Source of the DNA: a virus
DNA length: 64,000 nt
Strand: one strand, 5' to 3'
IMG/VR virus record: IMGVR_UViG_3300022848_000777
Span: 1 to 64,000 of that record
In this document: piece by piece, positions 1-64,000 of the stretch
Layout: each line of letters opens with the position of its first letter
Position numbering within the stretch: the first letter of the stretch is position 1
Notes under the pieces: generated by a model
Databases searched by the model: none
The model's input: the letters and a program-made list of their open reading frames with translations, nothing else
What the model was told of the DNA's origin: nothing
Program-made: the position numbers and the translations under genes

Positions 1-1315
1 ACTTATAACTGTGGCATCAATTAATAGTTCACTATCAACTATTAATACTTTCACAAGTTCTTATTTTATTGATTCAGCATCTTTCAGTTCATCAATTGAA
101 GAATTAGAATTATGGTCTGGTTCTTTAATAATCCCTGACATTTCAGCACTTAATACTTTCACAAGTTCTTATTTTATTGATTCAGCATCTTTCAGTTCAT
201 CAATTGAAGAATTAGAATTATGGTCTGGTTCTTTAATAATCCCTGACATTTCAGCACTTAATACTTTCACAAGTTCTTATTTTATTGATTCAGCATCTTT
301 CAGTTCATCAATTGAAGAATTAGAATTATGGTCTGGTTCTTTAATAATCCCTGACATTTCAGCACTTAATACTTTTAGTCAATCGGCACTTATAACTGTG
401 GCATCAATTAATAGTTCACTATCAACTATTAATACTTTCACAAGTTCTTATTTTATTGATTCAGCATCTTTCAGTTCATCAATTGAAGAATTAGAATTAT
501 GGTCTGGTTCTTTAGATTTCATCACATCGGATATTACTGGAAGTTCACTTACAACGGCATCTGTGAATCTAAACACCATAACATTCACAAAAGGTAACTC
601 AGATACATTTAATATAATCATCGATACAGGATCTAGAGAAACATATTCAATATATGATTTGAATGATGTCAATGGTGATGTTAAATATGATAACCCACTG
701 GTGTTTGTTGGTACTGGTACTGATTTTAAGGCAAGGAATTTACAAATAGCAGATATAGTAAATTTATCAGATTTTACATCTTCTATATTCCAAACAACCG
801 AAAGTGCCTTTCCAGCAAATCCAACTCAAGGGGATCGTGTAATTAGATCTGATATTGATTCATTGGAGTTTATGTATGAGAGTAGTAGTATCCGATTAGG
901 GTGGTATTCAACTGAAACATTTGAACATACTTTACTATCAACATCTAATGGTTTCTTCACAGGAAGTGCAATGATCGCAATTAATCAACGTAATGCTATA
1001 GGAATTCCAAGTAATTACGATTATAAATTGGTAGGTGTCATATGTAGTTGGTACTCTACCACACCTGGAGGTATAGACACTGAGGTAAATTTAGATATGA
1101 AAATTCTAAACGATGCGGCCGCTGGTGCGAATTCAATTAATATTATAAATTCGGGAAGTGCACATGGGTTTAACGTAAATGATCGGAACGATGTACTAAA
1201 TGGATTAATTCAAGTTTCATTTGATAGTATTAAAGATACAGCATCCCCTGACACTGATGTAGGTTTAGCCGATCCGCTTGTAAATTTACGTATTAAACGA
1301 TACTATGCATCATAA
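1..1315 (+). CDS. Ser/Thr-rich repetitive virion protein (tail-fibre-like), probably 5'-truncated by the window edge
   Basis: ORF is open from the window start. It has exact 108-nt (36-aa) tandem repeats and SGS/TGS/SAS-rich composition, and sits next to the structural module. Confidence 0.5.
   Translation, partial: LITVASINSSLSTINTFTSSYFIDSASFSSSIEELELWSGSLIIPDISALNTFTSSYFIDSASFSSSIEELELWSGSLIIPDISALNTFTSSYFIDSASFSSSIEELELWSGSLIIPDISALNTFSQSALITVASINSSLSTINTFTSSYFIDSASFSSSIEELELWSGSLDFITSDITGSSLTTASVNLNTITFTKGNSDTFNIIIDTGSRETYSIYDLNDVNGDVKYDNPLVFVGTGTDFKARNLQIADIVNLSDFTSSIFQTTESAFPANPTQGDRVIRSDIDSLEFMYESSSIRLGWYSTETFEHTLLSTSNGFFTGSAMIAINQRNAIGIPSNYDYKLVGVICSWYSTTPGGIDTEVNLDMKILNDAAAGANSINIINSGSAHGFNVNDRNDVLNGLIQVSFDSIKDTASPDTDVGLADPLVNLRIKRYYAS
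43..514 (+). repeat. In-frame coding tandem repeat, 108-nt unit (NTFTSSYFIDSASFSSSIEELELWSGSLIIPDISAL)
   Basis: Units start at 43, 151 and 259. Bases 1-~125 recur at 388-~513. Confidence 0.95.
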
Positions 1316-1375
1316 TGTAAATTTAAAATATCTTATTTAAATTCGGAACGATATATATTAGTAAGGGGATTGTAA

Positions 1376-3661
1376 ATGGGAAATTTAATAAAAGAATGGT
1401 TTAAATCGGTAATTGTAGAATCTATTGATAAGAAAATAGTGGTATATTCTGGGAGATTCCAACCATTTCATTCAGGACACTATAAAACATACGAACATTT
1501 AATAAGTAAGTTCGGTAAAGAAAATGTCTTTATAGGCACATCAGACAAGACTGATAACTTAAAATCACCATTTAGTTTTAAAGAAAAAGAACAGATTATA
1601 AATAAGATGTTCAAAATACCAAAGTCTAAGATTGTCCAAGTCAAAAATCCATATGCACCCGCTGAAATTCTAAATAAATTCGATAAAGAAACAACTGCAT
1701 TTATAACTGTAGTTGGTGAAAAGGATAAGGGTAGACTTAAAGGTAAGTACTTTAAACCATACGAAGCTGGTGGTGAGATTGGATATGCAACTAACGGGTA
1801 TGTTTATGTAGCACCTAGATTATCTAATGTTAGTGGTACTGATGTTAGGAATATGTTATCAAAAGGTGATGATGCTACTAAGATTTCAAATTTCAGATCA
1901 ATATATAAGAATTTTGATAAAAAAATATATGATCTGATTACTTCAAAGTTATCAAATTTATATAATGAAATAATTGATGAATTTATATATAAAGTAAAAT
2001 TGGCAGATATCATCAAAGAGGCATCTACAATACCCGTAAGCGGAAAATCATTAGTAGATGATGGGCCAGGATTTGTTCATGGTAATTTTAAAACATACAC
2101 ATCAGAGGGTGATGCAGCAGCAGCTGCTCTTGGTTGGGAAGTTATAAATTACTTAATGGATGGTGATATGATGGAAGAGTTTAATACAGTTTATCCAAAC
2201 GGCCCTGGTCGATATCAAGTATCATATTTCCCATCGGGAAAGGCAGGCTTAAAAGCACAGTCAATTAGATATGGTGATAATTTCAAAGGAACTAAGGCTT
2301 ACAAAATGTGGGCAAAGCATATTACAAAAGTGGCAACTGTAGTTGGGTATAAGTTAGTTGATTTCTTAGATGCTGATGATTCAATCGAAAGTTCTAAAAA
2401 TCAACCAGTAAAAGAAAAAACACCAAAACAGAATATGAATGAGGGTATTATTAACGAAGGTGGTGCATACGGTCATATGAATCACCCATTTGATATCCAA
2501 ATGAATTTAACTTTTGATGATTTAAGACAAATAATAAATAAAGCATTAAATGGTAACTTAAAATTAGCTAGAGAAAAAACCGATGGTCAAGCTCTAGCAA
2601 TATCATGGAGAGATGATAAAGGGTTGATCGCAGCAAGAAACAAAGGTCATTTAAAAAATAGTGGTGAAAATGCATTAGATATAAGTGGTGTGGCATCTAA
2701 ATTTGAAGGTCGTGGTGAGTTATCGAAAGCATATAACTTTGCGATGAATGATTTGAATGATGCAATAAAGAGCCTATCTGCGAAACAACGAGATATGATA
2801 TTTATGCAAGGTAAATCTTTTATGAATTTAGAAGTGATATACCCCACATCAGTAAACGTTATACCTTATAATAATGCACTATTGGTATTCCATAACAGCA
2901 CTGAATACAATGATGATGGTGTGGCAATTGGTGCAAACCAACCAGCAGCAAGAGTATTATCGGATATGATTAAGGAAGTAAACAAAGATGTCCAATCTAA
3001 TTATAAGATTCAGGGACCGCCAGTAGTAGAATTACCAAAGAGTCAAGATTTATCTAAACTTCAATCTAAATTTGATTCACAACTTAATAAACTTCAAAAG
3101 GAATTTGAACTAAAAGGATCGCAGGGAGTTGCGGATTACCATCAAGCTTGGTGGGAAGCTTGGGTTGATAAGAATTCACCTAAATCTTTAGATAATCGCA
3201 CAAAAATGGGATTGGTAAAGAGATGGGCTTTTAATGATAAATCATTTAGATTAGATACTAAAAATCTAAAAGATAACACTGTGTTAGATTGGGCTAAAGT
3301 TACTGATAAGACTGATAAGGATAAGTTAGCAAAAATAAATATCAAGAAATTTGAAGATATATTCTTAGGTGTTGGTGCAGAGGTACTATCCTTTATGGGT
3401 TCTGTATTGGCTGTTAATCCAGATGCAGCAGTTCGTACTATGAAAGCGAGATTAGATCAAACAATAAAGGATGTTAGAAAATCAGGAGATTCCAAAAAAA
3501 TAGAAAAGCTGAAATTGGAATTGGAACGGTTGGCCGCAATTGGTGGTAAAGATAAAATAGTACCCAATGAGGGAATTGTTTTTGTGTATAAGGATAATAC
3601 TTATAAGTTAACAGGTGCATTCGCTTCACTTAACCAGATTGTCGGTTTAATGTATTATTAA
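1376..3661 (+). CDS. Multidomain protein: N-terminal HIGH-type cytidylyltransferase-like domain and C-terminal ligase-like nucleotidyltransferase domain
   Basis: N-terminal GRFQPFHSGH, VVGEKD and SGTDVR motifs. C-terminal EKTDG, NLEVI, EGIVF and YKLTG resemble ligase motifs I, III, IV and V. Confidence 0.65.
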   Translation: MGNLIKEWFKSVIVESIDKKIVVYSGRFQPFHSGHYKTYEHLISKFGKENVFIGTSDKTDNLKSPFSFKEKEQIINKMFKIPKSKIVQVKNPYAPAEILNKFDKETTAFITVVGEKDKGRLKGKYFKPYEAGGEIGYATNGYVYVAPRLSNVSGTDVRNMLSKGDDATKISNFRSIYKNFDKKIYDLITSKLSNLYNEIIDEFIYKVKLADIIKEASTIPVSGKSLVDDGPGFVHGNFKTYTSEGDAAAAALGWEVINYLMDGDMMEEFNTVYPNGPGRYQVSYFPSGKAGLKAQSIRYGDNFKGTKAYKMWAKHITKVATVVGYKLVDFLDADDSIESSKNQPVKEKTPKQNMNEGIINEGGAYGHMNHPFDIQMNLTFDDLRQIINKALNGNLKLAREKTDGQALAISWRDDKGLIAARNKGHLKNSGENALDISGVASKFEGRGELSKAYNFAMNDLNDAIKSLSAKQRDMIFMQGKSFMNLEVIYPTSVNVIPYNNALLVFHNSTEYNDDGVAIGANQPAARVLSDMIKEVNKDVQSNYKIQGPPVVELPKSQDLSKLQSKFDSQLNKLQKEFELKGSQGVADYHQAWWEAWVDKNSPKSLDNRTKMGLVKRWAFNDKSFRLDTKNLKDNTVLDWAKVTDKTDKDKLAKINIKKFEDIFLGVGAEVLSFMGSVLAVNPDAAVRTMKARLDQTIKDVRKSGDSKKIEKLKLELERLAAIGGKDKIVPNEGIVFVYKDNTYKLTGAFASLNQIVGLMYY

Positions 3662-3752
3662 TTATCTAATATTTATAGTAAATAAAAGGAATGTGATGAA
3701 AATTATAAAATTAAAAGAAATATTAAAATAAATAATATTAAAAATAAAGTAT

Positions 3753-4355
3753 ATGACAAACAATAAATTAAAAAATATCCAAGCCATCAAAGAGATGTTA
3801 GATGGTCAACATCGAACGCAGACAAAAAATAATGTTGGTTTTAGAGATATCGAATTTCAAAAACGTGAAGTTGGTGACATTTGGGAAGATGTGAATGGGG
3901 ATCAATGGGAGCAAAAATCAGGCTTCAAAGTAAAAGTTGGTAAGTTGTCAGATAAGAGAAAAGAAATGCGAACTTTTTCAAAATGTAATAAGGAAGTATG
4001 TGATTGTACAGATCCAGGCAAAGCTGACCTAAAGATGAAATCTAGCCACGGTATGTGTTTAGAATGTGCAACTGATATGGAACATCTTCTTAAATTAAAT
4101 GGTGAGTATGATGAGTATGAACGTAATCGTGTATTGGAAAACGCAAAAGTGTGGCTACGAAATGCAGAGATAGAAAAAAATGTTCTAATAAGTACTCTTA
4201 AATCGCAGTTTATTAATGAAGATGGTAGTATTGAGGAATGGGATGGTTTGAATCCTGAGCAAATTGAACGACAAATTGAAAAAGGTTTTGATGATTTTAA
4301 AAATAACTTTATAAAGCAGTTAGAGGGACCTAAAAATGAAAAGGTTATTACGTAG
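3753..4355 (+). CDS. Hypothetical phage protein with Cys cluster
   Basis: 200-aa ORF in operon context with CxxxxCxC and CxxC. Confidence 0.6.
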   Translation: MTNNKLKNIQAIKEMLDGQHRTQTKNNVGFRDIEFQKREVGDIWEDVNGDQWEQKSGFKVKVGKLSDKRKEMRTFSKCNKEVCDCTDPGKADLKMKSSHGMCLECATDMEHLLKLNGEYDEYERNRVLENAKVWLRNAEIEKNVLISTLKSQFINEDGSIEEWDGLNPEQIERQIEKGFDDFKNNFIKQLEGPKNEKVIT

Positions 4356-4701
4356 AATTGGTATTTTAGTAAAACACCTATTTAGTGACACTAATTCAAT
4401 AAATGAGAAATCAATTGTTGGGTTTTTGGCATTTGTTATGATGATATTTACATTAATTCTTGACATGGTAACTGGATTAATGGGGCGAGAGTTTCCAATA
4501 CATGAATTCGTTTATGACGGATTCTTATATATATGTATAGGTGCGTTAGGTATCGCATCGGTGGATAAGATATTCAGAAGGTCAGGCCCAACAAATGATA
4601 ACTTTGATATTGATGATGAATTTGATATGGAAGATGATCATACTAACGAATGTCATTGCGATATGCCACCAAAGAAATGCCATTGCCATAACCATAATTA
4701 A
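4336..4701 (+). CDS. Small two-TM membrane protein (holin candidate)
   Basis: Two hydrophobic segments and a charged C-terminal tail. Confidence 0.45.
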   Translation: MKRLLRRIGILVKHLFSDTNSINEKSIVGFLAFVMMIFTLILDMVTGLMGREFPIHEFVYDGFLYICIGALGIASVDKIFRRSGPTNDNFDIDDEFDMEDDHTNECHCDMPPKKCHCHNHN

Positions 4702-4711
4702 GGAAATTAAA

Positions 4712-5386
4712 ATGAAAATAAAATTAATAGAATTATTAGGTAAGGAAAATACCAGACTTAATAAAAAAGTAAAAAAAGAATTAGATGCATACCTTAAAGG
4801 CATACCAGTTAACTCTGCAAATTATCAATACGCTGTTATGGTTATGATAGTGGCCGCTGCAAATGATTCAAACTTCCACTCACAGGCGAAGAAATTCCCA
4901 TCATTATTTCCTAAAGCAAAATCCCATAAATCTCAAGGTGCTGAATTTGATTCATTAATAAAGGATCGGGGAATTGAAATCGCTAAATGGGCCAAGTGGG
5001 ATTTAAATACAATCATAGATGCATTTGCATTTTTCACTAATATGAACATTGGTGGTGGTTTTGGAAACAAACTAAAAACTCTAAAGGTGGCTGTTGAAGA
5101 ATCGGTCAATGAAGATAATTCAGATACATATTTCAGATCATTCGCATCAGCAGTTGAATATGCTAGAACATCAACAGAAAAACGTGGGTTTGAAATCGAT
5201 GAAGATGATTGGCAAACACAGATAGCATTGGGTGGTAAGTATAATAGAGGTAGACCTTCAATTGGAAAAACACATACATTTGGTATTTCATTAAGTAAGA
5301 ATAAAAAACCCCAAAGAAAATCACTAAGTATATCAGTATTCGGTATGGCTAGTGGTAACTTTGAACTAACTCATTATATAAATTAA
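4712..5386 (+). CDS. Putative internal head protein
   Basis: Likely start is ATG 4712 after AAGGA (MKIKLIELLG), not 4595. Internal EESVNED linker. Confidence 0.5.
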   Translation: MKIKLIELLGKENTRLNKKVKKELDAYLKGIPVNSANYQYAVMVMIVAAANDSNFHSQAKKFPSLFPKAKSHKSQGAEFDSLIKDRGIEIAKWAKWDLNTIIDAFAFFTNMNIGGGFGNKLKTLKVAVEESVNEDNSDTYFRSFASAVEYARTSTEKRGFEIDEDDWQTQIALGGKYNRGRPSIGKTHTFGISLSKNKKPQRKSLSISVFGMASGNFELTHYIN

Positions 5387-5393
5387 GGAAAAT

Positions 5394-6131
5394 ATGAACC
5401 TGACTAAATTAATATCAGAAATTATGAATGAAAGTAATAAATTTGATTCAGATACTACACCTATAAAAGAATCATCCATCAAAACAATCAATATGTTATT
5501 CAAAAACAAAGGGATGAAGGATGCTATCAGAAAAGAAAAGGTTGATCAAATTCGAAAAGCAATCGAAAGTGAGGGTATTAGTACCAAAAACGTGAGTGAT
5601 GATGAAATTTTGACAATAGCAAAAGAACTTAATGAAGTTGCTAATAAAAGAAGATTAAAAGAATCTGTATATACGAATCAGACTGGATTAAAAACTGCAA
5701 TGCTGGGTGAGCCAAAACTTAATCGTTTATTAAAGGCTTCTACTGATTCGTGGGCTAGGCGTTCTGATGTCAAAGTGTTCAAAGAAAAAAGATTCTTCAT
5801 ATTTACAGATGGTAAGCGTGAAATGGTAATAACGCATAGTGATGGTGATTTCAAAGTAATGAAAAAGTTGGGTAGAATAAGCAAAGTTACCAAACGACTT
5901 TATAATGAATTAGCTAATGAATCCACTGACATCCAATCTGTGCTACTCAATCCCAAAGGGGATAAGTTTGTTGTATCTGAAAGAGATAATACCGTAGCAG
6001 GAAATCTAGGTGGATTTACGATGTATATACTAAGCAAATCGGGAAATAATAAAGTAGTGGGATCATTACCATCACTTAAAGAGGCAATTTCTCATGGTAA
6101 AATTAATGGATTTACTAAAAAAATAAAGTAA
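5394..6131 (+). CDS. Putative internal head protein
   Basis: N-terminus MNLTKLISEIMNES; repeated IKES, LKES and ANES. Confidence 0.45.
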   Translation: MNLTKLISEIMNESNKFDSDTTPIKESSIKTINMLFKNKGMKDAIRKEKVDQIRKAIESEGISTKNVSDDEILTIAKELNEVANKRRLKESVYTNQTGLKTAMLGEPKLNRLLKASTDSWARRSDVKVFKEKRFFIFTDGKREMVITHSDGDFKVMKKLGRISKVTKRLYNELANESTDIQSVLLNPKGDKFVVSERDNTVAGNLGGFTMYILSKSGNNKVVGSLPSLKEAISHGKINGFTKKIK

Positions 6132-6174
6132 TTCTATTTATATAATAGTGATTAACAGATAAATATGAAATTCT

Positions 6175-6579
6175 ATGGAGTTAGCATTGTGGGGAAATAC
6201 TAAAAAGTTTTTTAAATACTTAGCAAAAAACCCTATTATTATTTTCATTATAATCATAGGTTGTTTTTCATATTGGGTCAATCAATTACAAAGTGAAAAT
6301 TACGACCTAAAGTATAATAGTGATGGGTATAAAGAAACTATAATAAATTTAAAAACTGATTTAAAATCAATAGAATCTAAATCAGAAATGGTGGGTGAAG
6401 AGTGGGATGAATCAAAAAAGAAAGTGATACTTCTTACTAAAAAGTTAAATGAAGTGGATACTGATGATGAAGTTAAAGATAAAAATATTGTTTTTTGGGC
6501 TGATGATTCTACTAAGTGGAATCAACTTAAAAGCGCAATCGACTCAATTAGTTACAGGAATACAAGATTTCCAGAATGA
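6175..6579 (+). CDS. Membrane-anchored coiled-coil protein (spanin-like candidate)
   Basis: N-terminal TM segment followed by coiled coil; overlaps the next ORF. Confidence 0.4.
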   Translation: MELALWGNTKKFFKYLAKNPIIIFIIIIGCFSYWVNQLQSENYDLKYNSDGYKETIINLKTDLKSIESKSEMVGEEWDESKKKVILLTKKLNEVDTDDEVKDKNIVFWADDSTKWNQLKSAIDSISYRNTRFPE

Positions 6580-6931
6580 CACTGTATTAGTTATATACAA
6601 AGATCATGCAGTTGATATGGTTAATTATAAACGTAATGTCGATTTATTACTAAACCGATTTACAGCGCAGACTATGCGACATGAACGGTTAATCGATGTG
6701 TGGGTTGAAACTACAGTAAGAGCAGAAAAAGCAGAAGAGTTATTATCATTGGAATTGGAAACCTCAATTGCAAAGGATATGATTATAGATTTACAGTTAG
6801 AAAAGATCGATGGGTTTAAAGGTACAACACGAAAAGAAAAACGAAAGTCTTGGAAAAATGGAGCAATAGCAGGGTCAGTCGGTACTGTAGTTGTTATAGC
6901 AGTCCTTAGTGTGTTTGTGTTTAATAATTAA
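6449..6931 (+). CDS. Signal-peptide and C-terminal-TM protein (spanin partner candidate)
   Basis: Signal-like MKLKIKILFFGLMILLSGINLKAQ, helical middle, C-terminal hydrophobic anchor. Confidence 0.4.
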   Translation: MKWILMMKLKIKILFFGLMILLSGINLKAQSTQLVTGIQDFQNDTVLVIYKDHAVDMVNYKRNVDLLLNRFTAQTMRHERLIDVWVETTVRAEKAEELLSLELETSIAKDMIIDLQLEKIDGFKGTTRKEKRKSWKNGAIAGSVGTVVVIAVLSVFVFNN

Positions 6932-6937
6932 AATATT

Positions 6938-7774
6938 ATGAATAAACCTATAAAAAGTATAAATCAATTAATAAAAGATGAGTACACTAAATGTGCAGCT
7001 GATCCAGTATATTTCTTTAAGAAATATTGTTATATCCAACATCCAACACGTGGGAAGATTTTATTCGATACCTTCGATTTCCAAGATGAAACTTTAGAAG
7101 ATTTTAATAATTTCAGATTTAATGTGATATTAAAATCAAGACAGTTGGGTATATCAACACTAACAGCAGGTTACGCATTATGGTTAATGTTATTTAAAGA
7201 AGATCAAAATATATTGGTTATAGCAACAACTCAAGATGTGGCCAAAAACCTTATCACTAAGGTTAAGTATATGCATGATAACTGCCCTAGTTGGTTGAGG
7301 TTAGATACTGAGGAAGCAAACAAACTATCATTAAGATTTGTAAATGGTTCAACAATTAAAGCCGTATCAAGTACAGGAACAGCGGGTCGATCAGAGGCAC
7401 TATCATTATTGATCATTGATGAGGCTGCATTTATTCAAAAAGTAGATGATATTTGGGCTTCTGCACAATCTACACTTTCCACTGGGGGTAGTGCTATCGT
7501 ACTTTCCACACCAAATGGTGTTGATAACTTCTTTCATAGCACATGGTTAAAATCAGAAGAGGGTGCCGCATGGAATGGAATACGATTGCATTGGACTAGG
7601 CATCCAGAAAGAAATCAAAAATGGAGAGATGAGCAATCCGCATTGCTTGGTGATGCAATGGCAGCTCAGGAATGTGATTGTTTGTGGGGGGAATCTATGG
7701 TTACGGTACGTGATACTGAAACGGAAAATATCATAAACGTATCACTTTCAGATTTGTATAATAATTTATATTAA
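6938..7774 (+). CDS. terL: Terminase large subunit, N-terminal ATPase part fused to a 31-aa split-intein N fragment
   Basis: KSRQLGIST (Walker A), LIIDEAAF (Walker B), STPNG. Ends QECD|CLWGESMVTVRD...LYNNLY*, with intein Cys1 at 7679. Confidence 0.95.
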   Translation: MNKPIKSINQLIKDEYTKCAADPVYFFKKYCYIQHPTRGKILFDTFDFQDETLEDFNNFRFNVILKSRQLGISTLTAGYALWLMLFKEDQNILVIATTQDVAKNLITKVKYMHDNCPSWLRLDTEEANKLSLRFVNGSTIKAVSSTGTAGRSEALSLLIIDEAAFIQKVDDIWASAQSTLSTGGSAIVLSTPNGVDNFFHSTWLKSEEGAAWNGIRLHWTRHPERNQKWRDEQSALLGDAMAAQECDCLWGESMVTVRDTETENIINVSLSDLYNNLY

Positions 7775-7777
7775 TTA

Positions 7778-7785
7778 TACTTATA
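7778..7785 (+). promoter_or_regulatory. Late-type promoter motif TACTTATA before the terL endonuclease
   Basis: Member of the TA(T/C)TTATA family (about 18 intergenic copies). Confidence 0.65.
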
Positions 7786-7808
7786 TACAAGAGTGTGAAT
7801 GTAAACGG

Positions 7809-8552
7809 ATGTTATATATGGGGTATGTAAAAGATGGGTGGGATAAAATTAAAGATGAATTATCAAATATTGATGAGTTTTATACCATTAAGCAAACTAT
7901 ACATTTATTAAATACGGATTATTATTATAAAAATTATTTTGGTAGGGCTAGGAATCGCACTATGATAAAACGTAATCCTAAATTATACAAGTCCATATAT
8001 GAACATACTGATATTTTAGAAACGACATTTAAAAAATATAATAAATACAAAGGTTGGTATAATTTCAAATACCGTATGGTATTTTTAGTTGATAATGGTG
8101 GTGATATTAACACTTTAAAGTGTGAGTGTGGTCGTACATATAATTGGACTAAATATTGTAGATTCTGCCCAAATCCTAAAAAAACATGGTTGGGTAAAAC
8201 ACATACAGATGTAACTAAAAAAATACAACGAATAAGTACTTTACAATACTTATCAAAAACCAATGGTCAATTAACACCTAGATATAATATCAATTCAATA
8301 CCAATCATAGAAGCAAAAGCTAAAGAATTAGGAATAACTGATTTACAGCATGCCGAAAATGGTGGAGAATTCCACATCAAAGATCTTGGTTATTGGGTGG
8401 ATGGTTATAGTAAAGAAAAAAACATAGTAATAGAATATGATGAACGTCATCATTTCAGAAATGATAAGATAAAAGTGAAAGATATTCAAAGACAAAACGA
8501 AATCGAAACCCATCTTAATTGTAAATTTATAAGGATACGTTGTAATGGATAA
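7809..8552 (+). mobile_element. Free-standing homing endonuclease (Vsr/EDxHD-like PD-(D/E)xK fold) inside fractured terL
   Basis: QHAENGGE..VDGY..IVIEYDERHH..D..RQ..I...L.C.FIRI. Lies between the intein halves; paralog of 54188..55015. Confidence 0.85.
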
Positions 8553-9732
8553 TCATATATTAAGACATAATCATAAATATGAAATACTAACACCATCGGG
8601 ATATCAATCATTCGCTGGGATTCGTAAGATCTCTAAAGATGTAATATACACCATTATATTATCTAATAATAAAACAATAAAATGTTCAGATAATCACCCA
8701 TTTATTATTAACACTGATATTATCCATTCCAATAAATTAAAAGTTGGTGATATATTAGATGGTGTTGATGATACCATAATTACGATTGTTGATATTAAGA
8801 AAACGATGGGAACTTTGAATTTATTTGATGTCGTTGATGTTAATGGTGGTAATTTATTTAATGTTGATGGTATAATTTCACATAATTGTGATTTCATCAC
8901 ATCGGGTTATGGTGTTGTCGATGGTTCTATATTGGAGTGGTATAAAGAGAATCATGTTGTAGATCCATTAGAAGAACGTGGTTTCGATGGTAATTATTGG
9001 TTGTGGAAATATCCAGATTATGATAAAAATTACATCGTTGTGGCCGATGTCGCGCGAGGTGATGGTAAGGATTTTTCAACATTCCATGTTTTCGATGTAG
9101 AAACTGTAGAGCAGGTTGCTGAATACAAAGGTAAGATAGAAACAAAACCTTTTGGTGAGATGTTAGTGGCCGTCGCTATTGAGTGGAATAATGCAATGTT
9201 GGTAATAGAAAACGCCAATGTTGGTTGGGCTGCGATACAACCCGCAATCGATAGACATTATGAAAACCTATATTATTCATATAAAGATTTTGGATATGTT
9301 GATGATGAAGTTCATCTACAAAGTGCCTATGATATGGCAGATAAATCCAAAATGGTTCCTGGATTCTCAATGACAACTAGGACACGACCTTTGGTTATAT
9401 CAAAACTTGATACATATATGAGAGAAAAAGTGCCGATAATTCACTCAATTAGACTTATAAATGAATTATTTGTATTTGTTTGGATGGGTTCTAAGGCAAT
9501 TGCTCGTAATGGGCATAATGATGATTTAGTAATGGCATTTTCTACAGCTTTATGGGTGAGGGATACCGCACTTAGACTTAGACAAAAGGGTATTGATTTA
9601 AATAGAAGTGCAATACAACATACTACAAAATCAAATACATTCTATAGTAACACCCAACGAGCTCAATCCGACAAGTACTGGAATATGAATATAGGTGGAA
9701 AGCATAGTGAAAATATAAAATGGTTGCTGTAA
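8545..9732 (+). CDS. terL: Split-intein C fragment (114 aa) plus terminase large subunit nuclease part
   Basis: CSDNHPF (block B) and ISHN|CDFITSG (Asn ends 8886, Cys+1 at 8887), then ADVARGDGKDFS and HNDDLVMA nuclease motifs. Confidence 0.95.
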   Translation: MDNHILRHNHKYEILTPSGYQSFAGIRKISKDVIYTIILSNNKTIKCSDNHPFIINTDIIHSNKLKVGDILDGVDDTIITIVDIKKTMGTLNLFDVVDVNGGNLFNVDGIISHNCDFITSGYGVVDGSILEWYKENHVVDPLEERGFDGNYWLWKYPDYDKNYIVVADVARGDGKDFSTFHVFDVETVEQVAEYKGKIETKPFGEMLVAVAIEWNNAMLVIENANVGWAAIQPAIDRHYENLYYSYKDFGYVDDEVHLQSAYDMADKSKMVPGFSMTTRTRPLVISKLDTYMREKVPIIHSIRLINELFVFVWMGSKAIARNGHNDDLVMAFSTALWVRDTALRLRQKGIDLNRSAIQHTTKSNTFYSNTQRAQSDKYWNMNIGGKHSENIKWLL

Positions 9733-9772
9733 TTATTAGAAATAAAGTATTTATATATAAATAAGATATTAT

Positions 9773-11617
9773 ATGGCAGATAAATCGGTATTCGGGCGAC
9801 TTAAAAAGTTATTTTCAACACAAGTTGTGGTACGACGGACAGGAAAGGATCAACTCAAAGTGGTGGATTCATCCAAAATGCAATCATCTGGTAATAAAAA
9901 TTCATCTGCTTACTATGATAGGTATGGTAGATTGCATGGTTCTAAAAAGAATTGGCAAACATACAATGAGAGATTCAACTACCATTCAAATAGAATAGAA
10001 TTATACAGTGATTATGAAGCTATGGATAAGGATTCAATCATAGCATCTGTTTTAGATATATATTCAGATGAAAGTACACTATATGATACTAATGGTGACA
10101 CATTAGCAATAACATCTCCTAATGAGAAAATTAAGAAATCATTACATAATTTATTCTATGATGTGCTAAACATTGAGTTTAATTTGTGGTCTTGGGTGAG
10201 ATCGATGAATAAGTATGGTGATGCATATCTTTATTTAGATATTAATGAGGAATATGGTGTAGTTAATGTAGAACCGTTATCAGTATATGAAACGTTACGT
10301 GAAGAGGGTTATGATCCAGATAATCCATATTCAGTTAGATTTAAAGTTGAAGGTGGTGAAGAACGATATTATGAGTCATTCCAAGTGGCACATTTTAGAT
10401 TACTAACTGATACAAATTTCCTACCATACGGTCGTGCATTAATAGAGCCAGCTAGAAATGTATGGAAGCAGTTAACACTTATGGAAGATGCTATGTTAAT
10501 TCATCGTATTATGAGAGCTCCAGAAAAACGTGTATTCAAAATTGATGTAGGTAACATACCTCATAATGAAATTGATTCACATATGGAGAATGTTATAAAC
10601 AAAATGAAGAAAACACCATATGTCGATCAAAGGACTGGGGAATATAATTTGAAATTTAACTTACAGAATATGTTAGAAGATTATTATTTAGCAGTTCGTG
10701 GTGGAACAAGTGGTACTGAAATAGATACATTAAGTGGAATGGAATTCGGTGGTATTGATGATATTGAGTACCTAAGAAATAGAATGTTAGCATCACTTAA
10801 AGTTCCAAAAGCATTTATTGGATATGAAGAGGGAGTTGATGGTAAGAGTACATTAGCTCAGCAAGATATTCGTTTCGCACGAACTATTGAAAGAATTCAA
10901 AAGATAATCGTATCTGAATTAACTAAAATCGCAGTAGTTCATTTATATGCACATGGGTATGAAGATGAAGATTTGGTTAATTTTACATTATCATTAAATA
11001 CACCATCTATTGTATATGAGCAAGAGAAAGTTGATTTATTAACACAAAAAGTATCACTAATCAGAGACTTGAAAGAATTACGATTAGTATCACATGAGTA
11101 TATGTACGAAAATATACTGAATATGTCACAAGATGAGTGGCAGCGGGAAGAATTAAAAGTTATCAATGACTTGAAGCTTGAATTCAGACAAGAGCAAATT
11201 GCAAGTGAGGGTAATGACCCAACTAAAACAGGTGAATCGTTTGGAACACCACATGATTTAGCAACCATAAATCAACCATCAGAACCCGCTGATGAAGGTG
11301 GTTCAGAAGAAGGTGGTCAGCCAGGCGCAGGAAGACCTCCCGAATCTGGTAAATTTGGAAAAGACAAAGCGGAACTTGGTAGGGATCCATTAGGTAAAAC
11401 AACCGATGTTAAGCCAGAAAGTGCATATAACAATCCTAGAAAATCACCACTAAGTACTGAGGCTGTTGATAAAATTATTCATAAAATGAAACCAGCATCT
11501 GGTCGTGTAAAAACAAGGAAAGTGATAACTGAATCTTTAAGAATTGTAGATTCCATCGACAAATTTAAAGAAAAGGGGTTACTTGATGAGGATAATATAA
11601 TGGAATTTGAGAAATAG
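9773..11617 (+). CDS. gp20: Portal protein (T4 gp20-like)
   Basis: LMEDAMLIHRIMRAPEKRVFKIDVGN, EDYY, GTEIDTL and LKVPKAF motifs; follows terL. Confidence 0.93.
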   Translation: MADKSVFGRLKKLFSTQVVVRRTGKDQLKVVDSSKMQSSGNKNSSAYYDRYGRLHGSKKNWQTYNERFNYHSNRIELYSDYEAMDKDSIIASVLDIYSDESTLYDTNGDTLAITSPNEKIKKSLHNLFYDVLNIEFNLWSWVRSMNKYGDAYLYLDINEEYGVVNVEPLSVYETLREEGYDPDNPYSVRFKVEGGEERYYESFQVAHFRLLTDTNFLPYGRALIEPARNVWKQLTLMEDAMLIHRIMRAPEKRVFKIDVGNIPHNEIDSHMENVINKMKKTPYVDQRTGEYNLKFNLQNMLEDYYLAVRGGTSGTEIDTLSGMEFGGIDDIEYLRNRMLASLKVPKAFIGYEEGVDGKSTLAQQDIRFARTIERIQKIIVSELTKIAVVHLYAHGYEDEDLVNFTLSLNTPSIVYEQEKVDLLTQKVSLIRDLKELRLVSHEYMYENILNMSQDEWQREELKVINDLKLEFRQEQIASEGNDPTKTGESFGTPHDLATINQPSEPADEGGSEEGGQPGAGRPPESGKFGKDKAELGRDPLGKTTDVKPESAYNNPRKSPLSTEAVDKIIHKMKPASGRVKTRKVITESLRIVDSIDKFKEKGLLDEDNIMEFEK

Positions 11618-11679
11618 TATATTTATATACAGTATATACATAAAGTTATTGTCGATTATAAGTAAAACGGATATTAATA

Positions 11680-12531
11680 ATGAAGAAATTTAAACATAGC
11701 AAGTACAAAAATACGGGTATTCTTTTTCAATTACTTATAAGACAGGTCGTATCGGATACCTTAAATGATAAGCAATCAGCAAAGGCGCTTTCTATTATAA
11801 AGGAACATTTTGGTAAGAAAACTGAATTACTAAAGGAGTATCGATTGTATAAAACGCTAATGGATGAGTCATTTGATTCTGAATCAAAAGCTACTGAATT
11901 TTTATCAATTATTATTGATAAGAGGTCTAAGTTAAATGATAATTTATTATCCAGAGAGAAGTATAATTTGATAAAAGAAATTAAAAAGATTTATCCTATT
12001 AATGAATTTTTTAATTATAGAGTATCTAACTATAAAGAAAACGCATCGGTGTATAAATTATTTGAATATAGTAAATCGGAAAACCCAAAGGAATTTATTG
12101 AAAATAAAGGTACGTTATTAGAGCATATATTACAATCTAATAAAGTAGAAGCTCAATCATTAAATCAGTTGAATGATGATTACAATTCTCAACCAAAAGA
12201 TATTAGACTATTAGCTTGGAAACTTCTTGTTGATGGTTTTAATACTAAATATACTATCTTATCAAAACCACAGAAAACTATATTACGAGAATATATTAAC
12301 GCTGTGGATAATACTGAGTACTTAAAGGAGTATGTTAAAGCTGAATGTACGAAGATTCAGAAAGCTTTTAGTAAATTGGATATAACAGATACTATGGTGA
12401 AAATCAAAGTAACAGAGGTATTGAATTTGGTTGAAAACATTAAGACTTCGAAGAAAATCACCGAATCAGAAATACTTTCAATTCTAAGATATCACGACTT
12501 ATACAAAGAAGTAAAACGGAATTTCAAATGA
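11680..12531 (+). CDS. Head-module protein of unknown function
   Basis: 283-aa helical ORF between portal and protease. Confidence 0.55.
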   Translation: MKKFKHSKYKNTGILFQLLIRQVVSDTLNDKQSAKALSIIKEHFGKKTELLKEYRLYKTLMDESFDSESKATEFLSIIIDKRSKLNDNLLSREKYNLIKEIKKIYPINEFFNYRVSNYKENASVYKLFEYSKSENPKEFIENKGTLLEHILQSNKVEAQSLNQLNDDYNSQPKDIRLLAWKLLVDGFNTKYTILSKPQKTILREYINAVDNTEYLKEYVKAECTKIQKAFSKLDITDTMVKIKVTEVLNLVENIKTSKKITESEILSILRYHDLYKEVKRNFK

Positions 12532-13037
12532 GAAAAACATTATTAGAACAATTAGAAGATAAGTTTGAAGAAGTTGAATCCATTGCAGAGGATGAAATTG
12601 AAGAAGCTAATGTAACTGGTAATATGGATGGTGGTGCAGGCCCCGCTAAAACGCCACACACGTTCGGTGATGGTAAGAGCGAACCGAGTGGTAATCACAT
12701 TGAGGTATTAGGTTATAAGAAAACAAAACCATCCAATATGCACACTAAACGACTTCAAGAGCTAGAACGTAATTTGGAAAATCAAATATTAGAAATTAGT
12801 TATAAGGATTATAAAAAAGATGATACTCGAAAAGATTATCAAAAGATAAATGATTCTATTATTAAAATTAATAGAATGGTTTTCGAAATGGAGAAGTTGG
12901 TTAATTTGAATATCAAACTTAAACAAGAATCATCAGTATCAAATGCAAAATATTGGGAATCTACTAAAAAGAACTTTGGGAAGATTTCAAAACGAATGTT
13001 AAGAATCAGCCGTAAAATCACGGAGCTTAATTTGTAA
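12528..13037 (+). CDS. Head-module hypothetical protein
   Basis: Translationally coupled ORF with an acidic N-terminus. Confidence 0.55.
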   Translation: MRKTLLEQLEDKFEEVESIAEDEIEEANVTGNMDGGAGPAKTPHTFGDGKSEPSGNHIEVLGYKKTKPSNMHTKRLQELERNLENQILEISYKDYKKDDTRKDYQKINDSIIKINRMVFEMEKLVNLNIKLKQESSVSNAKYWESTKKNFGKISKRMLRISRKITELNL

Positions 13038-13168
13038 TGAGTGATAAGAAATTAATAAAAGAAGAATTTACTAATAAAGAGCTTGAGGCTATTAGAAACA
13101 TAATACGATCTGAAATGGCTGAGGTATTCTTTGATTTATACCGAAAACGAAGTGTATGGAAATCCTAA
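13037..13168 (+). CDS. Small hypothetical protein (43 aa, not in ORF track)
   Basis: TAATG coupling with the upstream gene; MSDKKLIKEEF...VFFDLYRKRSVWKS. Confidence 0.55.
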   Translation: MSDKKLIKEEFTNKELEAIRNIIRSEMAEVFFDLYRKRSVWKS

Positions 13169-13401
13169 TGAGAACTAAAATGATAAAATTAAAAGAATTA
13201 ATGAATGAGGGTATGTTGAATGAAACTCAATGGTGGATGATGGTAGACCATCACTTGAAAGTTTTAAAAGCAGGATTGGTAGCAGCTGACGGCAAAAAAA
13301 TAGAAGCTCTTAAAGAAAACCAAGCTATGAAAATAGTTGATAATATTGAAACCTTAATGGGTAGTTTGGAAAAACATAATATTGCTAAATTTAAATTTTA
13401 A
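13156..13401 (+). CDS. Small putative head protein
   Basis: Likely starts at a downstream ATG giving MIKLKELMNE. Confidence 0.5.
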   Translation: MEILMRTKMIKLKELMNEGMLNETQWWMMVDHHLKVLKAGLVAADGKKIEALKENQAMKIVDNIETLMGSLEKHNIAKFKF

Positions 13402-13415
13402 TAGGAATTGGAACG

Positions 13416-14045
13416 ATGAGTGAATTATTAATAGACACAATACCATTTAAATTATCTAAGCAGGATTTGAATGAAGCTAAATCCAATAACAATGGTAGGT
13501 TCATCGTACAGGGTGTTATCCAACGAGCCGAAGCTGAAAACCAAAATGGTAGAATATATCCTAAAACACTTCTTGCTAGAGAGGCTAAGAACTATGCCGC
13601 TAAAGAGATAAAAGAAGCTAGGGCATATGGTGAGTTAGACCATCCAGAAACATCGGTTGTCGAGCTTAAAAACACATCACACATCATTAGAGAAGTTTGG
13701 TGGGAAGGTAATGACCTTATGGGTAAAGTTGAGATATTAAAAACACCATCTGGTAATATTCTAATGGAATTATTAAAAGCACAATGTACCGTTGGTATAT
13801 CATCAAGAGGTATGGGTTCGGTGAAAGAATCAGCAAATGGTAAAACTGTAACGGTAGAGGATGATTTCAATTTAATATGTTGGGATTTCGTATCAAACCC
13901 ATCAACACATGGGGCATTCTTAAAACCAACCAATGAATCGGTAAATGAATCGGTTAAATCAACTAAAAAAATAAATAACTATTCAAACATAGATAATATT
14001 GTAAGAGATATTATATGTGAAGTAAATGGAGTGTGTGGAATATGA
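13416..14045 (+). CDS. gp21: Prohead core protease (T4 gp21-like)
   Basis: NQNGRIYP, GELDHP, VGISSRGMGS and DFVSNPS motifs. Confidence 0.95.
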   Translation: MSELLIDTIPFKLSKQDLNEAKSNNNGRFIVQGVIQRAEAENQNGRIYPKTLLAREAKNYAAKEIKEARAYGELDHPETSVVELKNTSHIIREVWWEGNDLMGKVEILKTPSGNILMELLKAQCTVGISSRGMGSVKESANGKTVTVEDDFNLICWDFVSNPSTHGAFLKPTNESVNESVKSTKKINNYSNIDNIVRDIICEVNGVCGI

Positions 14046-16183
14046 AATTAATAGATATGCTAAATAGTAAAAAGAGTCAGAAGCTAACTCTATTAGAAGA
14101 ACAAGCTTTACATAATTTCGAAATGGGGCATGTATATTCAAACCCATATCATACTGCATTTGTAAAAGAAGCTGATACGCCACTTAAATTTAAAGTTGGT
14201 GATTACATTATACAAAAAACATCAACAGGTGGCTCAGGGGGTTATGTGATATCTAAACACCCATCACTGGGTTATAGGTTGGCAGATCAATGGGGTGGTA
14301 CTGATAAGAAGTACTTCAAAGAAAAAGGATTCAAAAAAGATGCCGCTAAATCCAAAAAAGTACAATCATTTCCAAAGGTTATGGCTTTAATTAAATCTAA
14401 AGAATTAACAACAACTAATAAATTGGGCGAATCGATTACTGAGGGTAAGTATGATTCAATACTAGATAAAATCGCTGGTATTGTAAAGAATAGTAAATCG
14501 TTTATGAGTATTGGTGCTGAATTAAAAAAGAATGGTATAAAGTATGATTTTATGACGGCAGATGCACCAATGCCTGCTGCTATGTACACACTCAAAAACC
14601 CAAAAATAGTAATTCTTAATAAGAAATACGTATCAGGTGCAGAACGAGAAGTTGGTGATATCGCAATCGGTCTAATGGAGTCTATTAATGAAGATGCAAG
14701 TCACGAAGCACAGGGAATATCGCATTATACAGGAATGAGAGCTACTGCTGTACAGAAATTCATTGATGATAATAAATTAAATGCTAGAAAGTTACTTTCA
14801 TATGTAACTCGTAATACTGATGGTGCTCGTACAAAAGTGATAACTGCGATATCAGGAAAACCAAATAATCCAATGGCTAAAAAAGTAATGAAAGTTTTTA
14901 AAGAATCTATTAATGAAGATGCAAAGAAAGTTTGGAAGGATGGTAATAATCTTTACGTAGATAGTGACTTCGTTAATATGAGTAAGGGTAATTTACCTAA
15001 TTCAGAATTAAAACATTTGGGAATGGGTGATTTCTTTTTAGATACACCAGACGGTAAGATTAATTTTAATAGAAGTGGTGATAAACTTCCAGGTATGAGT
15101 GGTAGAAGTCATAAGATGTCAGACTCTAATGGTGGTAAGCTGATAGCACAATTAATTAAAAAAATGGGTGCAAAAATAGTTAACGAATCGAAAGTATATA
15201 ATTGTGGTACACCTTCACTGATGGATTTACTTAGAGAGCAAACTGAATATGAAAAGTTCTTCCAATCAGCACTTAAAAAGTTTGATGTGAAATCTCCTGA
15301 TGAAATCGAAGGTGATAAAAAGAAAGAGTTCTTTGATTATGTAGATAAGAACTGGGATGCTGGTGAGAATGAAACTGATGTTGATGAGGCTAAGACCGCT
15401 AAAACTAAGAAAGATTCAAAATCATCTAAGAAATCTAAAAGTGATTATTCATTAGATGGGATGTTTGGTGATGTAAAGAAGCAACTAAAAGGAATCACAG
15501 CAATAAAGAAAGAATCGGTAAATGAAGGAGTGAAACGATTCTATCAACAAGATGGTATTGGTAAAGCAAAATATACTATATCGTATCACGACGGAAAATC
15601 AAAACATAATGATGGTGGTGACTTCTATGGTATCAGAATATTTAAGAATAAAAAAGAATTAGAAACGTTTAGAAGTGAACTTTTGAAAAAAGGATATAGA
15701 GCGGATAGTGGATTTAAAAAAGAATCGACGAATCAGAATATCAGATTTGAAAGTATGGATTTGTATGGGACTGGTCGATTGGTTGAATTCAATCTGAATC
15801 TTAGTGATTTGGATTTTGGACTTTCATTAATATCAGGAATCGTCGGAGTACCATTGGCTGCACTTTTAGCAATGCATGCAGAGGATGGTATGAAATCAAT
15901 ATCTGCGTTACTAAAGAAAAAGAGTAAAAATAAAGCATCAGTATCAGAATCATCGTATAATATACCATCATTAGTATCTCTACTTTCAGAAAAGAAATAT
16001 GATATCGGTATGGGTCATAAAGGAAATGGTGTTACTGTATGGAATAAATCAGAAGAGGTAAGTGGTGATTATAAGACAATAGCACACATTACTGATAGTG
16101 GTAAAATTACATACCATGATAAGGCATTACCATCTGATGTTAAGAAGACGATAGAAGCTGCAGCAACTAAAATGAAAAACTAA
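14033..16183 (+). CDS. Large mosaic putative internal head polyprotein
   Basis: Likely start 14042 (MKLIDML). Many ES(I/V)(N/T)E linkers separate short dissimilar segments; adjacent to gp21. Confidence 0.55.
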   Translation: MWNMKLIDMLNSKKSQKLTLLEEQALHNFEMGHVYSNPYHTAFVKEADTPLKFKVGDYIIQKTSTGGSGGYVISKHPSLGYRLADQWGGTDKKYFKEKGFKKDAAKSKKVQSFPKVMALIKSKELTTTNKLGESITEGKYDSILDKIAGIVKNSKSFMSIGAELKKNGIKYDFMTADAPMPAAMYTLKNPKIVILNKKYVSGAEREVGDIAIGLMESINEDASHEAQGISHYTGMRATAVQKFIDDNKLNARKLLSYVTRNTDGARTKVITAISGKPNNPMAKKVMKVFKESINEDAKKVWKDGNNLYVDSDFVNMSKGNLPNSELKHLGMGDFFLDTPDGKINFNRSGDKLPGMSGRSHKMSDSNGGKLIAQLIKKMGAKIVNESKVYNCGTPSLMDLLREQTEYEKFFQSALKKFDVKSPDEIEGDKKKEFFDYVDKNWDAGENETDVDEAKTAKTKKDSKSSKKSKSDYSLDGMFGDVKKQLKGITAIKKESVNEGVKRFYQQDGIGKAKYTISYHDGKSKHNDGGDFYGIRIFKNKKELETFRSELLKKGYRADSGFKKESTNQNIRFESMDLYGTGRLVEFNLNLSDLDFGLSLISGIVGVPLAALLAMHAEDGMKSISALLKKKSKNKASVSESSYNIPSLVSLLSEKKYDIGMGHKGNGVTVWNKSEEVSGDYKTIAHITDSGKITYHDKALPSDVKKTIEAAATKMKN

Positions 16184-16189
16184 AACATT

Positions 16190-16354
16190 ATGACTAAATC
16201 AGACATATTACAAGATATATCAGTTTCCATTTCTAAAACTTTAAAGCGGAATTTGAGTGATATAAAAAAGCTCGATACATCCGACCGAAAGGAGATTGAA
16301 AAAGTTATACAGAGCATTAAAGATAATTTAGATATTATATCAAACATTGGTTAA
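16190..16354 (+). CDS. Small hypothetical protein (54 aa, not in ORF track)
   Basis: ATG 16190 to TAA 16354 fills the intergenic gap. Confidence 0.45.
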   Translation: MTKSDILQDISVSISKTLKRNLSDIKKLDTSDRKEIEKVIQSIKDNLDIISNIG

Positions 16355-16445
16355 TGTCTAAATATTATATTAAATAATAAAAAAATGATATTTATATACA
16401 CCTGCCAGAATTGGTGGGTGTTGTAGTATTAAATAAAAACAAAAA

Positions 16446-16673
16446 ATGAGTTATAATAAAACAAATAGTATTTCAGATAAAATAACAGGAACTAAAGTAG
16501 TGGTTCATAAGAAGAACATCGGCCACGCTTTAAGCTTATTCAAAAAAAAAGTTATTGAAAGTGGAAAGTTGGAACGATATCGAGATATTCAAGAATATAC
16601 TAAACCATCGGAAAAACGTAGAGTACTTAAAGCAAATGCCATTCGTAGAAATAAAAAAGAGCAAAATTCATAA
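16446..16673 (+). CDS. rpsU: Phage-encoded ribosomal protein bS21
   Basis: V.V...NIGHALSLFKKKV...G.L..YR..QEYTKPSEKRR...NAIRR matches the bS21 signature. Confidence 0.88.
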   Translation: MSYNKTNSISDKITGTKVVVHKKNIGHALSLFKKKVIESGKLERYRDIQEYTKPSEKRRVLKANAIRRNKKEQNS

Positions 16674-16692
16674 CGTTTTTTATTTTTTATGA

Positions 16693-16700
16693 TATTTATA
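16693..16700 (+). promoter_or_regulatory. Late-type promoter motif TATTTATA before the scaffold/capsid operon
   Basis: The same motif occurs at 3670, 6135, 9748, 11620, 16391, 20322, 21663, 24204, 24601, 27090, 27699, 28837, 41518 and 62666. Confidence 0.7.
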
Positions 16701-16821
16701 GGAAATGTGTTATATCTAACACTATTATACTGCTTCTCAATAAGCAGTCATATTTTTTCAAAAACAAAATTATTAAGATTTAAATAATCTTATTTCCAAA
16801 ATAAAATTAAGGAGACTCAAA

Positions 16822-17745
16822 ATGAGTAAGAACAAAGATTTATTAAAAGAAGCTATAGCTGATGCGAAGCAGGTTAAAGAAACTGCTATTCAAAATGCTA
16901 AATTGGCTTTAGAAGAAGCATTTACACCATCAATTCAATCAATGATTTCAGAAAAGCTTGCAAAGGAAGCTGATGAAGAAATGGATGATGAAGATGATAT
17001 GGATGAAAATGTTAACGATGACGAAGATGATGAAGATGATGTTAACGAAGATGTTAATGAAAGTGATGTTGAAGATGATGAAGATGATGTTAACGAAGAT
17101 GTTAATGAAAGTGATGATGAAGATGAAGATGATGACGAAGATGAGCTTGACTTAGAATCTGTAATCGCTGAATTGGAAGCTAACGAAGCAAAATCAGTTA
17201 AGGAAGCAAAATCAGTTAAGGAAGATGAAGATGAAGATGAAGATGAAGATGAAGATGAAGATGCAGATGAAGATGAAGAAGAACTTGATCTTGATGAAGT
17301 AATCAAATCTATTCGTGAAATGGATGATGAAGAAGATGAGGAAGATGAGGAATCTATGGATGAGGTAAAATCTGAATTAGCAGAAGCATATGACACAATT
17401 TCTGAATTGAAATCTACGTTGACTGAAATTAACATTCTAAATGCAAAACTTCTATATACGAATAAATTATTTAGAACGTTTGATTTGACTGAAACCCAAA
17501 AAGTAAAAGTATTAGAGAACTTCGATAGAACATCTAATGTTAGAGAAGTAAAACTTGTATTTTCAACTTTAGCTGAAAGCCTAACCACATCATCTACTAA
17601 ACGTCGATTTGTGAAAGAGGGTAAAGCATCAAATGTTGTAAAGAGCACAAAACCATTAGTTGAGAATACAATTATCTCAGAGAATGTACAAAACAAATTA
17701 AGATTTCAGAAATTAGCTGGAATGAACAAAAAAAACAAAAAATAA
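16822..17745 (+). CDS. Prohead scaffold/core protein (gp22-like)
   Basis: Highly acidic low-complexity middle with coiled-coil ends; immediately before the capsid gene. Confidence 0.8.
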   Translation: MSKNKDLLKEAIADAKQVKETAIQNAKLALEEAFTPSIQSMISEKLAKEADEEMDDEDDMDENVNDDEDDEDDVNEDVNESDVEDDEDDVNEDVNESDDEDEDDDEDELDLESVIAELEANEAKSVKEAKSVKEDEDEDEDEDEDEDADEDEEELDLDEVIKSIREMDDEEDEEDEESMDEVKSELAEAYDTISELKSTLTEINILNAKLLYTNKLFRTFDLTETQKVKVLENFDRTSNVREVKLVFSTLAESLTTSSTKRRFVKEGKASNVVKSTKPLVENTIISENVQNKLRFQKLAGMNKKNKK

Positions 17746-17760
17746 ACGGAGAAACAATAA

Positions 17761-19374
17761 ATGGATATTTCAAAAATGTTAACAGAAGGTCGATCTCACC
17801 AAATGAGACTTACCGATGAGACAGCAGCTTTGGTTAAAAAATGGAAAGACACTGGACTTCTAGAAGAAATCGAAGATGATATAACAAGATCGGGTATGGC
17901 TACCCTGCTTGAAAATCAAGCGAAACAAATAGTAAAAGAAGCGTCCCAGACAGGTACTTCTACAAATTCAGAAGAATGGGCTGGTGTAGCACTTCCTTTA
18001 GTTCGTAGAATCTTTGATGAGATTGTAGCTAAGAACTTTGTATCAGTACAACCAATGAACCTACCATCAGGTCTAGTTTTTTATCTAGATTTTAAATATG
18101 GTACGAACCAACCTGGATTCGCAACAGGATCAGGAAAGGATTCACAAGAAGATTCAGTATTCGGTATTACCGATACTACTGGCGATCCATCTGGTGGTCT
18201 TTATGGGGCAGGTCGATTTGGTTACACAATCAATGATACTGACACAGTAATACAAGCATTAGGTGCTACACCTGCTACAAACGTATACGCTACTGGTTCA
18301 GTAGGTGAAGTTGATTATAACTACGATTCACAATTCTCAGCATCAAACACAGTAGGTTTGGGTGATGGTACAATTGCAACCGTAACAGTACCAACTGCAT
18401 CATTACCATCATTTGATTCAAAAGGTATTAGAGCATTTAGATTAACAGGTGTTACGGATCAATTCCCAGCATACACTAGATTGCAAGGCCCTAACGTTGT
18501 CTTTGTGGCAAAATCAGCAGCATTCGCATCTATTAAAGTTGTGTTCCACAAACAACCAACTGATACTTCTAGAGGCGATTTTGAAGCATCACCAACGTAT
18601 GATACTACACTTGACATTCCAGAATTGAATGTTGAAATGAAATCAGAACCAATTGTAGCTAAGACACGTAAGTTGAAAGCACAATGGACGCCTGAATTTG
18701 CACAAGATTTAAATGCTTATCATTCAATTGATGCAGAAGCTGAATTAACATCTATGTTATCAGAATACATTTCGCAAGAAATTGACTTTGAGATTTTAGA
18801 TATGTTGATTCAAGATGCTAAAACTACTGGTTACTGGTCAACGCAAGTTGGACGTGAGTGGACTGGAAACGGTTTTGGTGATTTCTCAACAACACAAGCA
18901 CAATCATCAGCATATACGCAACAAGCATGGTTCCAAACTTTGGGTACTGTAGTAGCGGGTGTTTCTAACAAGATTCACCAAAAAACATTAAGAGGTGGGG
19001 CTAACTTTATGGTCGTTTCTCCAGATGTTTCCACTATTATAGAATCTATCCCAGGTTACGCATCATCTGCGAACAATGGTGATTCTGAATACGCATTTGG
19101 TGTAACTCAAATTGGTTCACTTAATGGTCGATTCAAGGTTTACAAGAATCCTTATATGAAGGACAACGTTATTTTAATGGGTTATAGAGGAACGCAATTC
19201 CTTGAGACTGGTGCAGTTTACTCACCATACATTCCATTAATTATGACTCCACTTGTATACGATCCACAAAACTTCACCCCAAGAAAAGGTGTCATGACTC
19301 GTTACGCGAAGAAGATGTTGAGAGGTGAATTCTACGGAAAAGTTCTTGTTGACGGATTGCACAGAATTCAGTAA
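17761..19374 (+). CDS. gp23: Major capsid protein (T4 gp23-like)
   Basis: LLENQ, PLVRR, VQPM..PSGLVF, AKTRKLKAQWTPE.AQDL.A.H.IDAEAEL, Y.PYIPL and MTRYA motifs. Confidence 0.97.
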   Translation: MDISKMLTEGRSHQMRLTDETAALVKKWKDTGLLEEIEDDITRSGMATLLENQAKQIVKEASQTGTSTNSEEWAGVALPLVRRIFDEIVAKNFVSVQPMNLPSGLVFYLDFKYGTNQPGFATGSGKDSQEDSVFGITDTTGDPSGGLYGAGRFGYTINDTDTVIQALGATPATNVYATGSVGEVDYNYDSQFSASNTVGLGDGTIATVTVPTASLPSFDSKGIRAFRLTGVTDQFPAYTRLQGPNVVFVAKSAAFASIKVVFHKQPTDTSRGDFEASPTYDTTLDIPELNVEMKSEPIVAKTRKLKAQWTPEFAQDLNAYHSIDAEAELTSMLSEYISQEIDFEILDMLIQDAKTTGYWSTQVGREWTGNGFGDFSTTQAQSSAYTQQAWFQTLGTVVAGVSNKIHQKTLRGGANFMVVSPDVSTIIESIPGYASSANNGDSEYAFGVTQIGSLNGRFKVYKNPYMKDNVILMGYRGTQFLETGAVYSPYIPLIMTPLVYDPQNFTPRKGVMTRYAKKMLRGEFYGKVLVDGLHRIQ

Positions 19375-19404
19375 TAATTGAATTTAATATTAACGTAATA
19401 ATTA

Positions 19405-19429
19405 GGGGTGAGAAATCACCCCTTTTTTT
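19405..19429 (+). terminator. Intrinsic terminator after the capsid gene
   Basis: GGGGTGA-GAAA-TCACCCC followed by T7. Confidence 0.9.
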
Positions 19430-19450
19430 ATGTCATTCATATTTATTTTA

Positions 19451-19723
19451 TTAATCATTAAATATAAAGATTATTTTTTTCATAAACGGATGGACATCAA
19501 AGAAATCACCCACCCACTTTATTGTAAATTGAGAAAAACATCCGTCTGCTTCGGTTGGTTTTTCCGAATAGTAAGTCTTACCTTCCTCATTAAAGGTTCT
19601 CTCACTTATGACCATATCACATATCCAATTCCACTCATAATCTGAGTTACTGTCAACAAACCTTATGAAATCTGATTGATCTACATAGTGAATTGCTTCA
19701 TCTTCAAATAGCACTGCCTTCAT
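19451..19723 (-). CDS. Hypothetical protein (antisense islet)
   Basis: One of three tandem minus-strand ORFs filling 19451-20222. Confidence 0.6.
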   Translation of the reverse strand: MKAVLFEDEAIHYVDQSDFIRFVDSNSDYEWNWICDMVISERTFNEEGKTYYSEKPTEADGCFSQFTIKWVGDFFDVHPFMKKIIFIFND

Positions 19724-19765
19724 AATCTTTTTTAGTTTTAACTATTATTAATATATTATACTCAA

Positions 19766-19972
19766 TTACAAACCATCATTAAGTTCATCAGCATCTTGCC
19801 TACATTTAGCACAGATATAGCCTACTAAATGGTCTTTCTCCATACCTAACTCTTCTACTTTCCAAAAGCAATCGTGATAACCCTCTGTTATTTGTACTTT
19901 TAATCTCTCATTCCAGACGTTGTAAATTCTTATAAATTCATCACAACCGCAATCGCATTTATAATAAGTCAT
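19766..19972 (-). CDS. Small Zn-finger-like protein (antisense islet)
   Basis: CxCxC and CxxC motifs. Confidence 0.55.
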   Translation of the reverse strand: MTYYKCDCGCDEFIRIYNVWNERLKVQITEGYHDCFWKVEELGMEKDHLVGYICAKCRQDADELNDGL

Positions 19973-20222
19973 ATTTATTCATTCTATTGGGTTTGTAAGA
20001 AATTCCATCATTATTACCAAATGAAAGAACATTAGAATTCACATCACATACTATTTCAGCACTACGTCGATTTACCTTTTTAGATGTACCATCGGTATAA
20101 TTTAACCACGCCTTCCAATCGGAACCCTCACTACATTGTAATTTTGCACCAGATTTGATGTCTTTGAATATTTCTTCTTGATACTTTGTCATAATCTTTA
20201 TTGTTAGATGGATATCAACCAT
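19959..20222 (-). CDS. Hypothetical protein (antisense islet)
   Basis: Overlaps the next minus-strand ORF in operon fashion. Confidence 0.55.
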   Translation of the reverse strand: MVDIHLTIKIMTKYQEEIFKDIKSGAKLQCSEGSDWKAWLNYTDGTSKKVNRRSAEIVCDVNSNVLSFGNNDGISYKPNRMNKYDLL

Positions 20223-20344
20223 TACAAAAACAATAGTACGAATACTATATAGATAAAACTAATTTCTAGTGTTATGTTAATGTTAAATATCAAGTATTTA
20301 CTGTTAAACATATTAGTACCATATTTATAATAAAGAAACGAACT

Positions 20345-21007
20345 ATGGCAGAAAATACCACTAAAAGAGTTCCAAAAGGAAATATTAAATTTTCAATAAA
20401 CCTTTCGGATGAGCAGAAAGAAGCTAAGGCGGAAATATTAACACACCCATTCAATTTCATAATAGGTAAGGCTGGTAGTGGTAAGACATTATTGGCATGT
20501 CAAATAGCCCTTGATATGATATTCAAAAGAACTGTGGATAAAATCGTAATAACCAGACCAACGGTATCAAGTGAAGATAATGGGTTTTTACCTGGCTCTT
20601 TAAATGAGAAAATGGAACCTTGGATGATTCCAATTAAATCAAATATGAGAAAGGTTTATAATAAGCCTGATAAATTAATGCAATTAGAAGCTAGTGAAGA
20701 GATTGAGTTAGTATCATTAAGCCATTTTAGAGGAAGAACATTCGATAATGCAGTGTGTATAGTAGATGAGTTTCAAAACCTCACTAAACAGCAGTTGCAA
20801 ATGGTTCTGGGTAGACTTGGTAAAAACTCCACAATGATTCTTTGTGGTGATAAATATCAAATTGATTTGCCAAGACCTAATGATTCAGCTATAACTGAAA
20901 TACATAAACTAAAATCATCAAAATGGGTTTATGATACTATCTTAACGGATAATCATAGACATCAATCTCTTGATGATATCCTAAAATTATTAACAGAGGG
21001 ATATTAA
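20345..21007 (+). CDS. phoH: PhoH-family ATPase
   Basis: GKAGSGKT, ITRP, GFLPG...EKM.PW, FRGRTF, DEFQN, GD..QID and NHRH motifs. Confidence 0.95.
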   Translation: MAENTTKRVPKGNIKFSINLSDEQKEAKAEILTHPFNFIIGKAGSGKTLLACQIALDMIFKRTVDKIVITRPTVSSEDNGFLPGSLNEKMEPWMIPIKSNMRKVYNKPDKLMQLEASEEIELVSLSHFRGRTFDNAVCIVDEFQNLTKQQLQMVLGRLGKNSTMILCGDKYQIDLPRPNDSAITEIHKLKSSKWVYDTILTDNHRHQSLDDILKLLTEGY

Positions 21008-21026
21008 TATATAAACTAAAACATCT

Positions 21027-21653
21027 ATGAAAGCAAAAATTATAATATTCGGAGCAATTATAGTATCAACTATAATGTCATTACTTAGTTACACTGTATC
21101 TGATAATGAATCCCCAATAGGGATTTATGAAACTATTAAGATATCAGAATCAGATGAATTTGAATTTTTCAATGGGGGAACTAATTGCTTTGAGAAATCA
21201 GAGGAATTGGGATTATATTTCACAACAGCAAATGATGTTATCGTTGATTATTATAACATTTATAAGTATGAACCAACTCAAGATACAGAATGGCAGTGGG
21301 ATCAATCAATAGAATCATATGGTACTGTTAATAAAATTAATGAATATTTCTTTTATGATGATAACTACTCAGAAATACTTACTATGTATAGAGTAACTGC
21401 TATCTTCCCTGATGGATCTGAAATTATACTAAGACAGAATAGTGTTGATTGTACGGTGCCCCAATACGTATCAGATTGTATTTGGGATATTAAAAATGGA
21501 ACTATTACTTCACCCAATTTTAATAAAAATGACATATATGTTTATGATTACACTGGAAATAAAGTAGTAAATGATAATATGCAGCCTGGATATTATGTAT
21601 TGAGTTTGGGTATTGATGGTAAGTGTAGAACCAAAATTAACATTGGAAATTAA
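21027..21653 (+). CDS. Exported protein with a possible T9SS type-A C-terminal sorting domain
   Basis: N-terminal signal/TM. C-terminus IYVYDYTGNKV....MQPGYYVLSL.....RTKINI. Confidence 0.5.
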   Translation: MKAKIIIFGAIIVSTIMSLLSYTVSDNESPIGIYETIKISESDEFEFFNGGTNCFEKSEELGLYFTTANDVIVDYYNIYKYEPTQDTEWQWDQSIESYGTVNKINEYFFYDDNYSEILTMYRVTAIFPDGSEIILRQNSVDCTVPQYVSDCIWDIKNGTITSPNFNKNDIYVYDYTGNKVVNDNMQPGYYVLSLGIDGKCRTKINIGN

Positions 21654-21687
21654 TAATTTACATATTTATATAAAAAGAGGATAAGTA

Positions 21688-22851
21688 ATGGCAGTCGACA
21701 TACCAATTTGGCCGGGAAGTTCATCATTTGTAGCAGGAACTACACCATTTGGTTTCTATGATACTGATCTTGATTTTACAATAGATATTGATAGAGTTTC
21801 ATCGTGGTGTGCGACGAGACTTGGGTATCCAATTGTAGATATTGAATTACAAGATATAAATTTTTATGCTTGTTTTGAAGAATCTATAACAGAGTATTCA
21901 TCTCAGATAAATCAATATCAACTCAGAGATAATTTACTTAGCTTGCAGGGGTCACCCACATCATCAAATTACTCACAAGCGTATGTAAATAGTAATTTTG
22001 GTGGATTGGTATCAATTGCAAGGGATTATGGTTCTGAGGCTGGTAGTGGTGGTCGTGTTAATTATTATACAGGATCTTTCCAAATCGAAAGAGGTAAGCA
22101 ATTATATGATTTAACAGATACATCATCCGTTAAATTGGAAGTAGGTGTCGCTGGGTTAAACGTTATAGAGATAAAGGAATTACTACATTATGCACCACCA
22201 GCAGTGGCTAGGTTTTTTGATCCAATGGCGGGTTCAGGAATGGGTTCTCAGCAAATGTTACAGGGATTTGGATGGGGTAATTATTCACCAGGCGCATCTT
22301 TCTTAATGCAACCGATGTATGCTGATTTGTTGAGAATGCAAGCAATTGAGTTTAATGATCAAATACGAAAATCACAATATAGTTTTGATATAAAAAACGA
22401 TAGAGTGCGAATATTTCCAATACCAAATTATGATGGAGATGATCTAAAAATCCATTTCCATTATATACTAAAAAGTGAGAGAAGTAATCCTGTAATTTCG
22501 AAATCAGTAGTTAGTGATTCATCAAACGCAAGATATGATAACATACCATATTCTCAAATAAACGATGTAGGTAGACGTTGGATACAGAAATATACATTAG
22601 CAATCGTAAAAGAAATGTTGGGTGCGGTTAGAAGTAAATTTAGTTCAATACCAATACCTAATTCTGAAATCACTATGGATGGTGATGCGTTACGAAGTGA
22701 GGGTGCGGCAGAACGTGAGCAATTAATTGAAACGTTAAGAGTTGATTTAGATGCCACTTCTAGGAAAGCACTTTTGGAAAACAAAAAAGATGAGGCTGAA
22801 TTTTTAAATGATACATTGAGTCGAATTCCAAACTTTATATATATAGCATAA
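21688..22851 (+). CDS. gp13: Neck protein (gp13-like)
   Basis: RLGYPIVDIEL, WIQKYTLAIVKEMLGAVRSKF and ITMDGDAL motifs. Confidence 0.85.
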   Translation: MAVDIPIWPGSSSFVAGTTPFGFYDTDLDFTIDIDRVSSWCATRLGYPIVDIELQDINFYACFEESITEYSSQINQYQLRDNLLSLQGSPTSSNYSQAYVNSNFGGLVSIARDYGSEAGSGGRVNYYTGSFQIERGKQLYDLTDTSSVKLEVGVAGLNVIEIKELLHYAPPAVARFFDPMAGSGMGSQQMLQGFGWGNYSPGASFLMQPMYADLLRMQAIEFNDQIRKSQYSFDIKNDRVRIFPIPNYDGDDLKIHFHYILKSERSNPVISKSVVSDSSNARYDNIPYSQINDVGRRWIQKYTLAIVKEMLGAVRSKFSSIPIPNSEITMDGDALRSEGAAEREQLIETLRVDLDATSRKALLENKKDEAEFLNDTLSRIPNFIYIA

Positions 22852-22861
22852 GGGTATTATA

Positions 22862-23389
22862 ATGGCATTATTTTCAGGTCAAAGAGATATGTCTTTGTTT
22901 AGGAGATTAAACAAAGAATTAATAAATGATATTATAGATACTGAAATCTATTATTATAAAACAATATTGTCAGAAACCAAAGCTAACTTATACGGTGAGG
23001 CTAATTCTAAGGTATTTTACAACCCTGTTAAGATCGCTTGTTTAATTGATAGAGAAAATCGTGAAAATTTATTCGAAGATTTTGGTAACGATTATACTCG
23101 AAATATATCATTTTACTTTTTAAGGGATACCTTAGTAGATTTGGATATGTACCCAGAAATAGGTGATGTTATTGAGTGGAATGGTGAACAGCATATAGTT
23201 GATGGTACATTGAACAATCAGTATTTTGCAGGTAAAAACCCGACAAGTTGGGATGGTGGTGAATCACATGGGTATGATGTATCAATATTATGTATAGCCC
23301 ATGTTGCTAGAAAATCACAACTTAATCTAAAAGATGATATTAGAGTTGGTGTAGATAAGACCAATAATGATAATGAAATATATAAATAA
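22862..23389 (+). CDS. Neck/head-closure protein (gp14-like)
   Basis: NLYGE and PEIGDVI motifs; position after gp13. Confidence 0.65.
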   Translation: MALFSGQRDMSLFRRLNKELINDIIDTEIYYYKTILSETKANLYGEANSKVFYNPVKIACLIDRENRENLFEDFGNDYTRNISFYFLRDTLVDLDMYPEIGDVIEWNGEQHIVDGTLNNQYFAGKNPTSWDGGESHGYDVSILCIAHVARKSQLNLKDDIRVGVDKTNNDNEIYK

Positions 23390-23394
23390 AAACT

Positions 23395-24189
23395 ATGGCT
23401 AATGCATATCGATATAATAAAGATGGTAAACCCAATCTCAAAAAAACAGTAAGTTCTTTTTCGGATGATATTGAATTGAATAAAGCTAATCAAATTAGAC
23501 GTAATGATGATGTAAACGTACCATCAGTAGGTCTTTATGATATTGATATGGCGTTTAAATACTTCTTAGAGAATGGTATAAAACCCACAGTGGATGATGG
23601 TGGTATTACTATACCAGTTCCAGTGATGTACGCAACTCCAGAGAATTGGTCAGCAGCACAACGAGATGGGTATCTTAAAGATTCTAATGGTAAGTTAATA
23701 ACACCTTTAATATCATTTAAGAAAACATCAATAACGTCCAATCAGCAGATTTCTAAACTGAAAGTATTAACAGATGGTTCTACATCTAGAACATTTATAA
23801 GGAAGTATACCCAAGAAAATAAATACGATTCATTTTCTCAAAATCTTGGCATAAAGCCTGTTCCTGAATATTATATAGTTGATACTCCAGATTATATAAA
23901 CATAGAGTATGATGTTATAATTTGGTGTGATTACATAAGTCAGTTAAATAAATTAGTTGAGCAGATTATTTATTATCAAGGTGGTGCATTTGGTGAAAGG
24001 TATAAATTTGAAATAAGTGGTGATTCATATAACTTCGATATATCAAATAACACTAGTGAAGAACGGATTGTAAGAAGTAATTTTACTTTGACAAGTAAAG
24101 CGTATATCCTACCTAAGAATTTAGGCAACACTGTAAATGCTTCAAAGGCTTTTGGGGCATCAAAAGTTGTGTGGAATCTTGATGATTGA
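23395..24189 (+). CDS. Tail terminator/sheath stabiliser (gp15-like)
   Basis: VPVMYA.PE.W, PLIS and QLNKLVEQI motifs; synteny. Confidence 0.7.
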   Translation: MANAYRYNKDGKPNLKKTVSSFSDDIELNKANQIRRNDDVNVPSVGLYDIDMAFKYFLENGIKPTVDDGGITIPVPVMYATPENWSAAQRDGYLKDSNGKLITPLISFKKTSITSNQQISKLKVLTDGSTSRTFIRKYTQENKYDSFSQNLGIKPVPEYYIVDTPDYINIEYDVIIWCDYISQLNKLVEQIIYYQGGAFGERYKFEISGDSYNFDISNNTSEERIVRSNFTLTSKAYILPKNLGNTVNASKAFGASKVVWNLDD

Positions 24190-24238
24190 TAAATAAATTT
24201 TAATACTTATATATAAACAGTTTTAAAAACAAATAAAT

Positions 24239-24547
24239 ATGGCAACAGTAAGTGAATCTACAAATTCAAAACCAGAGCATAAAGCTCAACGATTGGATAA
24301 ATCAGAAATAGATAGTATACATGAATTTGCAAATACTTATTCCGATATTAATAATAAAATGGGTGAGTTTGCAATGAATATGATAATCCTTAATGAAGAA
24401 ATAGAGAATACCAAAACGAATCAAGATCAGTTAGCAGCAAAATATAAACAGGCGAGATCTAGTGAATTGAAGTTCGCAAATGAATTAAAACAAAAATATG
24501 GAGATGGTGAAATTAACATCCAAGATGGTACATTTAAACCAAACTAA
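24239..24547 (+). CDS. Coiled-coil hypothetical protein
   Basis: 102 aa, ending KYGDGEINIQDGTF. Confidence 0.6.
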   Translation: MATVSESTNSKPEHKAQRLDKSEIDSIHEFANTYSDINNKMGEFAMNMIILNEEIENTKTNQDQLAAKYKQARSSELKFANELKQKYGDGEINIQDGTFKPN

Positions 24548-24643
24548 CTACTTTATTTAATTAAAATCAGTATTATATCCTTTTTTGGGTAATTATTTAC
24601 TATTTATAGGTAGCAAATCATATAAAATATTTAGGAGCATAAT

Positions 24644-27031
24644 ATGGCAGAGAGAATAGTTAGTCCTGGCACTTTTACCAATGAGCGAGATTTAACATTT
24701 TTACCACAAGGAATTGGAAACATCGGAGCTGCATTAATTGGTTCAACAATTAAAGGCCCAGCATTCGTACCCACAAAATTATCATCATTCAATGAGTTCA
24801 TCGAAACATTCGGTGGATTATCACCTAATTCATACTTACCCTACGCTGTAAAGAATTACTTTGAGGATGGCGGAACCGCCACAGTAGTTAGAGTATTAGG
24901 TAGTGATGGGTATTCATTAGGAAAACCACTTGGATTGAAAATATCATCTTCTATAGGTGAAAAAGTAGTTGGGTTATTACACCCAACTGTAGAATTATTA
25001 GGATTGACTGATATATTTGATGACTCTGAAATAGATGGAGTTCCATCTGCTAGTTTATTCACATTAAAACTTTCAGGTTCCAATACCGACAAAACATATA
25101 CTGGTTTATCATTAGATCCAACTTCGGATTCATATTATACTAAATTATTTGGTTCTTCTGCAAAAGGAAGTGAAGATGCATATGCTTACATAAATTGTAG
25201 AGCATTTCAATCAGCATCGATTGCAGCTGATGCTGATGCAGAAATATCACTGGTAACTGATCAAGATATCGATTTATCACAAGAATATAAAACAGCAAAT
25301 ACACCGTGGATCACATCACAGACAGTTGGTGATACTGTATTTGATTTATTCAAAGTACATACAGTATCACATGGTAATCCAACTAACTATGAATTTAAAA
25401 TAGCAATTGAGGATATCAAGCCAGCTGGTAGAGTTCCTGGTTCAATTTATGGATCATTTACACTAACAGTTCGACGTGTAGAGCAGGATAAAATACCAAC
25501 ATCACCATTCGTATCGGTAACTGATTCCGATGTTAGACCTAATATTGCAGAACAATTTCAAAATGTAAACTTAGATCCTGACTCACCTAGCTATATAGCA
25601 AGAGTTATCGGTGATACATTCACTACTGTAGATTCAGCAGGTAAGGTTATCCCTAATGGTGATTATAGTAATAATTCAAAATACATAAGAATTGAGGTTG
25701 CAAGTAGAGTATCAGAAAAATCTATTGATGTTTCATTACTTCCATTTGGATTTAAAGCACTACAGAATCCATTAGGTACATCAATGATTATACCAGATGC
25801 AGTCTTTGTACCATCACAAACAATTAATGATGGTTATAATTCAAAAATATTTTGGGGATTTAACTTCGATTTCGCATTAACTGATAATGCATCCTATCTT
25901 AATCCAATACCAGAGACAACAACTACTGGAAGTAATGTAAACTTCCAACTTGGTAACTTTAACCAAACTGCCGATGCAGCATATCCAACAGTAGCAGATG
26001 CTTATTCTGGTTCTATTACGTTAAATGATAATGAGACATCAATTGATACTCGTAAATTTATGGTTCCATTCCAAGGTGGATTTGATGGATTTAAACCCAA
26101 TCGGGTTGTAAGTTTAGCTGAGAACATCACAGCAGGTAACTCACAAGGTTGGGATATGAGTTCAACATCAGCAGCAGGAACTATAGCATTTAGAAAAGCG
26201 ATTAATGCAGTATCGAATGCAGAAGAATTTGATATAAATATGTTGGCTATTCCTGGAGCAATTCATAGATTACACTCATCAGTAACGACATACGCTAAAG
26301 ATATGTGTGAAGCTAGAGAAGATGCATTCTATGTTATGGATGTGGGTATTAAGGGTGATAGTATCTCAGTAGTATCAAATGCAGTACAAACATTTGATTC
26401 AAACTATACATCAGTTTATTATCCGTGGGTTAAAATATTAGATACTGATAGAAATAAACCAACATGGGTTCCACCATCTGTAGTATTACCTGGAGTTATG
26501 GCATTTAATGATTCGGTTTCAGCAGAATGGTTTGCACCCGCAGGTTTAAATCGTGGTGGTTTACCAAACGTAATCGATGTTGAATCTCGATTGACTCGAT
26601 CTGAAAGAGATCAATTGTATGATGGTAGAATCAATCCAATTGCATCATTTCCAGGCCAAGGTGTAACTGTATTTGGGCAAAAAACACTACAAGGAAAGCC
26701 ATCGGCTTTAGATAGAGTTAATGTTAGAAGATTGTTGATTGCAGTTAAGAAATTCATCGCATCATCTACAAGATATCTTGTTTTTGAACAAAACACGTCA
26801 GCGACTCGTAACCGATTCTTATCTATTGTAAACCCTTATTTAGATTCTATTCAACAAAGACAGGGGTTAACTTCATTTAGTGTTGTAATGGATGAGACAA
26901 ACAATACACCCGATGTTATTGATAGAAACATACTTGTGGGTGAAATTTACCTACAACCGACTAGAACAGCAGAGTTTATTGTTCTTGATTTCAACATTCA
27001 ACCAACTGGGGCATCTTTCCCAGGAGTATAA
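24644..27031 (+). CDS. gp18: Tail sheath protein (gp18-like)
   Basis: SPG....ERDL, WFAPAGLNRG, INPI..FPG.G..VFGQKTL, DRVNVRRL and PTRTAEFI motifs. Confidence 0.97.
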   Translation: MAERIVSPGTFTNERDLTFLPQGIGNIGAALIGSTIKGPAFVPTKLSSFNEFIETFGGLSPNSYLPYAVKNYFEDGGTATVVRVLGSDGYSLGKPLGLKISSSIGEKVVGLLHPTVELLGLTDIFDDSEIDGVPSASLFTLKLSGSNTDKTYTGLSLDPTSDSYYTKLFGSSAKGSEDAYAYINCRAFQSASIAADADAEISLVTDQDIDLSQEYKTANTPWITSQTVGDTVFDLFKVHTVSHGNPTNYEFKIAIEDIKPAGRVPGSIYGSFTLTVRRVEQDKIPTSPFVSVTDSDVRPNIAEQFQNVNLDPDSPSYIARVIGDTFTTVDSAGKVIPNGDYSNNSKYIRIEVASRVSEKSIDVSLLPFGFKALQNPLGTSMIIPDAVFVPSQTINDGYNSKIFWGFNFDFALTDNASYLNPIPETTTTGSNVNFQLGNFNQTADAAYPTVADAYSGSITLNDNETSIDTRKFMVPFQGGFDGFKPNRVVSLAENITAGNSQGWDMSSTSAAGTIAFRKAINAVSNAEEFDINMLAIPGAIHRLHSSVTTYAKDMCEAREDAFYVMDVGIKGDSISVVSNAVQTFDSNYTSVYYPWVKILDTDRNKPTWVPPSVVLPGVMAFNDSVSAEWFAPAGLNRGGLPNVIDVESRLTRSERDQLYDGRINPIASFPGQGVTVFGQKTLQGKPSALDRVNVRRLLIAVKKFIASSTRYLVFEQNTSATRNRFLSIVNPYLDSIQQRQGLTSFSVVMDETNNTPDVIDRNILVGEIYLQPTRTAEFIVLDFNIQPTGASFPGV

Positions 27032-27037
27032 ATAATT

Positions 27038-27080
27038 AAAACTCCTCGAATTTATTCGGGGAGTTTAACCTACTTTTTTC
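27038..27080 (+). terminator. Hairpin/terminator after the sheath gene
   Basis: AAACTCCTCGAA-TTTA-TTCGGGGAGTTT with a downstream T-run. Confidence 0.7.
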
Positions 27081-27136
27081 AAAATGGTATATTTATAGAA
27101 AAGAGATAAAGTTAGAATAAACGGAGAAAACTTAAA

Positions 27137-27625
27137 ATGGCAAACTTACTAGACCCAAATGAAATAATGTTCACCAGTTTCGAACCTAAAATGTCGAATC
27201 GGTTCATTATGTATATAGAGGGAATTCCATCATATTTGATTAAAGCAGCAAATAGACCAGAAATTACAAACAATGCCGTTACTATAGATCACATTAACGT
27301 TAAGAGAAAAGTTAAGGGTAGAAGTGAATGGAGTGATGTATCTATTACATTATACGATCCAATAGTTCCATCTGGAACGCAAGCTGTTATGGAGTGGGTT
27401 AGATTGCACCACGAATCCGTTACAGGTCGTAATGGTTATTCTGATTTCTATAAAAAAGATATTACATTTAACGCACTTGGCCCAGTTGGTGATAAAGTTG
27501 AAGAATGGACATTAAAAGGTGCATTTATCAATTCAGCAAAATTCTCTGATATGGATTGGACTGGTGAGGATTTATCGGAAGTTGAATTAACACTTTCATA
27601 TGATTACGCAATACTACAATACTAA
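27137..27625 (+). CDS. gp19: Tail tube protein (gp19-like)
   Basis: NRF, W..V.ITLYD, YKKDI, EEWTLKGAF and L.L.YDYA motifs; follows the sheath gene. Confidence 0.92.
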   Translation: MANLLDPNEIMFTSFEPKMSNRFIMYIEGIPSYLIKAANRPEITNNAVTIDHINVKRKVKGRSEWSDVSITLYDPIVPSGTQAVMEWVRLHHESVTGRNGYSDFYKKDITFNALGPVGDKVEEWTLKGAFINSAKFSDMDWTGEDLSEVELTLSYDYAILQY

Positions 27626-27652
27626 TTAAAGAATACATATTAAGAAATAACT

Positions 27653-27678
27653 ACCCCGTCAGAAATGGCGGGGTTTTG
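27653..27678 (+). terminator. Intrinsic terminator after the tube gene
   Basis: ACCCCGTCA-GAAA-TGGCGGGGT followed by TTTG. Confidence 0.8.
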
Positions 27679-27728
27679 TGTTTAAATTATTATTTTCATA
27701 TTTATAAGTATAAAGGAGAATTAAAGTT

Positions 27729-28607
27729 ATGAAAGATGAATTACAAGATGAATACGTTAATACTATGACCGATGCTGAAATGGTTGATATGGCTAAAAGT
27801 AAAAATCAAATCGGTCAAGTTTTAGATTATAAGTTTCCTACTGAGATAGTAGAACTACCATCAAATGGATTAATATATTCATTAGACAACCCATTATCAT
27901 CGGGTAAAGTTGAAATGAAGTATATGACTGCTAAAGAAGAAGATATACTTACTACACAATCTTATATAAGAGATGGTAGTGTATTGGATAGATTATTCCA
28001 ATCACTTATAGTTTCTAATGGTGAGGGTAAGTTGGTTAAATATGTTGATTTGGTAGTAGGTGATAAGAACGCAATTATGATCGCATCTAGAATATTAGGA
28101 TATGGGAAGGATTATGAAGTAGAAATTGATGATCCATTTTCAACAGATACAAAGCAAAAAGAAATTATTGATTTAACATCTTTTGATAATAAAGTATATG
28201 ATGGAAATCACCAAACTGAATTAAATAAAAATGAATTTGAGTTCAAACTACCAAAATCCAATCGTTTGATAACGTTTATGGCATTAACTGAGAGCAAAGA
28301 GCGAAAAATTAAACATGAATTGGAAGTTATTTTGAAAGCAAATAGAAAGTTAAACGATAAAACTTCTAGAGAACTCACAACAAGATTAAAAACAATTATA
28401 CTATCAGTGGATGGTGAGATTGATCAGAAATTTATAAATGAATTTGTGAATAACGAACTTTTCGCAGTAGATTCTAAGGCCCTTAGATCCTACATTAACG
28501 AAGTAACACCTGACATTGATTTGGCTTGGGAGTTTATTTCTGATGAAACGGGCCAAGGGAGGTCAATGACTCTTCCTATGGGGGTCGGGTTTTTTTGGCC
28601 TGAATAA
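27729..28607 (+). CDS. Baseplate hub assembly/tail chaperone (gp26-like)
   Basis: VELPSNG..Y, MTAKEEDIL, GDKNAIMIASRILGYG motifs; ends FFWP. Confidence 0.75.
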   Translation: MKDELQDEYVNTMTDAEMVDMAKSKNQIGQVLDYKFPTEIVELPSNGLIYSLDNPLSSGKVEMKYMTAKEEDILTTQSYIRDGSVLDRLFQSLIVSNGEGKLVKYVDLVVGDKNAIMIASRILGYGKDYEVEIDDPFSTDTKQKEIIDLTSFDNKVYDGNHQTELNKNEFEFKLPKSNRLITFMALTESKERKIKHELEVILKANRKLNDKTSRELTTRLKTIILSVDGEIDQKFINEFVNNELFAVDSKALRSYINEVTPDIDLAWEFISDETGQGRSMTLPMGVGFFWPE

Positions 28608-28794
28608 ATCACATCGCCAATTAATTCATTCGCAATTATTTGATTTGATATATCACGGTAATGGTGGATTTACATTTCAAGATGTTTATAATTTACCTAT
28701 TTGGGCTCGACAATTCTACATAAAAAAGATAGTTGAGTTTAAAGAAGCTCAGAACAAAAAAGAACAATCTGAACTTAAACGTGCAAGAAAATAA
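28591..28794 (+). CDS. ATG-less +1-frame extension (gp51-like), probably reached by frameshift
   Basis: FFGLNKSHRQLIHSQLFDLIYHGNGGFTFQDVYNLPIWARQFYIKKI...; joins the upstream gene at T7 (28590-28596). Confidence 0.7.
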   Translation, partial: FFGLNKSHRQLIHSQLFDLIYHGNGGFTFQDVYNLPIWARQFYIKKIVEFKEAQNKKEQSELKRARK

Positions 28795-28848
28795 AACATA
28801 AAATAGAGATACCTAACATATTGTTAGGTATCTCTATATTTATATAAA

Positions 28849-29088
28849 ATGGATGGTGTAATGAGGACTATTATAAAAAAAGATTTGATTGGTAAGTTAA
28901 GAGAAAGTAATATCTCAGAAAACTTTATTGATAAACTAATTCAGAAACTCATAAATTCTAAAAAGAAATTTGAAATAGAAAAGTTACAAAAGAAGTTAGC
29001 TGATCTAACTACTGATTCAGAGTATCAAGGTATACTAAAAAAGTATAATATTAAAGCAATGGATTGGTCAAAAAACTATGATAGGTAA
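28849..29088 (+). CDS. Small hypothetical protein
   Basis: ORF behind a TATTTATA motif, just before the tape measure gene. Confidence 0.55.
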   Translation: MDGVMRTIIKKDLIGKLRESNISENFIDKLIQKLINSKKKFEIEKLQKKLADLTTDSEYQGILKKYNIKAMDWSKNYDR

Positions 29089-29091
29089 TAA

Positions 29092-31458
29092 ATGGCAATT
29101 GATTTAAATAAAGATTCTCAAAATCGTCTTAATGATATAAGGCAAGAGGAAGCACTACAGCAATCTCTTTCAAGTATACTATTAACTAAGATTGATGGGA
29201 TGAAACGATTATCAACCATACAGGTTCAAACCCTAAATTTAATGAAAGGTGAATCTGATTTAGCTTCTAAATTGAATATCATTCATCAACAAAAAGATGC
29301 GTTAATTTCAAAAAGCAATGGTAGCTTAACTGACAGGCAATTACTGATACTAAAGGAATTGGAGACTGCTGAAACGTTTCTTACTCAAGAACAAAAACGT
29401 AAGGATGTTATAATAAAGCAAGAAGAAGCTCAAAATAACTATTTAGAAAGTAGACGGGGTATATTCTTAAATATTCTTGGGGTTACTAGTGATATAGAAG
29501 AAGCGGTATTAAACGGATCTGTTAAGGCATTACTATTAAATAAATCATTCGAAAACATATCACATCAAGCTAGTCATATGATTACTAGTTTGCAAGATAG
29601 TGTAAAAGAGTTAGGGTTCTCCGTTGGAAGTGCAATAGAACTACAAGGTAACATAGAATCGGCTGGATTTAGTATGACTGGCTTATTATATGGATCAGAA
29701 GCAGTGGCGGCATCAGGAAAAGAAATTGCAGATAGGTACGGTAATGCATCTGCCGCAACTAGTGATTTAATTAAAGGTGTTACCCAACTTACTGCTTTAA
29801 CAGGCGATGCCGCATCCGCAGTAGAGTTAGCAGAAACCTTTAAATTCGCAGGTGTTGCTGCAACCGATGTTAGAAGTATTATTGAAGATATTGCATCTAA
29901 GGAAGGTATCTCAGCCAAACGAGCTATGGAAGGAATGGCAGACTCGATGAGTTTATTAGTTGGTAAATCAGAAGAACAATTAAAAACTATTATTAAATCC
30001 AATGCGGCATTAGTTAAACAGGGTACTAATTTAAAACAAATTGAAGATATCTCAAATAGTATGTTGGATATTGAAGGTAGTTTACGATCGGAAGCAAAAG
30101 CTAGAGTTTTTTTAGGTAGGGATATAAATGCTACAGCAGTTCGAACTGCATCTCTTGCACTTCAAACTGCGAGATCTGATGATGAGCGAGCAATAGCACG
30201 TGAGGGTATTACTGATGCTATTATGAAGGGTGTTGGTGGGATGGAGCAATTCGCCAATGCTACTATGAAAGAGAAGGATTTATTAGCAGCTAGTTATGGT
30301 ATGAGTCGTGATGATTTAACTGTTATGATGCAGAAGAAACAAGTTCAAGATGAATTAACTGAGAAGTATGGGGATCAAGCTGACTTATTCTCAAAATTAA
30401 AAAGTGGGTTAAAGTTAGTAGCTTTAGAAGCCAAGCATTTCGGATTAGAAATGGCTAAGAGTGTAGGACAAATTGCATTATTCAATGCTATGCAAGGAAA
30501 GAGTTCATTTTCAGGAATGAACCTCAGAGATAAGATTGGTAAAAAGGGTGGTAAATTCAATCCATTCAAAAGTCGGGGTGGTGGTAATGCACCAACTCCA
30601 GATATGCCTGATACATCTAAGACTTCTAAAAGTACAGGTGGTTTAACTAAATCAATATCAAAAATAAATACAAAAGCATTATTAAAAGGTGCAGCAGCAA
30701 TGGTAGTGGCATCAGCGGGAATATATATTTTCGCTAAGGCAGTTCAAGAACTTGAAAAAGTTGAGGATTGGATGGCTGTAGCCATTGGGTTAGGTGCTTT
30801 CGCCATCTCAATGGGTATCATCGGGTTGGTAGGTAAGTTTGCCAGCACTGGATTAATAGCATTATCCACAGGGCTTACGACCTTCGGATTAGCAATGATG
30901 GGCCCAGGTGGCCTTGCTTTAGCAGCACTTACATTGGCAGCGATTGGATTGGGATTCGCACTTGGACTGGCCGCACCAGGAATTGAAGCATTTGGTACTG
31001 TGATTGGCTCTGTTTTTTCTGGAATATCTTCGGTAATAACATCAGTGGCCGATGGTATATTTAAAATAATGGATGTAATTACTTTAGACAAAGCAGTTGC
31101 AATGTATGCATTGGGTGGTGGACTTTTAGCTATAGCAGGTGGGTTAACGGCAATGGGAATTGCTGGTCTTATATCAATGCCAGGAATATTAGCAATCACT
31201 ACATTATCAGCAGCATCATCGAGTTTAGGAAAATTGGCCGATTCATTCGGTTTCGGTGATGAAGATGATGATTCTTCAAATACTACTGAAAAAGAAACTA
31301 TAATTAAGACAGAAAACGTAGAACTATTACAAGAAATTAAAGGGTTACGAAATGATATAAAAACTCAGCCGATTGTACTTAATATTGATGGCAAGATGGT
31401 ATCTAAAATATCAAAAGTACAAAGTAGACAAGGTGTAAATGAACGATCATTTAAATAA
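29092..31458 (+). CDS. Tape measure protein
   Basis: Ala/Gly-rich helical protein with hydrophobic stretches; follows the tail chaperone; ends LNIDGK. Confidence 0.8.
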   Translation: MAIDLNKDSQNRLNDIRQEEALQQSLSSILLTKIDGMKRLSTIQVQTLNLMKGESDLASKLNIIHQQKDALISKSNGSLTDRQLLILKELETAETFLTQEQKRKDVIIKQEEAQNNYLESRRGIFLNILGVTSDIEEAVLNGSVKALLLNKSFENISHQASHMITSLQDSVKELGFSVGSAIELQGNIESAGFSMTGLLYGSEAVAASGKEIADRYGNASAATSDLIKGVTQLTALTGDAASAVELAETFKFAGVAATDVRSIIEDIASKEGISAKRAMEGMADSMSLLVGKSEEQLKTIIKSNAALVKQGTNLKQIEDISNSMLDIEGSLRSEAKARVFLGRDINATAVRTASLALQTARSDDERAIAREGITDAIMKGVGGMEQFANATMKEKDLLAASYGMSRDDLTVMMQKKQVQDELTEKYGDQADLFSKLKSGLKLVALEAKHFGLEMAKSVGQIALFNAMQGKSSFSGMNLRDKIGKKGGKFNPFKSRGGGNAPTPDMPDTSKTSKSTGGLTKSISKINTKALLKGAAAMVVASAGIYIFAKAVQELEKVEDWMAVAIGLGAFAISMGIIGLVGKFASTGLIALSTGLTTFGLAMMGPGGLALAALTLAAIGLGFALGLAAPGIEAFGTVIGSVFSGISSVITSVADGIFKIMDVITLDKAVAMYALGGGLLAIAGGLTAMGIAGLISMPGILAITTLSAASSSLGKLADSFGFGDEDDDSSNTTEKETIIKTENVELLQEIKGLRNDIKTQPIVLNIDGKMVSKISKVQSRQGVNERSFK

Positions 31459-31469
31459 CAGGAATAGCA

Positions 31470-34241
31470 ATGGGATTGAAAGACCTTAAATCAGATTTAT
31501 CAAAATTTAGAATACCAAAAAAAAGTAATTTGGTTGATAATGCTGTAGGTAATGTAAATAGTGTGTCTGATAAAACACCATTATCAAAGATGAGTGTTCC
31601 TAATATACCAAGATTTAATAATACATCAGATAAACAAGGTAAGGAAATATCTAAACTCAACAATGATGAAGTATTCAAAGGTGAGACATCGCCATCTAAA
31701 TTTGATAACGGCTCTAAATTCTTAGGTGAGACTACCCCTGATGTATTGGATAATAAACCTCAGTTTTTAGGTGAAACTAATACAAATCCATTAGGTAATG
31801 ATTCTAAATTCTTAGGTGAGGTAGATAAATCTCCGATTTCCAAAGATCCCAAATTTTTAGGTGAAACCGAAAAATCACCATTAGAAAACTCATCTCAATT
31901 CTTAGGTGAAACTGATGTCAATGGATTGGAAACTAATTCTCAATTCTTAGGAGAAACTGACACGAAGCAATTAGGTAATGATTCTCAATTCTTAGGTGAA
32001 ACTGAAAAATCACCACTAGAAAACTCATCTCAATTCTTAGGAGAAACTAATGTCAATGGATTAGAAAACTCATCTCAATTCTTAGGAGAAACTAATGTCA
32101 ATGGATTAGAAAATAATTCCCAATTCTTAGGTGAAACTGAAAAATCACCACTAGAAAATAATTCCCAATTCTTAGGTGAAACTGAAAAATCACCACTAGA
32201 AAATAATTCCCAATTCTTAGGTGAAACTGAAAAATCACCACTAGAAAATAATTCCCAATTTTTAGGAGAAACTGAAAAATCACCATTAGAAAACTCATCT
32301 CAATTCTTAGGGGAAACTGACACGAAGCAATTAGGTAATGATTCTCAATTCTTAGGAGAAACTAATGTCAATGGATTAGAAAATAATTCTCAATTCTTAG
32401 GAGAAACTGACACGAAGCAATTAGGTAATGATTCTCAATTCTTAGGTGAAACTGAACCAACTACTGTAAACTTCATAAGTGATATGCATGCAGAGGGGTT
32501 TACCCAAAATATAAAAGGAACTAAATATACAGGAATCAATAAAGTTGGTACAATATTTGACAGTACTAATTCATTATATTCTAATATAGACTCCAATTCT
32601 TTTACAGTAGGTAGTACTTATGAGACTAATTTCCGAAAGCTTGGTGGGCTAAATTCAGGTGAAACTGGTTTTGGATTAGGTAAATCCCATGCAAAGAGAA
32701 ATTCACCATCATACTTAGATGAGTTATATAATAGATATAATTTAAAAGATGATGCATATAATACACAATTTACATTATTTAAACATCCATTAATACTAAG
32801 AGGGATTCAACGTCGAGGTGTTAATAAAAAAGAACCGCAATTTTGGGGTACTAAATTACAAAAGGGTTCTGTTAATTTAATTAGAGGTGGGGCATTAGCA
32901 TCTACTGAAAGAGCGTTAGTTGATGTAGTAAGGATTTCAGGATGGTTGGCATCACCGCAGGGAGTATTATGGTCGACAATGCAGGTTGGATTACAACGAA
33001 CTAACAGATATGGAAAGCAGTGGACACCGTTAGGATTATTAGCAGCAGTTGGTGTTCAACATTTGGGATTAAAACCAGATAGAGCTGGAATATTACCATT
33101 CGCACCTAAACTATACAAATATGGTCAATTTGCTAATAGTGTAAATATATTAGGAACGGCTGGTCTCGGCCCTTTAGGTGTGGTGGTAAAGAAAACTCTT
33201 AGATATGAAGATATTATATCAATGTACCGAAAATTGGAATCTCAACCTGATAATCGTTATATGGCTTGGAAAAATGACAGAAGAGGTGGATTTGATTCTC
33301 TGTATGGTATTGGTCAGACTACAACAAATAGATTCACAAGCACATTTGGGAATGAAAAGAATACTGGAGTTGACAGTAGTATTGGATTAGATCCTCTAAA
33401 ATCCTATGAAACATTACCTCTTGATAAATTAGTAAAAAGTAACTCTAATAGATATAATGATTTCAGATTGAGCTTATCATTGGGGAATCAACACAGACAG
33501 TTGGCGCAGGATGCGGGCTATGATTTTCAGAAGATAAGAATCGGTTACGAGTCGCTACCGATTCTTAATTTAGATATCAATACAAGTAAAGGAATTTTAT
33601 TAGGAAATCCAGGTAAAGTTGATAAGGATTTGGTTAGTATATCTAAAACCACATCTGCAAAGTTATCCATTGATCGGGAACTGCATGATAGTTTAAACGC
33701 ATCAGATGTTTCAGCTAAAGAGCATAATGATTTAGTTAAATTTTGGATAAAAGCTGATGGTGGTGAGAGTGTTCAATTTAGAGGAACTATTAATGGTCTC
33801 AATGACACATTTTCTCCAGGATGGGATTCTTTTAAATATAACGGTCGTGCAGATCAATCATATAAATACAGTACATTCGAACGATCTGTAACTTTCAATT
33901 TTCAAGTATATGCAACATCCAGGGTTGAAATGAAACCGATTTGGAATAAAATAAATTACTTAGCAACGATGACTATGCCTAAATATGGTGGTTCTCCTGG
34001 ATATGAAGGTACGTTAGTTAATTTCACATTAGGTGATTTGTATAAAAAGAAATTAGCATTTGTGGAATCTCTGAATTACACTATGCCTGATGAATTACCT
34101 TGGGATATTAACCATGATGATAATTTAGCAGTAATACCAACGGGAATTGATGTAAACATATCCTTTAGAATATTAGATAATCTAAGACCTGAAATCGGCC
34201 AAAAAGTTTATGATGCTAATTTTATAACAACTTATTTATAA
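31470..34241 (+). CDS. Baseplate/tail-tube-initiator-like protein with an N-terminal 15-aa repeat array
   Basis: C-terminal QFRG.I..L.D.FSP.W....YNGRAD..Y.Y..FERSV.FNF; located between the tape measure and LysM-like genes. Confidence 0.6.
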   Translation: MGLKDLKSDLSKFRIPKKSNLVDNAVGNVNSVSDKTPLSKMSVPNIPRFNNTSDKQGKEISKLNNDEVFKGETSPSKFDNGSKFLGETTPDVLDNKPQFLGETNTNPLGNDSKFLGEVDKSPISKDPKFLGETEKSPLENSSQFLGETDVNGLETNSQFLGETDTKQLGNDSQFLGETEKSPLENSSQFLGETNVNGLENSSQFLGETNVNGLENNSQFLGETEKSPLENNSQFLGETEKSPLENNSQFLGETEKSPLENNSQFLGETEKSPLENSSQFLGETDTKQLGNDSQFLGETNVNGLENNSQFLGETDTKQLGNDSQFLGETEPTTVNFISDMHAEGFTQNIKGTKYTGINKVGTIFDSTNSLYSNIDSNSFTVGSTYETNFRKLGGLNSGETGFGLGKSHAKRNSPSYLDELYNRYNLKDDAYNTQFTLFKHPLILRGIQRRGVNKKEPQFWGTKLQKGSVNLIRGGALASTERALVDVVRISGWLASPQGVLWSTMQVGLQRTNRYGKQWTPLGLLAAVGVQHLGLKPDRAGILPFAPKLYKYGQFANSVNILGTAGLGPLGVVVKKTLRYEDIISMYRKLESQPDNRYMAWKNDRRGGFDSLYGIGQTTTNRFTSTFGNEKNTGVDSSIGLDPLKSYETLPLDKLVKSNSNRYNDFRLSLSLGNQHRQLAQDAGYDFQKIRIGYESLPILNLDINTSKGILLGNPGKVDKDLVSISKTTSAKLSIDRELHDSLNASDVSAKEHNDLVKFWIKADGGESVQFRGTINGLNDTFSPGWDSFKYNGRADQSYKYSTFERSVTFNFQVYATSRVEMKPIWNKINYLATMTMPKYGGSPGYEGTLVNFTLGDLYKKKLAFVESLNYTMPDELPWDINHDDNLAVIPTGIDVNISFRILDNLRPEIGQKVYDANFITTYL
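31666..32457 (+). repeat. Coding tandem array of about 18 x 45 nt (xxQFLGETxxxxLxN)
   Basis: 17 FLGE plus 1 FKGE at exact 15-aa spacing. Confidence 0.95.
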
Positions 34242-34245
34242 TCCA

Positions 34246-34542
34246 ATGAATAGATATGATAAAATACAAATTCGAAATACAGATAGAGGTAGACGATATA
34301 GATCTACCGTAAAGTACCCTATCATAAGAAATAAACCTACTGATATATACATCATCGGTAGAATTGGTGATAGGTTAGATAACCTATCATATATGTATTA
34401 TGGTGATACTCGATTCTGGTGGATTATAGCCAGAGCAAATAATATTGGTAAGGGTGACTTAAATGTGCCTAATGGAATCCAATTGAGAATACCACAAGAA
34501 CATCTTAGTGTAATCGATGAATATAATAAAATAAATTCATAA
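34246..34542 (+). CDS. LysM-like baseplate wedge protein (gp53/gpX-like)
   Basis: GDRLDNLS..YYGD...WWIIARAN...G.QLRIP motif. Confidence 0.85.
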   Translation: MNRYDKIQIRNTDRGRRYRSTVKYPIIRNKPTDIYIIGRIGDRLDNLSYMYYGDTRFWWIIARANNIGKGDLNVPNGIQLRIPQEHLSVIDEYNKINS

Positions 34543-34543
34543 T

Positions 34544-36604
34544 ATGAGCTTAAATTTTAATCCAGATTTTCCAAAAGATATAAGTTCTACTCTAAACAGT
34601 AGAGCTAGTAACGTGTCTAATCGGGAAAAGAATTGGAATTACAAAAAGTATGCTTGGGTTAATATATCCACTACAGGCAAAACAAAATCTATTATATGTA
34701 CTCAAAAAATGAGTATTGGTGATGGTAATATTAGATCGGGTGGAGCTGCATCATTATACACATCTGAGGGATCTGTAAGAAAATACAAACCAACTTTAAA
34801 TTCAGTTAATATATCCAATAATGCTGCTGGTGGTGATTATGTAGATGCATATTTATATGAAGTAGATGCATCATTTAAAGTATTTACATTGGTAGATTTA
34901 GAATTGGTAGAGCAATCCTTTTTCAGAATCGGTGCAGAAATGAAAGTGGAATTTGGGTGGAGAAATCGAACTAGTGATGGTGATAGTGGTGTAGTATACG
35001 CTAATATTTATAACTTTTCATACTCAATAGACAGTGATGGTGGTTATAATTGTGAAGTTAAGGCTATAAGCCCATCTGCTTTATGGCAATCTGATGAATT
35101 GGGTAGTACTGTTCCACCTATAGTTAATTATTTTGAAGATTTGGAAAACGAACTTAAAATTGCTTTTGGTGTTGAAGATTCAGATGACACCTTATCAGCT
35201 GCATCATCAGATGATGGCGCAGTATCAGATATAGGTGAAATGTCAGATGTATTACAATTAGAAAGAACTTACAAACCGAAATTCTTATATATTGTAATGG
35301 ATACTGCGCCATTTTATTCCTTATTTGGTGATGATACGTTTATAAAATATACAACATTAGGTACGTTAATTAGATATATTAATGATAAGCAATTAAAATT
35401 AACCATTGGTGGTGAGAATCCTGATTTTAAATATGAGACAACCAATGCTGGAGAGCCAGGTTCGGATTTCCCACAATTAGAAGAAATAGGTTCTGCCGAT
35501 CCTACTAAATTCATATTGCCAGGTATACAATCATCATATGGTAAACGATTTAAAGATGATGATCGGCAGACAAATATGGCATCTTGGCCTGAGAAACTAA
35601 CAGATGATGTTGATGTTTCGAGAATAGCATCAATAGCAGTTTCCATTGGGTATTGTAATAGGGTGTGGAATGATGCAGCAGAATCTGCTGAAACTAAAGG
35701 TGGCCTAAAGCAAAATCCCAAAATAAGTGAATTTTTTACTAAAATATTTGAAGAATTGGAATATTTAACGGGTGGTTTGTTAAGTTTGGGGTTTGTTCCT
35801 ACTGATAGTGATGGAAACCTACACACACAACTCAGTGATAGCACTGATACTATTATAATGAAGTTAATAAATAGAAAAAATGTTACAAATAAATCATTAT
35901 TTAATAAAAGCACTGTTTATGAATTTAAAACATTAGGTGATGATTCTATTTTAAAATCAGTTTCATTGGAAAGTAATTTTGATTCAGATTACATTATGAT
36001 GGCGAGTCGGAAATCACTGAGTGCTAATTCATCTAATTATAAAGCAGCACTTGGCATTTTTACATGCCCAGAACCAATCGAAACACTTACCACACCAAAT
36101 ACTGAATCTGAAAATGATAACACCACGGGTCAACGAAATATTAATAATTTTAATAATGGGCCAGGCTTAGTGAAAGATGTGAAGCTATCATTTGAAAAAC
36201 AAATAGGTGATTACAGTGCGGGTGATATACCAGCACCCCCAGTTGAGGTAAAAACATCAGCTACTAATTTGAGAGATATACGGCATAAATACGGACAATT
36301 GGGAATGGATGATTTCAATATAACATCATATGCAAATGCTTGCAAGAATCATATATTGCAAAACGCAAGAACTGATCGACAATTAAAAGAAAATAGATAT
36401 TCTGAAATCTTATTCACTCTTGATTTAGGAGTCACTATTGATGGTATTTGGGGAATTCCCTTACTATCACCGATAATTATAGATCGAATACCAACATCAT
36501 TTAAAAAGAAGGGTGTTAAGTTCTCAGTGATCGCGGCAGATCATGCATTCGATGGGCAGGGAAATTGGGATACTTCACTTAAAACTGTTATGAGGATAAT
36601 ATAA
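34544..36604 (+). CDS. Baseplate hub-like structural protein
   Basis: VEFGW, NFSYS...DGGY.C, GVTIDGI.G and W.T.L motifs; follows the LysM-like gene. Confidence 0.55.
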   Translation: MSLNFNPDFPKDISSTLNSRASNVSNREKNWNYKKYAWVNISTTGKTKSIICTQKMSIGDGNIRSGGAASLYTSEGSVRKYKPTLNSVNISNNAAGGDYVDAYLYEVDASFKVFTLVDLELVEQSFFRIGAEMKVEFGWRNRTSDGDSGVVYANIYNFSYSIDSDGGYNCEVKAISPSALWQSDELGSTVPPIVNYFEDLENELKIAFGVEDSDDTLSAASSDDGAVSDIGEMSDVLQLERTYKPKFLYIVMDTAPFYSLFGDDTFIKYTTLGTLIRYINDKQLKLTIGGENPDFKYETTNAGEPGSDFPQLEEIGSADPTKFILPGIQSSYGKRFKDDDRQTNMASWPEKLTDDVDVSRIASIAVSIGYCNRVWNDAAESAETKGGLKQNPKISEFFTKIFEELEYLTGGLLSLGFVPTDSDGNLHTQLSDSTDTIIMKLINRKNVTNKSLFNKSTVYEFKTLGDDSILKSVSLESNFDSDYIMMASRKSLSANSSNYKAALGIFTCPEPIETLTTPNTESENDNTTGQRNINNFNNGPGLVKDVKLSFEKQIGDYSAGDIPAPPVEVKTSATNLRDIRHKYGQLGMDDFNITSYANACKNHILQNARTDRQLKENRYSEILFTLDLGVTIDGIWGIPLLSPIIIDRIPTSFKKKGVKFSVIAADHAFDGQGNWDTSLKTVMRII

Positions 36605-37239
36605 TGGCTGATAATCGAAGAAGAGTATATTATACAAAAGATCAAATCACCGATGGGTTATTAACCGATGGTGAAGAATTTATGTCGACTAGTGGTATTG
36701 AGTACAAAGGTCAATATCATAAATATAGCACTGGAGAGGTATTCACAGAAGCAACCTATATAGATGGTAAATCATCAAAGTTGATTCCATATGTAGATTT
36801 GAATAATGATGTTACATCAATAAATGGAATTTCTATAGATTTAGGAAAATCATTTGAATATGATGGTATAAAAGAAATTGAGATACCATCATCTTCGATG
36901 CCTAATTCTTCAAAAAATAAACCAATAGATAGTGATTATTACAAAGGGTATGTTATTAGATATTTCGGTACAAAAGTAAATGAAGATCGTGTTATAGAAT
37001 TATCTGAAAAAGATTTTAAAAAAGTTGGTAAGTCAAATGGATTACCAAAACTACTTTGGAATTCATTCTTATTAAGATGGAAGGTATCGGGTCAAATTGA
37101 TGATATACTCAATCCAAATGGAACTATTAATCAACCTGGAGTTATATCCACAAATAAACGTACAATTGATTTACTATCAGAGGATTATCCGACATTAAGG
37201 GGTATTTTAACAAATCTAACTGAATTTTATCAACCGTAA
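36604..37239 (+). CDS. Baseplate-region hypothetical protein
   Basis: Coupled ORF with G.EYKGQYH and DY.KG...RYF motifs. Confidence 0.55.
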   Translation: MADNRRRVYYTKDQITDGLLTDGEEFMSTSGIEYKGQYHKYSTGEVFTEATYIDGKSSKLIPYVDLNNDVTSINGISIDLGKSFEYDGIKEIEIPSSSMPNSSKNKPIDSDYYKGYVIRYFGTKVNEDRVIELSEKDFKKVGKSNGLPKLLWNSFLLRWKVSGQIDDILNPNGTINQPGVISTNKRTIDLLSEDYPTLRGILTNLTEFYQP

Positions 37240-37241
37240 AT

Positions 37242-37271
37242 TTGGAATTTCATAAAGTAATTCGTATATTG
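37242..37271 (+). promoter_or_regulatory. Early/middle-type promoter TTGG-N19-TATATTG
   Basis: One of 7 copies with an identical 19-nt spacer. Confidence 0.75.
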
Positions 37272-37287
37272 TACCAAATCAAAAAGT

Positions 37288-37542
37288 ATGGATACTCCAA
37301 TTACAGAAAAAGATCAGCAAGAATTATACGAAAAATACGCCCCAGTTCCATTTCAACGTAGTTATTCCCGAAATTCATTACTTTTATTATTATCATTACC
37401 ATTAGTGTGGAATCCATTCCATCACTGCGAATGGCTTTATTGGAAATATGGTAAGGCTGATCGGTTACATAGAATATGTTGGACGTGTCGTAAGAAAGAA
37501 AAAAAACATCAAGGTGAGTGGGTAAAAGATCCAGTACTATGA
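37288..37542 (+). CDS. Small hypothetical protein
   Basis: First ORF behind the promoter; HxC and CxxC motifs. Confidence 0.5.
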   Translation: MDTPITEKDQQELYEKYAPVPFQRSYSRNSLLLLLSLPLVWNPFHHCEWLYWKYGKADRLHRICWTCRKKEKKHQGEWVKDPVL

Positions 37543-38783
37543 TTAACTATATAATGAGTGGTTCAATATCCACTACAAATGCATTTGTGTATCCATTGTG
37601 GATGAGTGATACTATACACTCAGCAGTAGTTGGGTTATCAATTATATACATATATGATTTGGATTCTGAAAAGGAATATATTATAAATATAAATCATATG
37701 GATTCTGATAAAACTACGTTAAATGATGTTCAGTTGGATATCGACACGGCTTTTATATACAATATGAAATCAGCATTAAACTCAGAACTTAGGTTTAATA
37801 ATATGTATGATGCTGATATGTTGAAGTACTTACAGAAAAACGAAAAGTTGATCGATGAATTTACAACAGCTCATACGTTTTTCCATAGGAAATTTAGAAA
37901 CCTACAATTGATAAATAATTATATACCGATTGTAAAGCATTTAGAATCAATACGTGAATCTTTAGATGATTTTTTGAAATTCTACGAAAATCGAGATGGT
38001 GAATTGTTAGAGAAATTTTCAAAGTATTACTGCAAATCACTGTACGGTGTGGAGTCTAATGGTATTATGACAACAACAGGGTTAGAATATACCCACTACA
38101 ACCCATATACTTTGACATCCAGACCATCAAATACATTTAATGGTACAAACTATGCGGCACTTAAAAAAGATGATGATACCCGTAGTAGATTCATTTCCAG
38201 ATTTGTAGATGGTAAACTGATTCAATTCGATTATGATGCATATCACGTTCGTATTATAGCTGAAATGATAGGGTTTGAATTACCAATCGATCAATCGGCT
38301 CATAAGATTTTGAAAGAATACTATGGTGATGTATCATATGGTGATGCAAAGGGTATCACATTTAGACAATTATACGGTGGCGTTGAAGATAAGTACGCAC
38401 ATATTCCATTCTATCAAAGAATTGAGAATTTCAAAGATATTCTTTGGGATGATTTTCAAAAAAATGGTTATATAGAAACTGAATTAGGTAGAAAAATGAA
38501 AAAAGAATACTATACTGATTTCAATAAGAATAAACTATTCAATTACTTATTACAATCGACTGAGACTGAAAAGAACCTACAGAAAGTTTTAGAAATAAAT
38601 AAACAATTAGAGGATTATAAATCTAAGTTAGTTTTATATACCTACGATTCATACTTATTTGATGTATCACCCGATGAAGCTGGTGTATTATCTAAATTGA
38701 AAATACTTATAGATGAGGGTAATTTCCCCAGTAAGATTGAAATAGGTGAAAATTATTCCAAAATGGAAAGTTTTAATAAATGA
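37518..38783 (+). CDS. Compact family-A DNA polymerase-like protein
   Basis: T.TSRPS, DYDAYHVR (motif A), KGITFRQLYG (motif B), NY.LQS and TYDS (motif C). Likely start 37539. Confidence 0.8.
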   Translation: MGKRSSTMINYIMSGSISTTNAFVYPLWMSDTIHSAVVGLSIIYIYDLDSEKEYIININHMDSDKTTLNDVQLDIDTAFIYNMKSALNSELRFNNMYDADMLKYLQKNEKLIDEFTTAHTFFHRKFRNLQLINNYIPIVKHLESIRESLDDFLKFYENRDGELLEKFSKYYCKSLYGVESNGIMTTTGLEYTHYNPYTLTSRPSNTFNGTNYAALKKDDDTRSRFISRFVDGKLIQFDYDAYHVRIIAEMIGFELPIDQSAHKILKEYYGDVSYGDAKGITFRQLYGGVEDKYAHIPFYQRIENFKDILWDDFQKNGYIETELGRKMKKEYYTDFNKNKLFNYLLQSTETEKNLQKVLEINKQLEDYKSKLVLYTYDSYLFDVSPDEAGVLSKLKILIDEGNFPSKIEIGENYSKMESFNK

Positions 38784-41103
38784 GATTGATATGTTAGATG
38801 GATTTATAGATGAATTAGTGGGTGATTGGTGGGTTGAATGTAGATTTAAGGAAATTTATTTAGACCCGAATAATAGCAGATGCCTATCCATATTGGAAAC
38901 TATGCTACGTGATAAATATGATTTCTCAGAACATGCAATAAATTATGTAACTGAGTTGATGAAAACACCATCTCGACCGACACCAACACATCTTGATCGC
39001 AAAGGCCCTACTGATTCTGGTATAGATGTAGAGGATGATGAAACATCAGTATCAGCTCACATTGATGGTTTTGATGAAGATGAAGAGGAAACTGATGATG
39101 AAGAAAATGAAGATGATGAATTAAATGAAGAAGTTTGGGTTAAGAATATTAAATCAGGTAACGTATATAAAGCAAAAGAACTTAATCCCAAAACACAAAC
39201 AAAACCATCTGATCAGGAAATAAGTCAGAAAGAAAAAGAAGGTGATTCGCAAAGTAGTAAAGATGATACCACATCTGATGATAATGATTCGAATGATGAT
39301 AATCAAGCCGATCAGCCAGATGAGGATACTGATGCGAGAGATAAAGCGGAAGCTGATATAAAAGTAAATTCATTAACAGCATTAGAAAAAGCTCAAAAAA
39401 ATGAAAAGGAAGAATCTAATACTGATAAATCATACGAATCGGCAAAGCAAAAAGTAAAAGAACTATATGGTGATGGTGGTAAGTTACTTCAAAACTCAAA
39501 AACTTCCGATCAATCATTAAATAAGGGGTTCCAAGAAGGAAAAGATTGGGTAGCGAGAGGAAATGCTGGTTCAAACTTTAATGAGAATATGTCTAATGAG
39601 GCATCTCTAATCATTGAAAAATATTCTGATATTAGTGAATCTGAATTATCATCTATTATCTTTGAAAAAAGTAAAAATACTAAATTAGGTAAGCAACAAA
39701 AAAAAACAATAATTCAAAGTCCAAGTCAAAATGATAGGGGTGAAATACCATCTTCTATATCAGCAAATGAGAGGGATTTATATAGAGCATGTATTATAGC
39801 AGCTCGATCAGGTGTAACAAAATCAAAAAGAGCAAATGAAGGTGCTAAATTAGCACAAGAAAAAGTTGGGTTTGGTAAAGAAACTAAAATATCATCATTT
39901 GGTGGTACTACTAAGGATAAAGAAAATCTAAAAAAAAAAATAGATTCAGCTGAAAAGATATATGTTACAGATGATGGGGGGGTAATCGAAGTACCTAAAG
40001 ATGCAATGCAAGAATGGGTAGATGGTTCAGGTGGTGGTGAAAACGCATCCGATACGGTAGTTATTACGGAAGATGAAAATGGTAATTTAATTTACGATGG
40101 TTGGAGTGATAAAAAAGGATTTAGTGATATTCAAGGGAATTCTACTCTAAATGATGATTATACAAAACAAACTAAAAATATCGATTCATTAGAAAAAAGT
40201 GGTAGAGTTAGTAAAGAAGATGCATCCAAAGCAAAATCTATTGTAGAGGATTCTAAAAAACAAAGTTCTGAAATTGAAAAGAACTATAATAATGCGGCTT
40301 TACAAGAAGCTAAGTTTTTAGGAACTTATACGGGTGAGGATAGGGGTAGATTAGTTAAGAATCTTAAAAAGTTAGAAGCTGGTTTTAAATCATCTGGTAT
40401 AAAAAATGATGTAGCTGATGCTATGAAAAAATATAAAGTTAAATCTCACGATGAACTATTAGATAAACTATCTGATGAAGCAGGTAGGGGTAAATCATCA
40501 TCAAATAGATTGAGACTTATTTCTAGATTAGCAGGAGAAGAAAGGAAGTTCCAAAAAGTTAATGGTAATGAAGTTCCTAATGAGTTAGATACTAATAAGC
40601 TAATATCTTCATCTAGAGAAAAGGCATTATCACTTCAAAGGGAAACTCATAACAAACTAAATGAGATAACAGGAAAAACATCAAGTGGTAAAGAAAAACC
40701 ATTAGGTGCTATTATAGGTTTCCAAGAAACAATAGATTTCTTACACTTAGATAAAATTAAAGAAGCTGATGCGGGTGATTTTAAACAAGTGTTAAAAAGA
40801 AATACTCAGTTAGTAATGGCAGGTAAGGATGTTACACCAAAAGCACTAAAAAAATGTTTAGGTGTAGATAATCTAAAAGATGCAGAGGATAACTTTGTGG
40901 TTGTTAGTGATGAAAAATTAATAAAAAATAAAGAAAAAACACTTACTACTGGTAAAGTTGTTTATATATACGCAGTTGACCAGAAAGATAGTAGTAGAAA
41001 GTTTATTGGTGAAAAACGATATCGTTCAAGATCAGGCGCAACAGGTAAAACTACAAATACAATTCAATGGTCACCTGATATGCAAAAATGTTTTGATAAG
41101 TAA
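38746..41103 (+). CDS. Large hypothetical protein (possible virion-internal protein)
   Basis: 785 aa; acidic N-terminal linker ending ELNEE; Lys-rich body. Confidence 0.55.
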   Translation: MKIIPKWKVLINEIDMLDGFIDELVGDWWVECRFKEIYLDPNNSRCLSILETMLRDKYDFSEHAINYVTELMKTPSRPTPTHLDRKGPTDSGIDVEDDETSVSAHIDGFDEDEEETDDEENEDDELNEEVWVKNIKSGNVYKAKELNPKTQTKPSDQEISQKEKEGDSQSSKDDTTSDDNDSNDDNQADQPDEDTDARDKAEADIKVNSLTALEKAQKNEKEESNTDKSYESAKQKVKELYGDGGKLLQNSKTSDQSLNKGFQEGKDWVARGNAGSNFNENMSNEASLIIEKYSDISESELSSIIFEKSKNTKLGKQQKKTIIQSPSQNDRGEIPSSISANERDLYRACIIAARSGVTKSKRANEGAKLAQEKVGFGKETKISSFGGTTKDKENLKKKIDSAEKIYVTDDGGVIEVPKDAMQEWVDGSGGGENASDTVVITEDENGNLIYDGWSDKKGFSDIQGNSTLNDDYTKQTKNIDSLEKSGRVSKEDASKAKSIVEDSKKQSSEIEKNYNNAALQEAKFLGTYTGEDRGRLVKNLKKLEAGFKSSGIKNDVADAMKKYKVKSHDELLDKLSDEAGRGKSSSNRLRLISRLAGEERKFQKVNGNEVPNELDTNKLISSSREKALSLQRETHNKLNEITGKTSSGKEKPLGAIIGFQETIDFLHLDKIKEADAGDFKQVLKRNTQLVMAGKDVTPKALKKCLGVDNLKDAEDNFVVVSDEKLIKNKEKTLTTGKVVYIYAVDQKDSSRKFIGEKRYRSRSGATGKTTNTIQWSPDMQKCFDK

Positions 41104-41117
41104 AACGGAGAGAATGG

Positions 41118-41507
41118 GTGAGAACGCAACTACTATGTACTTTCACAAACGAAAGTCAAATCGATGAAACGATAGAAAAAATACAAAAAGAATATCAACT
41201 ATTTACAGATATGATATTTATACTTAAATTAGATGATGATGATAAGTATATAATAACTTATAATGTAATGGCTGGTGGAAACTTCCAATTTTTAAAAGAT
41301 ACTATTTTAGTACATAGAAAAAAGGAAACAAACACATTATATACTATAAACTCACTAAATAATTTAATTCGTGATTTAAATTATGGTGAATTAGATAACT
41401 CATTCATAGTTGATTGGGGTAATTATCAAAATTCAGTAATACTTAGTGATGGTGGTGGTTATAGGGTAATTGGTACACAATTGCACAACATTTTTAGATT
41501 GAATTAA
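41118..41507 (+). CDS. Hypothetical phage protein
   Basis: GTG start after GGAG; TQLLCTF and HRKKETNTLYTIN motifs. Confidence 0.6.
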   Translation: MRTQLLCTFTNESQIDETIEKIQKEYQLFTDMIFILKLDDDDKYIITYNVMAGGNFQFLKDTILVHRKKETNTLYTINSLNNLIRDLNYGELDNSFIVDWGNYQNSVILSDGGGYRVIGTQLHNIFRLN

Positions 41508-41544
41508 AATTATTTGATACTTATACATACACAAGGAAACTACT

Positions 41545-41976
41545 ATGGCTAATATACAAAAGAATAGAAAATTAATGGTTGAGCAAATGGGTTCTATTAG
41601 AAAACTCTTAACTGAATATGGAACAATGCCACCATCCAAAAATGGAGTTGATATAGATAAATACGTACTTGATTTTCAAATCAAAGTAGGTACTAGCTCG
41701 AAGGTGGGTTCGTTTACACCTAATATGGATTCGCATTCAGGAACCGTAACCTGAGAAAGTCCGAAGCATGATGCAACTATACTAGCAACCCCATTCTGGG
41801 ATCATAATCCACATCTACCCATTAGGATTGAGTCATATGATGGTACGGTGATACTCGATAAGGTACTCAAATTCAAACCTACATATGACATGGATACGGA
41901 TATGAAAACATATCAAAAAATGTTAAAACCATTTTTGAAAGTGGCAAAATCATTGAAGGCTCGGGGCTGGAAATAA
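41545..41976 (+). pseudogene. ORF interrupted by an in-frame TGA (41752-41754)
   Basis: The frame stays open for 73 more codons after the TGA (..GTVT*ESPKHDATILATPFWD..). Confidence 0.6.
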
Positions 41977-42026
41977 AGTAATTATAAAAGAAAATTAAAA
42001 ATTAAAAAATAAATATTAAAAAAAGC

Positions 42027-42056
42027 TTGGTTATCACAAAGATAATCACTATATTG
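42027..42056 (+). promoter_or_regulatory. Early/middle-type promoter TTGG-N19-TATATTG
   Basis: Upstream of gp32. Confidence 0.75.
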
Positions 42057-42085
42057 TACAAAATAAATAATAAAAACTAAAAATT

Positions 42086-42892
42086 ATGGCAATTGATTTA
42101 AACGCAATTCGAAATCGTCTAGACAGTCTACAGACAAAAACTACAAAGAATGATAACCTGTGGAAACCGAAACCAGGAACACAGCAAGTAAGAATAGTAC
42201 CTTACATTCATAATGAATCCAATCCTTTTATTGAATTACTCTTCCACTATGGATTCGGTGGTAAAAATATGCTATCACCACAAACCCACGGTGAGCCTGA
42301 CCCATTATTGGAATTTGCAGAGCAATTGAAGTCGACTGGTGATAAAAATGATTGGAACTTATCTAAAAAACTGACACCAAAATTGAGAACATATGTTCCT
42401 GTTGTAGTACGTGGTGAGGAAAGTGAGGGGGTTAAGTTTTGGGGATTTGGTAAAACAGTGTACCAAGAACTATTATCATTTTTCTCCGATCCAGATTATG
42501 GTGATTTAACCGATCCTATAAATGGTAGGGATATTACAGTGGAGTTCAAAACAGCAAAAGAGTTGGGTAAAACCTATCCAGAGACTTACATTAGAGTCAA
42601 GCCTAAACAAACACCAATTACTTCTGACCAAAACGTTATCCAAATGTTGAAAGATCAGGTTGAATTACCAAAGATGTTTAAGCAGTACACTTATGATGAG
42701 ATGAAATCTAATCTTGAGCAGTGGCTAGAGACTGGTGATGTATCTGATGAAGAAACTGAGGAATCTCCAGTTAGCACATCTACAAATGGAAATTCATCAA
42801 CCGATGTCCCATTTGAAGCCGACACTAAAACGGTTGTAAAATCAACAGCGGGTGTGAATGATGCATTTGATCAACTATTCAATAAGAAATAA
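42086..42892 (+). CDS. gp32: Single-stranded DNA-binding protein (gp32-like)
   Basis: WKP, VRIVP, GVKFWGFGKTVY and D...GRD motifs; acidic tail ending FDQLF. Confidence 0.85.
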   Translation: MAIDLNAIRNRLDSLQTKTTKNDNLWKPKPGTQQVRIVPYIHNESNPFIELLFHYGFGGKNMLSPQTHGEPDPLLEFAEQLKSTGDKNDWNLSKKLTPKLRTYVPVVVRGEESEGVKFWGFGKTVYQELLSFFSDPDYGDLTDPINGRDITVEFKTAKELGKTYPETYIRVKPKQTPITSDQNVIQMLKDQVELPKMFKQYTYDEMKSNLEQWLETGDVSDEETEESPVSTSTNGNSSTDVPFEADTKTVVKSTAGVNDAFDQLFNKK

Positions 42893-42899
42893 ATAAAAT

Positions 42900-44012
42900 A
42901 TGTCAAAAAATAATCGTGATGAATTAGCATCGCTATTAGCTGACAATCTCAATACTAAATTCAAAAAAACAGGGCAGCATGCCTACTTTTTAGACGGTTC
43001 CGAAGAGACACCCACTGATTTAACAGAGTGGGTGTCCACGGGAGATGATATGTTGGATTTAGCGATATCAAATAGACCACATGGTGGTTTTCCCGTTGGT
43101 AGAATTATTGAGATTACAGGCTTAGAAGCGAGTGGAAAATCCCTATTAGCAGCACATACGTTAGCCAACACACAAAAGAAAGGTGGATTGGCAGTGTATA
43201 TTGACACAGAAACTGCTATTAGTGAGGACTTTTTATCAGCAATTGGTGTTGATACAAAAGAAATGTTATACTTGCCGTTAGAAACGGTTGAGGATATATT
43301 CGAAAGTATGGATTCTATAATTGATACTATTAGAAAATCTGATAAAGATAGATTAGTTACAATAGTTGTGGATTCAGTAGCAGCCGCATCTACTAAGGTA
43401 GAGATAGCCGCAGATTACGATCAAGCAGGTTGGGCTACTCAAAAAGCAATTATCATATCTAAAGCTTTACGTAAGATTACCAATGTAATTGGTAGAGAAC
43501 GTATCTTATTAGTGTTTACAAATCAACTTAGAGTTCGGATGGGTGTAACTTTTGGTGACCCGTACACCACATCAGGTGGTAAAGCTCTTGGGTTCCATGC
43601 AAGTTGTAGACTTAGAATGAAGCAAATGGGTAAGATAAATGCCAAAATCGGTGGTAAAGATCAACCAATTGGTATCAAAACTAGAGTACAGGTTTCTAAA
43701 AATCGAATGGGGCCACCTCATAGAACTACAGAATTTGACATATACTTCGACAGAGGTATTGATAAGTATGGTTCTTGGTTGAGTACGATGAAGGCTTATG
43801 AGTTGGTAAATCAGGGTGGTGCTTGGTATACTTGGGTGAGTAAATCCACTGGCGAAGTACATAAATTTCTAAGTAGGGATTTTGAAAAACTAATAGATAG
43901 TGATTCTGAGATTAAAAAAGAAATATACGATGAAATTTGTGAAGCTTATATACTAAGTTATAAACAGCCAGATGTATCAACTATTAAGATAGAAACAACC
44001 GATGAAGAGTAA
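42900..44012 (+). CDS. uvsX: RecA/UvsX recombinase
   Basis: GRIIEITGLEASGKS, YIDTE, VVDSVAA, TNQLR, TTSGGKAL.F and KNR motifs. Confidence 0.95.
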   Translation: MSKNNRDELASLLADNLNTKFKKTGQHAYFLDGSEETPTDLTEWVSTGDDMLDLAISNRPHGGFPVGRIIEITGLEASGKSLLAAHTLANTQKKGGLAVYIDTETAISEDFLSAIGVDTKEMLYLPLETVEDIFESMDSIIDTIRKSDKDRLVTIVVDSVAAASTKVEIAADYDQAGWATQKAIIISKALRKITNVIGRERILLVFTNQLRVRMGVTFGDPYTTSGGKALGFHASCRLRMKQMGKINAKIGGKDQPIGIKTRVQVSKNRMGPPHRTTEFDIYFDRGIDKYGSWLSTMKAYELVNQGGAWYTWVSKSTGEVHKFLSRDFEKLIDSDSEIKKEIYDEICEAYILSYKQPDVSTIKIETTDEE

Positions 44013-45042
44013 TTATAAGGAAATGCTAAATAACCTATCAGAGACATCGGATGATAAAAATGTTAATGATAGAGTGATGATAGTGGATGGTTTGAATGCA
44101 TTTATCAGAGTGTTCGGTGCAGTACCGACATTAAATGATGATGGACAACACATCGGGGGAATAACAGGTTTTCTGTTATCCCTCGGTGCTCGTATTAGGG
44201 ATTACAACCCAACGAGGGTCGTACTGGTCTTTGATGGTAAGGGTGGTTCGGCAAAACGTAAAAAGATATTTCCGAATTATAAAGCAGGTCGATCTGGTTT
44301 AACTAAACTAAATCGTTTGGCTGGTTATGAGGATTTAGAAGATCAATCTAGATCAATGAAAGTGCAATTTTCAACATTAATTGAATATTTACAGATGTTG
44401 CCAGTTGATGTTTTATACATAGATCACGTTGAGGCTGATGATGTTATTGCATATGCAGCGAATCACATCTTCAAAAAACAAGTTAATATTGTATCATCTG
44501 ATAGGGATTTCTTACAGTTAATCAATAAAAGAATTTCAATTTGGGCACCTACAAAGAAGCGAATGTATACTGAGCAATCACTATTAGATGAATATGGTAT
44601 TAGTTCAACTAATTTCCTACTATATCGTGTAATAGAGGGGGATTCGGGAGATAAGATTCCAGGAGTAAGTGGAATTGGTAAAAAGACCTTACTAAAATAC
44701 TTCCCCGATTTCGCCACTGATAAAGTACTCACTATTGACACTTTAGTTAATGAATTAGATGGACTTGAAAAGCCTAATAAAGCTATACTAAAGATAAGGG
44801 AATCTGTAGAGCAGATGGAGTTGAATGATAGGTTAATGCAATTGAGAGATCCAGACATCGGTGCATCTATAAAATCCAATATTCGGGGGATATTAGAATC
44901 TCCTGTGAATAGATTAAACACATTTCTATTCAAAAAGCAGTTTATGATTGATAAATTATATACTGCATTTAAAAATATTGAATATTGGATCGGTAATACT
45001 TGGACTGATTTAGATAAATATGCTAAAACTACTCATAAGTAA
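44002..45042 (+). CDS. 5'-3' exonuclease/flap endonuclease (T4 RNase H-like)
   Basis: IVDG.N, VFDG, YKAGR, EADDVIA, SSDRDFLQL and GDSGDKIPGV.GIG.KT motifs. Confidence 0.93.
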   Translation: MKSNYKEMLNNLSETSDDKNVNDRVMIVDGLNAFIRVFGAVPTLNDDGQHIGGITGFLLSLGARIRDYNPTRVVLVFDGKGGSAKRKKIFPNYKAGRSGLTKLNRLAGYEDLEDQSRSMKVQFSTLIEYLQMLPVDVLYIDHVEADDVIAYAANHIFKKQVNIVSSDRDFLQLINKRISIWAPTKKRMYTEQSLLDEYGISSTNFLLYRVIEGDSGDKIPGVSGIGKKTLLKYFPDFATDKVLTIDTLVNELDGLEKPNKAILKIRESVEQMELNDRLMQLRDPDIGASIKSNIRGILESPVNRLNTFLFKKQFMIDKLYTAFKNIEYWIGNTWTDLDKYAKTTHK

Positions 45043-45043
45043 T

Positions 45044-45073
45044 TTGGATTACTGAATAGTTTTTTGTATATTG
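45044..45073 (+). promoter_or_regulatory. Early/middle-type promoter TTGG-N19-TATATTG
   Basis: Upstream of the helicase. Confidence 0.75.
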
Positions 45074-45109
45074 CTTCTAATATACCTACACTAAATCACA
45101 TGAAAATAT

Positions 45110-46420
45110 ATGGATACATTCGGAAAGAGATTTGGTTCAAGTTTCCAAATAAAAATTCTATCAGCATTATTATCAGATAGGATATTTTTACAGACTATTT
45201 ATGATATTATAAAAGATGATTATTTCGATTCTGATGCAAATCAATGGATTTTAAGTAAAATATTAACCCACTTTGATAAATACAAACAAATACCAACCTT
45301 AGATGTATTTAAAACGGAATCAGATGCACTTAGTTCTGATATTCTAAGACAATCTGTATCAGATAACCTTAGAAATGTATGGGGTGGATTAGAATCCACT
45401 GAGTTAGAATACATAAAAGAGCAATCACTAGAGTTTTGTAAGAATCAGGAAGTTAAAAATGCTATCCTTGAATCGGTAGGTTTGCTTGAGAGTGGTAACT
45501 ACGAAGAAATTCAATCTAAAATAACCGCAGCTATGAAGGCTGGGCAGGATACTGATATCGGGCATGAGTATAATATTAGTATTGATGAACGTTATGCCGA
45601 TAGTGTTAGGAATGTAATTACAACAGGATGGCCTGCAATTGATGAATTAGTAGATGGTGGTTTCGGAAAAGGTGAATTAATTATCTTCGCAGCACCGCCA
45701 GGAATTGGTAAATCATGGGCTCTTATTAATGTGGGTATGGCTGCTGTCAGAGCTGGAAAAACGGTGGTACATTATACTTTAGAGTTAAACGAGGGATATG
45801 TTGGTCAGAGATATGATGCTGTGTTAACTAATATGGCAGTTACTAATTTGAAATATAACATAGATGATGTTAAATCTAGTATTAAAGAATTATCAGGTGA
45901 GCTTATAATAAAATATTGGCCCACAAAATCAGCATCCGTTAATTCCGTAAGGGCATCGGTTGATAAGCTCATATTACAAGGAAAGAAGCCTGATATCATT
46001 ATAGTTGATTATGCAGATTTACTTAAAGGCAATTCGAAGCGAGAGAAGCATGAAGAAATTGAAGAAGTAGTTGAGGAACTTAGAGGTTTGGCAGGGGAGT
46101 ATGAAGTACCATTATATACAGCATCTCAAATAAATCGTTGTCATAATGTAAATGATAACGTGGAAACTCCAACTGGTGATAAAAGGATTGGTGATGTGGA
46201 GATTGGAGACCAAATATTAACACATAAGGGATTTAAGAAAATAACAAATGTATTCCCAATTGAACGACAACCAACCTATCGTATTAAGCTTAAAGATGGT
46301 AGAGAGATAAATGTTTCAGCAGAACATATGATACCAACCCAATACAACAAAATAAAATCCATAGCAGATGGACTTTCAGTAGGTGAGAAATTATTTGTAA
46401 AAAAGAGTGGAAAAAAGTAA
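45110..46420 (+). CDS. gp41: Replicative helicase (gp41/DnaB), N part plus 93-aa split-intein N fragment
   Basis: APPGIGKS, TLEL, VDYADLL, ASQINR|CHNVND. Intein Cys1 at 46139; VSAEH is block B. Confidence 0.95.
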   Translation: MDTFGKRFGSSFQIKILSALLSDRIFLQTIYDIIKDDYFDSDANQWILSKILTHFDKYKQIPTLDVFKTESDALSSDILRQSVSDNLRNVWGGLESTELEYIKEQSLEFCKNQEVKNAILESVGLLESGNYEEIQSKITAAMKAGQDTDIGHEYNISIDERYADSVRNVITTGWPAIDELVDGGFGKGELIIFAAPPGIGKSWALINVGMAAVRAGKTVVHYTLELNEGYVGQRYDAVLTNMAVTNLKYNIDDVKSSIKELSGELIIKYWPTKSASVNSVRASVDKLILQGKKPDIIIVDYADLLKGNSKREKHEEIEEVVEELRGLAGEYEVPLYTASQINRCHNVNDNVETPTGDKRIGDVEIGDQILTHKGFKKITNVFPIERQPTYRIKLKDGREINVSAEHMIPTQYNKIKSIADGLSVGEKLFVKKSGKK

Positions 46421-46440
46421 GGTTTTGCCATGCAGTTATA

Positions 46441-46448
46441 TACTTATA
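46441..46448 (+). promoter_or_regulatory. Late-type promoter motif TACTTATA before the helicase endonuclease
   Basis: Followed by AAAAGGA and ATG 46464. Confidence 0.65.
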
Positions 46449-46463
46449 TAAAAAGGATATAAT

Positions 46464-47555
46464 ATGGCATCAGTAAAGCAAGCTTGGATAACTAGATACG
46501 GAGAAGGGGAAGGTCTTCGTATGTGGGAAATACAAAAAAAGAAATATGGTAAAACACATGATGAATTGAGAACGAAACACGGTAATGATTACGTTGAATC
46601 GTTAGCAAAGAAGAAAAATACATTTTCATTAAAAGGGTGTATTGCCAAATATGGAAAAGTTGATGGTGCTGTTAAGTGGAATGATAGATTAAAAACCAAG
46701 TTAAAAACACAATCTGTTAATTTTAAAAACAAAAAATGGAATAATGGTAGAACCTTAGAATCATATCAACTTAGATACGGGGTAGCGGATGGTTACAGTA
46801 GGTGGGATAAACGGAATAAGCATCAATCCTATATGGCATCAACTCAACGTTATTTGGATGAATTTGGTGAAGATGGGTATGATATAATAAGAAAGATAAA
46901 AGATAACACATCTTTAGAGGCGTATCAAATTCAATACGGTGATGTAGATGGTTTAGTTCATTATAATAAGCACGTTGAACTGATGAAGAACGCATCAAAG
47001 AGGTGTATTGATTATTGGTTAACGTACCATAATGGTGATATTGAGTTAGCAACGCAATCGTTATCAGAGTATCAGAATAATACATCGTTATCATCATTTA
47101 CAAAACGATATGGTAAAGAAGTTGGGTTAGTTAAATATTTAAAATGGGTTGAGGCGGTAACAAAGTATGGATATAAAAGTTATAGTAAGATATCACAGAC
47201 ATTCTGTTGGAATTTGTATGATTCGCTAAATTTATCAATAAATGATACACAATTTTATGAATTAAATAATGAACAATCATTCTACTTTGGTAATAAGTTG
47301 ATTAAGGTTGATTTTAAGTATAAACAAAAGATTATAGAATTCAATGGTGATTATTGGCATGCAAATCCTAATCTGTATAGTGAATCTGATATGATAAAGG
47401 AATATACCGCTAGTGAAATATGGCATCGTGATTCCAATAGAATTGATTTATTAGAAAAAGCTGGTTATGATGTCTTAGTTGTATGGGAATCGGAGTATAA
47501 TGCGAATGGGAGTGATATCATAAACAAATGTAAAAAGTTTTTAGAAAATGAATAA
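46464..47555 (+). mobile_element. Free-standing homing endonuclease (Vsr/EDxHD-like) inside the fractured helicase
   Basis: N-terminal (R/K)YG...G...W repeats. C-terminal VDF...IIEFNGDYWH...D..R......GY.VLVVWESE. Confidence 0.85.
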
Positions 47556-48018
47556 ACATAATTTAAATCCAGATGATTTTGATTTGGTCGAAATTGAGAG
47601 TATTGAGCTAATCGGCGATTCAGATACTATTGATATTACCGTAGAGGATACACATATGTTCTTCGCTAATGGGGTATATAGTCATAATTCAGGCGCAGAT
47701 GATGATATTATTACAGGTACCAAAATAGCAGGTTCATTCTCAAAACTTATGACTGCTGATTTTGTAGTTTCACTGAGTAGAAAAATTGAAGATAAGTTAG
47801 CAGGTACGGGTCGATGGCATGTTATAAAGAACCGTTTCGGGCCCGATGGTACTACATTACCATCCAAAGCTAATATGTCCAGCGGTAAAATAGAGATATT
47901 TTCAGATAATTCAGTTGATGGTCAAAATACAAAAAAAGATATGAAAGAGGGGGAGACTTTTGTTAGACAGAATTTATTTCAAAAGTATAAAGAAATTAAC
48001 AACAAAGTTAACTTTTAA
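47548..48018 (+). CDS. gp41: Split-intein C fragment (47 aa) plus helicase C part
   Basis: IESIE..G..DTIDITV...HMFFANGVYSHN|SGADDD (Asn ends 47688), then TADF and KNRFG motifs. Confidence 0.95.
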   Translation: MNKHNLNPDDFDLVEIESIELIGDSDTIDITVEDTHMFFANGVYSHNSGADDDIITGTKIAGSFSKLMTADFVVSLSRKIEDKLAGTGRWHVIKNRFGPDGTTLPSKANMSSGKIEIFSDNSVDGQNTKKDMKEGETFVRQNLFQKYKEINNKVNF

Positions 48019-48062
48019 TACTTTGAGATGATATTTATTAACACACAATTAAAAGGAAATTT

Positions 48063-50702
48063 ATGAATAACGATAAGATAGATATAGAATCTACACAACC
48101 ACCATTAGAGTATTTTAAGGGTGATGATTTAGCCGCAAATGTATGGTTAGATAAATATGCAGCTGATGGTGAAATAAATCCAGATGCGATGCATAAGAGA
48201 ATGGCCGCTGAGTTCTTTAGGGTTGATGAAATCCATGAGAAATTAGAACGACATCTGGATGTCAGAAGATCTAAGGACTTATCATTATACGGTAGATCAC
48301 GAAATGAATTAACTTTTAATAGTATATATGGTCTTTTTAAAGATTTTAAATACATAGTACCGCAGGGTTCAATTATGGCTACGTTAGGCACCCCTATAAT
48401 TGCTAGTCTTTCTAATTGTTGGGTAACTGAAAGTCCGTATGATTCATATGGTGGTATTTTAAAAACAGATTCAGACCTTGCTTATTACTATAAACGAAGG
48501 GGTGGTGTCGGTGTTGATATTTCAAACCTAAGACCTGAGGGAACACTAACAAAAAATACGGCAAAAGCAACTACAGGTGCAGTTTCATTTATGCATAGAT
48601 TTTCATCAACAACTAGAGAAGTTGCAATGGAAGGTAGGCGTGGTGCATTAATGTTATCAATCTCTATTAACCATCCTGATGTGATGGAGTTTATCAAAAT
48701 TAAGAGAGATGGAACATCCGTAACAGGGGCTAACATTTCAATTAGACTTAATGATAAGTTTATGAAATCGGTTGAGAATGATGAAGATTATATCTTACAA
48801 TTCCCGTGTGATGGTCAGCTAGATTTAGCTACACCAATCGAAACATTAGAGTATGGTAAATTAACTACAATTGATTATGGTGAAGTTGAAGGTGAGGATG
48901 GTGATAATTATTCCTTTAAAGGGTATGTTAAAAGAATAAAAGCAAAAGAATATTGGAATGAGATTATAAATTCAGCAAAGAATCATGCTGAGCCAGGCCT
49001 TATGTATTGGGATACTGTTATCAATAACGATCCAGCAGCGGTATACCCACAATTTACACCAAAGAGCTCAAATCCATGCGGGGAGCAATTCTTAAATCCA
49101 TATGATTCATGTAGGTTGATGGCACTAAATTTACTCAGTTTTGTAAATAAACCATACACCGATGGGGCTGAAATTGATTTTGACAAACTATATGAAGTAT
49201 GTTATGAACATACACGACTTGGTGATGGTCTTGTTGATTTGGAATTAGAATATATACTACGAATTATAGAAAAAATAAAATCTGATCCTGAGCCCGATTA
49301 TATTAAACGTGATGAAATGGAACTTTGGGAAAAATCATACAATAATACTAAAGCAGGTAGGCGAGTTGGATTGGGAATTACCGCATTAGCAGATATGATC
49401 GCAAGTCTAAATTTAGCATATGATTCAGATGATGGTATTGCTATTATCGATAAAGTAATGGCGGCTAAAATGAGAGCAGAACTCGATTGTTCAATTGACC
49501 TTTCAATATTAAGAGAGCCATTTGAAGGGTGGGATAATGAAATGGAATTTCCAACAATAGATGGTGTTATAGTTCCAGGAAATAAGTTTTATAATACTTT
49601 ACTTAATGAATTCCCAGAGCAGGTAGCTAGAATGCAGTTATTTGGACGTAGAAATGTGTCTTGGTCTACAATAGCACCGACAGGAACGGTTAGTTTAATG
49701 ACACAGACCAGTTCGGGATGTGAACCTCTATTTCAACCATATTACATGAGACGTAAGAAGATTAACCCAAGCCAAAAGGGTGTTAGGGTTGATTTTGTAG
49801 ATGATATAGGTGATAGTTGGCAAGAATTTGCGGTGATACATGAACAATTTAGAAAGTGGATTAGAACCTCACATTTCTTCTATGATGATGATGATTTCAA
49901 TAATACTATTAATAAAAAAGGGGTATTAGAGGATTATTTCAAAGCATCCCCTTGGTTTAAATCTACAGCTAATGATATTGATTGGAATAAACGAAATCAA
50001 ATCCAATCAGTTTTACAGAAATACACTACAAACGCAATTTCATCTACTATCAATTTACCCTCAACTGTAACTGAGAGTGAAGTATCTGATATATATTTAT
50101 CTGGCTGGAAATACGGATTGAAAGGACAAACTGTTTATGTGGATGGATCTAGATCTGGCGTTCTCGTATCTAATGATGAGAAGAACCCAAATGGAGTTTT
50201 TAAACAAATGGATGCAATAAAACGGCCTACATCGTTAATGTGTGATGTTCATACAACGACATCTGCTGGAAAGAAATATAATGTGTTTATTGGATTATTA
50301 GATGGTAAGCCATATGAAACATTTATAACATCATTCATCACAACTGAAAATCAACTTGAGTTGAAAAAAATCAAACGAGGTCGTTATGATTTATTAAAAG
50401 ATGATGTTCTAATCTATGAAAGTATTACAATGGATATGACTGATGAGCAAGAAGCAATCACACGATTGGTCAGTACAAATCTAAGACATGGTGTTGATAT
50501 TAAATTTATAGTAGAACAGTTAAATAAAACATCTTCGGAAAATATGTTTACATTTATCAAATCACTATCTCGTGTTTTGAAGAAATATATTCCTGATGGT
50601 TCTAAATCAACTGTAACTTGCAATGATTGTGGATCTGATAATGTTATATTTGAGGAAGGTTGTAATAAGTGCCTTGACTGCGGTTCAAGTAAATGCGGTT
50701 AA
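48063..50702 (+). CDS. nrdJ: Class II (B12-dependent) ribonucleotide reductase
   Basis: SLSNC, GGVG, RRGALM, NPCGEQ, SCRL, TIAPTGT, ISSTINLP; C-terminal CxxC..EGC.KC..CG.SKC; no adjacent nrdB. Confidence 0.92.
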   Translation: MNNDKIDIESTQPPLEYFKGDDLAANVWLDKYAADGEINPDAMHKRMAAEFFRVDEIHEKLERHLDVRRSKDLSLYGRSRNELTFNSIYGLFKDFKYIVPQGSIMATLGTPIIASLSNCWVTESPYDSYGGILKTDSDLAYYYKRRGGVGVDISNLRPEGTLTKNTAKATTGAVSFMHRFSSTTREVAMEGRRGALMLSISINHPDVMEFIKIKRDGTSVTGANISIRLNDKFMKSVENDEDYILQFPCDGQLDLATPIETLEYGKLTTIDYGEVEGEDGDNYSFKGYVKRIKAKEYWNEIINSAKNHAEPGLMYWDTVINNDPAAVYPQFTPKSSNPCGEQFLNPYDSCRLMALNLLSFVNKPYTDGAEIDFDKLYEVCYEHTRLGDGLVDLELEYILRIIEKIKSDPEPDYIKRDEMELWEKSYNNTKAGRRVGLGITALADMIASLNLAYDSDDGIAIIDKVMAAKMRAELDCSIDLSILREPFEGWDNEMEFPTIDGVIVPGNKFYNTLLNEFPEQVARMQLFGRRNVSWSTIAPTGTVSLMTQTSSGCEPLFQPYYMRRKKINPSQKGVRVDFVDDIGDSWQEFAVIHEQFRKWIRTSHFFYDDDDFNNTINKKGVLEDYFKASPWFKSTANDIDWNKRNQIQSVLQKYTTNAISSTINLPSTVTESEVSDIYLSGWKYGLKGQTVYVDGSRSGVLVSNDEKNPNGVFKQMDAIKRPTSLMCDVHTTTSAGKKYNVFIGLLDGKPYETFITSFITTENQLELKKIKRGRYDLLKDDVLIYESITMDMTDEQEAITRLVSTNLRHGVDIKFIVEQLNKTSSENMFTFIKSLSRVLKKYIPDGSKSTVTCNDCGSDNVIFEEGCNKCLDCGSSKCG

Positions 50703-50720
50703 TTTTAAATAAAAAAAGTT

Positions 50721-51149
50721 ATGAATGTAAATATAAAGTTATTAAATTCAGATGCAGTATTACCGACTTATGCAAAATTCGGTGATGCTGGTATGGATAT
50801 GTACGCAACCCATATTATAAAATGGGATAATAATCAAATAACATACGGTACTGGTGTGGCAATGGAAATCCCATCTGGATTCGTTGGTTTGATTTTTCCG
50901 AGATCATCAATACGTAAGATGGATTTACAATTGAGTAATTCAGTTGGTGTTATTGATAGTGGGTATCGTGGTGAAATTCAAGCCACTTTTAACAGAACTT
51001 CGACTGCGTTAGGCACTAATATATATGATATTGGTGATAGGGTAATGCAAATAATTATAGTACCCTATCCGCAAATTGAATTTAACTTAGTAGATGATTT
51101 ATCAAAAACCGAACGTGGATCTGATGGATTTGGTTCAACAGGGGATTAA
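50721..51149 (+). CDS. dut: Trimeric dUTPase
   Basis: DAGMD, PRSS, GVIDSGYRGE and RG.DGFGSTG motifs. Confidence 0.97.
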   Translation: MNVNIKLLNSDAVLPTYAKFGDAGMDMYATHIIKWDNNQITYGTGVAMEIPSGFVGLIFPRSSIRKMDLQLSNSVGVIDSGYRGEIQATFNRTSTALGTNIYDIGDRVMQIIIVPYPQIEFNLVDDLSKTERGSDGFGSTGD

Positions 51150-51151
51150 GA

Positions 51152-51355
51152 ATGGCACTTCGTGGAGAGCAGCATCCTCAACATAAACTAACGGCAAAGC
51201 AAGTAATATCCATTAGAAAGTTGTGGAGAATTGGACATAGGAATCTCAAAGTAATTGCTAGAAACAACGGAGTTACTACTTCTAATATCCGTAGGATTGT
51301 TAGAAACGAGACATGGGTTCATTTGACATTTGGGAAATTTGATGATTATCAATAA
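51152..51355 (+). CDS. Small HTH protein resembling the DNA-binding tail of HNH homing endonucleases
   Basis: RGE.HP..KLT...V..IR......IA...GV....I..IV....W.H pattern. Confidence 0.65.
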   Translation: MALRGEQHPQHKLTAKQVISIRKLWRIGHRNLKVIARNNGVTTSNIRRIVRNETWVHLTFGKFDDYQ

Positions 51356-52152
51356 TGAAAGAAAATAAATTATATGTTGATATTAGCAGGGTGCATATTG
51401 CACCTATTGCTAAATCAATAGCTAAGAGTATTATCATAAAAAAACATTACAGCCACTCATGGACTGCTTGTAGGTATTCATTGGGAATTTATTATAAAAC
51501 AGAAGATGACTCACAATTCGGTGATAGTAAGTTAATTGGGTGTCTTATATATGGATTTCCAGTGGGTTCCAGGGCAGCCACATCTATTTGTGATGGATTG
51601 ACAAAGGATAACGCATTGGAGTTGACCAGATTGTATATAGATGATGGTTACGGTTCTAATATAGAATCATATGCAATGGGTCAGAGTTTTAAATGGTTAA
51701 AAGAACATGATAAGAATATCAAACTACTTTTATCATATGCAGATACGGAGCAAAATCACTTAGGTTCAATCTATCAAGCTACTAATTGGGTATATCAAGG
51801 TACTAATGATATGATAGCACTCATGCCAACTTATGGAATATCATTATCAAACGATCCTTATAATTGGATTCATAGTAGAACTGTATATTCACTTTGGGGT
51901 TCTAGTAACGTAGAACATTTGAAAAAAGAAATTGGTAAACAAGGTCATACCGTATTCTGGAGAAAAATGGAATCACCAAAACATCGGTACATCCAACTGA
52001 TATCACAGAATAAAAAAGAAAAGCGTGAATTGATGAAAAAGTTGAAACATAAAATTTATCCATATCCGAAAAACGCAAGTGATTTTAATAAAGAAATAAC
52101 AACACATACGACATACGAACCTGATTCGGATTTAGAAACTAAATTTTGGTAA
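51355..52152 (+). CDS. Mom-like GNAT-fold DNA modification protein
   Basis: HYSH, ELTRL, N.ES and SYAD..Q.H.G.IYQATNW.Y.G motifs. Confidence 0.75.
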   Translation: MKENKLYVDISRVHIAPIAKSIAKSIIIKKHYSHSWTACRYSLGIYYKTEDDSQFGDSKLIGCLIYGFPVGSRAATSICDGLTKDNALELTRLYIDDGYGSNIESYAMGQSFKWLKEHDKNIKLLLSYADTEQNHLGSIYQATNWVYQGTNDMIALMPTYGISLSNDPYNWIHSRTVYSLWGSSNVEHLKKEIGKQGHTVFWRKMESPKHRYIQLISQNKKEKRELMKKLKHKIYPYPKNASDFNKEITTHTTYEPDSDLETKFW

Positions 52153-52175
52153 TCTCATAAATAATTCGTATATTG
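52146..52175 (+). promoter_or_regulatory. Early/middle-type promoter TTGG-N19-TATATTG
   Basis: Upstream of polB. Confidence 0.75.
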
Positions 52176-52196
52176 TATAAAATAAGCAAATTGTAA

Positions 52197-54149
52197 ATGG
52201 CATATCAGAACGTATTTTATGATAGTGATACTAGAATAATTCATTCATGGGATGATGTTCTTGGTTACGAAACGAGTAAGTATTCACCATATGCATACGT
52301 AAGAGATGGTAATGGTGCGCATACTTCAATATATGGTGATAGGGTTAAGAAAGTAACCTATTGGAAAGATTACAATCCTAATGATCTATTTGAATCTGAT
52401 GTAAATGAAATTACTAGATTTCTAATAGATAAGTATGGGGAATCTGATGAAGTATCTAAAAATCATTGTACACTTACATTTGATATTGAGGTAGAAATGA
52501 ATTCAGGTTTACCCGATACCACTAAAGCTGAAAATGAAGTAACTGCAATAGCATTTCACGATTCTATAACAAATGACAAAGGTGTTTATGTAGTTCATAC
52601 GGGTAAAGAAATTGATAGGAAAATAAAAGGTGCTAATGTAAAATCCTTTAACACTGAGGCTGATATGCTATCTGCATTTTTAAATAAATGGGTAGATATA
52701 TCGCCAACAATAGTGACGGGTTGGAATATTGATTACTTTGATGTTACATATCTTTACAACCGATTGTGTAATGTATTCTCAACGACTGAGGCTAACAGAT
52801 TGTCACCAATTGGTAAAATAAAGTATAATAAATATAGAAAACGTTACCTTATAGCAGGTGTATCTTGTTTAGATTATATGGCATTGTTTAAAAACTTCAC
52901 ATACACAGAACACCCGAATTATAGACTTGATACTATAGCAACTTTAGAGTTAGGTCGTGGTAAGATTGAATATGATGGTAACTTAGATCAATTATTCAGA
53001 GATGATATTGAAAAGTTTATTGAATATAACCTAGTCGATGTTGAGTTGGTTGTTGATTTAGATAAGAAGTTACAGTTTATTGATTTGGCAAGGGCAATAT
53101 GCCACACAGGCCATGTTGCTTATGAGGATTTTCTTTTCTCTTCAAAGTGGTTAGAGGGGGCTATGCTCACATTTCTACGTAGAAGTGGTAGGGTTGCACC
53201 GAATAAACCCAATAGAGTTTCACTAAAGATAAACTCAGGTAAAAAAGGTGAAAATCGAATCTATTTAGAGAATTTACCGAATCTAACACCCCGATCAGGG
53301 AAACTAAAGATTTGGAAATCGAAATCATCTAAGATATCAGTAGAGTATGATGATATTGATTTCTCTACCAATTCATTTATATTGAAGCACCCATTAAAGG
53401 AAACCTTAAAAAAAGAATGGATACTTAAACTTGATTTTGAGGGGGCTTATGTAAAAGAACCAAAACCAGGACTATATAAATGGGTATATGATTTAGATTT
53501 AACATCAATATATCCCTGTATCATTATGACTATTAACATATCACCCGAAACTCAAGTGGGTAATATAACAAATTATTCCACAGAGGCTTATATGCGGCAT
53601 GATATTTCTAAGTTTGAAATAACAGATATTCATGGTAATATATCAGATCCGATGGATAGGGTTGAGTATGATGCATTCATTACAAAGATGAATCTAAGTG
53701 TAGCTGCTAATGGTACATTATACGACCAAAGTAAAGTTGGTATAATTCCTGAAATTTTGAATGTTTGGTTCGACAAGAGAGTTGAATATAAAGATTTGAT
53801 GAAGAAGTTCGGAAAAGCAGGTGATGATGATAAGTATAAATTTTACAATCAACGGCAATCCGTGCAGAAGATTATGCTCAATTCCCTTTATGGTGTACTT
53901 GGTTTGGAGTCATTTAGATTCTATAATGTGAAAAACGCGGAAGCGGTAACACTTACAGGGCAGACTGTAATTAAAACCACTGAGTTAATAGCTAATAATT
54001 ATTATAATAGTGTAACGGGCGATGCTTATGTAATTCAATTAGAAAATGGTGAAACTGTTAGTATGGGTGGTAATCTACCTGTTACGTTAACTAATGGAAT
54101 GATAAAGAAAGTTTCAGAATTAACAGAAGAAGATGATGTTTTATTATAA
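52197..54149 (+). CDS. polB: Family-B DNA polymerase, N part (exonuclease, motifs A and B), ending in a degenerate intein-like segment
   Basis: FDIEV, GWN...FD, YNLVDV, DLTSIYP and KIMLNSLYG motifs. Lacks YxDTDS. Tail 54024-54146 is Hint-like. Confidence 0.95.
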   Translation: MAYQNVFYDSDTRIIHSWDDVLGYETSKYSPYAYVRDGNGAHTSIYGDRVKKVTYWKDYNPNDLFESDVNEITRFLIDKYGESDEVSKNHCTLTFDIEVEMNSGLPDTTKAENEVTAIAFHDSITNDKGVYVVHTGKEIDRKIKGANVKSFNTEADMLSAFLNKWVDISPTIVTGWNIDYFDVTYLYNRLCNVFSTTEANRLSPIGKIKYNKYRKRYLIAGVSCLDYMALFKNFTYTEHPNYRLDTIATLELGRGKIEYDGNLDQLFRDDIEKFIEYNLVDVELVVDLDKKLQFIDLARAICHTGHVAYEDFLFSSKWLEGAMLTFLRRSGRVAPNKPNRVSLKINSGKKGENRIYLENLPNLTPRSGKLKIWKSKSSKISVEYDDIDFSTNSFILKHPLKETLKKEWILKLDFEGAYVKEPKPGLYKWVYDLDLTSIYPCIIMTINISPETQVGNITNYSTEAYMRHDISKFEITDIHGNISDPMDRVEYDAFITKMNLSVAANGTLYDQSKVGIIPEILNVWFDKRVEYKDLMKKFGKAGDDDKYKFYNQRQSVQKIMLNSLYGVLGLESFRFYNVKNAEAVTLTGQTVIKTTELIANNYYNSVTGDAYVIQLENGETVSMGGNLPVTLTNGMIKKVSELTEEDDVLL

Positions 54150-54156
54150 TTAATAC

Positions 54157-54164
54157 TACTTATA
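54157..54164 (+). promoter_or_regulatory. Late-type promoter motif TACTTATA before the polB endonuclease
   Basis: Followed by CGGGGG and ATG 54188. Confidence 0.65.
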
Positions 54165-54187
54165 TATAGAAACGGGGGTATCAACGT

Positions 54188-55015
54188 ATGATTGAATGTA
54201 AAATATGTAATAAGAAGTATAACACCATCACAGCAACTCATTTAAAGACACATGGTATTAGTATGGCAGATTATCGAACTAAATTTCCCAATGTACCAAT
54301 CCAATCAGATGGGATGATTCAGAGGGGAGTTCACTCATTAGAAAATATGATACGAAGGCATGGTGATGTTCAAGGTAATATTAGATGGGAAGATTATAAA
54401 CAAAAACAGGCGTATACGAATACATTTGAATACAAACGTGATATTTGTGGTTGGGATGAGGATCAGTTCAATGCGTATAATAAAAAGAGAGGTAGTTTTG
54501 GTGAGTTGAATGGTAATCATGGGTCATCGTATTATCAGATTTGGATTGAAAAGTATGGTAGAGATGTGGCAGATGATATGAATTTTCAGTTATCTAAACG
54601 TAAAGCTAGACATGGTGAAGATAATGGTAACTATAAGAGATCAAAAAGACCTGATGAACTGAAACGAATGAGTGTATCTGCAATAGAGCGTGTAAAACGT
54701 AATGGGATGCCACATTCATATAATCCAAATTCAATTCCAATTATAGAACGGTATGGGTTGGATAATGGATATACATTTCAGCATGCTGAAAATGGTGGTG
54801 AGTATCAAATACCAGATAATACGTTTTTTGTAGATGGGTATGATAGATCAAATAATGTAGTGATTGAATATGATGAACAACGACATTTTAGAAACGGAGA
54901 ATTGCATCCAAAAGATATATGGAGAATGAACTTGATTATATCGAAATTAAAGTGTGTGTTTGTAAGAATCGATTATAAGGGCAATATAACAAAATATGAA
55001 AATAAAAACAATTAA
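54188..55015 (+). mobile_element. Free-standing homing endonuclease (Vsr/EDxHD-like) inside fractured polB
   Basis: N-terminal CxxC...HL..H zinc finger. C-terminal QHAENGGE..VDGYD..VVIEYDE..H; paralog of 7809..8552. Confidence 0.85.
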
Positions 55016-55909
55016 AAAAACAAACGTCGGCGTAGATTACAACATCTACGTCGACACGTAACTGATTCAGTATTTTATGAAGCAGCTCCATTGGTTAAGG
55101 CTAGAAATCCTAAAATCGATGTTAATTCTGATGAAGAAATGATACCTGCCATTCTTAGTGTTGCAAAAGAAGTGCAAGATCACATCAATAAAACATATGA
55201 TGTGATGGCTAAATCCATGTTTAATACCAGTAACCATAGATTTGACATAAAGCAAGAAACAATCGCAAAGGGTGGATTTTGGGTATCTAAAAAACGATAC
55301 GCTCAGTGGATTATAAATGATAACTCTGTTAATTGTGATAAGTTGGATGTAAAGGGGTTAGATGTAAAACGAAGTTCATTTCCTGTATACTTTAAGGAAG
55401 TGATGTCTGAAATATTATGGTCTATTCTAAAAGATGATGCGAAATTGAACATCGATAAAAAGATATTAGATTATAAAGATGGTATGGAAAATTACTACTA
55501 TGTTGATATTGCAAAGAATTCAGCAATTACGGATATGAGTAAGCATTTATTTAAAAACCAAGCTCTTGGTGAGTTTCAAAAGGGAACACCCGCTCACGTT
55601 AAAGCAGCAATAACTTATAATCAATTATTAAAAAAGTTCAATACTGCTTTTAAATACGAACCAATTAAAGATGGTGATAAGGTTAAATGGGTGTATTTAA
55701 AGAATAATCCATTGGGATTGAATGGGGTTGCATTGAATGGGTATAATGATCCTGATGAAATAATTGAGTTCATTAAAACCTACATAGATTTCGAATTAAT
55801 TTGGGAAAAAGAACTTCAAAATAAATTAGATGATTTCTATGATGCAATGAAATGGGATTTACCAAACCCAAACTTAGATAAAGCAGCAGAGTTTTTCGAC
55901 TTTAATTAG
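54996..55909 (+). CDS. polB: Family-B DNA polymerase, C part (motif C, thumb), with a 5-nt frame break inside YVDTDS
   Basis: ATG 54996 gives MKIKTIKKTNVGVDYNIYVDT* (TAA 55059-61). The other frame from 55061 gives TDSVFYEAAPL...KKRYA...KGLD..RSS. The ORF-track start at 55091 omits the catalytic motif. Confidence 0.85.
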
Positions 55910-55936
55910 GATAATCGAAAATAAATTCGTATATTG
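55907..55936 (+). promoter_or_regulatory. Early/middle-type promoter TAGG-N19-TATATTG
   Basis: Upstream of the sliding clamp gene. Confidence 0.7.
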
Positions 55937-55957
55937 TATAAAATAAACAAATTATAA

Positions 55958-56668
55958 ATGGATAAAAAGACAATTGAAAACTTTATAAACCGATATAGTA
56001 TTGGTGGTGAGGTAGAATCAGTTACAATAAAAGTTGATTCAGACAAAATGAGTGTAAATTTCATATCAGATGATAAAACATTATTAGGAACTGTTACCTC
56101 TGATGTAGTGGGCTTTCCCGATGGTGAGTTCAGTATATACACAACATCGCAACTTAAAGCTATGTTAAATATTCTTGAATCTAGCATAACCGTTGGTAGT
56201 AAAGTTAATGAGGCGAGTAAAGAGGCATTCATTAAGTTCTCAGATAAATCTACATCTGTTACTTATATGTTATGTGAGCCATCTGTAATTCCAGTAGTAC
56301 CACCTTTGAAGGCAATTCCTGATTTTGAGGTAAAAATTGACATAGATGATGATTTCATTTCTAAGTACACCAAAGCTAAATCGGGTATCAGTTCTGATAA
56401 GTTTACTTTCATTCGAAATGAAAAAGATGCTGAAATCGTTTTAGGTTACTCATCACGGAATACAAACCGTGTATCAATTCAGATTGATTGTAAATGTGCC
56501 ACTGATGTAGATCCAATTTCATTTTCTTCAAATTATCTTAAAGAAATATTGACATCAAATCGAGGTTCTAAATCAGCAACAATGGAAATATCCACTAAGG
56601 GGCTGTGTAGGCTTGTATTTAAAACAGATGAAATTGAGAGTACCTATCTATTAGTTCAAATGAAATAG
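55958..56668 (+). CDS. gp45: Sliding clamp (gp45/PCNA-like)
   Basis: Size, position after polB, and C-terminal FS..YLKEIL...IS.KGL..L.F......Y.L pattern. Confidence 0.75.
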   Translation: MDKKTIENFINRYSIGGEVESVTIKVDSDKMSVNFISDDKTLLGTVTSDVVGFPDGEFSIYTTSQLKAMLNILESSITVGSKVNEASKEAFIKFSDKSTSVTYMLCEPSVIPVVPPLKAIPDFEVKIDIDDDFISKYTKAKSGISSDKFTFIRNEKDAEIVLGYSSRNTNRVSIQIDCKCATDVDPISFSSNYLKEILTSNRGSKSATMEISTKGLCRLVFKTDEIESTYLLVQMK

Positions 56669-56675
56669 AAGATAT

Positions 56676-57887
56676 ATGGAGTTTTGGGATAGTACGCCAG
56701 ACAAACCTGAGTTTGTTTTTGAAGATCAAAAGAGGTTGTTAATTGAGAATATGGATTACTTATCCACTATGACGGTAGAGGAACAAACTCTATACAAAAA
56801 GTGGGTAGAGTTGCAAGAGGAAGTAATGATGGTTAATAAATCTCATATTACTGAATTATACGATTCACAATGGAATCCTACTGACATCAATGACGTTGAA
56901 CAAACGGTAAAAGAAATTGAAAATATTGATCCGTATGTTCAAATCGTAGATGATCCGAATGATTCAACTCAATGGTCTTATCTTAGAAAAATGATTCATT
57001 CTATGAGTTTTGTAGCAAATCCAGGCCGCAACGTTAAAGTTAATGTAAAGGATAGGGTTAGTGGTAAACTGTTAGGTCAGATATCATTAGCATCTGATGT
57101 TACTTCAATGGCGGCACGGGATAATTACATAGGGTGGACACGTGATGATCGGTTTAAGAAAGGTAAGTTAAACCACACATCTATAGCATCAACTATAGTA
57201 TGTACTCAACCGTTGGGTTATAACTTTTTGGGTGGTAAACTTATCGCAGCTATGGCTACTGTTTCAGAGATTCGTGATTATTGGAAATCTAATTACGGTC
57301 AAACTTTGATAGCAGTGGGTACTACATCTCTATATGGAATACATTCGCAGTATAATGGTATACCACATTTCAAAACAGTTGGGGAATCTGCAGGTAAGAT
57401 ATCAATTAAACCTGATGATAAGTTCTACGATCCGTGGCATCAGTGGTTAAAAGAAAACCATAGTGAGTGGTATGAGACAAATATAACCGAAGAAAGAGCA
57501 CGTAATGGTGAAAGTATGGGTTATGATCGAAATGGGCCTGTGAGTGGTATTAAACAAAAGATACTATCAAAAATACTTAAAGAGTGTGGTATCAAACAAT
57601 CTGAATATCATCATGGATTTCATAGGGGGGTGTATTTGGCAATGATGTATGATAATGGGAATGAATTTCTTTGTGATACAATCAATGAAGATGATTTGGT
57701 AATGAAGAAGAAGTTTATCGAAGGTATTGATTATATTACTAAATGGTGGAAGCCAAAAGCAATACGCAGATATAAGAAATTACATTCAGAGGGTAGATTG
57801 AAACCAGATCATCTATTTTATGGTGATGGTATTGGAAAGGATTGGGAGACATTTAAAAAAGAACGGTTAAAAGAAATAGGTAGATGA
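56676..57887 (+). CDS. DUF4338/DruA-like protein
   Basis: PGRN, G.I.L.SD, RD.YIGW, P.G.N.LGGKL.A and TTSLYG..SQY motifs. Confidence 0.65.
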   Translation: MEFWDSTPDKPEFVFEDQKRLLIENMDYLSTMTVEEQTLYKKWVELQEEVMMVNKSHITELYDSQWNPTDINDVEQTVKEIENIDPYVQIVDDPNDSTQWSYLRKMIHSMSFVANPGRNVKVNVKDRVSGKLLGQISLASDVTSMAARDNYIGWTRDDRFKKGKLNHTSIASTIVCTQPLGYNFLGGKLIAAMATVSEIRDYWKSNYGQTLIAVGTTSLYGIHSQYNGIPHFKTVGESAGKISIKPDDKFYDPWHQWLKENHSEWYETNITEERARNGESMGYDRNGPVSGIKQKILSKILKECGIKQSEYHHGFHRGVYLAMMYDNGNEFLCDTINEDDLVMKKKFIEGIDYITKWWKPKAIRRYKKLHSEGRLKPDHLFYGDGIGKDWETFKKERLKEIGR

Positions 57888-57941
57888 TGGATTATAGAGA
57901 AATACATGGTGATTTGATTAAATTAGCAGAAGAAGGAAATT

Positions 57942-58874
57942 ATGACAAATAATAATGAACATTCACTTTTTGTGGAAAAGTATCGTCCTGATACATTAGA
58001 TGGTTACGTTGGTAATGAAACCATACTACAAAAAGTCAGAGGGTATATTAAGAATGAAGATGTACCACATCTACTTCTATATGGTGGTGCAGGTACGGGT
58101 AAAACCACATTAGCAAAAATCATTACAAACTCAATTGATTGTGATGTGATGTATATTAACGCATCTGATGAAAACAACGTAGATACTGTTAGAGATAAGA
58201 TCCGTGGCTTCGCATCATCAATGGGATTTAGAACATGGAAAGTTATCATATTAGATGAATCTGATTATCTAACACCAAATGCACAAGCTGCATTACGGAA
58301 TCTAATGGAAACCTTTTCAAGAACAACGAGATTTATTTTGACTTGTAATTATGTTGAAAAGATAATTGATCCAATTCAGAGTAGATGTCAGACATTTGGA
58401 ATCATACCACCATCAAAGGCAGAGGTAGCTAAACGATTGAAAGACATTCTTGATACTGAGAAAGTATCATATCAGATGGAAGATTTGGCAACCTTAGTTA
58501 ATAGTGGGTATCCTGATATTAGAAGAGTATTAAACTCAGCACAACGACAAATTGTAGATGGTGAAATTCAGATAGATAAGCAATCAACTATACAGGCTAA
58601 CTATATGGGTGAGGTGATATCTGAATTAAAATCCAGTAGTGATACTAAGGTATGTTTTATGAACATACGTAAGATAATTGCAGATTCGAAGGTAAGAGAT
58701 TTTACACCATTCTATAGTTTCTTATATCAGAACGTAGATGAATATGCAAACGGTAAGGTGGGTAATACTATCCTAAAAATAGCAGATGGTCAATATAAAG
58801 AATCTGCCGTTGTCGACAAAGAGATAGCTATCATGGCTATGTTACTCGAAATTATAATAGATATAAAATCATAA
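57942..58874 (+). CDS. gp44: Clamp loader ATPase subunit (gp44/RFC-like)
   Basis: EKYRP, G.AGTGKTT, INASDE, ILDESD, AQAALR and IQSRC motifs. Confidence 0.95.
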   Translation: MTNNNEHSLFVEKYRPDTLDGYVGNETILQKVRGYIKNEDVPHLLLYGGAGTGKTTLAKIITNSIDCDVMYINASDENNVDTVRDKIRGFASSMGFRTWKVIILDESDYLTPNAQAALRNLMETFSRTTRFILTCNYVEKIIDPIQSRCQTFGIIPPSKAEVAKRLKDILDTEKVSYQMEDLATLVNSGYPDIRRVLNSAQRQIVDGEIQIDKQSTIQANYMGEVISELKSSSDTKVCFMNIRKIIADSKVRDFTPFYSFLYQNVDEYANGKVGNTILKIADGQYKESAVVDKEIAIMAMLLEIIIDIKS

Positions 58875-58891
58875 ACAAAAAAAGTAAAATT

Positions 58892-59071
58892 ATGGAACCA
58901 CAAACACAATCGGAAATAACATTCCAAGAAATGAAAGCTCTATTCGAAGCATTTGAAAAAGAGCATTACGGTACAACAAAAGCATCGAAAGGTAGGGCTA
59001 GAAAACACATTGGTGAATTGAAGAAGTTAGTAACTGATTATAGAAAAGAATCTGTAAATGAATCAAAATAA
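58892..59071 (+). CDS. Small basic Hc1/histone-H1-like protein (59 aa, not in ORF track)
   Basis: KASKGRARKHIGELKKLVTDYRKES; TAATG-coupled to the next gene. Confidence 0.6.
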   Translation: MEPQTQSEITFQEMKALFEAFEKEHYGTTKASKGRARKHIGELKKLVTDYRKESVNESK

Positions 59072-59322
59072 TGGGTAAACTTATAGATATGAATGGTGGT
59101 AACGGGTCGGAGTTACCACCAACTAAGTTAGATCCGACGAAATTGGAGACATTGAAATGTTCTAATTGTGATGGTATATTTTTTGAGGAAGTTACATTGT
59201 TCAAAAGAGTACCCGCTATGCAATCACCAAATGGGCAGAAATCAATGTTACCAATTCCAATGATTATTTGCAAGCAGTGTGGGCAACCGCATGAAGATTT
59301 ATCACCAATTAATCTAATCTAA
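59071..59322 (+). CDS. Zn-ribbon protein
   Basis: Two CxxC motifs. Confidence 0.65.
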   Translation: MGKLIDMNGGNGSELPPTKLDPTKLETLKCSNCDGIFFEEVTLFKRVPAMQSPNGQKSMLPIPMIICKQCGQPHEDLSPINLI

Positions 59323-59771
59323 TGGGTGCTAAATCCACAGTGAAGAAACCCCGTAGTATATTTCAGCACCTCTCAGGAATAAAAGAGCAGAAAGTAAAGT
59401 GGGATACCCTAACCGAAATGGATAGGAAATCATTCTCACCATTCATTATTAATAGATCGATTTCCATGAATATGGATTATCTGCCAATTATAAATGAGTT
59501 GCAGAAATATACTATAGGGTTATTAAAGCCACGTGAGGTTTATAAGTTGTATTTGGATTTCCTACCTAAGAAGAAAACATTTGATAAGTACATCAAAGGT
59601 GATAAATCTGAGAAATACAATAAAGATTTATTGATGTACTTATCCAAATGGTATGGTGTATCTCAACGTGAAACTATTGATTATTTGGGTATCTTATCTA
59701 AAGATGCGGTGATTGAAATTGTAATGAAATATGGATTGAGTAATAAAGAAGCTAAAAAGTTATTAAAATGA
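59322..59771 (+). CDS. gp62: Clamp loader small subunit (gp62-like)
   Basis: F.PFIINR.ISM, YGVS.RE...YL motifs; near gp44. Confidence 0.7.
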   Translation: MGAKSTVKKPRSIFQHLSGIKEQKVKWDTLTEMDRKSFSPFIINRSISMNMDYLPIINELQKYTIGLLKPREVYKLYLDFLPKKKTFDKYIKGDKSEKYNKDLLMYLSKWYGVSQRETIDYLGILSKDAVIEIVMKYGLSNKEAKKLLK

Positions 59772-59989
59772 AAGATAAAGAAATTGAAAAAACAATTGAA
59801 TACGCTAGAAGTAGAATTAGAAGTTTTACAAATGAAATTCAAAGTAATTTAAACAATACTAATCCTACAGATTCGACGTATGTCACCACAGGATATTTAC
59901 TTGATGAACTTGCTAGATATGATGCACACATACAGATGATGAATAAATATATCATCAACGGAAATACAAAACAACTATTAAATGGATAA
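59768..59989 (+). CDS. Hypothetical protein
   Basis: Translationally coupled small ORF. Confidence 0.5.
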   Translation: MKDKEIEKTIEYARSRIRSFTNEIQSNLNNTNPTDSTYVTTGYLLDELARYDAHIQMMNKYIINGNTKQLLNG

Positions 59990-60383
59990 TATGATAAATG
60001 AACGTAATAATGGTATAATCATTGCTGACACAGAGGATGGTTTTTCAGTTTCACCAATGGTGGAGTGTGCAACTAGATACCCGTTAATGACAGAAGAATT
60101 CCGCAAAATTCAACAAGAACAATATGAATTATTTTGTAGAAAATCCTTAAATTATGGCACAGGAAACATATCTTTAGGAAGTACACTTGAAACATCTGAT
60201 GATGTTAAATTATCATTGACTGGTATTTGGTTTAGGATGCAAGATAAAATAAACCGATTAAAGCAATTGGTAGTGTTATCAAAAGATGATTTAGTAGGTG
60301 AATCGTTAGAAGACACCTATAGTGATTTATCAAACTATAGTATTATTTCTCAGATAGTAGGAAGGGGTAAGTGGGGTAAGTAA
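59982..60383 (+). CDS. Nucleotide-modification-associated domain protein (Nmad1/DUF1599-like)
   Basis: K..NYG, RMQDKI.RL and ES.EDT..DL.NY motifs. Confidence 0.7.
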   Translation: MDNMINERNNGIIIADTEDGFSVSPMVECATRYPLMTEEFRKIQQEQYELFCRKSLNYGTGNISLGSTLETSDDVKLSLTGIWFRMQDKINRLKQLVVLSKDDLVGESLEDTYSDLSNYSIISQIVGRGKWGK

Positions 60384-60408
60384 TTAATAAATTTTTAACA
60401 TTAAAAGC

Positions 60409-60438
60409 TTGGTATATCCAGGCTTTTTTTGTATATTG
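60409..60438 (+). promoter_or_regulatory. Early/middle-type promoter TTGG-N19-TATATTG
   Basis: Implies the next ORF starts at ATG 60454 rather than 60409. Confidence 0.7.
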
Positions 60439-60453
60439 TATGCACATATAATT

Positions 60454-60645
60454 ATGAAGAAGGTTGAAATAATAGGAAAGGAATTTGCATTAGATTTGAG
60501 CAATTCATCGCCAGTTTTAGTAAAAGTTAAGGATATTACCGATACTATTGTTATCGTTGAATATTTAAATTCAACATACGGAAGAACTGAGACGTTCTTA
60601 ATATCTGATTTTGAATATTTAGCAATGATTAAAATTCAATTATGA
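60454..60645 (+). CDS. Small hypothetical protein
   Basis: MKKVEIIGKEF..., directly behind the promoter. Confidence 0.5.
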   Translation: MKKVEIIGKEFALDLSNSSPVLVKVKDITDTIVIVEYLNSTYGRTETFLISDFEYLAMIKIQL

Positions 60646-61625
60646 AAGAAAGTAAGATAAATAATATACTATCATTTAATATAGTTGAACCAAAAGATGG
60701 TGAGAAATCTGTATCGTATTCACAATATACGATGTACGCTAAATGCCCACATCAATGGAAGTTAGCATATAAGGATAAGATTCGGAAGTTTGATCCAAGT
60801 GTGCATTTGGTATTTGGTACGGCAATGCATGAGGTATTGCAAGATTGGTTACATACATTATATACTAAATCAATAAATGAAGCATCTGAAATGAATTTAT
60901 GTCAGATGTTACATGATAAGTTGATATTTCAGTATGTGAAAATGCAGGAAGAGTGTGGTGGTGATCATTTCTCTACACCATCTGAGCTAGAAGAGTTCTT
61001 TCAAGATGGATGTGATATCATAGAATTTGTTACAAACCGAAGGTCAGATTATTTTAGCACAAAGCAATTGGAGTTGGTGGCTATAGAGTTACCAATATAC
61101 AGTCAGGCAGTAGATGGTTATTCAGTTTACATTAAAGGGTATCTAGATTTAGTTTTTCAGAATAAATACACAGGTAAGATTGAGATATGGGATATAAAAA
61201 CCTCAACTAAGGGTTGGAATAAATATCAAAAGGCCGATAAGACTAAGATAGCGCAGTTAATTCTTTATAAGATATACCTTTCTAAGCAGTTTGGATATCC
61301 AGTGGATGGTATTGATGTTAAATATTTTATAGTTAAAAGAAAGCTATATGAGGGGATGATGTTTGCACAGAAACGTGTGCAAATGTTTTCACCTGCAAAC
61401 GGAAGTGTAACAGTGAATGAACTTACTAAAAAGTTTGAATCATTTGTGAAAAACGCATATAATCCTGATGGTAGTTTTACAGAAAGTGGTAAGTTCCCAG
61501 CAAAGGTGGGTAAGAATTCAAAAAATTGTAAATATTGTGTTTTTAAAGATGATTTCGAACGGTGTCCAAAAGAGAACAGAACAAAACCACCTACACCACC
61601 TAAAGCACCTAAAGCACCTAAATAA
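60642..61625 (+). CDS. PD-(D/E)xK nuclease (RecB/Cas4-like)
   Basis: SYSQ, CP, FGTAMH, E, GYLDL, DIKTS, QL..Y and C..C.F.....C motifs. Confidence 0.85.
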   Translation: MKESKINNILSFNIVEPKDGEKSVSYSQYTMYAKCPHQWKLAYKDKIRKFDPSVHLVFGTAMHEVLQDWLHTLYTKSINEASEMNLCQMLHDKLIFQYVKMQEECGGDHFSTPSELEEFFQDGCDIIEFVTNRRSDYFSTKQLELVAIELPIYSQAVDGYSVYIKGYLDLVFQNKYTGKIEIWDIKTSTKGWNKYQKADKTKIAQLILYKIYLSKQFGYPVDGIDVKYFIVKRKLYEGMMFAQKRVQMFSPANGSVTVNELTKKFESFVKNAYNPDGSFTESGKFPAKVGKNSKNCKYCVFKDDFERCPKENRTKPPTPPKAPKAPK

Positions 61626-61727
61626 TCCAAAGGTATAACAATACCTAGTCAGATTGAAAAAGATTCAAAAAGACAAACTGAAATCGAAGCACATCTTATG
61701 TGTGAATTCATTCGGATAAGTGAATAA
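61626..61727 (+). pseudogene. C-terminal relic of a homing endonuclease
   Basis: EKDSKRQTEIEAHLMCEFIRISE* aligns with VKDIQRQNEIETHLNCKFIRIRC of 7809..8552. Confidence 0.75.
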
Positions 61728-61741
61728 TAATACGTATATTG
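61712..61741 (+). promoter_or_regulatory. Early/middle-type promoter TCGG-N19-TATATTG
   Basis: Seventh copy of the motif. Confidence 0.65.
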
Positions 61742-61764
61742 TAGTAATAATTTAAATTCATAAT

Positions 61765-62262
61765 ATGAAATATTTGATATTAATAACATCGTTATTTTTA
61801 ACATCCTATACGTTGGTAAGTACAACGCCAGAGGTTTATATAGATTCAATACCCATTAAAACCATTGAGTTGGTAGAGGAATCTCCTGAATTGAAAATTG
61901 AGGTTGTTGATTATACTAATTTAGAATCATTAATTAATGCTATTATTATGGTGGAAAGTAGTGGTAATGATTCTGCGTATTGTAAAAAAGAAAAAGCAGT
62001 CGGATGTTTACAAATAAGACCTATCATGTTAGCTGAGTGTAATCGAATTCTAAAGATTCAAAACTCACCACACCGATATCTACCATCAGATAGATGGGAT
62101 CGTGATAAATCAATAACTATATTTAAAATAGTATCTAATTACCATAACAAATACTCTACTTATGAATCTATTGCTCGGTTTTGGAATGGTGGGCCTAAAT
62201 GGTCTAAGAAAAAACAGACTAAACTGTATTGGAATAAAGTAAAAAGAAACCTTAAAGTATGA
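61765..62262 (+). CDS. Signal-anchored lysozyme/lytic-transglycosylase-like protein
   Basis: N-terminal hydrophobic segment; AII.VES.G, GCLQI, AR.WNGG and YW.KV motifs. Confidence 0.8.
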   Translation: MKYLILITSLFLTSYTLVSTTPEVYIDSIPIKTIELVEESPELKIEVVDYTNLESLINAIIMVESSGNDSAYCKKEKAVGCLQIRPIMLAECNRILKIQNSPHRYLPSDRWDRDKSITIFKIVSNYHNKYSTYESIARFWNGGPKWSKKKQTKLYWNKVKRNLKV

Positions 62263-62654
62263 AGATTGCAATAATAGGTGGTGAACGATATGATGATATT
62301 AGGAAAATAAGAGAGTTTATCTTTAATATAAAGAAAAAGATAGGAACTGATATTAAAATTGTGACACGAGGGAAACGTGTGGGTTGTGAGTTTTGGGTGA
62401 AAAAATATACACTTGAATTTGGATTAGATTATGCAGAGTATAATCCAGCCCATACACAAAGAACACTATATAGTGGTATGCCTGATGATTACTATGGGAA
62501 AGTATATCACCCAACGCAACGATTACATCAATACGATTGTATTGTTAAGAATTGTAATAAAATAGTCTACTTCGGTGGAATTAAAAAAACTGAAAAAACC
62601 CACTTTGAAAGGTTACTGAAACGATCGGGTAAGACAGTTGTTTACGTTAATTGA
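62259..62654 (+). CDS. SLOG/YspA-like Rossmann-fold protein
   Basis: MKIAIIGG..Y and IVTRG...G.E motifs. Confidence 0.55.
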   Translation: MKIAIIGGERYDDIRKIREFIFNIKKKIGTDIKIVTRGKRVGCEFWVKKYTLEFGLDYAEYNPAHTQRTLYSGMPDDYYGKVYHPTQRLHQYDCIVKNCNKIVYFGGIKKTEKTHFERLLKRSGKTVVYVN

Positions 62655-62689
62655 ATAGAAAATAATACTTATATATAAAGTTACAATGT

Positions 62690-63292
62690 ATGAATAATAA
62701 TAAAAGAAAAAAGCCATTAATACTACTTCTTTCAGATGATTTGAGATTACATAGTGGTATAGCCACTATGTCCCGTGAAATAGTATTTAATACTGTTAAG
62801 AAATTTGATTGGATTCAAGTCGCAGCTGCCATCAACCACCCCGATAAGGGTAAATTCTTTGATATTTCAGATTCAGTTAAAAAAGAAACCAACATCCACG
62901 ATGCGAACGTTAGATTAATACCCCATGATGGGTATGGGAATCAGGATTTAATAAGACAAATTCTCGCATCCGAACGTCCAGATGCAATATTGCATTTTAC
63001 AGATCCTAGATTTTGGGATTGGTTGTATGCTATGGAAGATGAAGTAAGAAGAGTCTGCCCGATAATGTATTATTCAATCTGGGATGATGGCCCTGATCCT
63101 GATTATAATCACCCATTCTATGGAAGTTGTGATGCTATATTTGGTATTTCAAAGCAATCATATGGTATTCACCACAGGGTACTTAAAAACAATAACGGAT
63201 CGGTTATACCATTAGATAGTGATGGGTCGGTAATTGGGAATTTTGATGAATTAGTAGATTGGAATGAAATTGAAGGTAAAAACTTATGGTAA
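62690..63292 (+). CDS. GT-B (GT4-like) glycosyltransferase, N-terminal domain
   Basis: ILLLSDD.R..SG.A, RPDAI.HFTDPR and SCD.I.GISKQ motifs. Confidence 0.75.
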   Translation: MNNNKRKKPLILLLSDDLRLHSGIATMSREIVFNTVKKFDWIQVAAAINHPDKGKFFDISDSVKKETNIHDANVRLIPHDGYGNQDLIRQILASERPDAILHFTDPRFWDWLYAMEDEVRRVCPIMYYSIWDDGPDPDYNHPFYGSCDAIFGISKQSYGIHHRVLKNNNGSVIPLDSDGSVIGNFDELVDWNEIEGKNLW

Positions 63293-64000
63293 TGAAAGAA
63301 AAGTATAGTAAACATTTAGAGGGTAATACAACATATACCGCATACATACCGCATGGTGTCTCAGCACAATTCAAACCAATACCTCACCTATGTGATGAGT
63401 ATTTAGAAGTGATGAAACTAAAAGAAAAGTTAGGTATAATTCTTAAAGACTTTGTAATTTTATTTAACAATAGAAATATTAGAAGAAAGCAGCCAGGAGA
63501 TTTAATACTAGCGTATAAGGAATTTTGTGATACCTTACCAAAAGAACAATCAGATAAATGTGTTTTACTAATGCATACTGAGCCTGTTGATATGAATGGT
63601 ACTGATATATTATCAATAGTAGATATGCTCTGCCCTGATTATGATGTTGTATTTACAATGACAAAATATGATACTCAGAATCTTAATCGTTTATATAATT
63701 TAGCAGATGTCACTTTAAACATTTCTTCAAATGAGGGTTTTGGATTGGCAACTGCTGAATCATTAGCATCAGGCACACCTATAATTGTTAACGTAACTGG
63801 TGGATTGCAAGATCAGTGTGGGTTTACTGTCAATGGTGAGTATTTGAATAAAATTGATTATGTGAATAAACCATCCCTGCATGATATAAAAAACCTACCT
63901 CATAATTTGAGTTGGGGTCGTTGGGTGAATCCAGTATGGCCGACAAACCGATCACTACAGGGATCACCCACTACACCTTATATTTTTGATGATAGGTGTT
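63292..64000 (+). CDS. GT4-like glycosyltransferase, C-terminal domain (3'-truncated by the window)
   Basis: ATG 63292 in a TAATG overlap. YIPHG, NRNIRRK, YNLADV and EGFGLATAES..SGTPII motifs. Open to the window end. Confidence 0.85.
   Translation, partial: MKEKYSKHLEGNTTYTAYIPHGVSAQFKPIPHLCDEYLEVMKLKEKLGIILKDFVILFNNRNIRRKQPGDLILAYKEFCDTLPKEQSDKCVLLMHTEPVDMNGTDILSIVDMLCPDYDVVFTMTKYDTQNLNRLYNLADVTLNISSNEGFGLATAESLASGTPIIVNVTGGLQDQCGFTVNGEYLNKIDYVNKPSLHDIKNLPHNLSWGRWVNPVWPTNRSLQGSPTTPYIFDDRC

Follow-up and report, generated by a model that had tools for sequence, protein, structure and literature searches.

Three essential genes of an uncultured, T4-like phage (terL, a helicase and polB) are each cut in two, with an endonuclease gene in the break and both halves on the same strand (3/3 loci). 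All features described here lie on the plus strand of the window, the whole 64,000-nucleotide stretch that was analysed (positions 1 to 64,000 of IMG/VR record IMGVR_UViG_3300022848_000777), and the near-complete 175-kb genome from which it derives holds all three fractured loci. No close relative of this phage was found in the isolate phage collection. As originally predicted, the layout at all three genes is that of the fractured genes of Dassa et al. (2009), in which split-intein halves flank a free-standing GIY-YIG or Vsr-like endonuclease gene and the downstream start overlaps by 6–69 bp (PMC2677866). The likeness lies in two same-strand open reading frames (ORFs), an endonuclease gene between them and a 3' overlap; the differences are that three loci occur here in one near-complete genome and that the polB case has no functional intein. 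The 26 loci of that study include gp41 helicase and a myovirus terminase whose IntC is unusually long, whereas polB is not among the hosts listed and split gp43 is mentioned only as the prior work of others (PMC2677866).

Split inteins in terL and the helicase

The upstream terL gene (6938-7774) comprises a 247-aa N-extein (6938..7678; Terminase_6N, Pfam E 4e-15) and closes with a 31-aa piece whose first residue is Cys (CLWGES...). Comparison of the junction with relatives delimited this piece as an atypically short IntN carrying Cys1 and followed by the stop (7679..7774). Downstream of the free-standing 247-aa endonuclease E_terL (7809..8552), which was recognised by its similarity to the polB endonuclease E_pol, lies a 114-aa IntC with a terminal HN and a +1 Cys (8545..8886), matching the consensus atypical split intein 6dsl_B (E 4.9e-17). 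Its ATG (8545) overlaps the endonuclease stop by 8 nt (ATGGATAA). The C-extein (8887..9732) was defined by alignment to relatives; joining 6938..7678 to 8887-9732 gave an ungapped alignment to uninterrupted terL relatives, and the junction (...QECD/C) agrees with QECDCDFI in intact relatives. With its 31-aa IntN, which lacks block B, and its 114-aa IntC, the terL intein resembles the atypically split terminase inteins and differs from them only as a new sequence member. We take this split to be of the AceL-TerL/GOS-TerL type, and 6dsl to be the consensus 'Cat' intein.

At the second locus, helicase-N (45110-46420) consists of a 343-aa gp41/DnaB-type N-extein (45110..46138; DnaB_C, E 9.9e-22) and a closing 93-aa piece (CHNVND...), an IntN with Cys1 and block B SAEH plus the stop (46139..46420), which matches the gp41-1 intein 6qaz_A (E 1.7e-17, 84 residues aligned). 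The free-standing 363-aa endonuclease E_hel (46464..47555), assigned from profile matches, has a Vsr/DUF559-like C-terminus (IEFNGDYWHANP). Its stop is overlapped by 8 nt (ATGAATAA) by the ATG (47548) of a 47-aa IntC with a terminal HN and a +1 Ser (47548..47688), as placed by splice alignment, and the C-extein follows (47689..48018; alignment to relatives). The conceptual splice product is that of intact relatives, with the junction SQINR/SGADDD. Like the gp41-1 split intein (PDB 6qaz/6riz), this intein has the conventional split point, Cys1 and +1 Ser; it is a diverged member for which splicing is predicted.

Cys1, block B, a terminal HN and a +1 Cys, Ser or Thr were found at both terL and the helicase, the catalytic residues of both split inteins are intact (terL 31+114 aa, helicase 93+47 aa), and conceptual removal of either intein restores uninterrupted host sequence, with gap-free 80-aa alignments to intact relatives. 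Each element would encode an active split intein in two halves, and the polypeptides would therefore be ligated by protein trans-splicing into a normal enzyme. Given split points at 31+114 aa and 93+47 aa, the non-cognate fragments should consequently be non-complementary. The terL and gp41-type helicase loci are textbook fractured genes and known biology; what sets them apart is only that neither intein cassette occurs in the nearest relatives (~80 per gene).

Endonucleases and the upstream motif

Each of the three genes appears to have been invaded by a mobile element that has at its core a gene for a free-standing homing endonuclease of PD-(D/E)xK fold. E_pol (54188..55015, 275 aa) has an N-terminal Cys/His finger and a C-terminal domain (residues 174-275) to which a predicted model and a fold search assigned the PD-(D/E)xK fold; the matches were modest (Z 6.3 to Vsr, 1cw0, and 5.9 to 3r3p), and many PD-(D/E)xK nucleases score alike. 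The C-terminal nuclease domain of E_terL is a paralogue of this domain (49% identity, 106 aa). Each of the 6 E_pol homologues whose position was looked up is flanked by polB halves, and the E_terL homologue P0072 likewise lies within a split terL. E_hel gave sub-threshold matches to DUF559 and MTES_1575, and matched phrog_22677 with E 2.6e-20. In I-Bth0305I and the EDxHD homing endonucleases, a family first seen in fractured genes, a Vsr-like nuclease domain is C-terminal and NUMOD DNA-binding motifs are N-terminal (PMC3239194). The endonucleases here may share with I-Bth0305I a C-terminal Vsr-like nuclease domain and a modular DNA-binding N-terminus, but a sequence search of the PDB, including 3r3p (I-Bth0305I), found no match for E_pol or E_terL, and the fold match is modest.

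The sequence TACTTATA occurs at 7778, 46441 and 54157, each time between the stop of the N-half and the ATG of the endonuclease, and was proposed in the original prediction as a motif of the cassettes. It is present at all three sites, but is not cassette-specific, with 13 copies in the window against 6.6 expected. The 9-mer TACTTATAT has 12 copies genome-wide (8 intergenic), of which 7 stand no more than 60 nt before the start of a gene; four of these seven precede endonuclease genes, while ordinary genes are also preceded by it (at 24239 and 62690). From these counts we annotated it as promoter-like upstream of the terL endonuclease gene (7778..7786) and at the helicase locus (46441..46449). 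The promoter-like motif at polB (54157..54165) came from the motif search and from comparison with the polB elements of other phages, in which the motif and GGGGG are kept upstream of the endonuclease.

The polB locus and its coding gap

The 608-aa N part of polB (52197..54020; Pfam) contains the exonuclease domain and palm motifs A and B, and relatives align only to residues 1-603 to 1-609 of polB-N (52197-54149). The remainder, delimited by allele comparison, is a conserved, non-polymerase C-terminal extension (CTE) of 42 aa plus stop (54021..54149; ..LENG..KKVSELTExDDVLI). It is probably a decayed IntN piece, with a weak likeness to the second half of IntN, although all matches bearing on an intein origin are sub-threshold (Pfam Intein_splicing positions 48-92, 4 alleles, E 0.0025-0.05). 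Every intein catalytic residue is absent from the pieces flanking the polB endonuclease: the tail has no nucleophile, the 10-aa N-terminal extension has no HN, and the locus lacks functional split-intein halves. Of the three states originally named, the atypical (6dsl_B) and the conventional (gp41-1) split thus held, and the non-splicing remnant is the weaker assignment, since the tail matches below threshold.

The downstream ATG (54996) overlaps the endonuclease end by 20 nt and opens only MKIKTIKKTNVGVDYNIYVDT, a 21-codon ORF (54996..55058; frame reading and alleles) made up of the N-terminal extension MKIKTIKKTN and a replacement polB segment, VGVDYNIYVDT. It ends at a TAA (55059-55061) inside YxDTDS, a motif that is uninterrupted (...TGEDKDYNIYVDTDSVFY) in about 70/80 polB relatives. 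The polymerase frame is re-entered 5 nt downstream (ACG TAA/CT GAT), with TDSVFY... in the +2 frame from 55061. Allele comparison placed a take-off codon ACG at 55056-58, the TAA, and a landing codon ACT at 55061-63 (55056..55063), giving a 5-nt coding gap at 55059-55063. A 12-bp hairpin (55026..55055; arms 55026-55037 and 55044-55055, 6-nt loop), identified by folding and covariation, abuts the take-off codon. The C part runs from DSVFY..., with the second Asp of motif C and the thumb, to the stop (55064..55909; Pfam DNA_pol_B). The genome encodes tRNA-Thr(UGU).

The N-half stops, the three motif sites, the endonuclease ORFs and the ATG overlaps (8, 8 and 20 nt) were all located as the original prediction described them, and the shared anatomy it proposed stands for terL and the helicase but not for the polB C-half, which is not simply coupled to its endonuclease because the frame breaks after 21 codons. 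A plain single-ORF C half of polB, read without recoding, is contradicted by the sequence.

The same break was present in 17 distinct metagenome alleles with a stop-containing insert, from independent samples and with synonymous variation around it; these alleles share ancestry, and the counts that follow are not independent events. A stop lies immediately 3' of the Thr take-off codon in 17/17. The landing codon is a Thr codon (ACN) in 14/15 five-nt alleles, with all four third bases and dS saturated, because every match of a scan that allowed TRR+NN read T[AG]A+C+N. Exceptions were ATA in the five-nt allele L272 and ATG in two 6-nt stop+ATG inserts (L078 and L266). In several pairs the third base differs between take-off and landing (ACG to ACT or ACC), and the rare codon ACG serves as take-off in 12/17 gapped alleles compared to 8/44 uninterrupted ones (p 1.9e-4). 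The hairpin (-20.2 kcal/mol and z -4.8 in the window) ends at the take-off codon in all 17 gapped alleles, with pairing in 199/204 cells, compensatory double changes at 6/12 positions and G.U pairs in the sense orientation only; 0/5000 arm shuffles reached the observed pairing (first 13 alleles). None of 38 uninterrupted alleles has the hairpin, nor does L268, which is split without a gap. The dN/dS 3' of the gap (0.06-0.12 among gapped alleles) indicates strong purifying selection. Anatomy, conservation, covariation and selection are thus direct observations for the polB element.

Two alleles, L099 and L101, have lost the endonuclease gene and keep the split, start, hairpin and gap, which weakens the earlier proposal that translational coupling penalises loss of the endonuclease. 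L268 encodes a contiguous C half (MRIKKIRK..NIYIDTDSVFF) and therefore shows the form of the intended product.

A proposed ribosomal hop and its alternatives

Whereas terL and the helicase would be rejoined by split inteins of known kinds, polB seems, from its sequence, to need a ribosomal hop, and a programmed +5 hop is our best reading. The polB element, without a working intein, would add the CTE, the endonuclease gene, a basic N-terminal extension, an 11-residue copy of polB to YVDT and a 5-nt insert, TAACT, which separates the codons for Thr and the second Asp in YxDTDS. A ribosome on the 21-codon ORF would stall while its peptidyl-tRNA-Thr is paired to ACG and the A site holds TAA; the 12-bp hairpin, refolding just behind the ribosome, may help to draw the mRNA forward, and the tRNA would re-pair with ACT 5 nt downstream so that decoding restarts at GAT. 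The outcome would be a single C-half polypeptide with YVDTDS intact, spanning ...NIYVDT-DSVFYEAAPLVK. The polB halves would then form a non-covalent two-subunit polymerase, perhaps held together by the acidic N-half and basic C-half extensions. We infer the hop itself, the role of the hairpin, the immunity function of the insert discussed below, and this clasp. To our knowledge, no natural short hop of useful efficiency has been demonstrated. Short stop-hops are known in synthetic constructs (PMC5009743), and mRNA pairing on ribosome exit has been proposed to drive forward bypassing (bioRxiv 10.1101/2024.12.09.627546).

The main rival, which we consider unlikely, is termination after ...YVDT with immediate reinitiation, yielding a free 21-34-aa peptide, a C part starting (M)TDS or MDS and a three-piece polymerase, with the hairpin serving coupling or mRNA processing. 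Suitable starts are available in 10/17 gapped alleles, because all eight TGA alleles form NTGA overlaps giving GTG, TTG or ATG and two others have stop+ATG inserts; in L272, GTG is followed by ATA, and the hairpin is kept in all of these. However, in the window allele and in six further 5-nt alleles with TAA, the corresponding triplet is GTA, CTA or TTA and no other start comes before TDS; the polC frame of the window allele has no ATG, GTG or TTG ahead of TDS. Restarting would also split the catalytic DTD, its two Asp residues ending up on separate chains, whereas ungapped L268 carries the N-terminal extension, strand and DTDS on one; nor does it account for why AC is near-invariant in the landing codon.

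A different frameshift at the gap (+2 in the A site, or -1), which would give the inexact ...DT-T-DS or ...DT-VT-DS in place of DTDS, is more doubtful still. The frames do differ by +2/-1, and a +5 P-site hop and a +2 A-site event cannot be separated by sequence alone. No slippery heptamer was found at the site, though, and ACG is unable to re-pair at -1 (CAC); an added residue in DTD would disturb the metal-binding turn, and the conserved Thr landing codon better fits re-pairing of the same tRNA. That the C part is a decaying pseudogene or an assembly error, with a host enzyme or another polymerase replicating the phage, is highly improbable: the gene is formally broken and a 421-aa ORF (37518-38783) has a sub-threshold DNA_pol_A match, but the break recurs across the 17 independently sampled alleles amid synonymous variation, the dN/dS is that of a constrained protein, and no second polB was found in the genome. 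The idea of three equivalent fractured genes, with C halves as coupled single ORFs, a dead-intein clasp at polB and no recoding, draws on the common layout and overlapping ATGs and can be virtually discounted, as the polB ATG opens an ORF that ends after 21 codons and endonuclease-less alleles exist.

Returning to the +5 hop, the closest architectural parallel is the T4 MobA/gene 60 bypass element, reportedly described by Bonocora et al. in 2011. In that element the split gene carries an in-frame ~44-aa C-terminal extension, and the endonuclease gene overlaps the genes on either side in a different frame; the element combines a CTE, this overlapping gene and an N-terminal extension with a homologous region and a bypass, and the cassette has been called unique (bioRxiv 10.1101/2022.08.31.505936). 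Both systems have a split essential gene, a CTE, an N-terminal extension, a copy, carried by the element, of the host segment it replaces, a coding gap that runs from a stop following the take-off codon to a matching landing codon, and lineages that lack the endonuclease and keep the gap. Three features of gene 60-type bypass were found at polB, namely a stop 3' of take-off, landing from ACG to ACT and a gap-linked hairpin. In contrast, the host gene is polB rather than a topoisomerase, the endonuclease is PD-(D/E)xK rather than HNH, the gap is 5 nt rather than 50, and all of the hairpin is 5' to the take-off codon. No sequence similarity to MobA (HNH) or to the 50-nt cassette was found, and the resemblance is in architecture only. 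By analogy with MobA/gene 60, the 5-nt insert probably shields the resident polB from E_pol.

A split T4-type PolB also has a precedent in the gp43 (43A/43B) of Aeromonas phages 25 and 44RR, reportedly described by Petrov and Karam, where two cistrons are separated by an insert that is said to be able to hold a free-standing endonuclease gene, and the enzyme reportedly works as a two-subunit complex without splicing. The polB described here shares the two cistrons and the intervening endonuclease gene; we know of no coding gap, hairpin or intein-like tails in the Aeromonas phage genes.

Taken as a whole, it is reasonably probable that three invasions by endonuclease elements led to two trans-spliced products and, at polB, to a hop and a non-covalent two-subunit polymerase. 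With slightly less assurance, we favour the view that the cassette in polB represents a second combination of homing endonuclease and translational bypass, one that evolved independently, with a hairpin-assisted +5 hop and an endonuclease-immunising insert, and that it is lineage-wide in aquatic T4-like phages. If so, a replicative polymerase tolerates a 5-nt insert within the most conserved of its catalytic codons, and a ribosomal hop over a stop-containing insert in a catalytic motif would be a rare decoding trick.

The broken polB gene and its alleles

Uninterrupted polB, reading ...TG-EDK-DYNIYVDTDSVFY, was present in ~70 of 80 relatives. In the window, the N-terminal polB ORF ended in ...NSVTG followed by a 42-residue tail, and reading from the ATG at 54996 gave MKIKTIKKTN-VGVDYNIYVDT and then TAA, with TDSVFY... 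lying in the +2 frame; YVDTDS was recovered exactly once the five bases TAACT were skipped. Downstream of this gap, the polB frame had a dN/dS of 0.06 at a dS of 0.46 (0.07–0.12 in deeper pairs), a substitution pattern indicating that the frame is under strong purifying selection and that the broken gene is in use. No second polB was found in the genome, nor any start codon ahead of TDS in the polC frame of the window allele.

Gapped alleles were collected by pattern scans of IMG/VR and JGI metagenomes, supplemented with contigs reached via endonuclease homologues, and amounted to 17 distinct sequences; the gap-pattern scan of genome contigs gave no match. A stop stood immediately 3' of the Thr codon in all 17. 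Although the scan pattern permitted TRR+NN, every match was T[AG]A-C-N, so that the last base of the stop and the next two always formed a Thr codon (ACT, ACG, ACA or ACC). The third base of the take-off codon varied freely, as did the stop (TAA or TGA), and the exceptions at landing were ATA in one 5-nt allele and a 6-nt stop+ATG insert in two alleles. The take-off codon was the rare ACG (8% of Thr codons genome-wide) in 12/17 gapped alleles, compared to 8/44 uninterrupted ones (Fisher p 1.9e-4), and the phage itself encodes a tRNA-Thr(UGU).

In one 301-kb contig (L268:28-5474; JGI Ga0645785_00121), the polB halves were separated by four genes, namely an unknown 247-aa gene, a DprA-like gene, a DUF559 nuclease and a homologue of E_pol, the endonuclease found between the polB halves in the window. 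Judged from its sequence, this allele, which has neither coding gap nor hairpin, is a natural 'ungapped' control.

The tail of the polB N-half (..LENG..N....L.NG..KKVSELTExDDVLI) was conserved over deep lineages. Tails of four alleles matched, below threshold, positions 48–92 of Pfam Intein_splicing (E 0.0025–0.05), the same stretch that was matched by the genuine helicase IntN and terL IntC (split-intein halves), and hhalign aligned the polB tail, at weak scores, to the block B strand of the two real inteins. These matches fit an IntN whose catalytic parts are gone and whose second half survives in decayed form. The acidic tail and the basic MKIKxIKK head of the C-half suggest a clasp between the polB halves; complex prediction with an alignment of the tail and residues 1–40 of the ungapped L268 C-half gave 0.21 against a mark of 0.32.

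The junction hairpin and readings of the 5-nt gap

In every gapped allele, the 12 nt 5' of the take-off codon (codons I/V-Y-x-D) paired with 12 nt upstream. Because the MAFFT junction alignment put the 5' arms of short-loop and long-loop alleles in separate columns, pairs were counted in our own register: 199 of 204 cells were paired, compensatory double changes occurred at 6 of 12 positions, and G.U pairs were restricted to the sense strand. For the first 13 alleles (153/156 cells paired), the observed pairing was matched by 0 of 5000 arm shuffles. The window hairpin (55026–55055) folded at -20.2 kcal/mol (z -4.8), and no such hairpin was found in 38 uninterrupted alleles or in the split but ungapped L268. 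A 4-bp mini-hairpin across the landing codon (ACUG/CAGU) was dropped, since only ~4 of 11 alleles had it and its pairs did not covary.

The layout of the polB locus is like that of the MobA/gene 60 element of T4-like phages (bioRxiv 10.1101/2022.08.31.505936) in having a C-terminal extension of the N-half with an overlapping endonuclease gene, an N-terminal extension of the C-half, a copy, carried by the element, of the host segment that it replaces, a gap that has a stop as its first codon, next to the take-off codon, and lineages in which the gap is kept and the endonuclease lost (here L099 and L101); the polB cassette differs from it in host gene, endonuclease fold and gap length. Given this match, we took the 5 nt to be a coding gap, and the best reading of the sequence is that peptidyl-tRNA-Thr would cross TAACT in a +5 hop from ACG (55056–55058) to ACT (55061–55063). 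The hop would be aided by the stop in the A site (TAA, 55059–55061) and by the hairpin, which would refold on leaving the ribosome, and the product would carry the junction peptide ...NIYVDTDSVFYEAAPLVK across the gap. Refolding of mRNA at the ribosome exit is the driver proposed for gene 60 (bioRxiv 10.1101/2024.12.09.627546), and short stop-hops are known in synthetic constructs, natural ones having long been expected (PMC5009743).

The main rival, in which ribosomes terminate at the stop and reinitiate, is open to 10 alleles through NTGA overlaps or stop+ATG, but not to the window allele or six other 5-nt TAA alleles; hopping and termination-reinitiation may coexist across the allele family. 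Removal of the 5 nt from the RNA by cutting and religation was set aside, as we know of no bacterial mechanism, and saw no symmetric structure, that would fit RNA-level excision of 5 nt. A -1 slip at the A-run 55014–55019 was rejected, since reading on in the -1 frame there would meet the endonuclease stop and sequence that is not polymerase. Returning to the hop, we infer, purely by analogy, that the 5-nt insert might shield the resident polB against E_pol. Overall, the fractured-gene and endonuclease-plus-bypass designs come together in the polB cassette, a new variant and the part that merits experiments.

Three cassettes, their endonucleases and the source genome

The original prediction was that terL, helicase and polB share one cassette design. 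Its coordinates all hold on re-examination and the design is real: each locus consists of an N-terminal ORF that closes with a non-host tail and a stop, the motif TACTTATA(T) 4–21 nt past that stop, an endonuclease ORF (E_terL, 7809–8552; E_hel, 46464–47555; E_pol, 54188–55015) and a downstream ATG overlapping the endonuclease end (ATGGATAA, ATGAATAA and 20 nt for the three loci). Three cassettes within one genome are uncommon. The further proposal that coupling of each C-half penalises loss of the endonuclease is weakened by the existence of the endonuclease-less alleles L099 and L101.

Judged from its distribution, the motif is promoter-like and general, and not a mark of the cassettes. The window held 13 copies (6.6 expected), and 8 of the 12 genome-wide copies of the 9-mer were intergenic (binomial p 2e-4; 17.5% of the sequence is intergenic); seven lay ≤60 nt upstream of a start, four of these ahead of endonuclease genes, and ordinary genes were also preceded by it. 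A like motif with GGGGG is kept 5' of the endonuclease in polB elements of other phages, and thus travels with the element. Translation-attenuating hairpins upstream of endonuclease starts, a feature described by Dassa et al. 2009 (PMC2677866), were not found 5' of the three starts, where folding energies did not differ from those of shuffles (z -1.2, -1.0 and 0.0).

By their sequences, the terL and helicase loci are classical fractured genes and represent known biology. The terL IntN (31 aa) has Cys1, and its IntC (114 aa; block B SDNH, terminal HN, +1 Cys) matched the consensus atypical split intein 6dsl_B (E 4.9e-17); the helicase IntN (93 aa) matched gp41-1 (6qaz, E 1.7e-17), and its 47-aa IntC ends HN|S. 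Conceptual removal of the inteins gave 80-residue junction peptides that aligned gap-free with uninterrupted relatives (MAAQECD|CDFI and ASQINR|SGADDD). Inserts were found in 0/78 terL and 0/79 helicase relatives in IMG/VR; thus, the cassettes entered this genome and did not come down through the lineage. Fractured gp41 and terminase genes, an atypical long IntC, Vsr-like endonucleases and 6–69 bp overlaps were already reported by Dassa et al. 2009 (PMC2677866).

A C-terminal domain is common to E_terL and E_pol (49% identical over 106 aa), whose N-termini differ; E_hel belongs to the DUF559/Vsr type. PDB sequence searches with E_hel, and with E_pol as a single sequence and as a profile of 18 homologues, gave no useful match. 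The predicted E_pol structure (pLDDT 77; 81–94 in the nuclease domain) places residues 174–275 in a PD-(D/E)xK fold. Fold comparison with this model returned Vsr (Z 6.3) and I-Bth0305I (Z 5.9) with many similar matches besides, Foldseek returned only weak PD-(D/E)xK matches (all E > 0.009), and membership of the EDxHD family is plausible. Homologues of E_pol lay between polB halves in 6/6 contigs read and one E_terL homologue lay inside a split terL; the endonuclease lineages are target-specific. Outside the window, the same two families (Vsr/DUF559-like and EYDE type) are represented by two further free-standing endonuclease genes (G000:C1:161038-161859 and 165225-166049 on the whole record; L105:2539-3360 and 6726-7550), placed between structural and primase-like genes, none of which they split; TACTTATAT lies upstream of the second. 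A 20-residue remnant of an EYDE-type nuclease (window 61659–61718; 70% identity to E_terL residues 224–243), directly 3' of a PD-(D/E)xK nuclease gene (60642–61625), is probably a decayed endonuclease gene.

The whole IMG/VR record, of which the window is the first 64 kb, comprises 174,750 bp (32.7% G+C; CheckV completeness 90%) with T4-like replication and packaging genes (RecA/UvsX, 5'-3' exonuclease, DnaB/gp41 helicase, ribonucleotide reductase, dUTPase, PolB and TerL). DNA and protein searches of the isolate phage collection found no close relative, the top polC match being Microcystis phage Mel-JY01 (48%). Beyond the window, 27 tRNA genes, among them the single tRNA-Thr(UGU) (133902–133976), cluster at G000:C1:130937-139810, and a tmRNA with tag peptide DEKSDFTFEDAMSFVGGEFALAA is predicted inside this cluster (137241–137635). 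A Mom-family gene (51355–52152; E 4.8e-45) lies immediately 5' of polB, and a DruA-like gene (Druantia protein family; 56676–57887; E 5.4e-22), also a polB neighbour in contigs L266 and L268, lies 3' of it. For a 421-aa ORF at 37518–38783, the match to DNA_pol_A (C-terminal part; E 5.8e-5) scored 22.6 bits, below the cut-off of 34.3.

Significance of the polB family

Split-intein families of the terL and helicase type are in use as protein-ligation tools; both loci are new members of those families and show that several split-intein elements can coexist in one phage. The polB locus is the more important. T4 gene 60 is, to our knowledge, the one well-studied natural case of programmed ribosomal bypassing in phages, and the polB family offers 17 natural alleles that combine a minimal gap of 5 nt with a simple covarying hairpin. 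With variants that have no endonuclease, no gap or a stop+ATG among them, these alleles form a ready comparative and mutational series, which bears on forward movement driven by mRNA refolding behind the ribosome, on the reason why bypass sequences move in company with homing endonucleases, and on the tolerance of splitting in an essential enzyme.

Follow-up and report, generated by a model that had tools for sequence, protein, structure and literature searches.

Background

The small-subunit protein bS21 is the ribosomal protein most commonly found in phage genomes. It is loosely bound and joins the 30S subunit late in assembly. In the Bacteroidia, the anti-Shine-Dalgarno (anti-SD) sequence is kept from pairing because the 3' end of the 16S rRNA is bound by the host bS21 (through Tyr54 and Ile55), bS18, and bS6. 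In Flavobacterium johnsoniae, the bS21 contacts are a stack of Tyr54 on A1534 and a van der Waals contact of Ile55 with the tail (PMC7797042). Reporters with a strong SD gave about 3-fold more output with Y54A ribosomes and about 5-fold more with bS21-deltaC ribosomes; SD-less reporters gave about 2-fold less with the latter (PMC9976891). These specialised ribosomes resemble the present case in that the same protein at the same ribosomal site is involved, and a change or loss of its C-terminus leads to a preference for SD-led messages (PMC7797042, PMC9976891). However, the only strong SD in F. johnsoniae lies on the host rpsU and forms a feedback loop, whereas the phage rpsU described here is SD-less and the virion genes are SD-led. 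The phage sites are also modest (-6 to -9 kcal/mol); those used to demonstrate the effect in F. johnsoniae were below -13 kcal/mol, which counts against a direct transfer of that result.

The bS21-encoding freshwater Bacteroidetes myoviruses were described by Chen et al. (2022, ISME Commun; PMC9723584). There, as here, bS21 is a head-module gene accompanied by terL, portal, prohead protease, and capsid; it is expressed with the late structural genes, whereas late expression is predicted from the promoter in the present phage. The hosts were predicted to be Bacteroidetes, and the phage protein was proposed to replace the host bS21. All 61 proteins of that study are aromatic at the Tyr54 position and were taken to be anti-SD blockers, in contrast to the Arg-Arg found here. 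The passages of the article that match SD terms contain no discussion of SD sites for phage genes, no restriction to late genes, and no co-occurrence with bS21. The Pelagibacter phage HTVC008M (Mizuno et al. 2019, PMC6375957) is likewise a T4-like aquatic phage with bS21, but its host belongs to another phylum and the abstract is silent on SD use. McNutt et al. (PMC9976891) cite that work for the incorporation of phage bS21 into E. coli ribosomes. According to the abstract of a study of Francisella tularensis (PMC9578407), exchange of bS21 variants alters translational output; that is a cellular paralog system, whereas the gene considered here belongs to a phage. No published statement of a co-occurrence of bS21 and late-gene SD sites in phages was found in the literature.

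Identification of the phage bS21

The window is a stretch of 64,000 nucleotides (positions 1 to 64,000 of the IMG/VR virus record IMGVR_UViG_3300022848_000777) from a large, uncultured, T4-like phage. The rpsU ORF (Table 1) scores 39.9 bits with Pfam Ribosomal_S21 (cut-off 27), aligning to positions 2-54 of the 55-position profile, and also matches PHROG 21469; the phage bS21 gene recognised in the initial annotation is therefore real. It is the sole PF01165 match in the 174,750-bp genome, and homologs of bS18 and bS6, which were also searched for in the phage genome, are absent. The conserved bS21 traits are present. The protein is small and basic, and its LFKKKV and EYTKPSEKRR segments align with the bacterial chains at the F-K-K/R core and at the KPS motif between the two helices. 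There is also an N-terminal extension of 17 residues.

The Tyr54 column was located at Pro(KPS)+13 in the ungapped register of the chains 9i5v_9 and 7jil_z. This register places Arg67-Arg68 in the columns of F. johnsoniae Tyr54-Ile55; an earlier placement of Ala65 opposite Tyr54 was dropped. The Bacteroidia-type residues for anti-SD sequestration are thus absent, in agreement with the proposal that the C-terminus lacks an aromatic residue. The Bacteroidia-type mark of rpsU autoregulation, an SD below -13 kcal/mol before rpsU, is absent as well: the phage leader is A-rich (pairing energy +0.7 kcal/mol), and, as originally noted, it has no SD and lies behind a late motif.

Organization of the head module

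The rpsU gene belongs to the head module: the prohead protease gene flanks it on one side and the scaffold/capsid genes on the other, and a late box precedes it. The TAYTTATA motif of this box has 52 copies on the + strand and 19 on the - strand of the genome, of which 62% are intergenic against 13% expected. It also occurs in Flavobacterium phage immuto (76% intergenic), and it was found within 120 nt upstream of 16 of the 48 related bS21 genes (background 3.6%). The promoter sequence suggests that rpsU is expressed late. The word CGTATATT had been considered as an early box common to immuto and was dropped; in immuto it overlaps the late box.

Table 1. Positions of the features around rpsU, scaffold, and capsid, and of further SD sites in the window.
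Feature	Position	Strand	Evidence
Late-promoter box TATTTATA (inside ATATTTATA, 16388-16396), 5' of rpsU	16389..16396	+	TAYTTATA motif
10-bp hairpin (ACACCUGCCA / UGGUGGGUGU), immediately 3' of late box	16398..16421	+	MFE -14.0 kcal/mol
rpsU, ribosomal protein bS21, 75 aa	16446..16673	+	Pfam PF01165 E=3.4e-10; phrog_21469
Second late box ATATTTATA, immediately 3' of rpsU stop, heading the scaffold/capsid transcript	16692..16700	+	Sequence; kept in relatives L016, L019
Structured scaffold leader, three hairpins	16707..16792	+	Fold; compensatory changes in L016, L019
Scaffold SD AAGGAG, 7 nt 5' of ATG	16809..16814	+	-8.2 kcal/mol; kept in L016, L019
Acidic scaffold-like protein, 307 aa, long D/E-rich repeats	16822..17745	+	ORF and translation
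Capsid SD ACGGAG, 9 nt 5' of ATG	17746..17751	+	-6.6 kcal/mol
Major capsid protein, Gp23 family	17761..19374	+	Pfam PF07068 E=3e-75
SD TAGGAG of tail sheath (24644-27031)	24632..24637	+	-6.5 kcal/mol
SD ACGGAG of tail tube (27137-27625)	27121..27126	+	-6.6 kcal/mol
SD AAGGAG of gene 27729-28607	27713..27718	+	-8.8 kcal/mol

The hairpin that follows the first late box is matched in the relatives, where it is kept with compensatory changes and a U-run comes after it. It probably terminates transcripts arriving from upstream, within a stretch shared with the rpsU promoter. The hairpins of the scaffold leader lie at 16707-16722, at 16730-16747 (followed by a T-run), and at about 16774-16792, with compensatory pairs CTGCTT/AAGCAG, CTACTT/AAGTAG, and CTGTTT/AAACAG in L016 and L019. 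Because the acidic protein encoded downstream has no match in Pfam or PHROGs, its putative scaffold-like function is assigned from position and composition. An acidic protein occupies the equivalent pre-capsid slot in both immuto and phage Mel-JY01.

SD use by gene class

PHROGs and Pfam bear out the gene identities named in the initial annotation: among the structural genes a split terL, portal, prohead protease, Gp23 capsid, gp13-like adaptor, sheath, and tube, as well as gp32, UvsX, DnaB, RNR, dUTPase, a split PolB, and clamp. The gene classes are functional modules; promoter-based classes, defined by a regular expression for the early/middle -7 box, were dropped as the expression was unspecific, with more matches on the - strand. 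A GGAG at -17..-4 precedes 11/64 structural-module genes, 0/58 replication genes, and 0/110 early genes (0/168 non-structural; Fisher p=3.6e-7). The mean anti-SD pairing energies, a check proposed in the initial annotation, are -2.9, -1.5, and -0.5 kcal/mol for the structural, replication, and early genes, respectively, and are thus graded late > middle > early with the structural genes lowest. There is no whole-genome SD enrichment against random positions. SD-like leaders are restricted to late structural genes, chiefly the high-copy ones.

Most of the gene-by-gene claims made beforehand were borne out. The scaffold, capsid, sheath, tube, 27729, and gp13-like genes are SD-led (-8.8 to -5.8 kcal/mol; Table 1 and, for gp13-like, AGAGGA at -5.8 kcal/mol). 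The leaders of gp32, UvsX, DnaB, PolB, clamp, and dUTPase have pairing energies of about 0, which agrees with SD-less replication genes; the values for portal and terL, named as exceptions, and for bS21 are also about 0. Of the three endonucleases said to be SD-led, those at 46464 (AGGA) and 54188 (GGGG) have a clear SD-like core, but that at 7809 is weak. The label 'gp26-like' for the 27729 gene was not retained, the gene having no PHROG match.

Distribution of bS21 and SD sites among relatives

A megablast search of the region against phage records gave no match, and a word-indexed protein search returned only the query itself. Since the bS21 family is too divergent for pattern scans, relatives were found by capsid similarity. 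There are at least 580 such capsid relatives, and the comparison covers 66 with known bS21 status (48 positive and 18 negative; apart from immuto, absence was judged from the 10-kb flanks). These capsid-found loci were used for the module-level test, the contigs of the single bS21 representatives being too short. An SD core precedes 43-48% of the head-module genes in bS21-positive loci (null 7-9%) versus 11% in bS21-negative loci (null 9%), with a Mann-Whitney p=8e-10. The capsid leader itself has an SD core in 47/48 bS21-positive and 6/18 bS21-negative loci, and in an independent set of GTDB bins, 3/100 genes of 7 bS21-negative loci have one. On the capsid tree, loci with and without bS21 are interleaved, which takes at least 6 gains or losses; well-supported branches demand 3 of these. 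Every contrast sets SD-rich bS21 carriers beside an SD-poor sister group. With this repeated pattern, bS21 and SD use are likely to be linked in function.

The residue at the Tyr54 column is aromatic (Tyr/Phe) in 16 and basic in 32 of the 48 related bS21 loci. SD use is 48% of genes at the Tyr/Phe54 loci versus 43% at the others (p=0.13), and stronger SD use tied to a non-aromatic residue 54 was therefore rejected. As the Tyr/Phe relatives are equally SD-rich, SD use does not follow the loss of the aromatic residue, and the Arg-Arg substitution cannot be its general cause.

Two complete relatives were compared by gene class. In G001, with an Arg-type bS21, the split seen in the present genome recurs, an SD being found for 16/42 structural versus 5/40 replication orthologs (p=0.011); TAGGAG(G) stands before scaffold, gp13-like, sheath, and tube, and nothing before gp32, UvsX, DnaB, RNR, PolB, and clamp. 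In G003, with a Tyr-type bS21, the cores are mostly weak (AAGGA) and the difference between structural and replication genes is not significant. Flavobacterium phage immuto has no bS21; a 75-aa ORF in the bS21 slot was rejected as such, being acidic. In immuto SD cores are avoided (2.3% versus a null of 14.6%), and the capsid, scaffold, and sheath leaders are A-rich. The late box is nevertheless shared with immuto, and high expression alone thus does not demand SD sites in this lineage.

Taken with the gene-class data, we tentatively regard the phage bS21 and the late-gene SD sites as one functional unit, giving a late-phase boost through a predicted release of the anti-SD; the chances that this is right might be put at slightly below even.

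Host and alternative explanations

The co-occurrence might instead reflect the hosts: bS21-bearing phages would infect SD-reading hosts and bS21-less phages SD-blind Bacteroidia, with bS21 kept for another reason (e.g. general support or capture of ribosomes) and SD sites being an ordinary signal for high expression. This explanation is unlikely. In its favour, the nearest cultured bS21-bearing relative, Mel-JY01, is recorded as a Microcystis phage, i.e. with a cyanobacterial host, and SD cores precede 35% of the genes in its whole genome. Firmicutes and gamma-proteobacterial bS21 are nearer in sequence to the phage protein than the F. johnsoniae chain is; the early promoters fit sigma-70 geometry fairly well; and the bin labels of related contigs are mixed. 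However, neither the phage nor G001 has any SD enrichment among its early and replication genes, which is unexpected in an SD-using host. Promoters of the form TTTGG-N18-cgTATATTG and a plurality of Bacteroidota among the bin labels speak for a Bacteroidota host, and the early leaders have the A-3 and A-12/-13 pattern of F. johnsoniae. The cultured bS21-less relatives infect Flavobacterium and Rhodothermus, and a near relative with an Arg-type bS21 sits in a Flavobacterium bin. The 16 related bS21 proteins with the Bacteroidia-specific Tyr/Phe54 still lie among SD-rich genes, and hosts would need to have changed at least three times in step with the gain or loss of bS21. The data point tentatively to a host in the Bacteroidota, probably of the Flavobacteria type.

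It is improbable that the phage bS21 acts like that of the host (as in Chen et al.), replacing or topping up bS21 after host shut-off, while the GGAG is co-inherited for a different use, such as a binding or processing site for a phage factor or a transcript-stability element. In favour of this, the Tyr-type relatives should, going by PMC9723584, still hold the anti-SD, and the late leaders are long and fold into conserved hairpins. Yet the motifs match the anti-SD core, with a G peak at -8 to -11, the canonical SD distance; their position is kept across relatives while the surrounding leader diverges; and no candidate partner factor was found.

A third possibility is that the late SD sites draw on host ribosomes naturally free of bS21, which would become more numerous as host synthesis stops, with the phage bS21 in an opposing or unrelated role (e.g. 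damping the host rpsU feedback); F. johnsoniae does have such a subpopulation, which prefers SD-led mRNA (PMC9976891), but no or a negative bS21/SD association is then predicted, and the strongly positive one observed makes this very improbable.

Proposed mechanism

In the favoured reading, bS21 and the late SD sites would work together as follows. The rpsU message carries no SD and is predicted to be made from the phage's own late promoter; unmodified host ribosomes could read it. Because bS21 is loosely bound and late-assembling, the phage protein is predicted to enter host 30S subunits. Ribosomes with Arg-Arg in place of Tyr54-Ile55 could pair with SD sites, and would favour the scaffold, capsid, sheath, tube, and other virion messages; the SD-less host messages and the early/middle messages of the phage would be disfavoured.

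The initial annotation had proposed an early-to-late switch, which is not established, rpsU itself being under a late box. As bS21 lies behind such a box like its supposed targets, it would act as a late-phase feed-forward amplifier, not as the trigger of the change. The related claim, that a bS21 without a C-terminal aromatic residue frees the anti-SD, gains from the co-occurrence among relatives but loses from the equal SD use of the Tyr/Phe relatives. Thus the confinement of SD sites to late genes stands and the bS21/SD link fits; the missing-Tyr detail and the switch are not established.

Biological meaning

A broader reading is possible, although it leans towards the doubtful: the phage bS21 may be a ribosome specificity switch in a large clade of aquatic T4-like phages, turning SD-blind Bacteroidia ribosomes into SD-reading ones and privileging the SD-led virion messages late, without hinging on Tyr54 alone. 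The co-occurrence of bS21 and SD sites among relatives offers a testable reason for a phage-encoded bS21. The concrete prediction is that the phage bS21 lets ribosomes that normally ignore SD sites read them, and tools are at hand in Flavobacterium johnsoniae, namely cryo-EM, purified ribosomes, and reporters that either carry or lack an SD. If true, this would be a viral reprogramming of ribosome specificity by the swap of one small protein, and the specificity-switch reading would account for bS21 being the most frequent ribosomal protein of phages.

Genome organization

The IMG/VR viral contig (174,750 bp) has a GC content of 32.4% and a CheckV completeness of about 90%, and its plus strand carries nearly all genes. 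PHROGs and Pfam matches showed that the window, the first 64 kb, contains a T4-like head and tail module, followed by a replication module consisting of gp32, UvsX, an exonuclease, split DnaB, RNR, dUTPase, split PolB, and the clamp. A baseplate wedge gene marks a second structural region. Among phage records, the closest capsids are from Microcystis phage Mel-JY01 (61%) and the Flavobacterium 'immuto' phages (52.5%); an uncultured huge phage and Rhodothermus phage RM378 are also near.

The terL, DnaB helicase, and PolB genes in the window are each split into two ORFs. The genes inserted between the halves encode about 250-360 aa, and each is preceded by a TACTTATA-type late box. Moreover, a repeat unit containing cttaatactttcacaagttCTTATTTTAttgattcagcatc is present in about six copies over both contig ends, four at the start (spacing about 108-170 nt) and two near the end. 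They possibly represent terminal repeats or a region used in packaging.

Positions of the main features on the full contig (G000 C1)
Feature	Position	Basis or remark
cttaatactttcacaagttCTTATTTTAttgattcagcatc repeats	about 60-490 and 174109-174720	
Split terL	6938 and 8545 (span 6938-9732)	PHROGs/Pfam
Gene inserted in terL	7809-8552	
Portal	9773	PHROGs/Pfam
Prohead protease	13416	PHROGs/Pfam
rpsU late box	16389-16396	rpsU's own promoter motif
10-bp hairpin	16398-16421	directly after rpsU late box, -14 kcal/mol
rpsU (bS21) ORF	16446-16673	75 aa; Pfam Ribosomal_S21, over curated cut-off; PHROG 21469
Gp23 capsid	17761	PHROGs/Pfam
gp13-like adaptor	21688	PHROGs/Pfam
Sheath	24644	PHROGs/Pfam
Tube	27137	PHROGs/Pfam
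Split DnaB	45110-48018	
Gene inserted in DnaB	46464-47555	phrog_22677
Split PolB	52197-55909	
Gene inserted in PolB	54188-55015	phrog_22677
TTTATTTTGTTGGGTTGAGGAAGTAACCTCACCAATTTAAAA leaders (84-131 kb)	e.g., 84231, 88618, 125002, 129395	
27 tRNA genes (131-140 kb)	130937-139810	
Baseplate wedge gene	149,731	

Shine-Dalgarno sites in the structural genes

Genes were called blind to Shine-Dalgarno (SD) sites, using the first ATG per ORF and a codon-usage score ranking. Over all gene starts, anti-SD pairing showed no excess compared with random positions or internal ATGs. The excess is limited to a subset of genes and is sharply localised. GGAG at -17 to -4 was found in 11/64 structural-module genes, 0/58 replication genes, and 0/110 early genes (p=3.6e-7); AGGA, GGAG or GAGG occurred in 24/64, 5/58, and 3/110 leaders, respectively. 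When anti-SD pairing was compared by gene class, as the initial annotation proposed, the mean energy was -2.9 kcal/mol for structural, -1.5 for replication, and -0.5 for early genes. The structural leaders have a G maximum at -8 to -11. The early leaders have A maxima at -11 to -13 and -3, which agrees with the measured positive determinants of F. johnsoniae (PMC6847099). Each of the five virion-type genes with the highest abundance (scaffold, capsid, sheath, tube, and the one at 27729) has [ACT][AC]GGAG; it is absent from portal and terL, which had indeed been described as lacking a clear SD. The rpsU leader has no SD in the subclade of this phage, and AAGGA in the Mel-like clade (11/48).

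Promoters and the rpsU unit

The intergenic leaders sort into promoter classes. Early and middle promoters read TTTGG-N18-cgTATATTG; in the early ones, TTAACA is frequently found upstream and the leader forms a conserved hairpin. This leader, TTTATTTTGTTGGGTTGAGGAAGTAACCTCACCAATTTAAAA, lies right after the promoter of many early genes and folds with a GAGG tract paired to a CCTC tract. Late promoters contain ATATTTATA or TACTTATATA. TAYTTATA, the late box, occurs strand-specifically at intergenic positions and is also present in immuto.

The hairpin following the rpsU late box is kept in relatives (e.g., L022-L034) with compensatory changes and a U-run, and the late box overlaps it. It probably terminates upstream transcripts where the rpsU unit starts. 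This looks like a promoter-fused terminator, and thus rpsU would be an insulated late unit. Immediately 3' of the rpsU stop, a second late box leads into a leader of some 120 nt that folds into three hairpins and has a terminal AAGGAG, 7 nt 5' of the scaffold ATG; two metagenomic relatives keep this layout. Judged by its promoter, bS21 is a late gene, in agreement with the metatranscriptomes of Chen et al. The term early-to-late 'switch', used initially, is therefore weakened, because bS21 appears along with the genes it would favour.

The bS21 protein

The rpsU product is the sole bS21 match in the whole genome, where no bS18 or bS6 homologs were found. Its sequence is highly divergent: when 1.8 billion representatives were searched exhaustively with HMMER, 74 matches were obtained, the best with 58% identity. 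Chains from Firmicutes and gamma-proteobacteria score better with it than does the F. johnsoniae chain 7jil_z.

In F. johnsoniae bS21, Tyr54 stacks on A1534 and Ile55 touches the 16S 3' tail; strong-SD reporter output rises about 3-fold with Y54A ribosomes and about 5-fold with bS21-deltaC ribosomes (PMC7797042, PMC9976891). The Bacteroidia-type chain 9i5v_9 reads K40-P41-S42 ... A52-I53-Y54-V55, and 7jil_z has the same ungapped register; therefore, Tyr54 lies at the Pro of the KPS motif +13. In this register the phage protein has Arg67 at the Tyr54 column, confirming that no aromatic residue is present there, and Arg68 at the Ile55 position. A basic residue also occupies the Tyr54 column in E. 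coli and Firmicutes bS21. In contrast, all 61 phage bS21 proteins studied by Chen et al. (PMC9723584) were reported to be aromatic at this column, and were concluded there to block the anti-SD like the host protein. In many Arg-type phage proteins (e.g., L025-L034), a Trp or Tyr is conserved three positions past this column (AIRAEW..), one helical turn beyond; it is absent from this phage and the Mel-like group. This residue might substitute for Tyr54.

bS21 and SD use among relatives

Immuto, a phage infecting Flavobacterium, avoids SD cores (2.3% of leaders vs 14.6% at internal ATGs), and the leaders of its capsid, scaffold, and sheath genes are simply rich in A. No bS21 was found in its entire genome. 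Its 75-aa ORF in the exact bS21 slot (L011 18346-18573) has the same size, but is acidic and not bS21. Mel-JY01 has GGAG sites at scaffold, capsid, tube, and the annotated GTG start of sheath, and a bS21 with Lys at the Tyr54 column.

A capsid-based IMG/VR scan identified 80 related head-module loci, and in 46 of them bS21 precedes the capsid gene on the same strand. With this phage and Mel-JY01 included in the classes, SD cores were found on 48.0% of genes (null 9.2%; GGAG 21.5%) in the 16 loci aromatic at the Tyr54 column, and on 43.3% (null 6.7%; GGAG 25.1%) in the 32 basic loci. The 18 loci with no bS21 and at least 3.2 kb of upstream sequence gave 11.4% (null 9.2%; GGAG 3.9%). SD-core use differs between bS21 presence and absence (p=8e-10). 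Seven bS21-negative loci in an independent contig set from GTDB bins agree, with SD cores in 3/100 genes.

On a tree of the capsids (quick IQ-TREE, SH-aLRT support), the bS21 state must have changed at least six times, three of these changes being forced by well-supported branches. All sister contrasts point the same way, the bS21 side being richer in SD cores: 27-54% in L085, L092, and L097 vs 0-7% in immuto, L089, and L093; 41% in L059 vs 0-10% in L069-L075; and 0-8% in L065, L048, and L056, placed among clades with 31-64%. The aromatic and basic classes did not differ in SD use (p=0.13). Thus, the proposal that the missing tyrosine explains SD use was not upheld, and the link is not simply Tyr54 loss. 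The complete Arg-type genome G001 repeated the late-only pattern (16/42 structural vs 5/40 replication orthologs, p=0.011). The complete Tyr-type genome G003 had no clear split between structural and replication genes, and its cores are mostly weak AAGGA.

Host and proposed mechanism

The main rival explanation, that the association is confounded by host, is rather unlikely: the lack of SD sites at early and middle genes, the Tyr54-type relatives, and the repeated bS21 changes on the capsid tree all speak against it. The host itself probably belongs to the Bacteroidota. This is suggested by the cultured relatives, the SD-less early and middle leaders that share the adenine pattern of F. johnsoniae, promoters fitting -33 TTG / -7 TAnnTTTG (sigma-70 geometry also fits fairly well), and Tyr54-type bS21 in sister clades. 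Bacteroidota labels are a plurality among bins with related contigs, and a near relative with Arg-type bS21 sits in a Flavobacterium bin. Against this stands the Microcystis label of Mel-JY01. Mel-JY01 (PP395634.1, 22183-22410) is nested in a clade in which the remaining cultured phages grow on Flavobacterium and Rhodothermus; 35% of its genes carry SD cores, and its bS21 occupies the same slot as in this phage. Its host label may be mistaken, or a host jump may have occurred.

Phage bS21 has been described before, and its replacement of host bS21 proposed (PMC9723584). The literature searched, partly as excerpts, contained no statement that bS21 phages restrict SD sites to their late genes, or that bS21 and SD sites co-occur in phages. 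The gene, the motifs and the way these are distributed were observed directly, as was the association among relatives. The best-supported account, still a tentative one, has phage bS21 acting together with the SD sites of the late genes. The Arg-Arg pair at the Tyr54-Ile55 positions is a plausible structural reason in this phage, not for the Tyr-type relatives. We infer that phage bS21 may enter host 30S subunits, and that such subunits would keep the anti-SD free to pair. The free anti-SD would then boost SD-led virion messages late in infection.

Follow-up and report, generated by a model that had tools for sequence, protein, structure and literature searches.

A phage PolB gene apparently split by a mobile cassette, with Hint-derived ends on its two halves and a candidate ribosomal bypass site in catalytic motif C

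The PolB gene described here lies in a window of 64,000 nucleotides at the start of a virus record from salt-lake metagenomes (174,750 bases, about 90% complete) and is split into two genes, the second of which carries a 5-nt, stop-containing gap that interrupts the YxDT|DS codons of catalytic motif C. We favor an account in which a mobile cassette split PolB, left a half-Hint joint on the two halves and made the second half dependent on a hairpin-driven ribosomal hop, and we put the probability of this account as a whole at about two in three. A homing-endonuclease cassette would have split PolB in the loop before motif C, bringing a 41-aa tail to PolB-N and a short basic leader to PolB-C; these two segments would together fold into the central half of a Hint domain and, being unable to splice, would act as a non-covalent assembly joint. 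The cassette would also have brought a strong hairpin and the 5-nt gap within the YxDTDS codons. The idea of a clasp is not categorically new, and homology and a structural model now appear to support it; more surprising is the gap, to which a hairpin is strictly linked. A preliminary description of this locus had proposed the Hint origin of the joint and the loss of its splicing residues, both of which stood, and had missed the coding gap in motif C.

The window contains T4-like structural and replication genes, and the split PolB was the sole PolB found in the 174,750-base record, in which a search for DnaE found none. A 421-aa PolA-like ORF was seen at positions 37518–38783 (PHROG 17, E 8e-10, under the Pfam cut-off) in this genome, which has PolB too, and the ORFs at 31470–34241 and 11–1315 carry long internal tandem peptide repeats with units of about 14 aa and about 34 aa, respectively. 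Scans for promoters and terminators returned chance-level matches only. The nearest cultured PolB, that of Microcystis phage Mel-JY01 (48%), is annotated as a single unbroken gene.

All parts of the split gene lie on the plus strand. PolB-N (52197–54149, 650 aa) comprises the exonuclease, motifs A and B and the palm helix, and ends, as had been described, in the 41-aa acidic tail (54024–54146, net charge −5). PolB-C does begin with MKIKTIKKT, at an ATG at 54996, which opens the basic leader strand (54996–55025, net charge +4); it had also been thought to run straight into polymerase sequence, which it does not, the ATG frame stopping after 21 codons (YVDT, then TAA at 55059–55061). The remainder of PolB-C (55064–55909), from the catalytic Asp of motif C through the thumb, begins DS-VFY in a different frame from that ATG. 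On RB69 gp43, the break falls in the loop at residues 610–614 that connects the palm helix to the motif C strand. Nearly all of the genes at 160 related loci were unsplit and had neither tail nor leader. The unsplit relatives read uninterruptedly through ...YY-x(9-10)-DYNIYVDTDS, and because tail and leader were missing from every one of them, the possibility that these segments are a normal loop of unsplit homologs did not hold. Split alleles keep both segments with or without an endonuclease gene and with or without the gap; no natural in-frame fusion of tail to leader was seen among the relatives. Two further features were noted in PolB-N: an extra ~60 aa before motif A (window positions about 53190–53420), present also in the unsplit relatives L024 and L117, lacking in most others and without a PHROG hit; and, in relative L199 (positions 1–2402), a LAGLIDADG-type intein besides the tail, endonuclease gene and gap.

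The tail had been aligned to the window's own inteins, an alignment that was weak by itself (hhalign E 0.019 against the gp41 IntN; 6.5 and 4.5 bits), and it was family-level profile and fold tests that backed the proposed Hint origin of tail and leader. The Pfam Intein_splicing model matched four of 11 tails, with a best E of 0.0057, and Pfam gave no match to the window tail by itself. A word-based homolog search with the tail as query recovered only itself, tblastn of one tail against cultured phages gave nothing significant, and a PDB sequence search with the tail profile returned non-significant matches only, some of them inteins. Among 1.84 billion proteins searched, 117 matched the tail profile, of which 68 were intein segments with the block-B His (by motif count) and the rest were about 14 PolB tails, 7 repeats and about two dozen His-less C-terminal tails. 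Some of the His-less tails end PolA, DnaE, NrdD and radical SAM proteins (P0206, P0177, P0152, P0164, P0187, P0175, P0132), and these tails on other hosts suggest that the module may have been reused at many split sites.

In relative L147, tail and leader share a reading frame, two TAA codons being all that separates them. Our structure model is of this relative, with the two TAA codons read through as an artificial linker, and does not represent the two separate chains of the window. Its folding used an alignment limited to PolB tails, and it reached a pLDDT of 81, with the leader forming a long strand. A fold comparison of this tail-plus-leader model with 48,161 solved chains, of the kind that the preliminary description had suggested against Hint domains, placed Hint or intein domains at all of ranks 1–29, the best match being the PolII mini-intein (Z 9.1) and the first other fold scoring Z 3.3. 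The gp41-1 intein matched with Z 8.0 and 1.6 Å over 58 residues, and this Hint-fold homology covers only about residues 44–102 of the gp41-1 chain. Foldseek with the same model gave weak agreement with Hint.

The loss of splicing residues was likewise confirmed. There is no Cys in the window tail, TxxH was found in 0 of 21 tails (L147 retains a His without the Thr), and block A is absent together with the Cys/Ser1 that would mark the N-extein junction, the tail, which is homologous to the block-B half of inteins, beginning directly at the block-B region. On the other side, blocks F and G, the terminal His-Asn and the +1 nucleophile are missing, and the leader passes from its position as the first IntC strand into the polymerase D-x-x-I-Y-x-D-T. 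Since blocks A, F and G and the block-B His are missing, trans-splicing is impossible. Differences among the tails by codon position were 160/105/233, the third positions varying most, and the tail is thus under protein-level constraint. From this variation and the absence of TxxH and of blocks A, F and G, we conclude that the tail is a protein-level, Hint-derived, non-splicing module.

Taken with the model, tail and leader are likely to form a non-splicing, non-covalent clasp of the two PolB halves, and we have good confidence that the tail binds the oppositely charged leader. A predicted complex of the tail with the leader of the gap-free relative L194 scored 0.30 (mark 0.32) and carries no weight for or against binding. 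The preliminary description had presented such an intermediate as not, to its knowledge, a described system, which makes it newer than it is, tails on split phage genes being known from Aeh1 nrdA and T4 gp39/gp60. One of these cases also bears on function. Both assembly and activity were reported to depend on the tails in Aeh1 (PMC3045599). The halves of Aeh1 NrdA still bound each other after tail deletion, and the PolB tail may therefore stabilize or cap rather than clasp. The corresponding alternative, that the halves are held by their own palm interface and that tail and leader are Hint remnants retained for another purpose (capping the broken loop, stability, or, for the leader, acting as a nascent-peptide signal for the hop), draws further on the T4 NTE, which takes part in bypass, and on the T4 insertion, a pendant with little influence on activity. 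We nevertheless regard it as unlikely, as many gap-free split alleles, for which a hop is unnecessary, conserve the leader, and as tail and leader always co-occur and model as one Hint half.

Between the two halves lies a 275-aa ORF (54188–55015), a putative free-standing homing endonuclease that appears Vsr-like by motif and had no match above the cut-off in Pfam. Its end overlaps the PolB-C start by 20 nt, and it and the ORF within the window's split terL intein are 47% identical over a C-terminal 118 aa. Both terL and the gp41 helicase gene of this window are split by apparently intact split inteins, and in each case a free-standing ORF separates the two halves. In terL (6938–9732), the split-intein N-part is very short (about 30 aa), the C-part is long and ends HN-C, and a 247-aa Vsr-like ORF sits between the two; a conventional split intein fractures the gp41 helicase gene (45110–48018), whose halves flank a 363-aa DUF559/Vsr-like ORF. 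The middle gene of the PolB relatives was Vsr-like, GIY-YIG or absent.

One pair of relatives suggested how the PolB cassette may move. The split allele L053, which has a GIY-YIG gene and the gap, and the unsplit L141 showed 0/1519 differences upstream, 20/85 in a recoded stretch before the break, then the insert, and then 0/140 differences from DS on. From this pattern, the exchanged block spans the recoded stretch through the landing codon, and tail, endonuclease, leader, gap and recoded host stretch would move as one block, as judged from this single pair and whichever the direction of transfer. A quick PolB-C tree did not group the alleles by state: unsplit, split and gap forms were interleaved.

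The gap in the window reads GAC ACG TAA CT GAT TCA, with YxDT before the stop and DS 5 nt on. Contigs from two sequencing runs, both of which may be of the source sample, matched the whole stretch without differences, and a 2019 run, from another year, covered 55041–55236, also without differences. Using DNA pattern scans and protein searches, we gathered 20 distinct gap alleles, 14 with a gap of 5 nt, two of 6 nt, three of 7 nt and one of 43 nt; no gaps were seen in unsplit genes. Gaps of 5, 6 and 7 nt span all three frames, and deleting the gap always restored YxDTDS. The many gap-free split relatives read leader-YxDTDS in a single frame and thereby define the intended product. A stop came directly after a Thr codon in 19 of the 20 gap alleles. 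The triplet before GAY was ACN in 13 of 19, a count biased by the search pattern, and a near match in the other six (ATG three times, ATA, TCA and GCT). Four candidates (L181–L184) were rejected as chance pattern matches. At L188 (242–251), the gene caller had taken the TAG of the gap as Gln (P0114), so that the gap was hidden behind what seemed to be an alternative genetic code. The 43-nt gap of L189 (250–296), on a single 2-kb contig, has no immediate stop, contains a second hairpin and has GAT repeated on both sides; judged by its sequence, it seems to be a longer bypass of the T4 or byp kind that takes off from Asp.

We considered whether the gap might be removed from the RNA (by splicing, editing or polymerase slippage) or the gene be a dead pseudogene or an assembly error, and we give these options together the faintest chance of any. 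An Rfam search found no intron match, and several alleles have only about 25–60 nt between the halves. A pseudogene is at odds with the excess of tail variation at third codon positions and with this being the only PolB of the genome, and recurrence of the break in 19 relatives, as well as in several runs, rules out assembly error.

Every gap allele (20/20) and none of the 74 gap-free alleles had a hairpin adjoining the Thr codon. In the window, this 12-bp RNA hairpin (55026–55055; z = −4.4) ends at the Asp codon preceding the take-off codon. Folding energies for the 47 nt ending at the take-off codon were −11.6 to −23.5 kcal/mol in the 20 gap alleles, compared with −7.6 kcal/mol or weaker in the 74 gap-free ones. 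All 12 bases of the stem were paired in 14 of the 20, and two-sided changes occurred at positions 1, 4, 5, 6 and 12. It is probable, judging from the gap and its linked hairpin, that programmed ribosomal bypass is the recoding route, and the second PolB protein would be made only if ribosomes skip five bases. The proposed site (55056–55063) consists of the take-off codon ACG (55056–55058), the stop TAA (55059–55061) and the landing codon ACT (55061–55063). Ribosomes starting at 54996 would stall at the stop with peptidyl-tRNA-Thr on ACG, the hairpin would refold behind the ribosome and push it forward, and the peptidyl-tRNA would re-pair at ACT, decoding restarting at GAT to give an intact YVDTDS. 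Because the hairpin ends one codon before take-off, it would be unwound once the ribosome is at the stop, and its refolding could supply the push. The gap would probably also shield the site from the endonuclease, as in T4; for this immunity and the pushing role of the hairpin together, the odds seem to us about even. The sites show what bypass calls for: take-off and landing codons that are matched or wobble-compatible, a stop in the A site in 19 of 20, and a conserved RNA structure that is predicted to be stimulatory. tRNA-Thr(UGU) is able to read both ACG and ACU, and P-site re-pairing is tolerant; the six of 19 landing codons other than ACN would require wobble or mismatch.

A single mechanism, a hop of peptidyl-tRNA-Thr to the triplet before GAY, would explain all three frames. 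Ordinary frameshifting or readthrough could also reframe each gap class in one step (a −1 shift in the 5-nt class, readthrough in the 6-nt class and a +1 shift in the 7-nt class), inserting two residues in motif C, but it would need three separate mechanisms under one hairpin, no slippery run is present at the site, and an insertion in YxDTDS was seen in 0 of 74 gap-free DNA alleles; its chances appear very slim. Hardly better are those of termination and re-initiation, by which a separate 21-aa peptide and a third chain starting at or near the landing codon would give a three-piece polymerase cut at the motif C turn. Seven of the 20 gap alleles do have an ATG, GTG or TTG in the resume frame no more than three codons from DS; in three of these the landing codon itself is ATG, twice in a TRATG overlap of stop and start. 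A canonical start is absent from the other 13, including the window (GTA ACT GAT), an NTG results automatically from N-TGA, all three ATG alleles take off from ACG, consistent with G·U wobble re-pairing, and the catalytic hairpin would be cut at DT|DS.

If bypass and the clasp are as we propose, the implications extend beyond this gene. To our knowledge, programmed bypass is known in few systems only, namely T4 gene 60 and its relatives, the yeast mitochondrial byps and a Streptomyces phage terminase. We see it as a toss-up whether the half-Hint joint, derived from inteins, serves generally as a module with which endonuclease cassettes can interrupt essential phage genes (PolB, PolA, DnaE, NrdD, radical SAM and probably T4 gp39/gp60) and whether PolB has a minimal bypass signal (one 12-bp hairpin, a Thr codon and a stop) efficient enough for the active site of a replicative polymerase. 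What drives take-off and landing could be studied simply on a signal of 70 nt and three parts that comes with natural variants of 5, 6 and 7 nt and with gap-free sister alleles. Half-Hint tails would supply a step so far missing on the way from split inteins to split genes that lack an intein and would answer the question of origin left open for the T4 and Aeh1 tails, and tail and leader suggest a small natural heterodimer tag. The gap would also account for gene callers truncating these polymerases and losing the catalytic Asp. A literature search, partial in its coverage, found no report of a demonstrated Hint-derived clasp or of bypass in PolB.

Among known systems, Aeh1 nrdA/mobE likewise has non-splicing, oppositely charged tails on two halves, which are required for activity, and differs in its host and endonuclease, in its reversed charge polarity (the N-half tail being basic) and in having no coding gap (PMC3045599). 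A degenerate intein was proposed there as one option for the origin of the tail, though not shown (Crona 2011; PMC3045599). Genes fractured by split inteins (gp41-1, and gp41 and terL of this window) share with PolB a free-standing Vsr-like or GIY-YIG gene between the halves, an endonuclease end overlapping the downstream start and Hint-derived ends, whereas PolB lacks blocks A, F and G and the block-B His and has the added coding gap (PMC2677866). An intein-less, SbcD-like fractured gene with extras of 25 and 9 residues has been described (Dassa et al.; PMC2677866). The terminase of Streptomyces phage Hau3 resembles PolB in its short gaps (7–10 nt) and 5′ stem-loop signal, but its trigger is a rare UUA codon rather than a stop, and its gene is unsplit and has no endonuclease cassette (Antonov et al.; PMC10732093). 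Bypass in Hau3 was confirmed by mass spectrometry in E. coli, with a stop replacing UUA (PMC10732093).

Gene 39/mobA/gene 60 of T4 has the layout seen here (Manning and Atkins; 10.1101/2022.08.31.505936). There too, an essential gene is split by an endonuclease cassette with C-terminal (~44-aa) and N-terminal extensions, a host stretch is recoded, a gap that holds a stop interrupts an invariant acidic motif of the active site, the endonuclease may be swapped (GIY-YIG, Vsr-like) or lost, and the gap may be lost with the tails kept. The T4 gap prevents re-cleavage, and in the parts consulted the extension sequence is termed unique with no intein link noted (10.1101/2022.08.31.505936). A second study describes the extension as folding into a pendant and proposes that it aids assembly, with no mention of Hint or intein (PMC11461880). 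In our searches, the T4 gp39 tail scored 17.6 bits against the PolB tail profile, higher than any of 1000 shuffles (hhalign probability 64, E 6.5e-5), which we take as a moderate hint that the two tails share an origin; in the fold search with the L147 model, the T4 topoisomerase 8yo3 reached only Z 2.5, so the link to T4 rests on sequence. The two elements also differ: the host here is PolB, whereas MobA elements were described in that material as exclusive to topoisomerase; the PolB gap of 5–7 nt is about tenfold shorter than the T4 gap of about 50 nt and has no room for a take-off stem-loop or mini-SD; PolB has a conserved hairpin 5′ of its take-off codon, which is Thr; and its leader measures 19–30 aa compared with 44–45 (10.1101/2022.08.31.505936). 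The 5′ stem-loop of T4 is reported there as not conserved among T4 relatives, and the role of the PolB hairpin therefore cannot be copied from T4. The PolB element has the split ORF with conserved extensions around an endonuclease gene, and the one-block difference between L053 and L141, that mark MobA-type elements, and it lacks the topoisomerase host and the gap of about 50 nt with take-off stem-loop and mini-SD. As read from its sequence, it is neither a split intein, having no catalytic residues, nor a strict MobA element, its host and gap being different, and yet it appears to work like MobA.

Follow-up and report, generated by a model that had tools for sequence, protein, structure and literature searches.

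Organization of the split polB locus

The DNA analysed here (the window) comprises the first 64 kb of a record, 174,750 bases in length, of an uncultured phage (33% G+C), whose sequence is present in salt-lake metagenomes and whose completeness is estimated at 90%. The record encodes a T4-like major head protein, 27 tRNAs and a phage tmRNA (the latter two at genome positions 130937-139810). Its family-B DNA polymerase gene, polB, is divided into an N-half gene and a C-half gene with a putative endonuclease gene between them, all on the forward strand. The N-half gene (52197-54149) encodes a protein of 650 aa with the exonuclease domain and polymerase motifs A and B (Pfam PF03104, E 3e-25; PF00136, E 2e-29). 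The C-half reading frame (55064-55909; PF00136, E 7e-10) runs from DSVF to a stop codon and has no start codon ahead of motif C. The C-half is up to 77% identical to intact relatives, and the closest polymerase of a cultured phage is 48% identical. Comparison of the C-half with that of L001 gives a dN of 0.17 and a dS of about 3, and across the relatives dN ranges from 0.03 to 0.30 and dS from 0.47 to saturation, which indicates purifying selection. Apart from the polB halves, the record, estimated to be 90% complete, gave no match to a further family-B polymerase, and the break between leader and C-half falls in the catalytic motif of the sole DNA polymerase found in this phage. A Mom-family gene (51355-52152) and a DruA-like gene (56676-57887) flank polB and the sliding clamp gene in the window.

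The second gene of the split polB starts with a short leader ORF (54996-55061), a point not stated in the first-pass annotation of this DNA. The leader has 21 codons, beginning with the ATG at 54996 (MKIKTIKK...YVDT), and ends in TAA; 13 residues that resemble the C-part of an intein are followed by the polymerase residues DYNIYVDT, and the same leader is present in all split relatives. In L116, one of these, the polB N-half is separated from the leader by three small unrelated ORFs (L116:473-1205), and the halves are fully separate genes. The last sense codon of the leader, ACG (Thr, 55056-55058), is the putative take-off codon of a translational hop, the stop codon TAA follows it directly (55059-55061), and the putative landing triplet is ACT (55061-55063). 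A frame beginning with TDSVF at 55061 runs open for 282 codons and closes with a stop at 55909. Removal of five nucleotides restores the D-T-D-S motif at the catalytic site of the polymerase, and the break is located at the pol-c intein site, YGD/TDS (PMC549080). The first-pass annotation had read the leader, its stop, both Thr triplets, the resumed frame and the coincidence with the pol-c position in the same way, and our coordinates agree with it throughout.

The phage encodes a tRNA-Thr(UGU). Among Logan contigs at the break, X1 is identical to the window but is possibly its source, and a piece of X11 that spans the break with only 15 letters on the 5' side was not counted. Neither an Rfam match nor a terminator was found in the junction region, and a genome-wide scan detected no second hop of the same design.

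Short-gap, long-gap and gap-less relatives

Nearly all of the 80 closest viral loci carry an intact gene; one of them, L053, has the same split, with a different endonuclease and the junction ACG TG ACA. Short-gap loci were gathered by pattern scans, one with all eight junction bases free, and by protein searches with contig look-ups; the metagenome and protein searches that yielded them left the junction letters unfixed. A pattern scan of GTDB gave chance matches only. The resulting 21 short-gap loci, which are related to one another and hence do not provide independent counts, have 19 different junctions, and in every one of them a Thr codon (ACN) is directly followed by a stop codon (TGA in 10, TAA in eight and TAG in three). 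The hop would cover 5 nt in 15 loci, 6 nt in three and 7 nt in three (L208 among them), so that all three frames are represented.

The first Thr codon is invariant, whereas the triplet before the catalytic Asp (ACN in 14/21, ATN in five, GCT and TCA in one each) drifts to ATG, ATT, ATA, GCT and TCA, as would be expected if this triplet were re-paired but not decoded. Matching of the take-off and landing codons, as claimed in the first-pass annotation, holds for the first two bases in 14 of the 21 short-gap loci and three of the four long-gap loci, but the third base is seldom matched and seven short-gap loci differ at position 1 or 2. Six of these seven mismatches are G-U compatible, but they are also the transition mutants. 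The take-off codon is ACG or ACC in 17/21 short-gap loci, as against 19% in the genome and 20/74 intact genes, and this excess may reflect weaker pairing with tRNA-Thr(UGU). ACA, though the commonest Thr codon in the genome, is the rarest at take-off (1/21).

The long-gap class comprises L218, L151, L252 and L211, with gaps of 41, 42, 42 and 43 nt, respectively; a dedicated long-gap scan found only L252, already in the set. The long gaps hold an in-frame stop codon, a second GC-rich hairpin and an A-rich stretch, with a G-run 7-13 nt ahead of the landing. Here the codon after the Asp varies freely, and the far end of the gap reads GAT (once TAC) and then a Thr codon. Matched Asp codons flank the gap in three of the four loci, and the presumed Asp take-off codon is followed by a sense codon and not by a stop. 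A matched hop would again restore D-T-D in this class.

In 21 further relatives the leader is fused in frame to DTDS, which corresponds to the predicted product of the hop. The intact, fused, short-gap and long-gap forms are intermixed on a tree of the C-halves, with several gap/fused sister pairs, and the gap is thus gained or lost repeatedly or moves by recombination; the tree was built by a quick method with SH-aLRT support only, omits identical and near-identical rows, and does not give the order of events.

A covarying hairpin abuts the putative take-off codon

A 12-bp RNA hairpin (55026-55055; arms 55026-55037 and 55044-55055) ends at the Asp codon preceding the take-off codon, which it abuts and which is unpaired in the fold of the window. 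The 6-nt loop and single G-U pair described in the first-pass annotation are present, and the hairpin has a folding energy of -20.2 kcal/mol with a z-score of -4.8, none of 200 shuffled sequences being as good. The C-ending codons that form it are as unusual as had been remarked, GTC, GGC and GAC accounting for 5%, 5% and 7% of synonymous use in the genome. Among 1614 ORF-closing stops in the genome, it is the sole compact 12-bp stem that ends 3 nt before a stop and is followed by a long open frame.

Folding of the 70 nt that end at the first Asp codon gave the hairpin in all 24 gap loci scored (-17 kcal/mol or lower) and in none of 76 gap-less loci (-12.5 kcal/mol or higher), the latter including the three split, gap-less loci for which DNA was available. 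Relatives with the same hairpin and an intact frame, which had been named in the first-pass annotation as one of the findings that would speak against a hop, are thus absent from this set. In 21 distinct arm pairs, 244 of 252 arm positions are paired and seven of the 12 positions change on both sides, residues of the 5' arm changing so that the pairs are kept; shuffling of the arms gave at most 232 paired positions in 2000 trials. The 5' arm was picked as the best partner, a choice that favours pairing and that gives at most 10/12 pairs in gap-less genes. The loop is 6 nt long in one subgroup and 21-27 nt in another, where it often has an extra stem. Elsewhere in the window (28550-28610), a 13-bp stem near a T run ends 2 nt before the stop of the ORF 27729-28607.

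Probable translational bypassing and alternative explanations

Sequence and comparison establish that the gene is split and that stop, gap and hairpin are present and conserved together, and we consider it very probable that programmed short-distance translational bypassing builds the C-subunit of the polymerase. The proposal of a 5-nt Thr-to-Thr stop-hop helped by a 5' hairpin, the core of the first-pass annotation, is supported in that relatives keep the gap and the hairpin covaries. A ribosome would start at 54996, translate 21 codons and pause with TAA in the A site while peptidyl-tRNA-Thr is paired with ACG. The 3' arm of the hairpin, lying in the mRNA exit path, would then re-pair with the 5' arm and pull the mRNA through, the tRNA would detach and re-pair 5 nt downstream at ACU, and decoding would resume at GAT 55064, the catalytic Asp codon, to give leader-YVDTDSVF. 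Terminating ribosomes would release a peptide of 21 aa. A single rule would restore D-T-D in all classes, namely that the P-site tRNA detaches from the codon at the base of the hairpin and pairs again with a similar triplet just before the resume codon. The change of conserved triplet from the short to the long class is as expected from this rule, and the fact that any of the three stop codons can serve places the event at translation. The idea of a push by re-forming mRNA structure is taken over from work on T4 gene 60 (10.1101/2024.12.09.627546; PMC5009743); both stop-hops and propulsion by a stem-loop on the 5' side have been established with synthetic constructs and T4 gene 60 (PMC5009743; 10.1101/2024.12.09.627546). 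The push model is not geometrically proven here, as a 5-nt move would leave part of the 12-nt arm inside the ribosome.

In the most serious alternative, the leader would simply terminate and the C-half reinitiate at a codon overlapping the stop, as in ATGA-type junctions, resulting in a three-chain enzyme broken at the turn of motif C. The 5-nt geometry is that of a stop-start overlap, and ATG, GTG or TTG is found at the junction in 8/21 short-gap loci: L141 has ATG, four loci have GTG and L137 has TTG, while in L108 and L214, as in the long-gap L151, an ATG adjoins the catalytic Asp. A hairpin over an initiation region is typical of translational coupling. However, no ATG, GTG or TTG is present in the last four codons of the resumed frame in 13/21 short-gap loci, including the window (GTA), and the three 7-nt loci have no start codon at all, so that reinitiation cannot be the general mechanism. 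The take-off codon that would give ATG is ACA, the rarest of all, and the retention of both Thr-like triplets, or of both Asp codons in the long class, is left unexplained. We regard reinitiation as improbable on these grounds, though it may operate in some lineages. The best case is L151, which combines a good ATG (MYTDS) with a mismatched landing triplet. In this long-gap variant (L151:3870-4010) the landing Asp codon is now TAC and the in-frame ATG gives MYTDS, making it a candidate for a switch from bypass to a three-chain polymerase. The N-half ORF of L151, with 996 aa, probably has another insert inside.

A still smaller likelihood attaches to excision at the RNA level, in which a nuclease would recognize the hairpin and cut the gap from the mRNA and an RNA ligase would seal the ends. 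The phage encodes the RNA ligase RtcB (genome positions 87184-88569; PF01139, E 6e-36), and gap removal in any of several registers would restore D-T-D. The sole invariant of the short gaps, though, is an in-frame stop of any kind, a feature relevant to ribosomes and not to a nuclease, and the gaps of 5-7 and 41-43 nt have neither a common sequence nor an Rfam match. RtcB, the tRNAs and the tmRNA could also allow the phage to influence the handling of ribosomes stalled at the leader stop.

We see almost no room for a plain -1 frameshift, or for readthrough at the 6-nt loci, that leaves the motif functional but two residues longer, for example as DTVTDS: 5-nt and 6-nt loci would alike be expected to give a two-residue insertion, but a slippery sequence is missing, gaps of 7 nt and of 41-43 nt are not accounted for, no other part of PolB is as conserved as this motif (PMC549080), and no sense-codon insertion is found there in the intact or fused relatives retrieved, the apparent case P0114 being a TAG read as Gln. 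Just as negligible is an assembly error or a dead pseudogene; the sequences do come from metagenome assemblies, but the design recurs in many unrelated samples with diverged sequence, a covarying hairpin and purifying selection on the C-half, the ACN-stop-ACN design is present in phages whose synonymous sites are near saturation with respect to the window phage, and no other PolB was found in the genome.

Intein remnants and the neighbouring putative endonuclease

The N-half protein ends in a tail of 42 aa (54021-54146) that appears to be a remnant of the second half of an intein N-part; it is kept in 18 split loci and missing from intact relatives. A profile of the 18 tails matches the block-B region of true inteins (E 1e-10 to 1e-6), and a match to residues 77-118 of the structure with PDB identifier 2lcj has an E-value of 0.021. 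A region-restricted protein search with the tail found the window's own protein only. The first 13 residues of the leader resemble, by eye only, the first strand of an intein C-half. The N-terminal Cys/Ser with block A, the block-B TxxH and the C-terminal His-Asn before the nucleophile are missing from the 18 tails and from all leaders, so the remnants cannot splice. The basic leader start MKIKTIKK, earlier taken for a nascent-peptide signal like that of T4, is read here as this remnant strand and gives no evidence for such a signal, since a similar start occurs in 21 gap-less relatives. SVTGD was considered as the start of a Ser1 intein and was rejected, because it aligns with polymerase residues of intact relatives.

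Strands of split inteins are salt-bridged (PMC2677866), and we infer that the remnants hold the polymerase halves together non-covalently, the C-subunit binding the N-half through both of them with no protein splicing. Complex prediction for the tail with a fused leader gave no clear answer (score 0.19), and a single-chain model of tail plus leader (pLDDT 60) had no informative fold match. The proteins P0158, P0164 and P0202, whose upstream motifs are like those of family A polymerases, end in tails that resemble the polB remnant and are also devoid of TxxH. A join by dead half-inteins may, judging from these tails, recur in other split enzymes.

The ORF between the halves (54188-55015) encodes a free-standing putative homing endonuclease of 275 aa with Vsr-like motifs, and overlaps the leader by 20 nt. 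It has no match to a curated family above the cut-off and was assigned by motif only, the Vsr-like motifs having been recognized on visual inspection and from similarity to the two other inserts in the genome. Its C-terminal domain is 54% identical to that of the ORF that splits the terminase gene. In relatives, the same position is occupied by a GIY-YIG endonuclease or by none. The terminase and helicase genes of the window are likewise fractured around endonuclease genes (6938-9732 and 45110-48018); their intein halves retain the splicing residues, with weak Intein_splicing matches, and the terminase is split near its N-terminus.

Comparison with known systems

As in T4 gene 60 and its homologues in MobA cassettes, an essential replication gene is split beside a homing endonuclease gene (10.1101/2022.08.31.505936; PMC5009743). 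Further likenesses to T4 gene 60 are a stop after the take-off codon, a matched landing codon, a stem-loop 5' of take-off and a patchy spread among related phages. The polB gap, however, is 5-7 nt long and involves Thr or Asp, as against a gap of ~50 nt and Gly in T4 gene 60. The polB element also lacks a take-off stem-loop that contains the take-off codon on its 5' side as well as an SD-like motif ~6 nt before the landing, a position occupied by the 3' arm of the hairpin, its leader has only 21-30 codons, and its host gene is polB, at the pol-c intein site. Thus, the polB element would function in the manner of T4 gene 60 bypassing without belonging to that element, and no homology is implied.

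In size, the element comes closest to synthetic stop-hops and to the gaps of the Hau3 terminase gene. Synthetic 'stop-hops' in E. coli (Weiss 1987, as described in PMC5009743 and 10.1101/2024.12.09.627546) likewise have matched codons flanking a stop, with +5 and +6 hops, but are low-level and unprogrammed, whereas the polB hop appears to be natural, needed for an essential enzyme and equipped with a conserved stimulator. No natural in-frame stop hopping was known according to a 2016 review (PMC5009743), and L108, L213 and L217 are candidates for it. The terminase bypass of Streptomyces phage Hau3 shares short (7-10 nt) coding gaps in a phage and a 5' stem-loop, and there, too, conservation at the junction rules out simple frameshifting; the trigger in Hau3 is a hungry codon, UUA, with host-stage sensing proposed, unlike the true stop codon of polB (PMC10732093). 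The byps of Magnusiomyces mitochondria (27-55 nt) are also disruptive inserts corrected by bypassing with relaxed codon matching, and the 41-43-nt polB class is similar to them in size (10.1101/2022.08.31.505936; PMC5009743). The byps differ in their use of mitochondrial ribosomes and unused sense codons and in affecting many genes, while in polB bacterial ribosomes would act at a single site, with a hairpin located in the coding sequence upstream.

The arrangement of an N-half, a free-standing endonuclease and an overlapping C-half with intein-derived ends is that of fractured genes that carry split inteins and endonucleases of the Vsr-like or GIY-YIG kind (Dassa 2009, PMC2677866), of which the terminase and helicase genes are two ordinary cases in the same genome. 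In polB, unlike the loci of that study, the intein parts are devoid of splicing residues and lie ~10 residues upstream of the pol-c site; that study describes no bypass in the fractured loci (PMC2677866). A description of a polB hop element was not found in the literature covered, most of which lies outside subscription journals.

Possible origin and significance of the gap

Close relatives gain or lose the gap repeatedly, and the gap is accordingly most likely a selfish insert that is tolerated at the pol-c site (PMC549080), as judged from its distribution, and not a needed regulator or an immunity device. Gaps are found with no endonuclease gene (L081, L141, L151, L216-L218) and a gap-less split gene is found with one (L219), a pattern that favours a tolerated insert over an immunity device and gives no support to the earlier suggestion of removal of the endonuclease target as the maintained function.

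Natural programmed bypassing is known from very few settings, viz., T4 gene 60 and its homologues, the byps of yeast mitochondria and the Streptomyces phage, and whether re-folding of mRNA at the ribosome exit suffices for the forward push is still argued from the complex T4 case. The polB element is compact, with leader, hairpin, stop and landing codon in about 70 nt, and its natural variants amount to a mutational series, in which gap length (5, 6, 7 and 41-43 nt), the kind of stop codon (all three) and the landing (matched or wobble) vary and gap-less loci serve as controls, so that the push model can be tested directly. We lean towards the view that these loci represent a natural family of minimal bypass elements that is widespread. 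In them, a single hairpin on the exit side and a stop would suffice for efficient hops of 5-7 nt, in-frame stop-hops among them, and a sister class at the same site would hop 41-43 nt with two hairpins. Such elements would be gained and lost at the active-site motif of the polymerase of a whole phage group, the enzyme being held together by a dead half-intein, and polymerase output may depend on the levels of release factor or tRNA-Thr. The design also accounts for the truncation of these polymerases by gene callers, with loss of the catalytic motif, and suggests that some apparent stop-codon readthrough may be hopping. In L213 (P0114), the gene caller took the bypass stop TAG as Gln; such hops are open to being misread as a reassigned genetic code.
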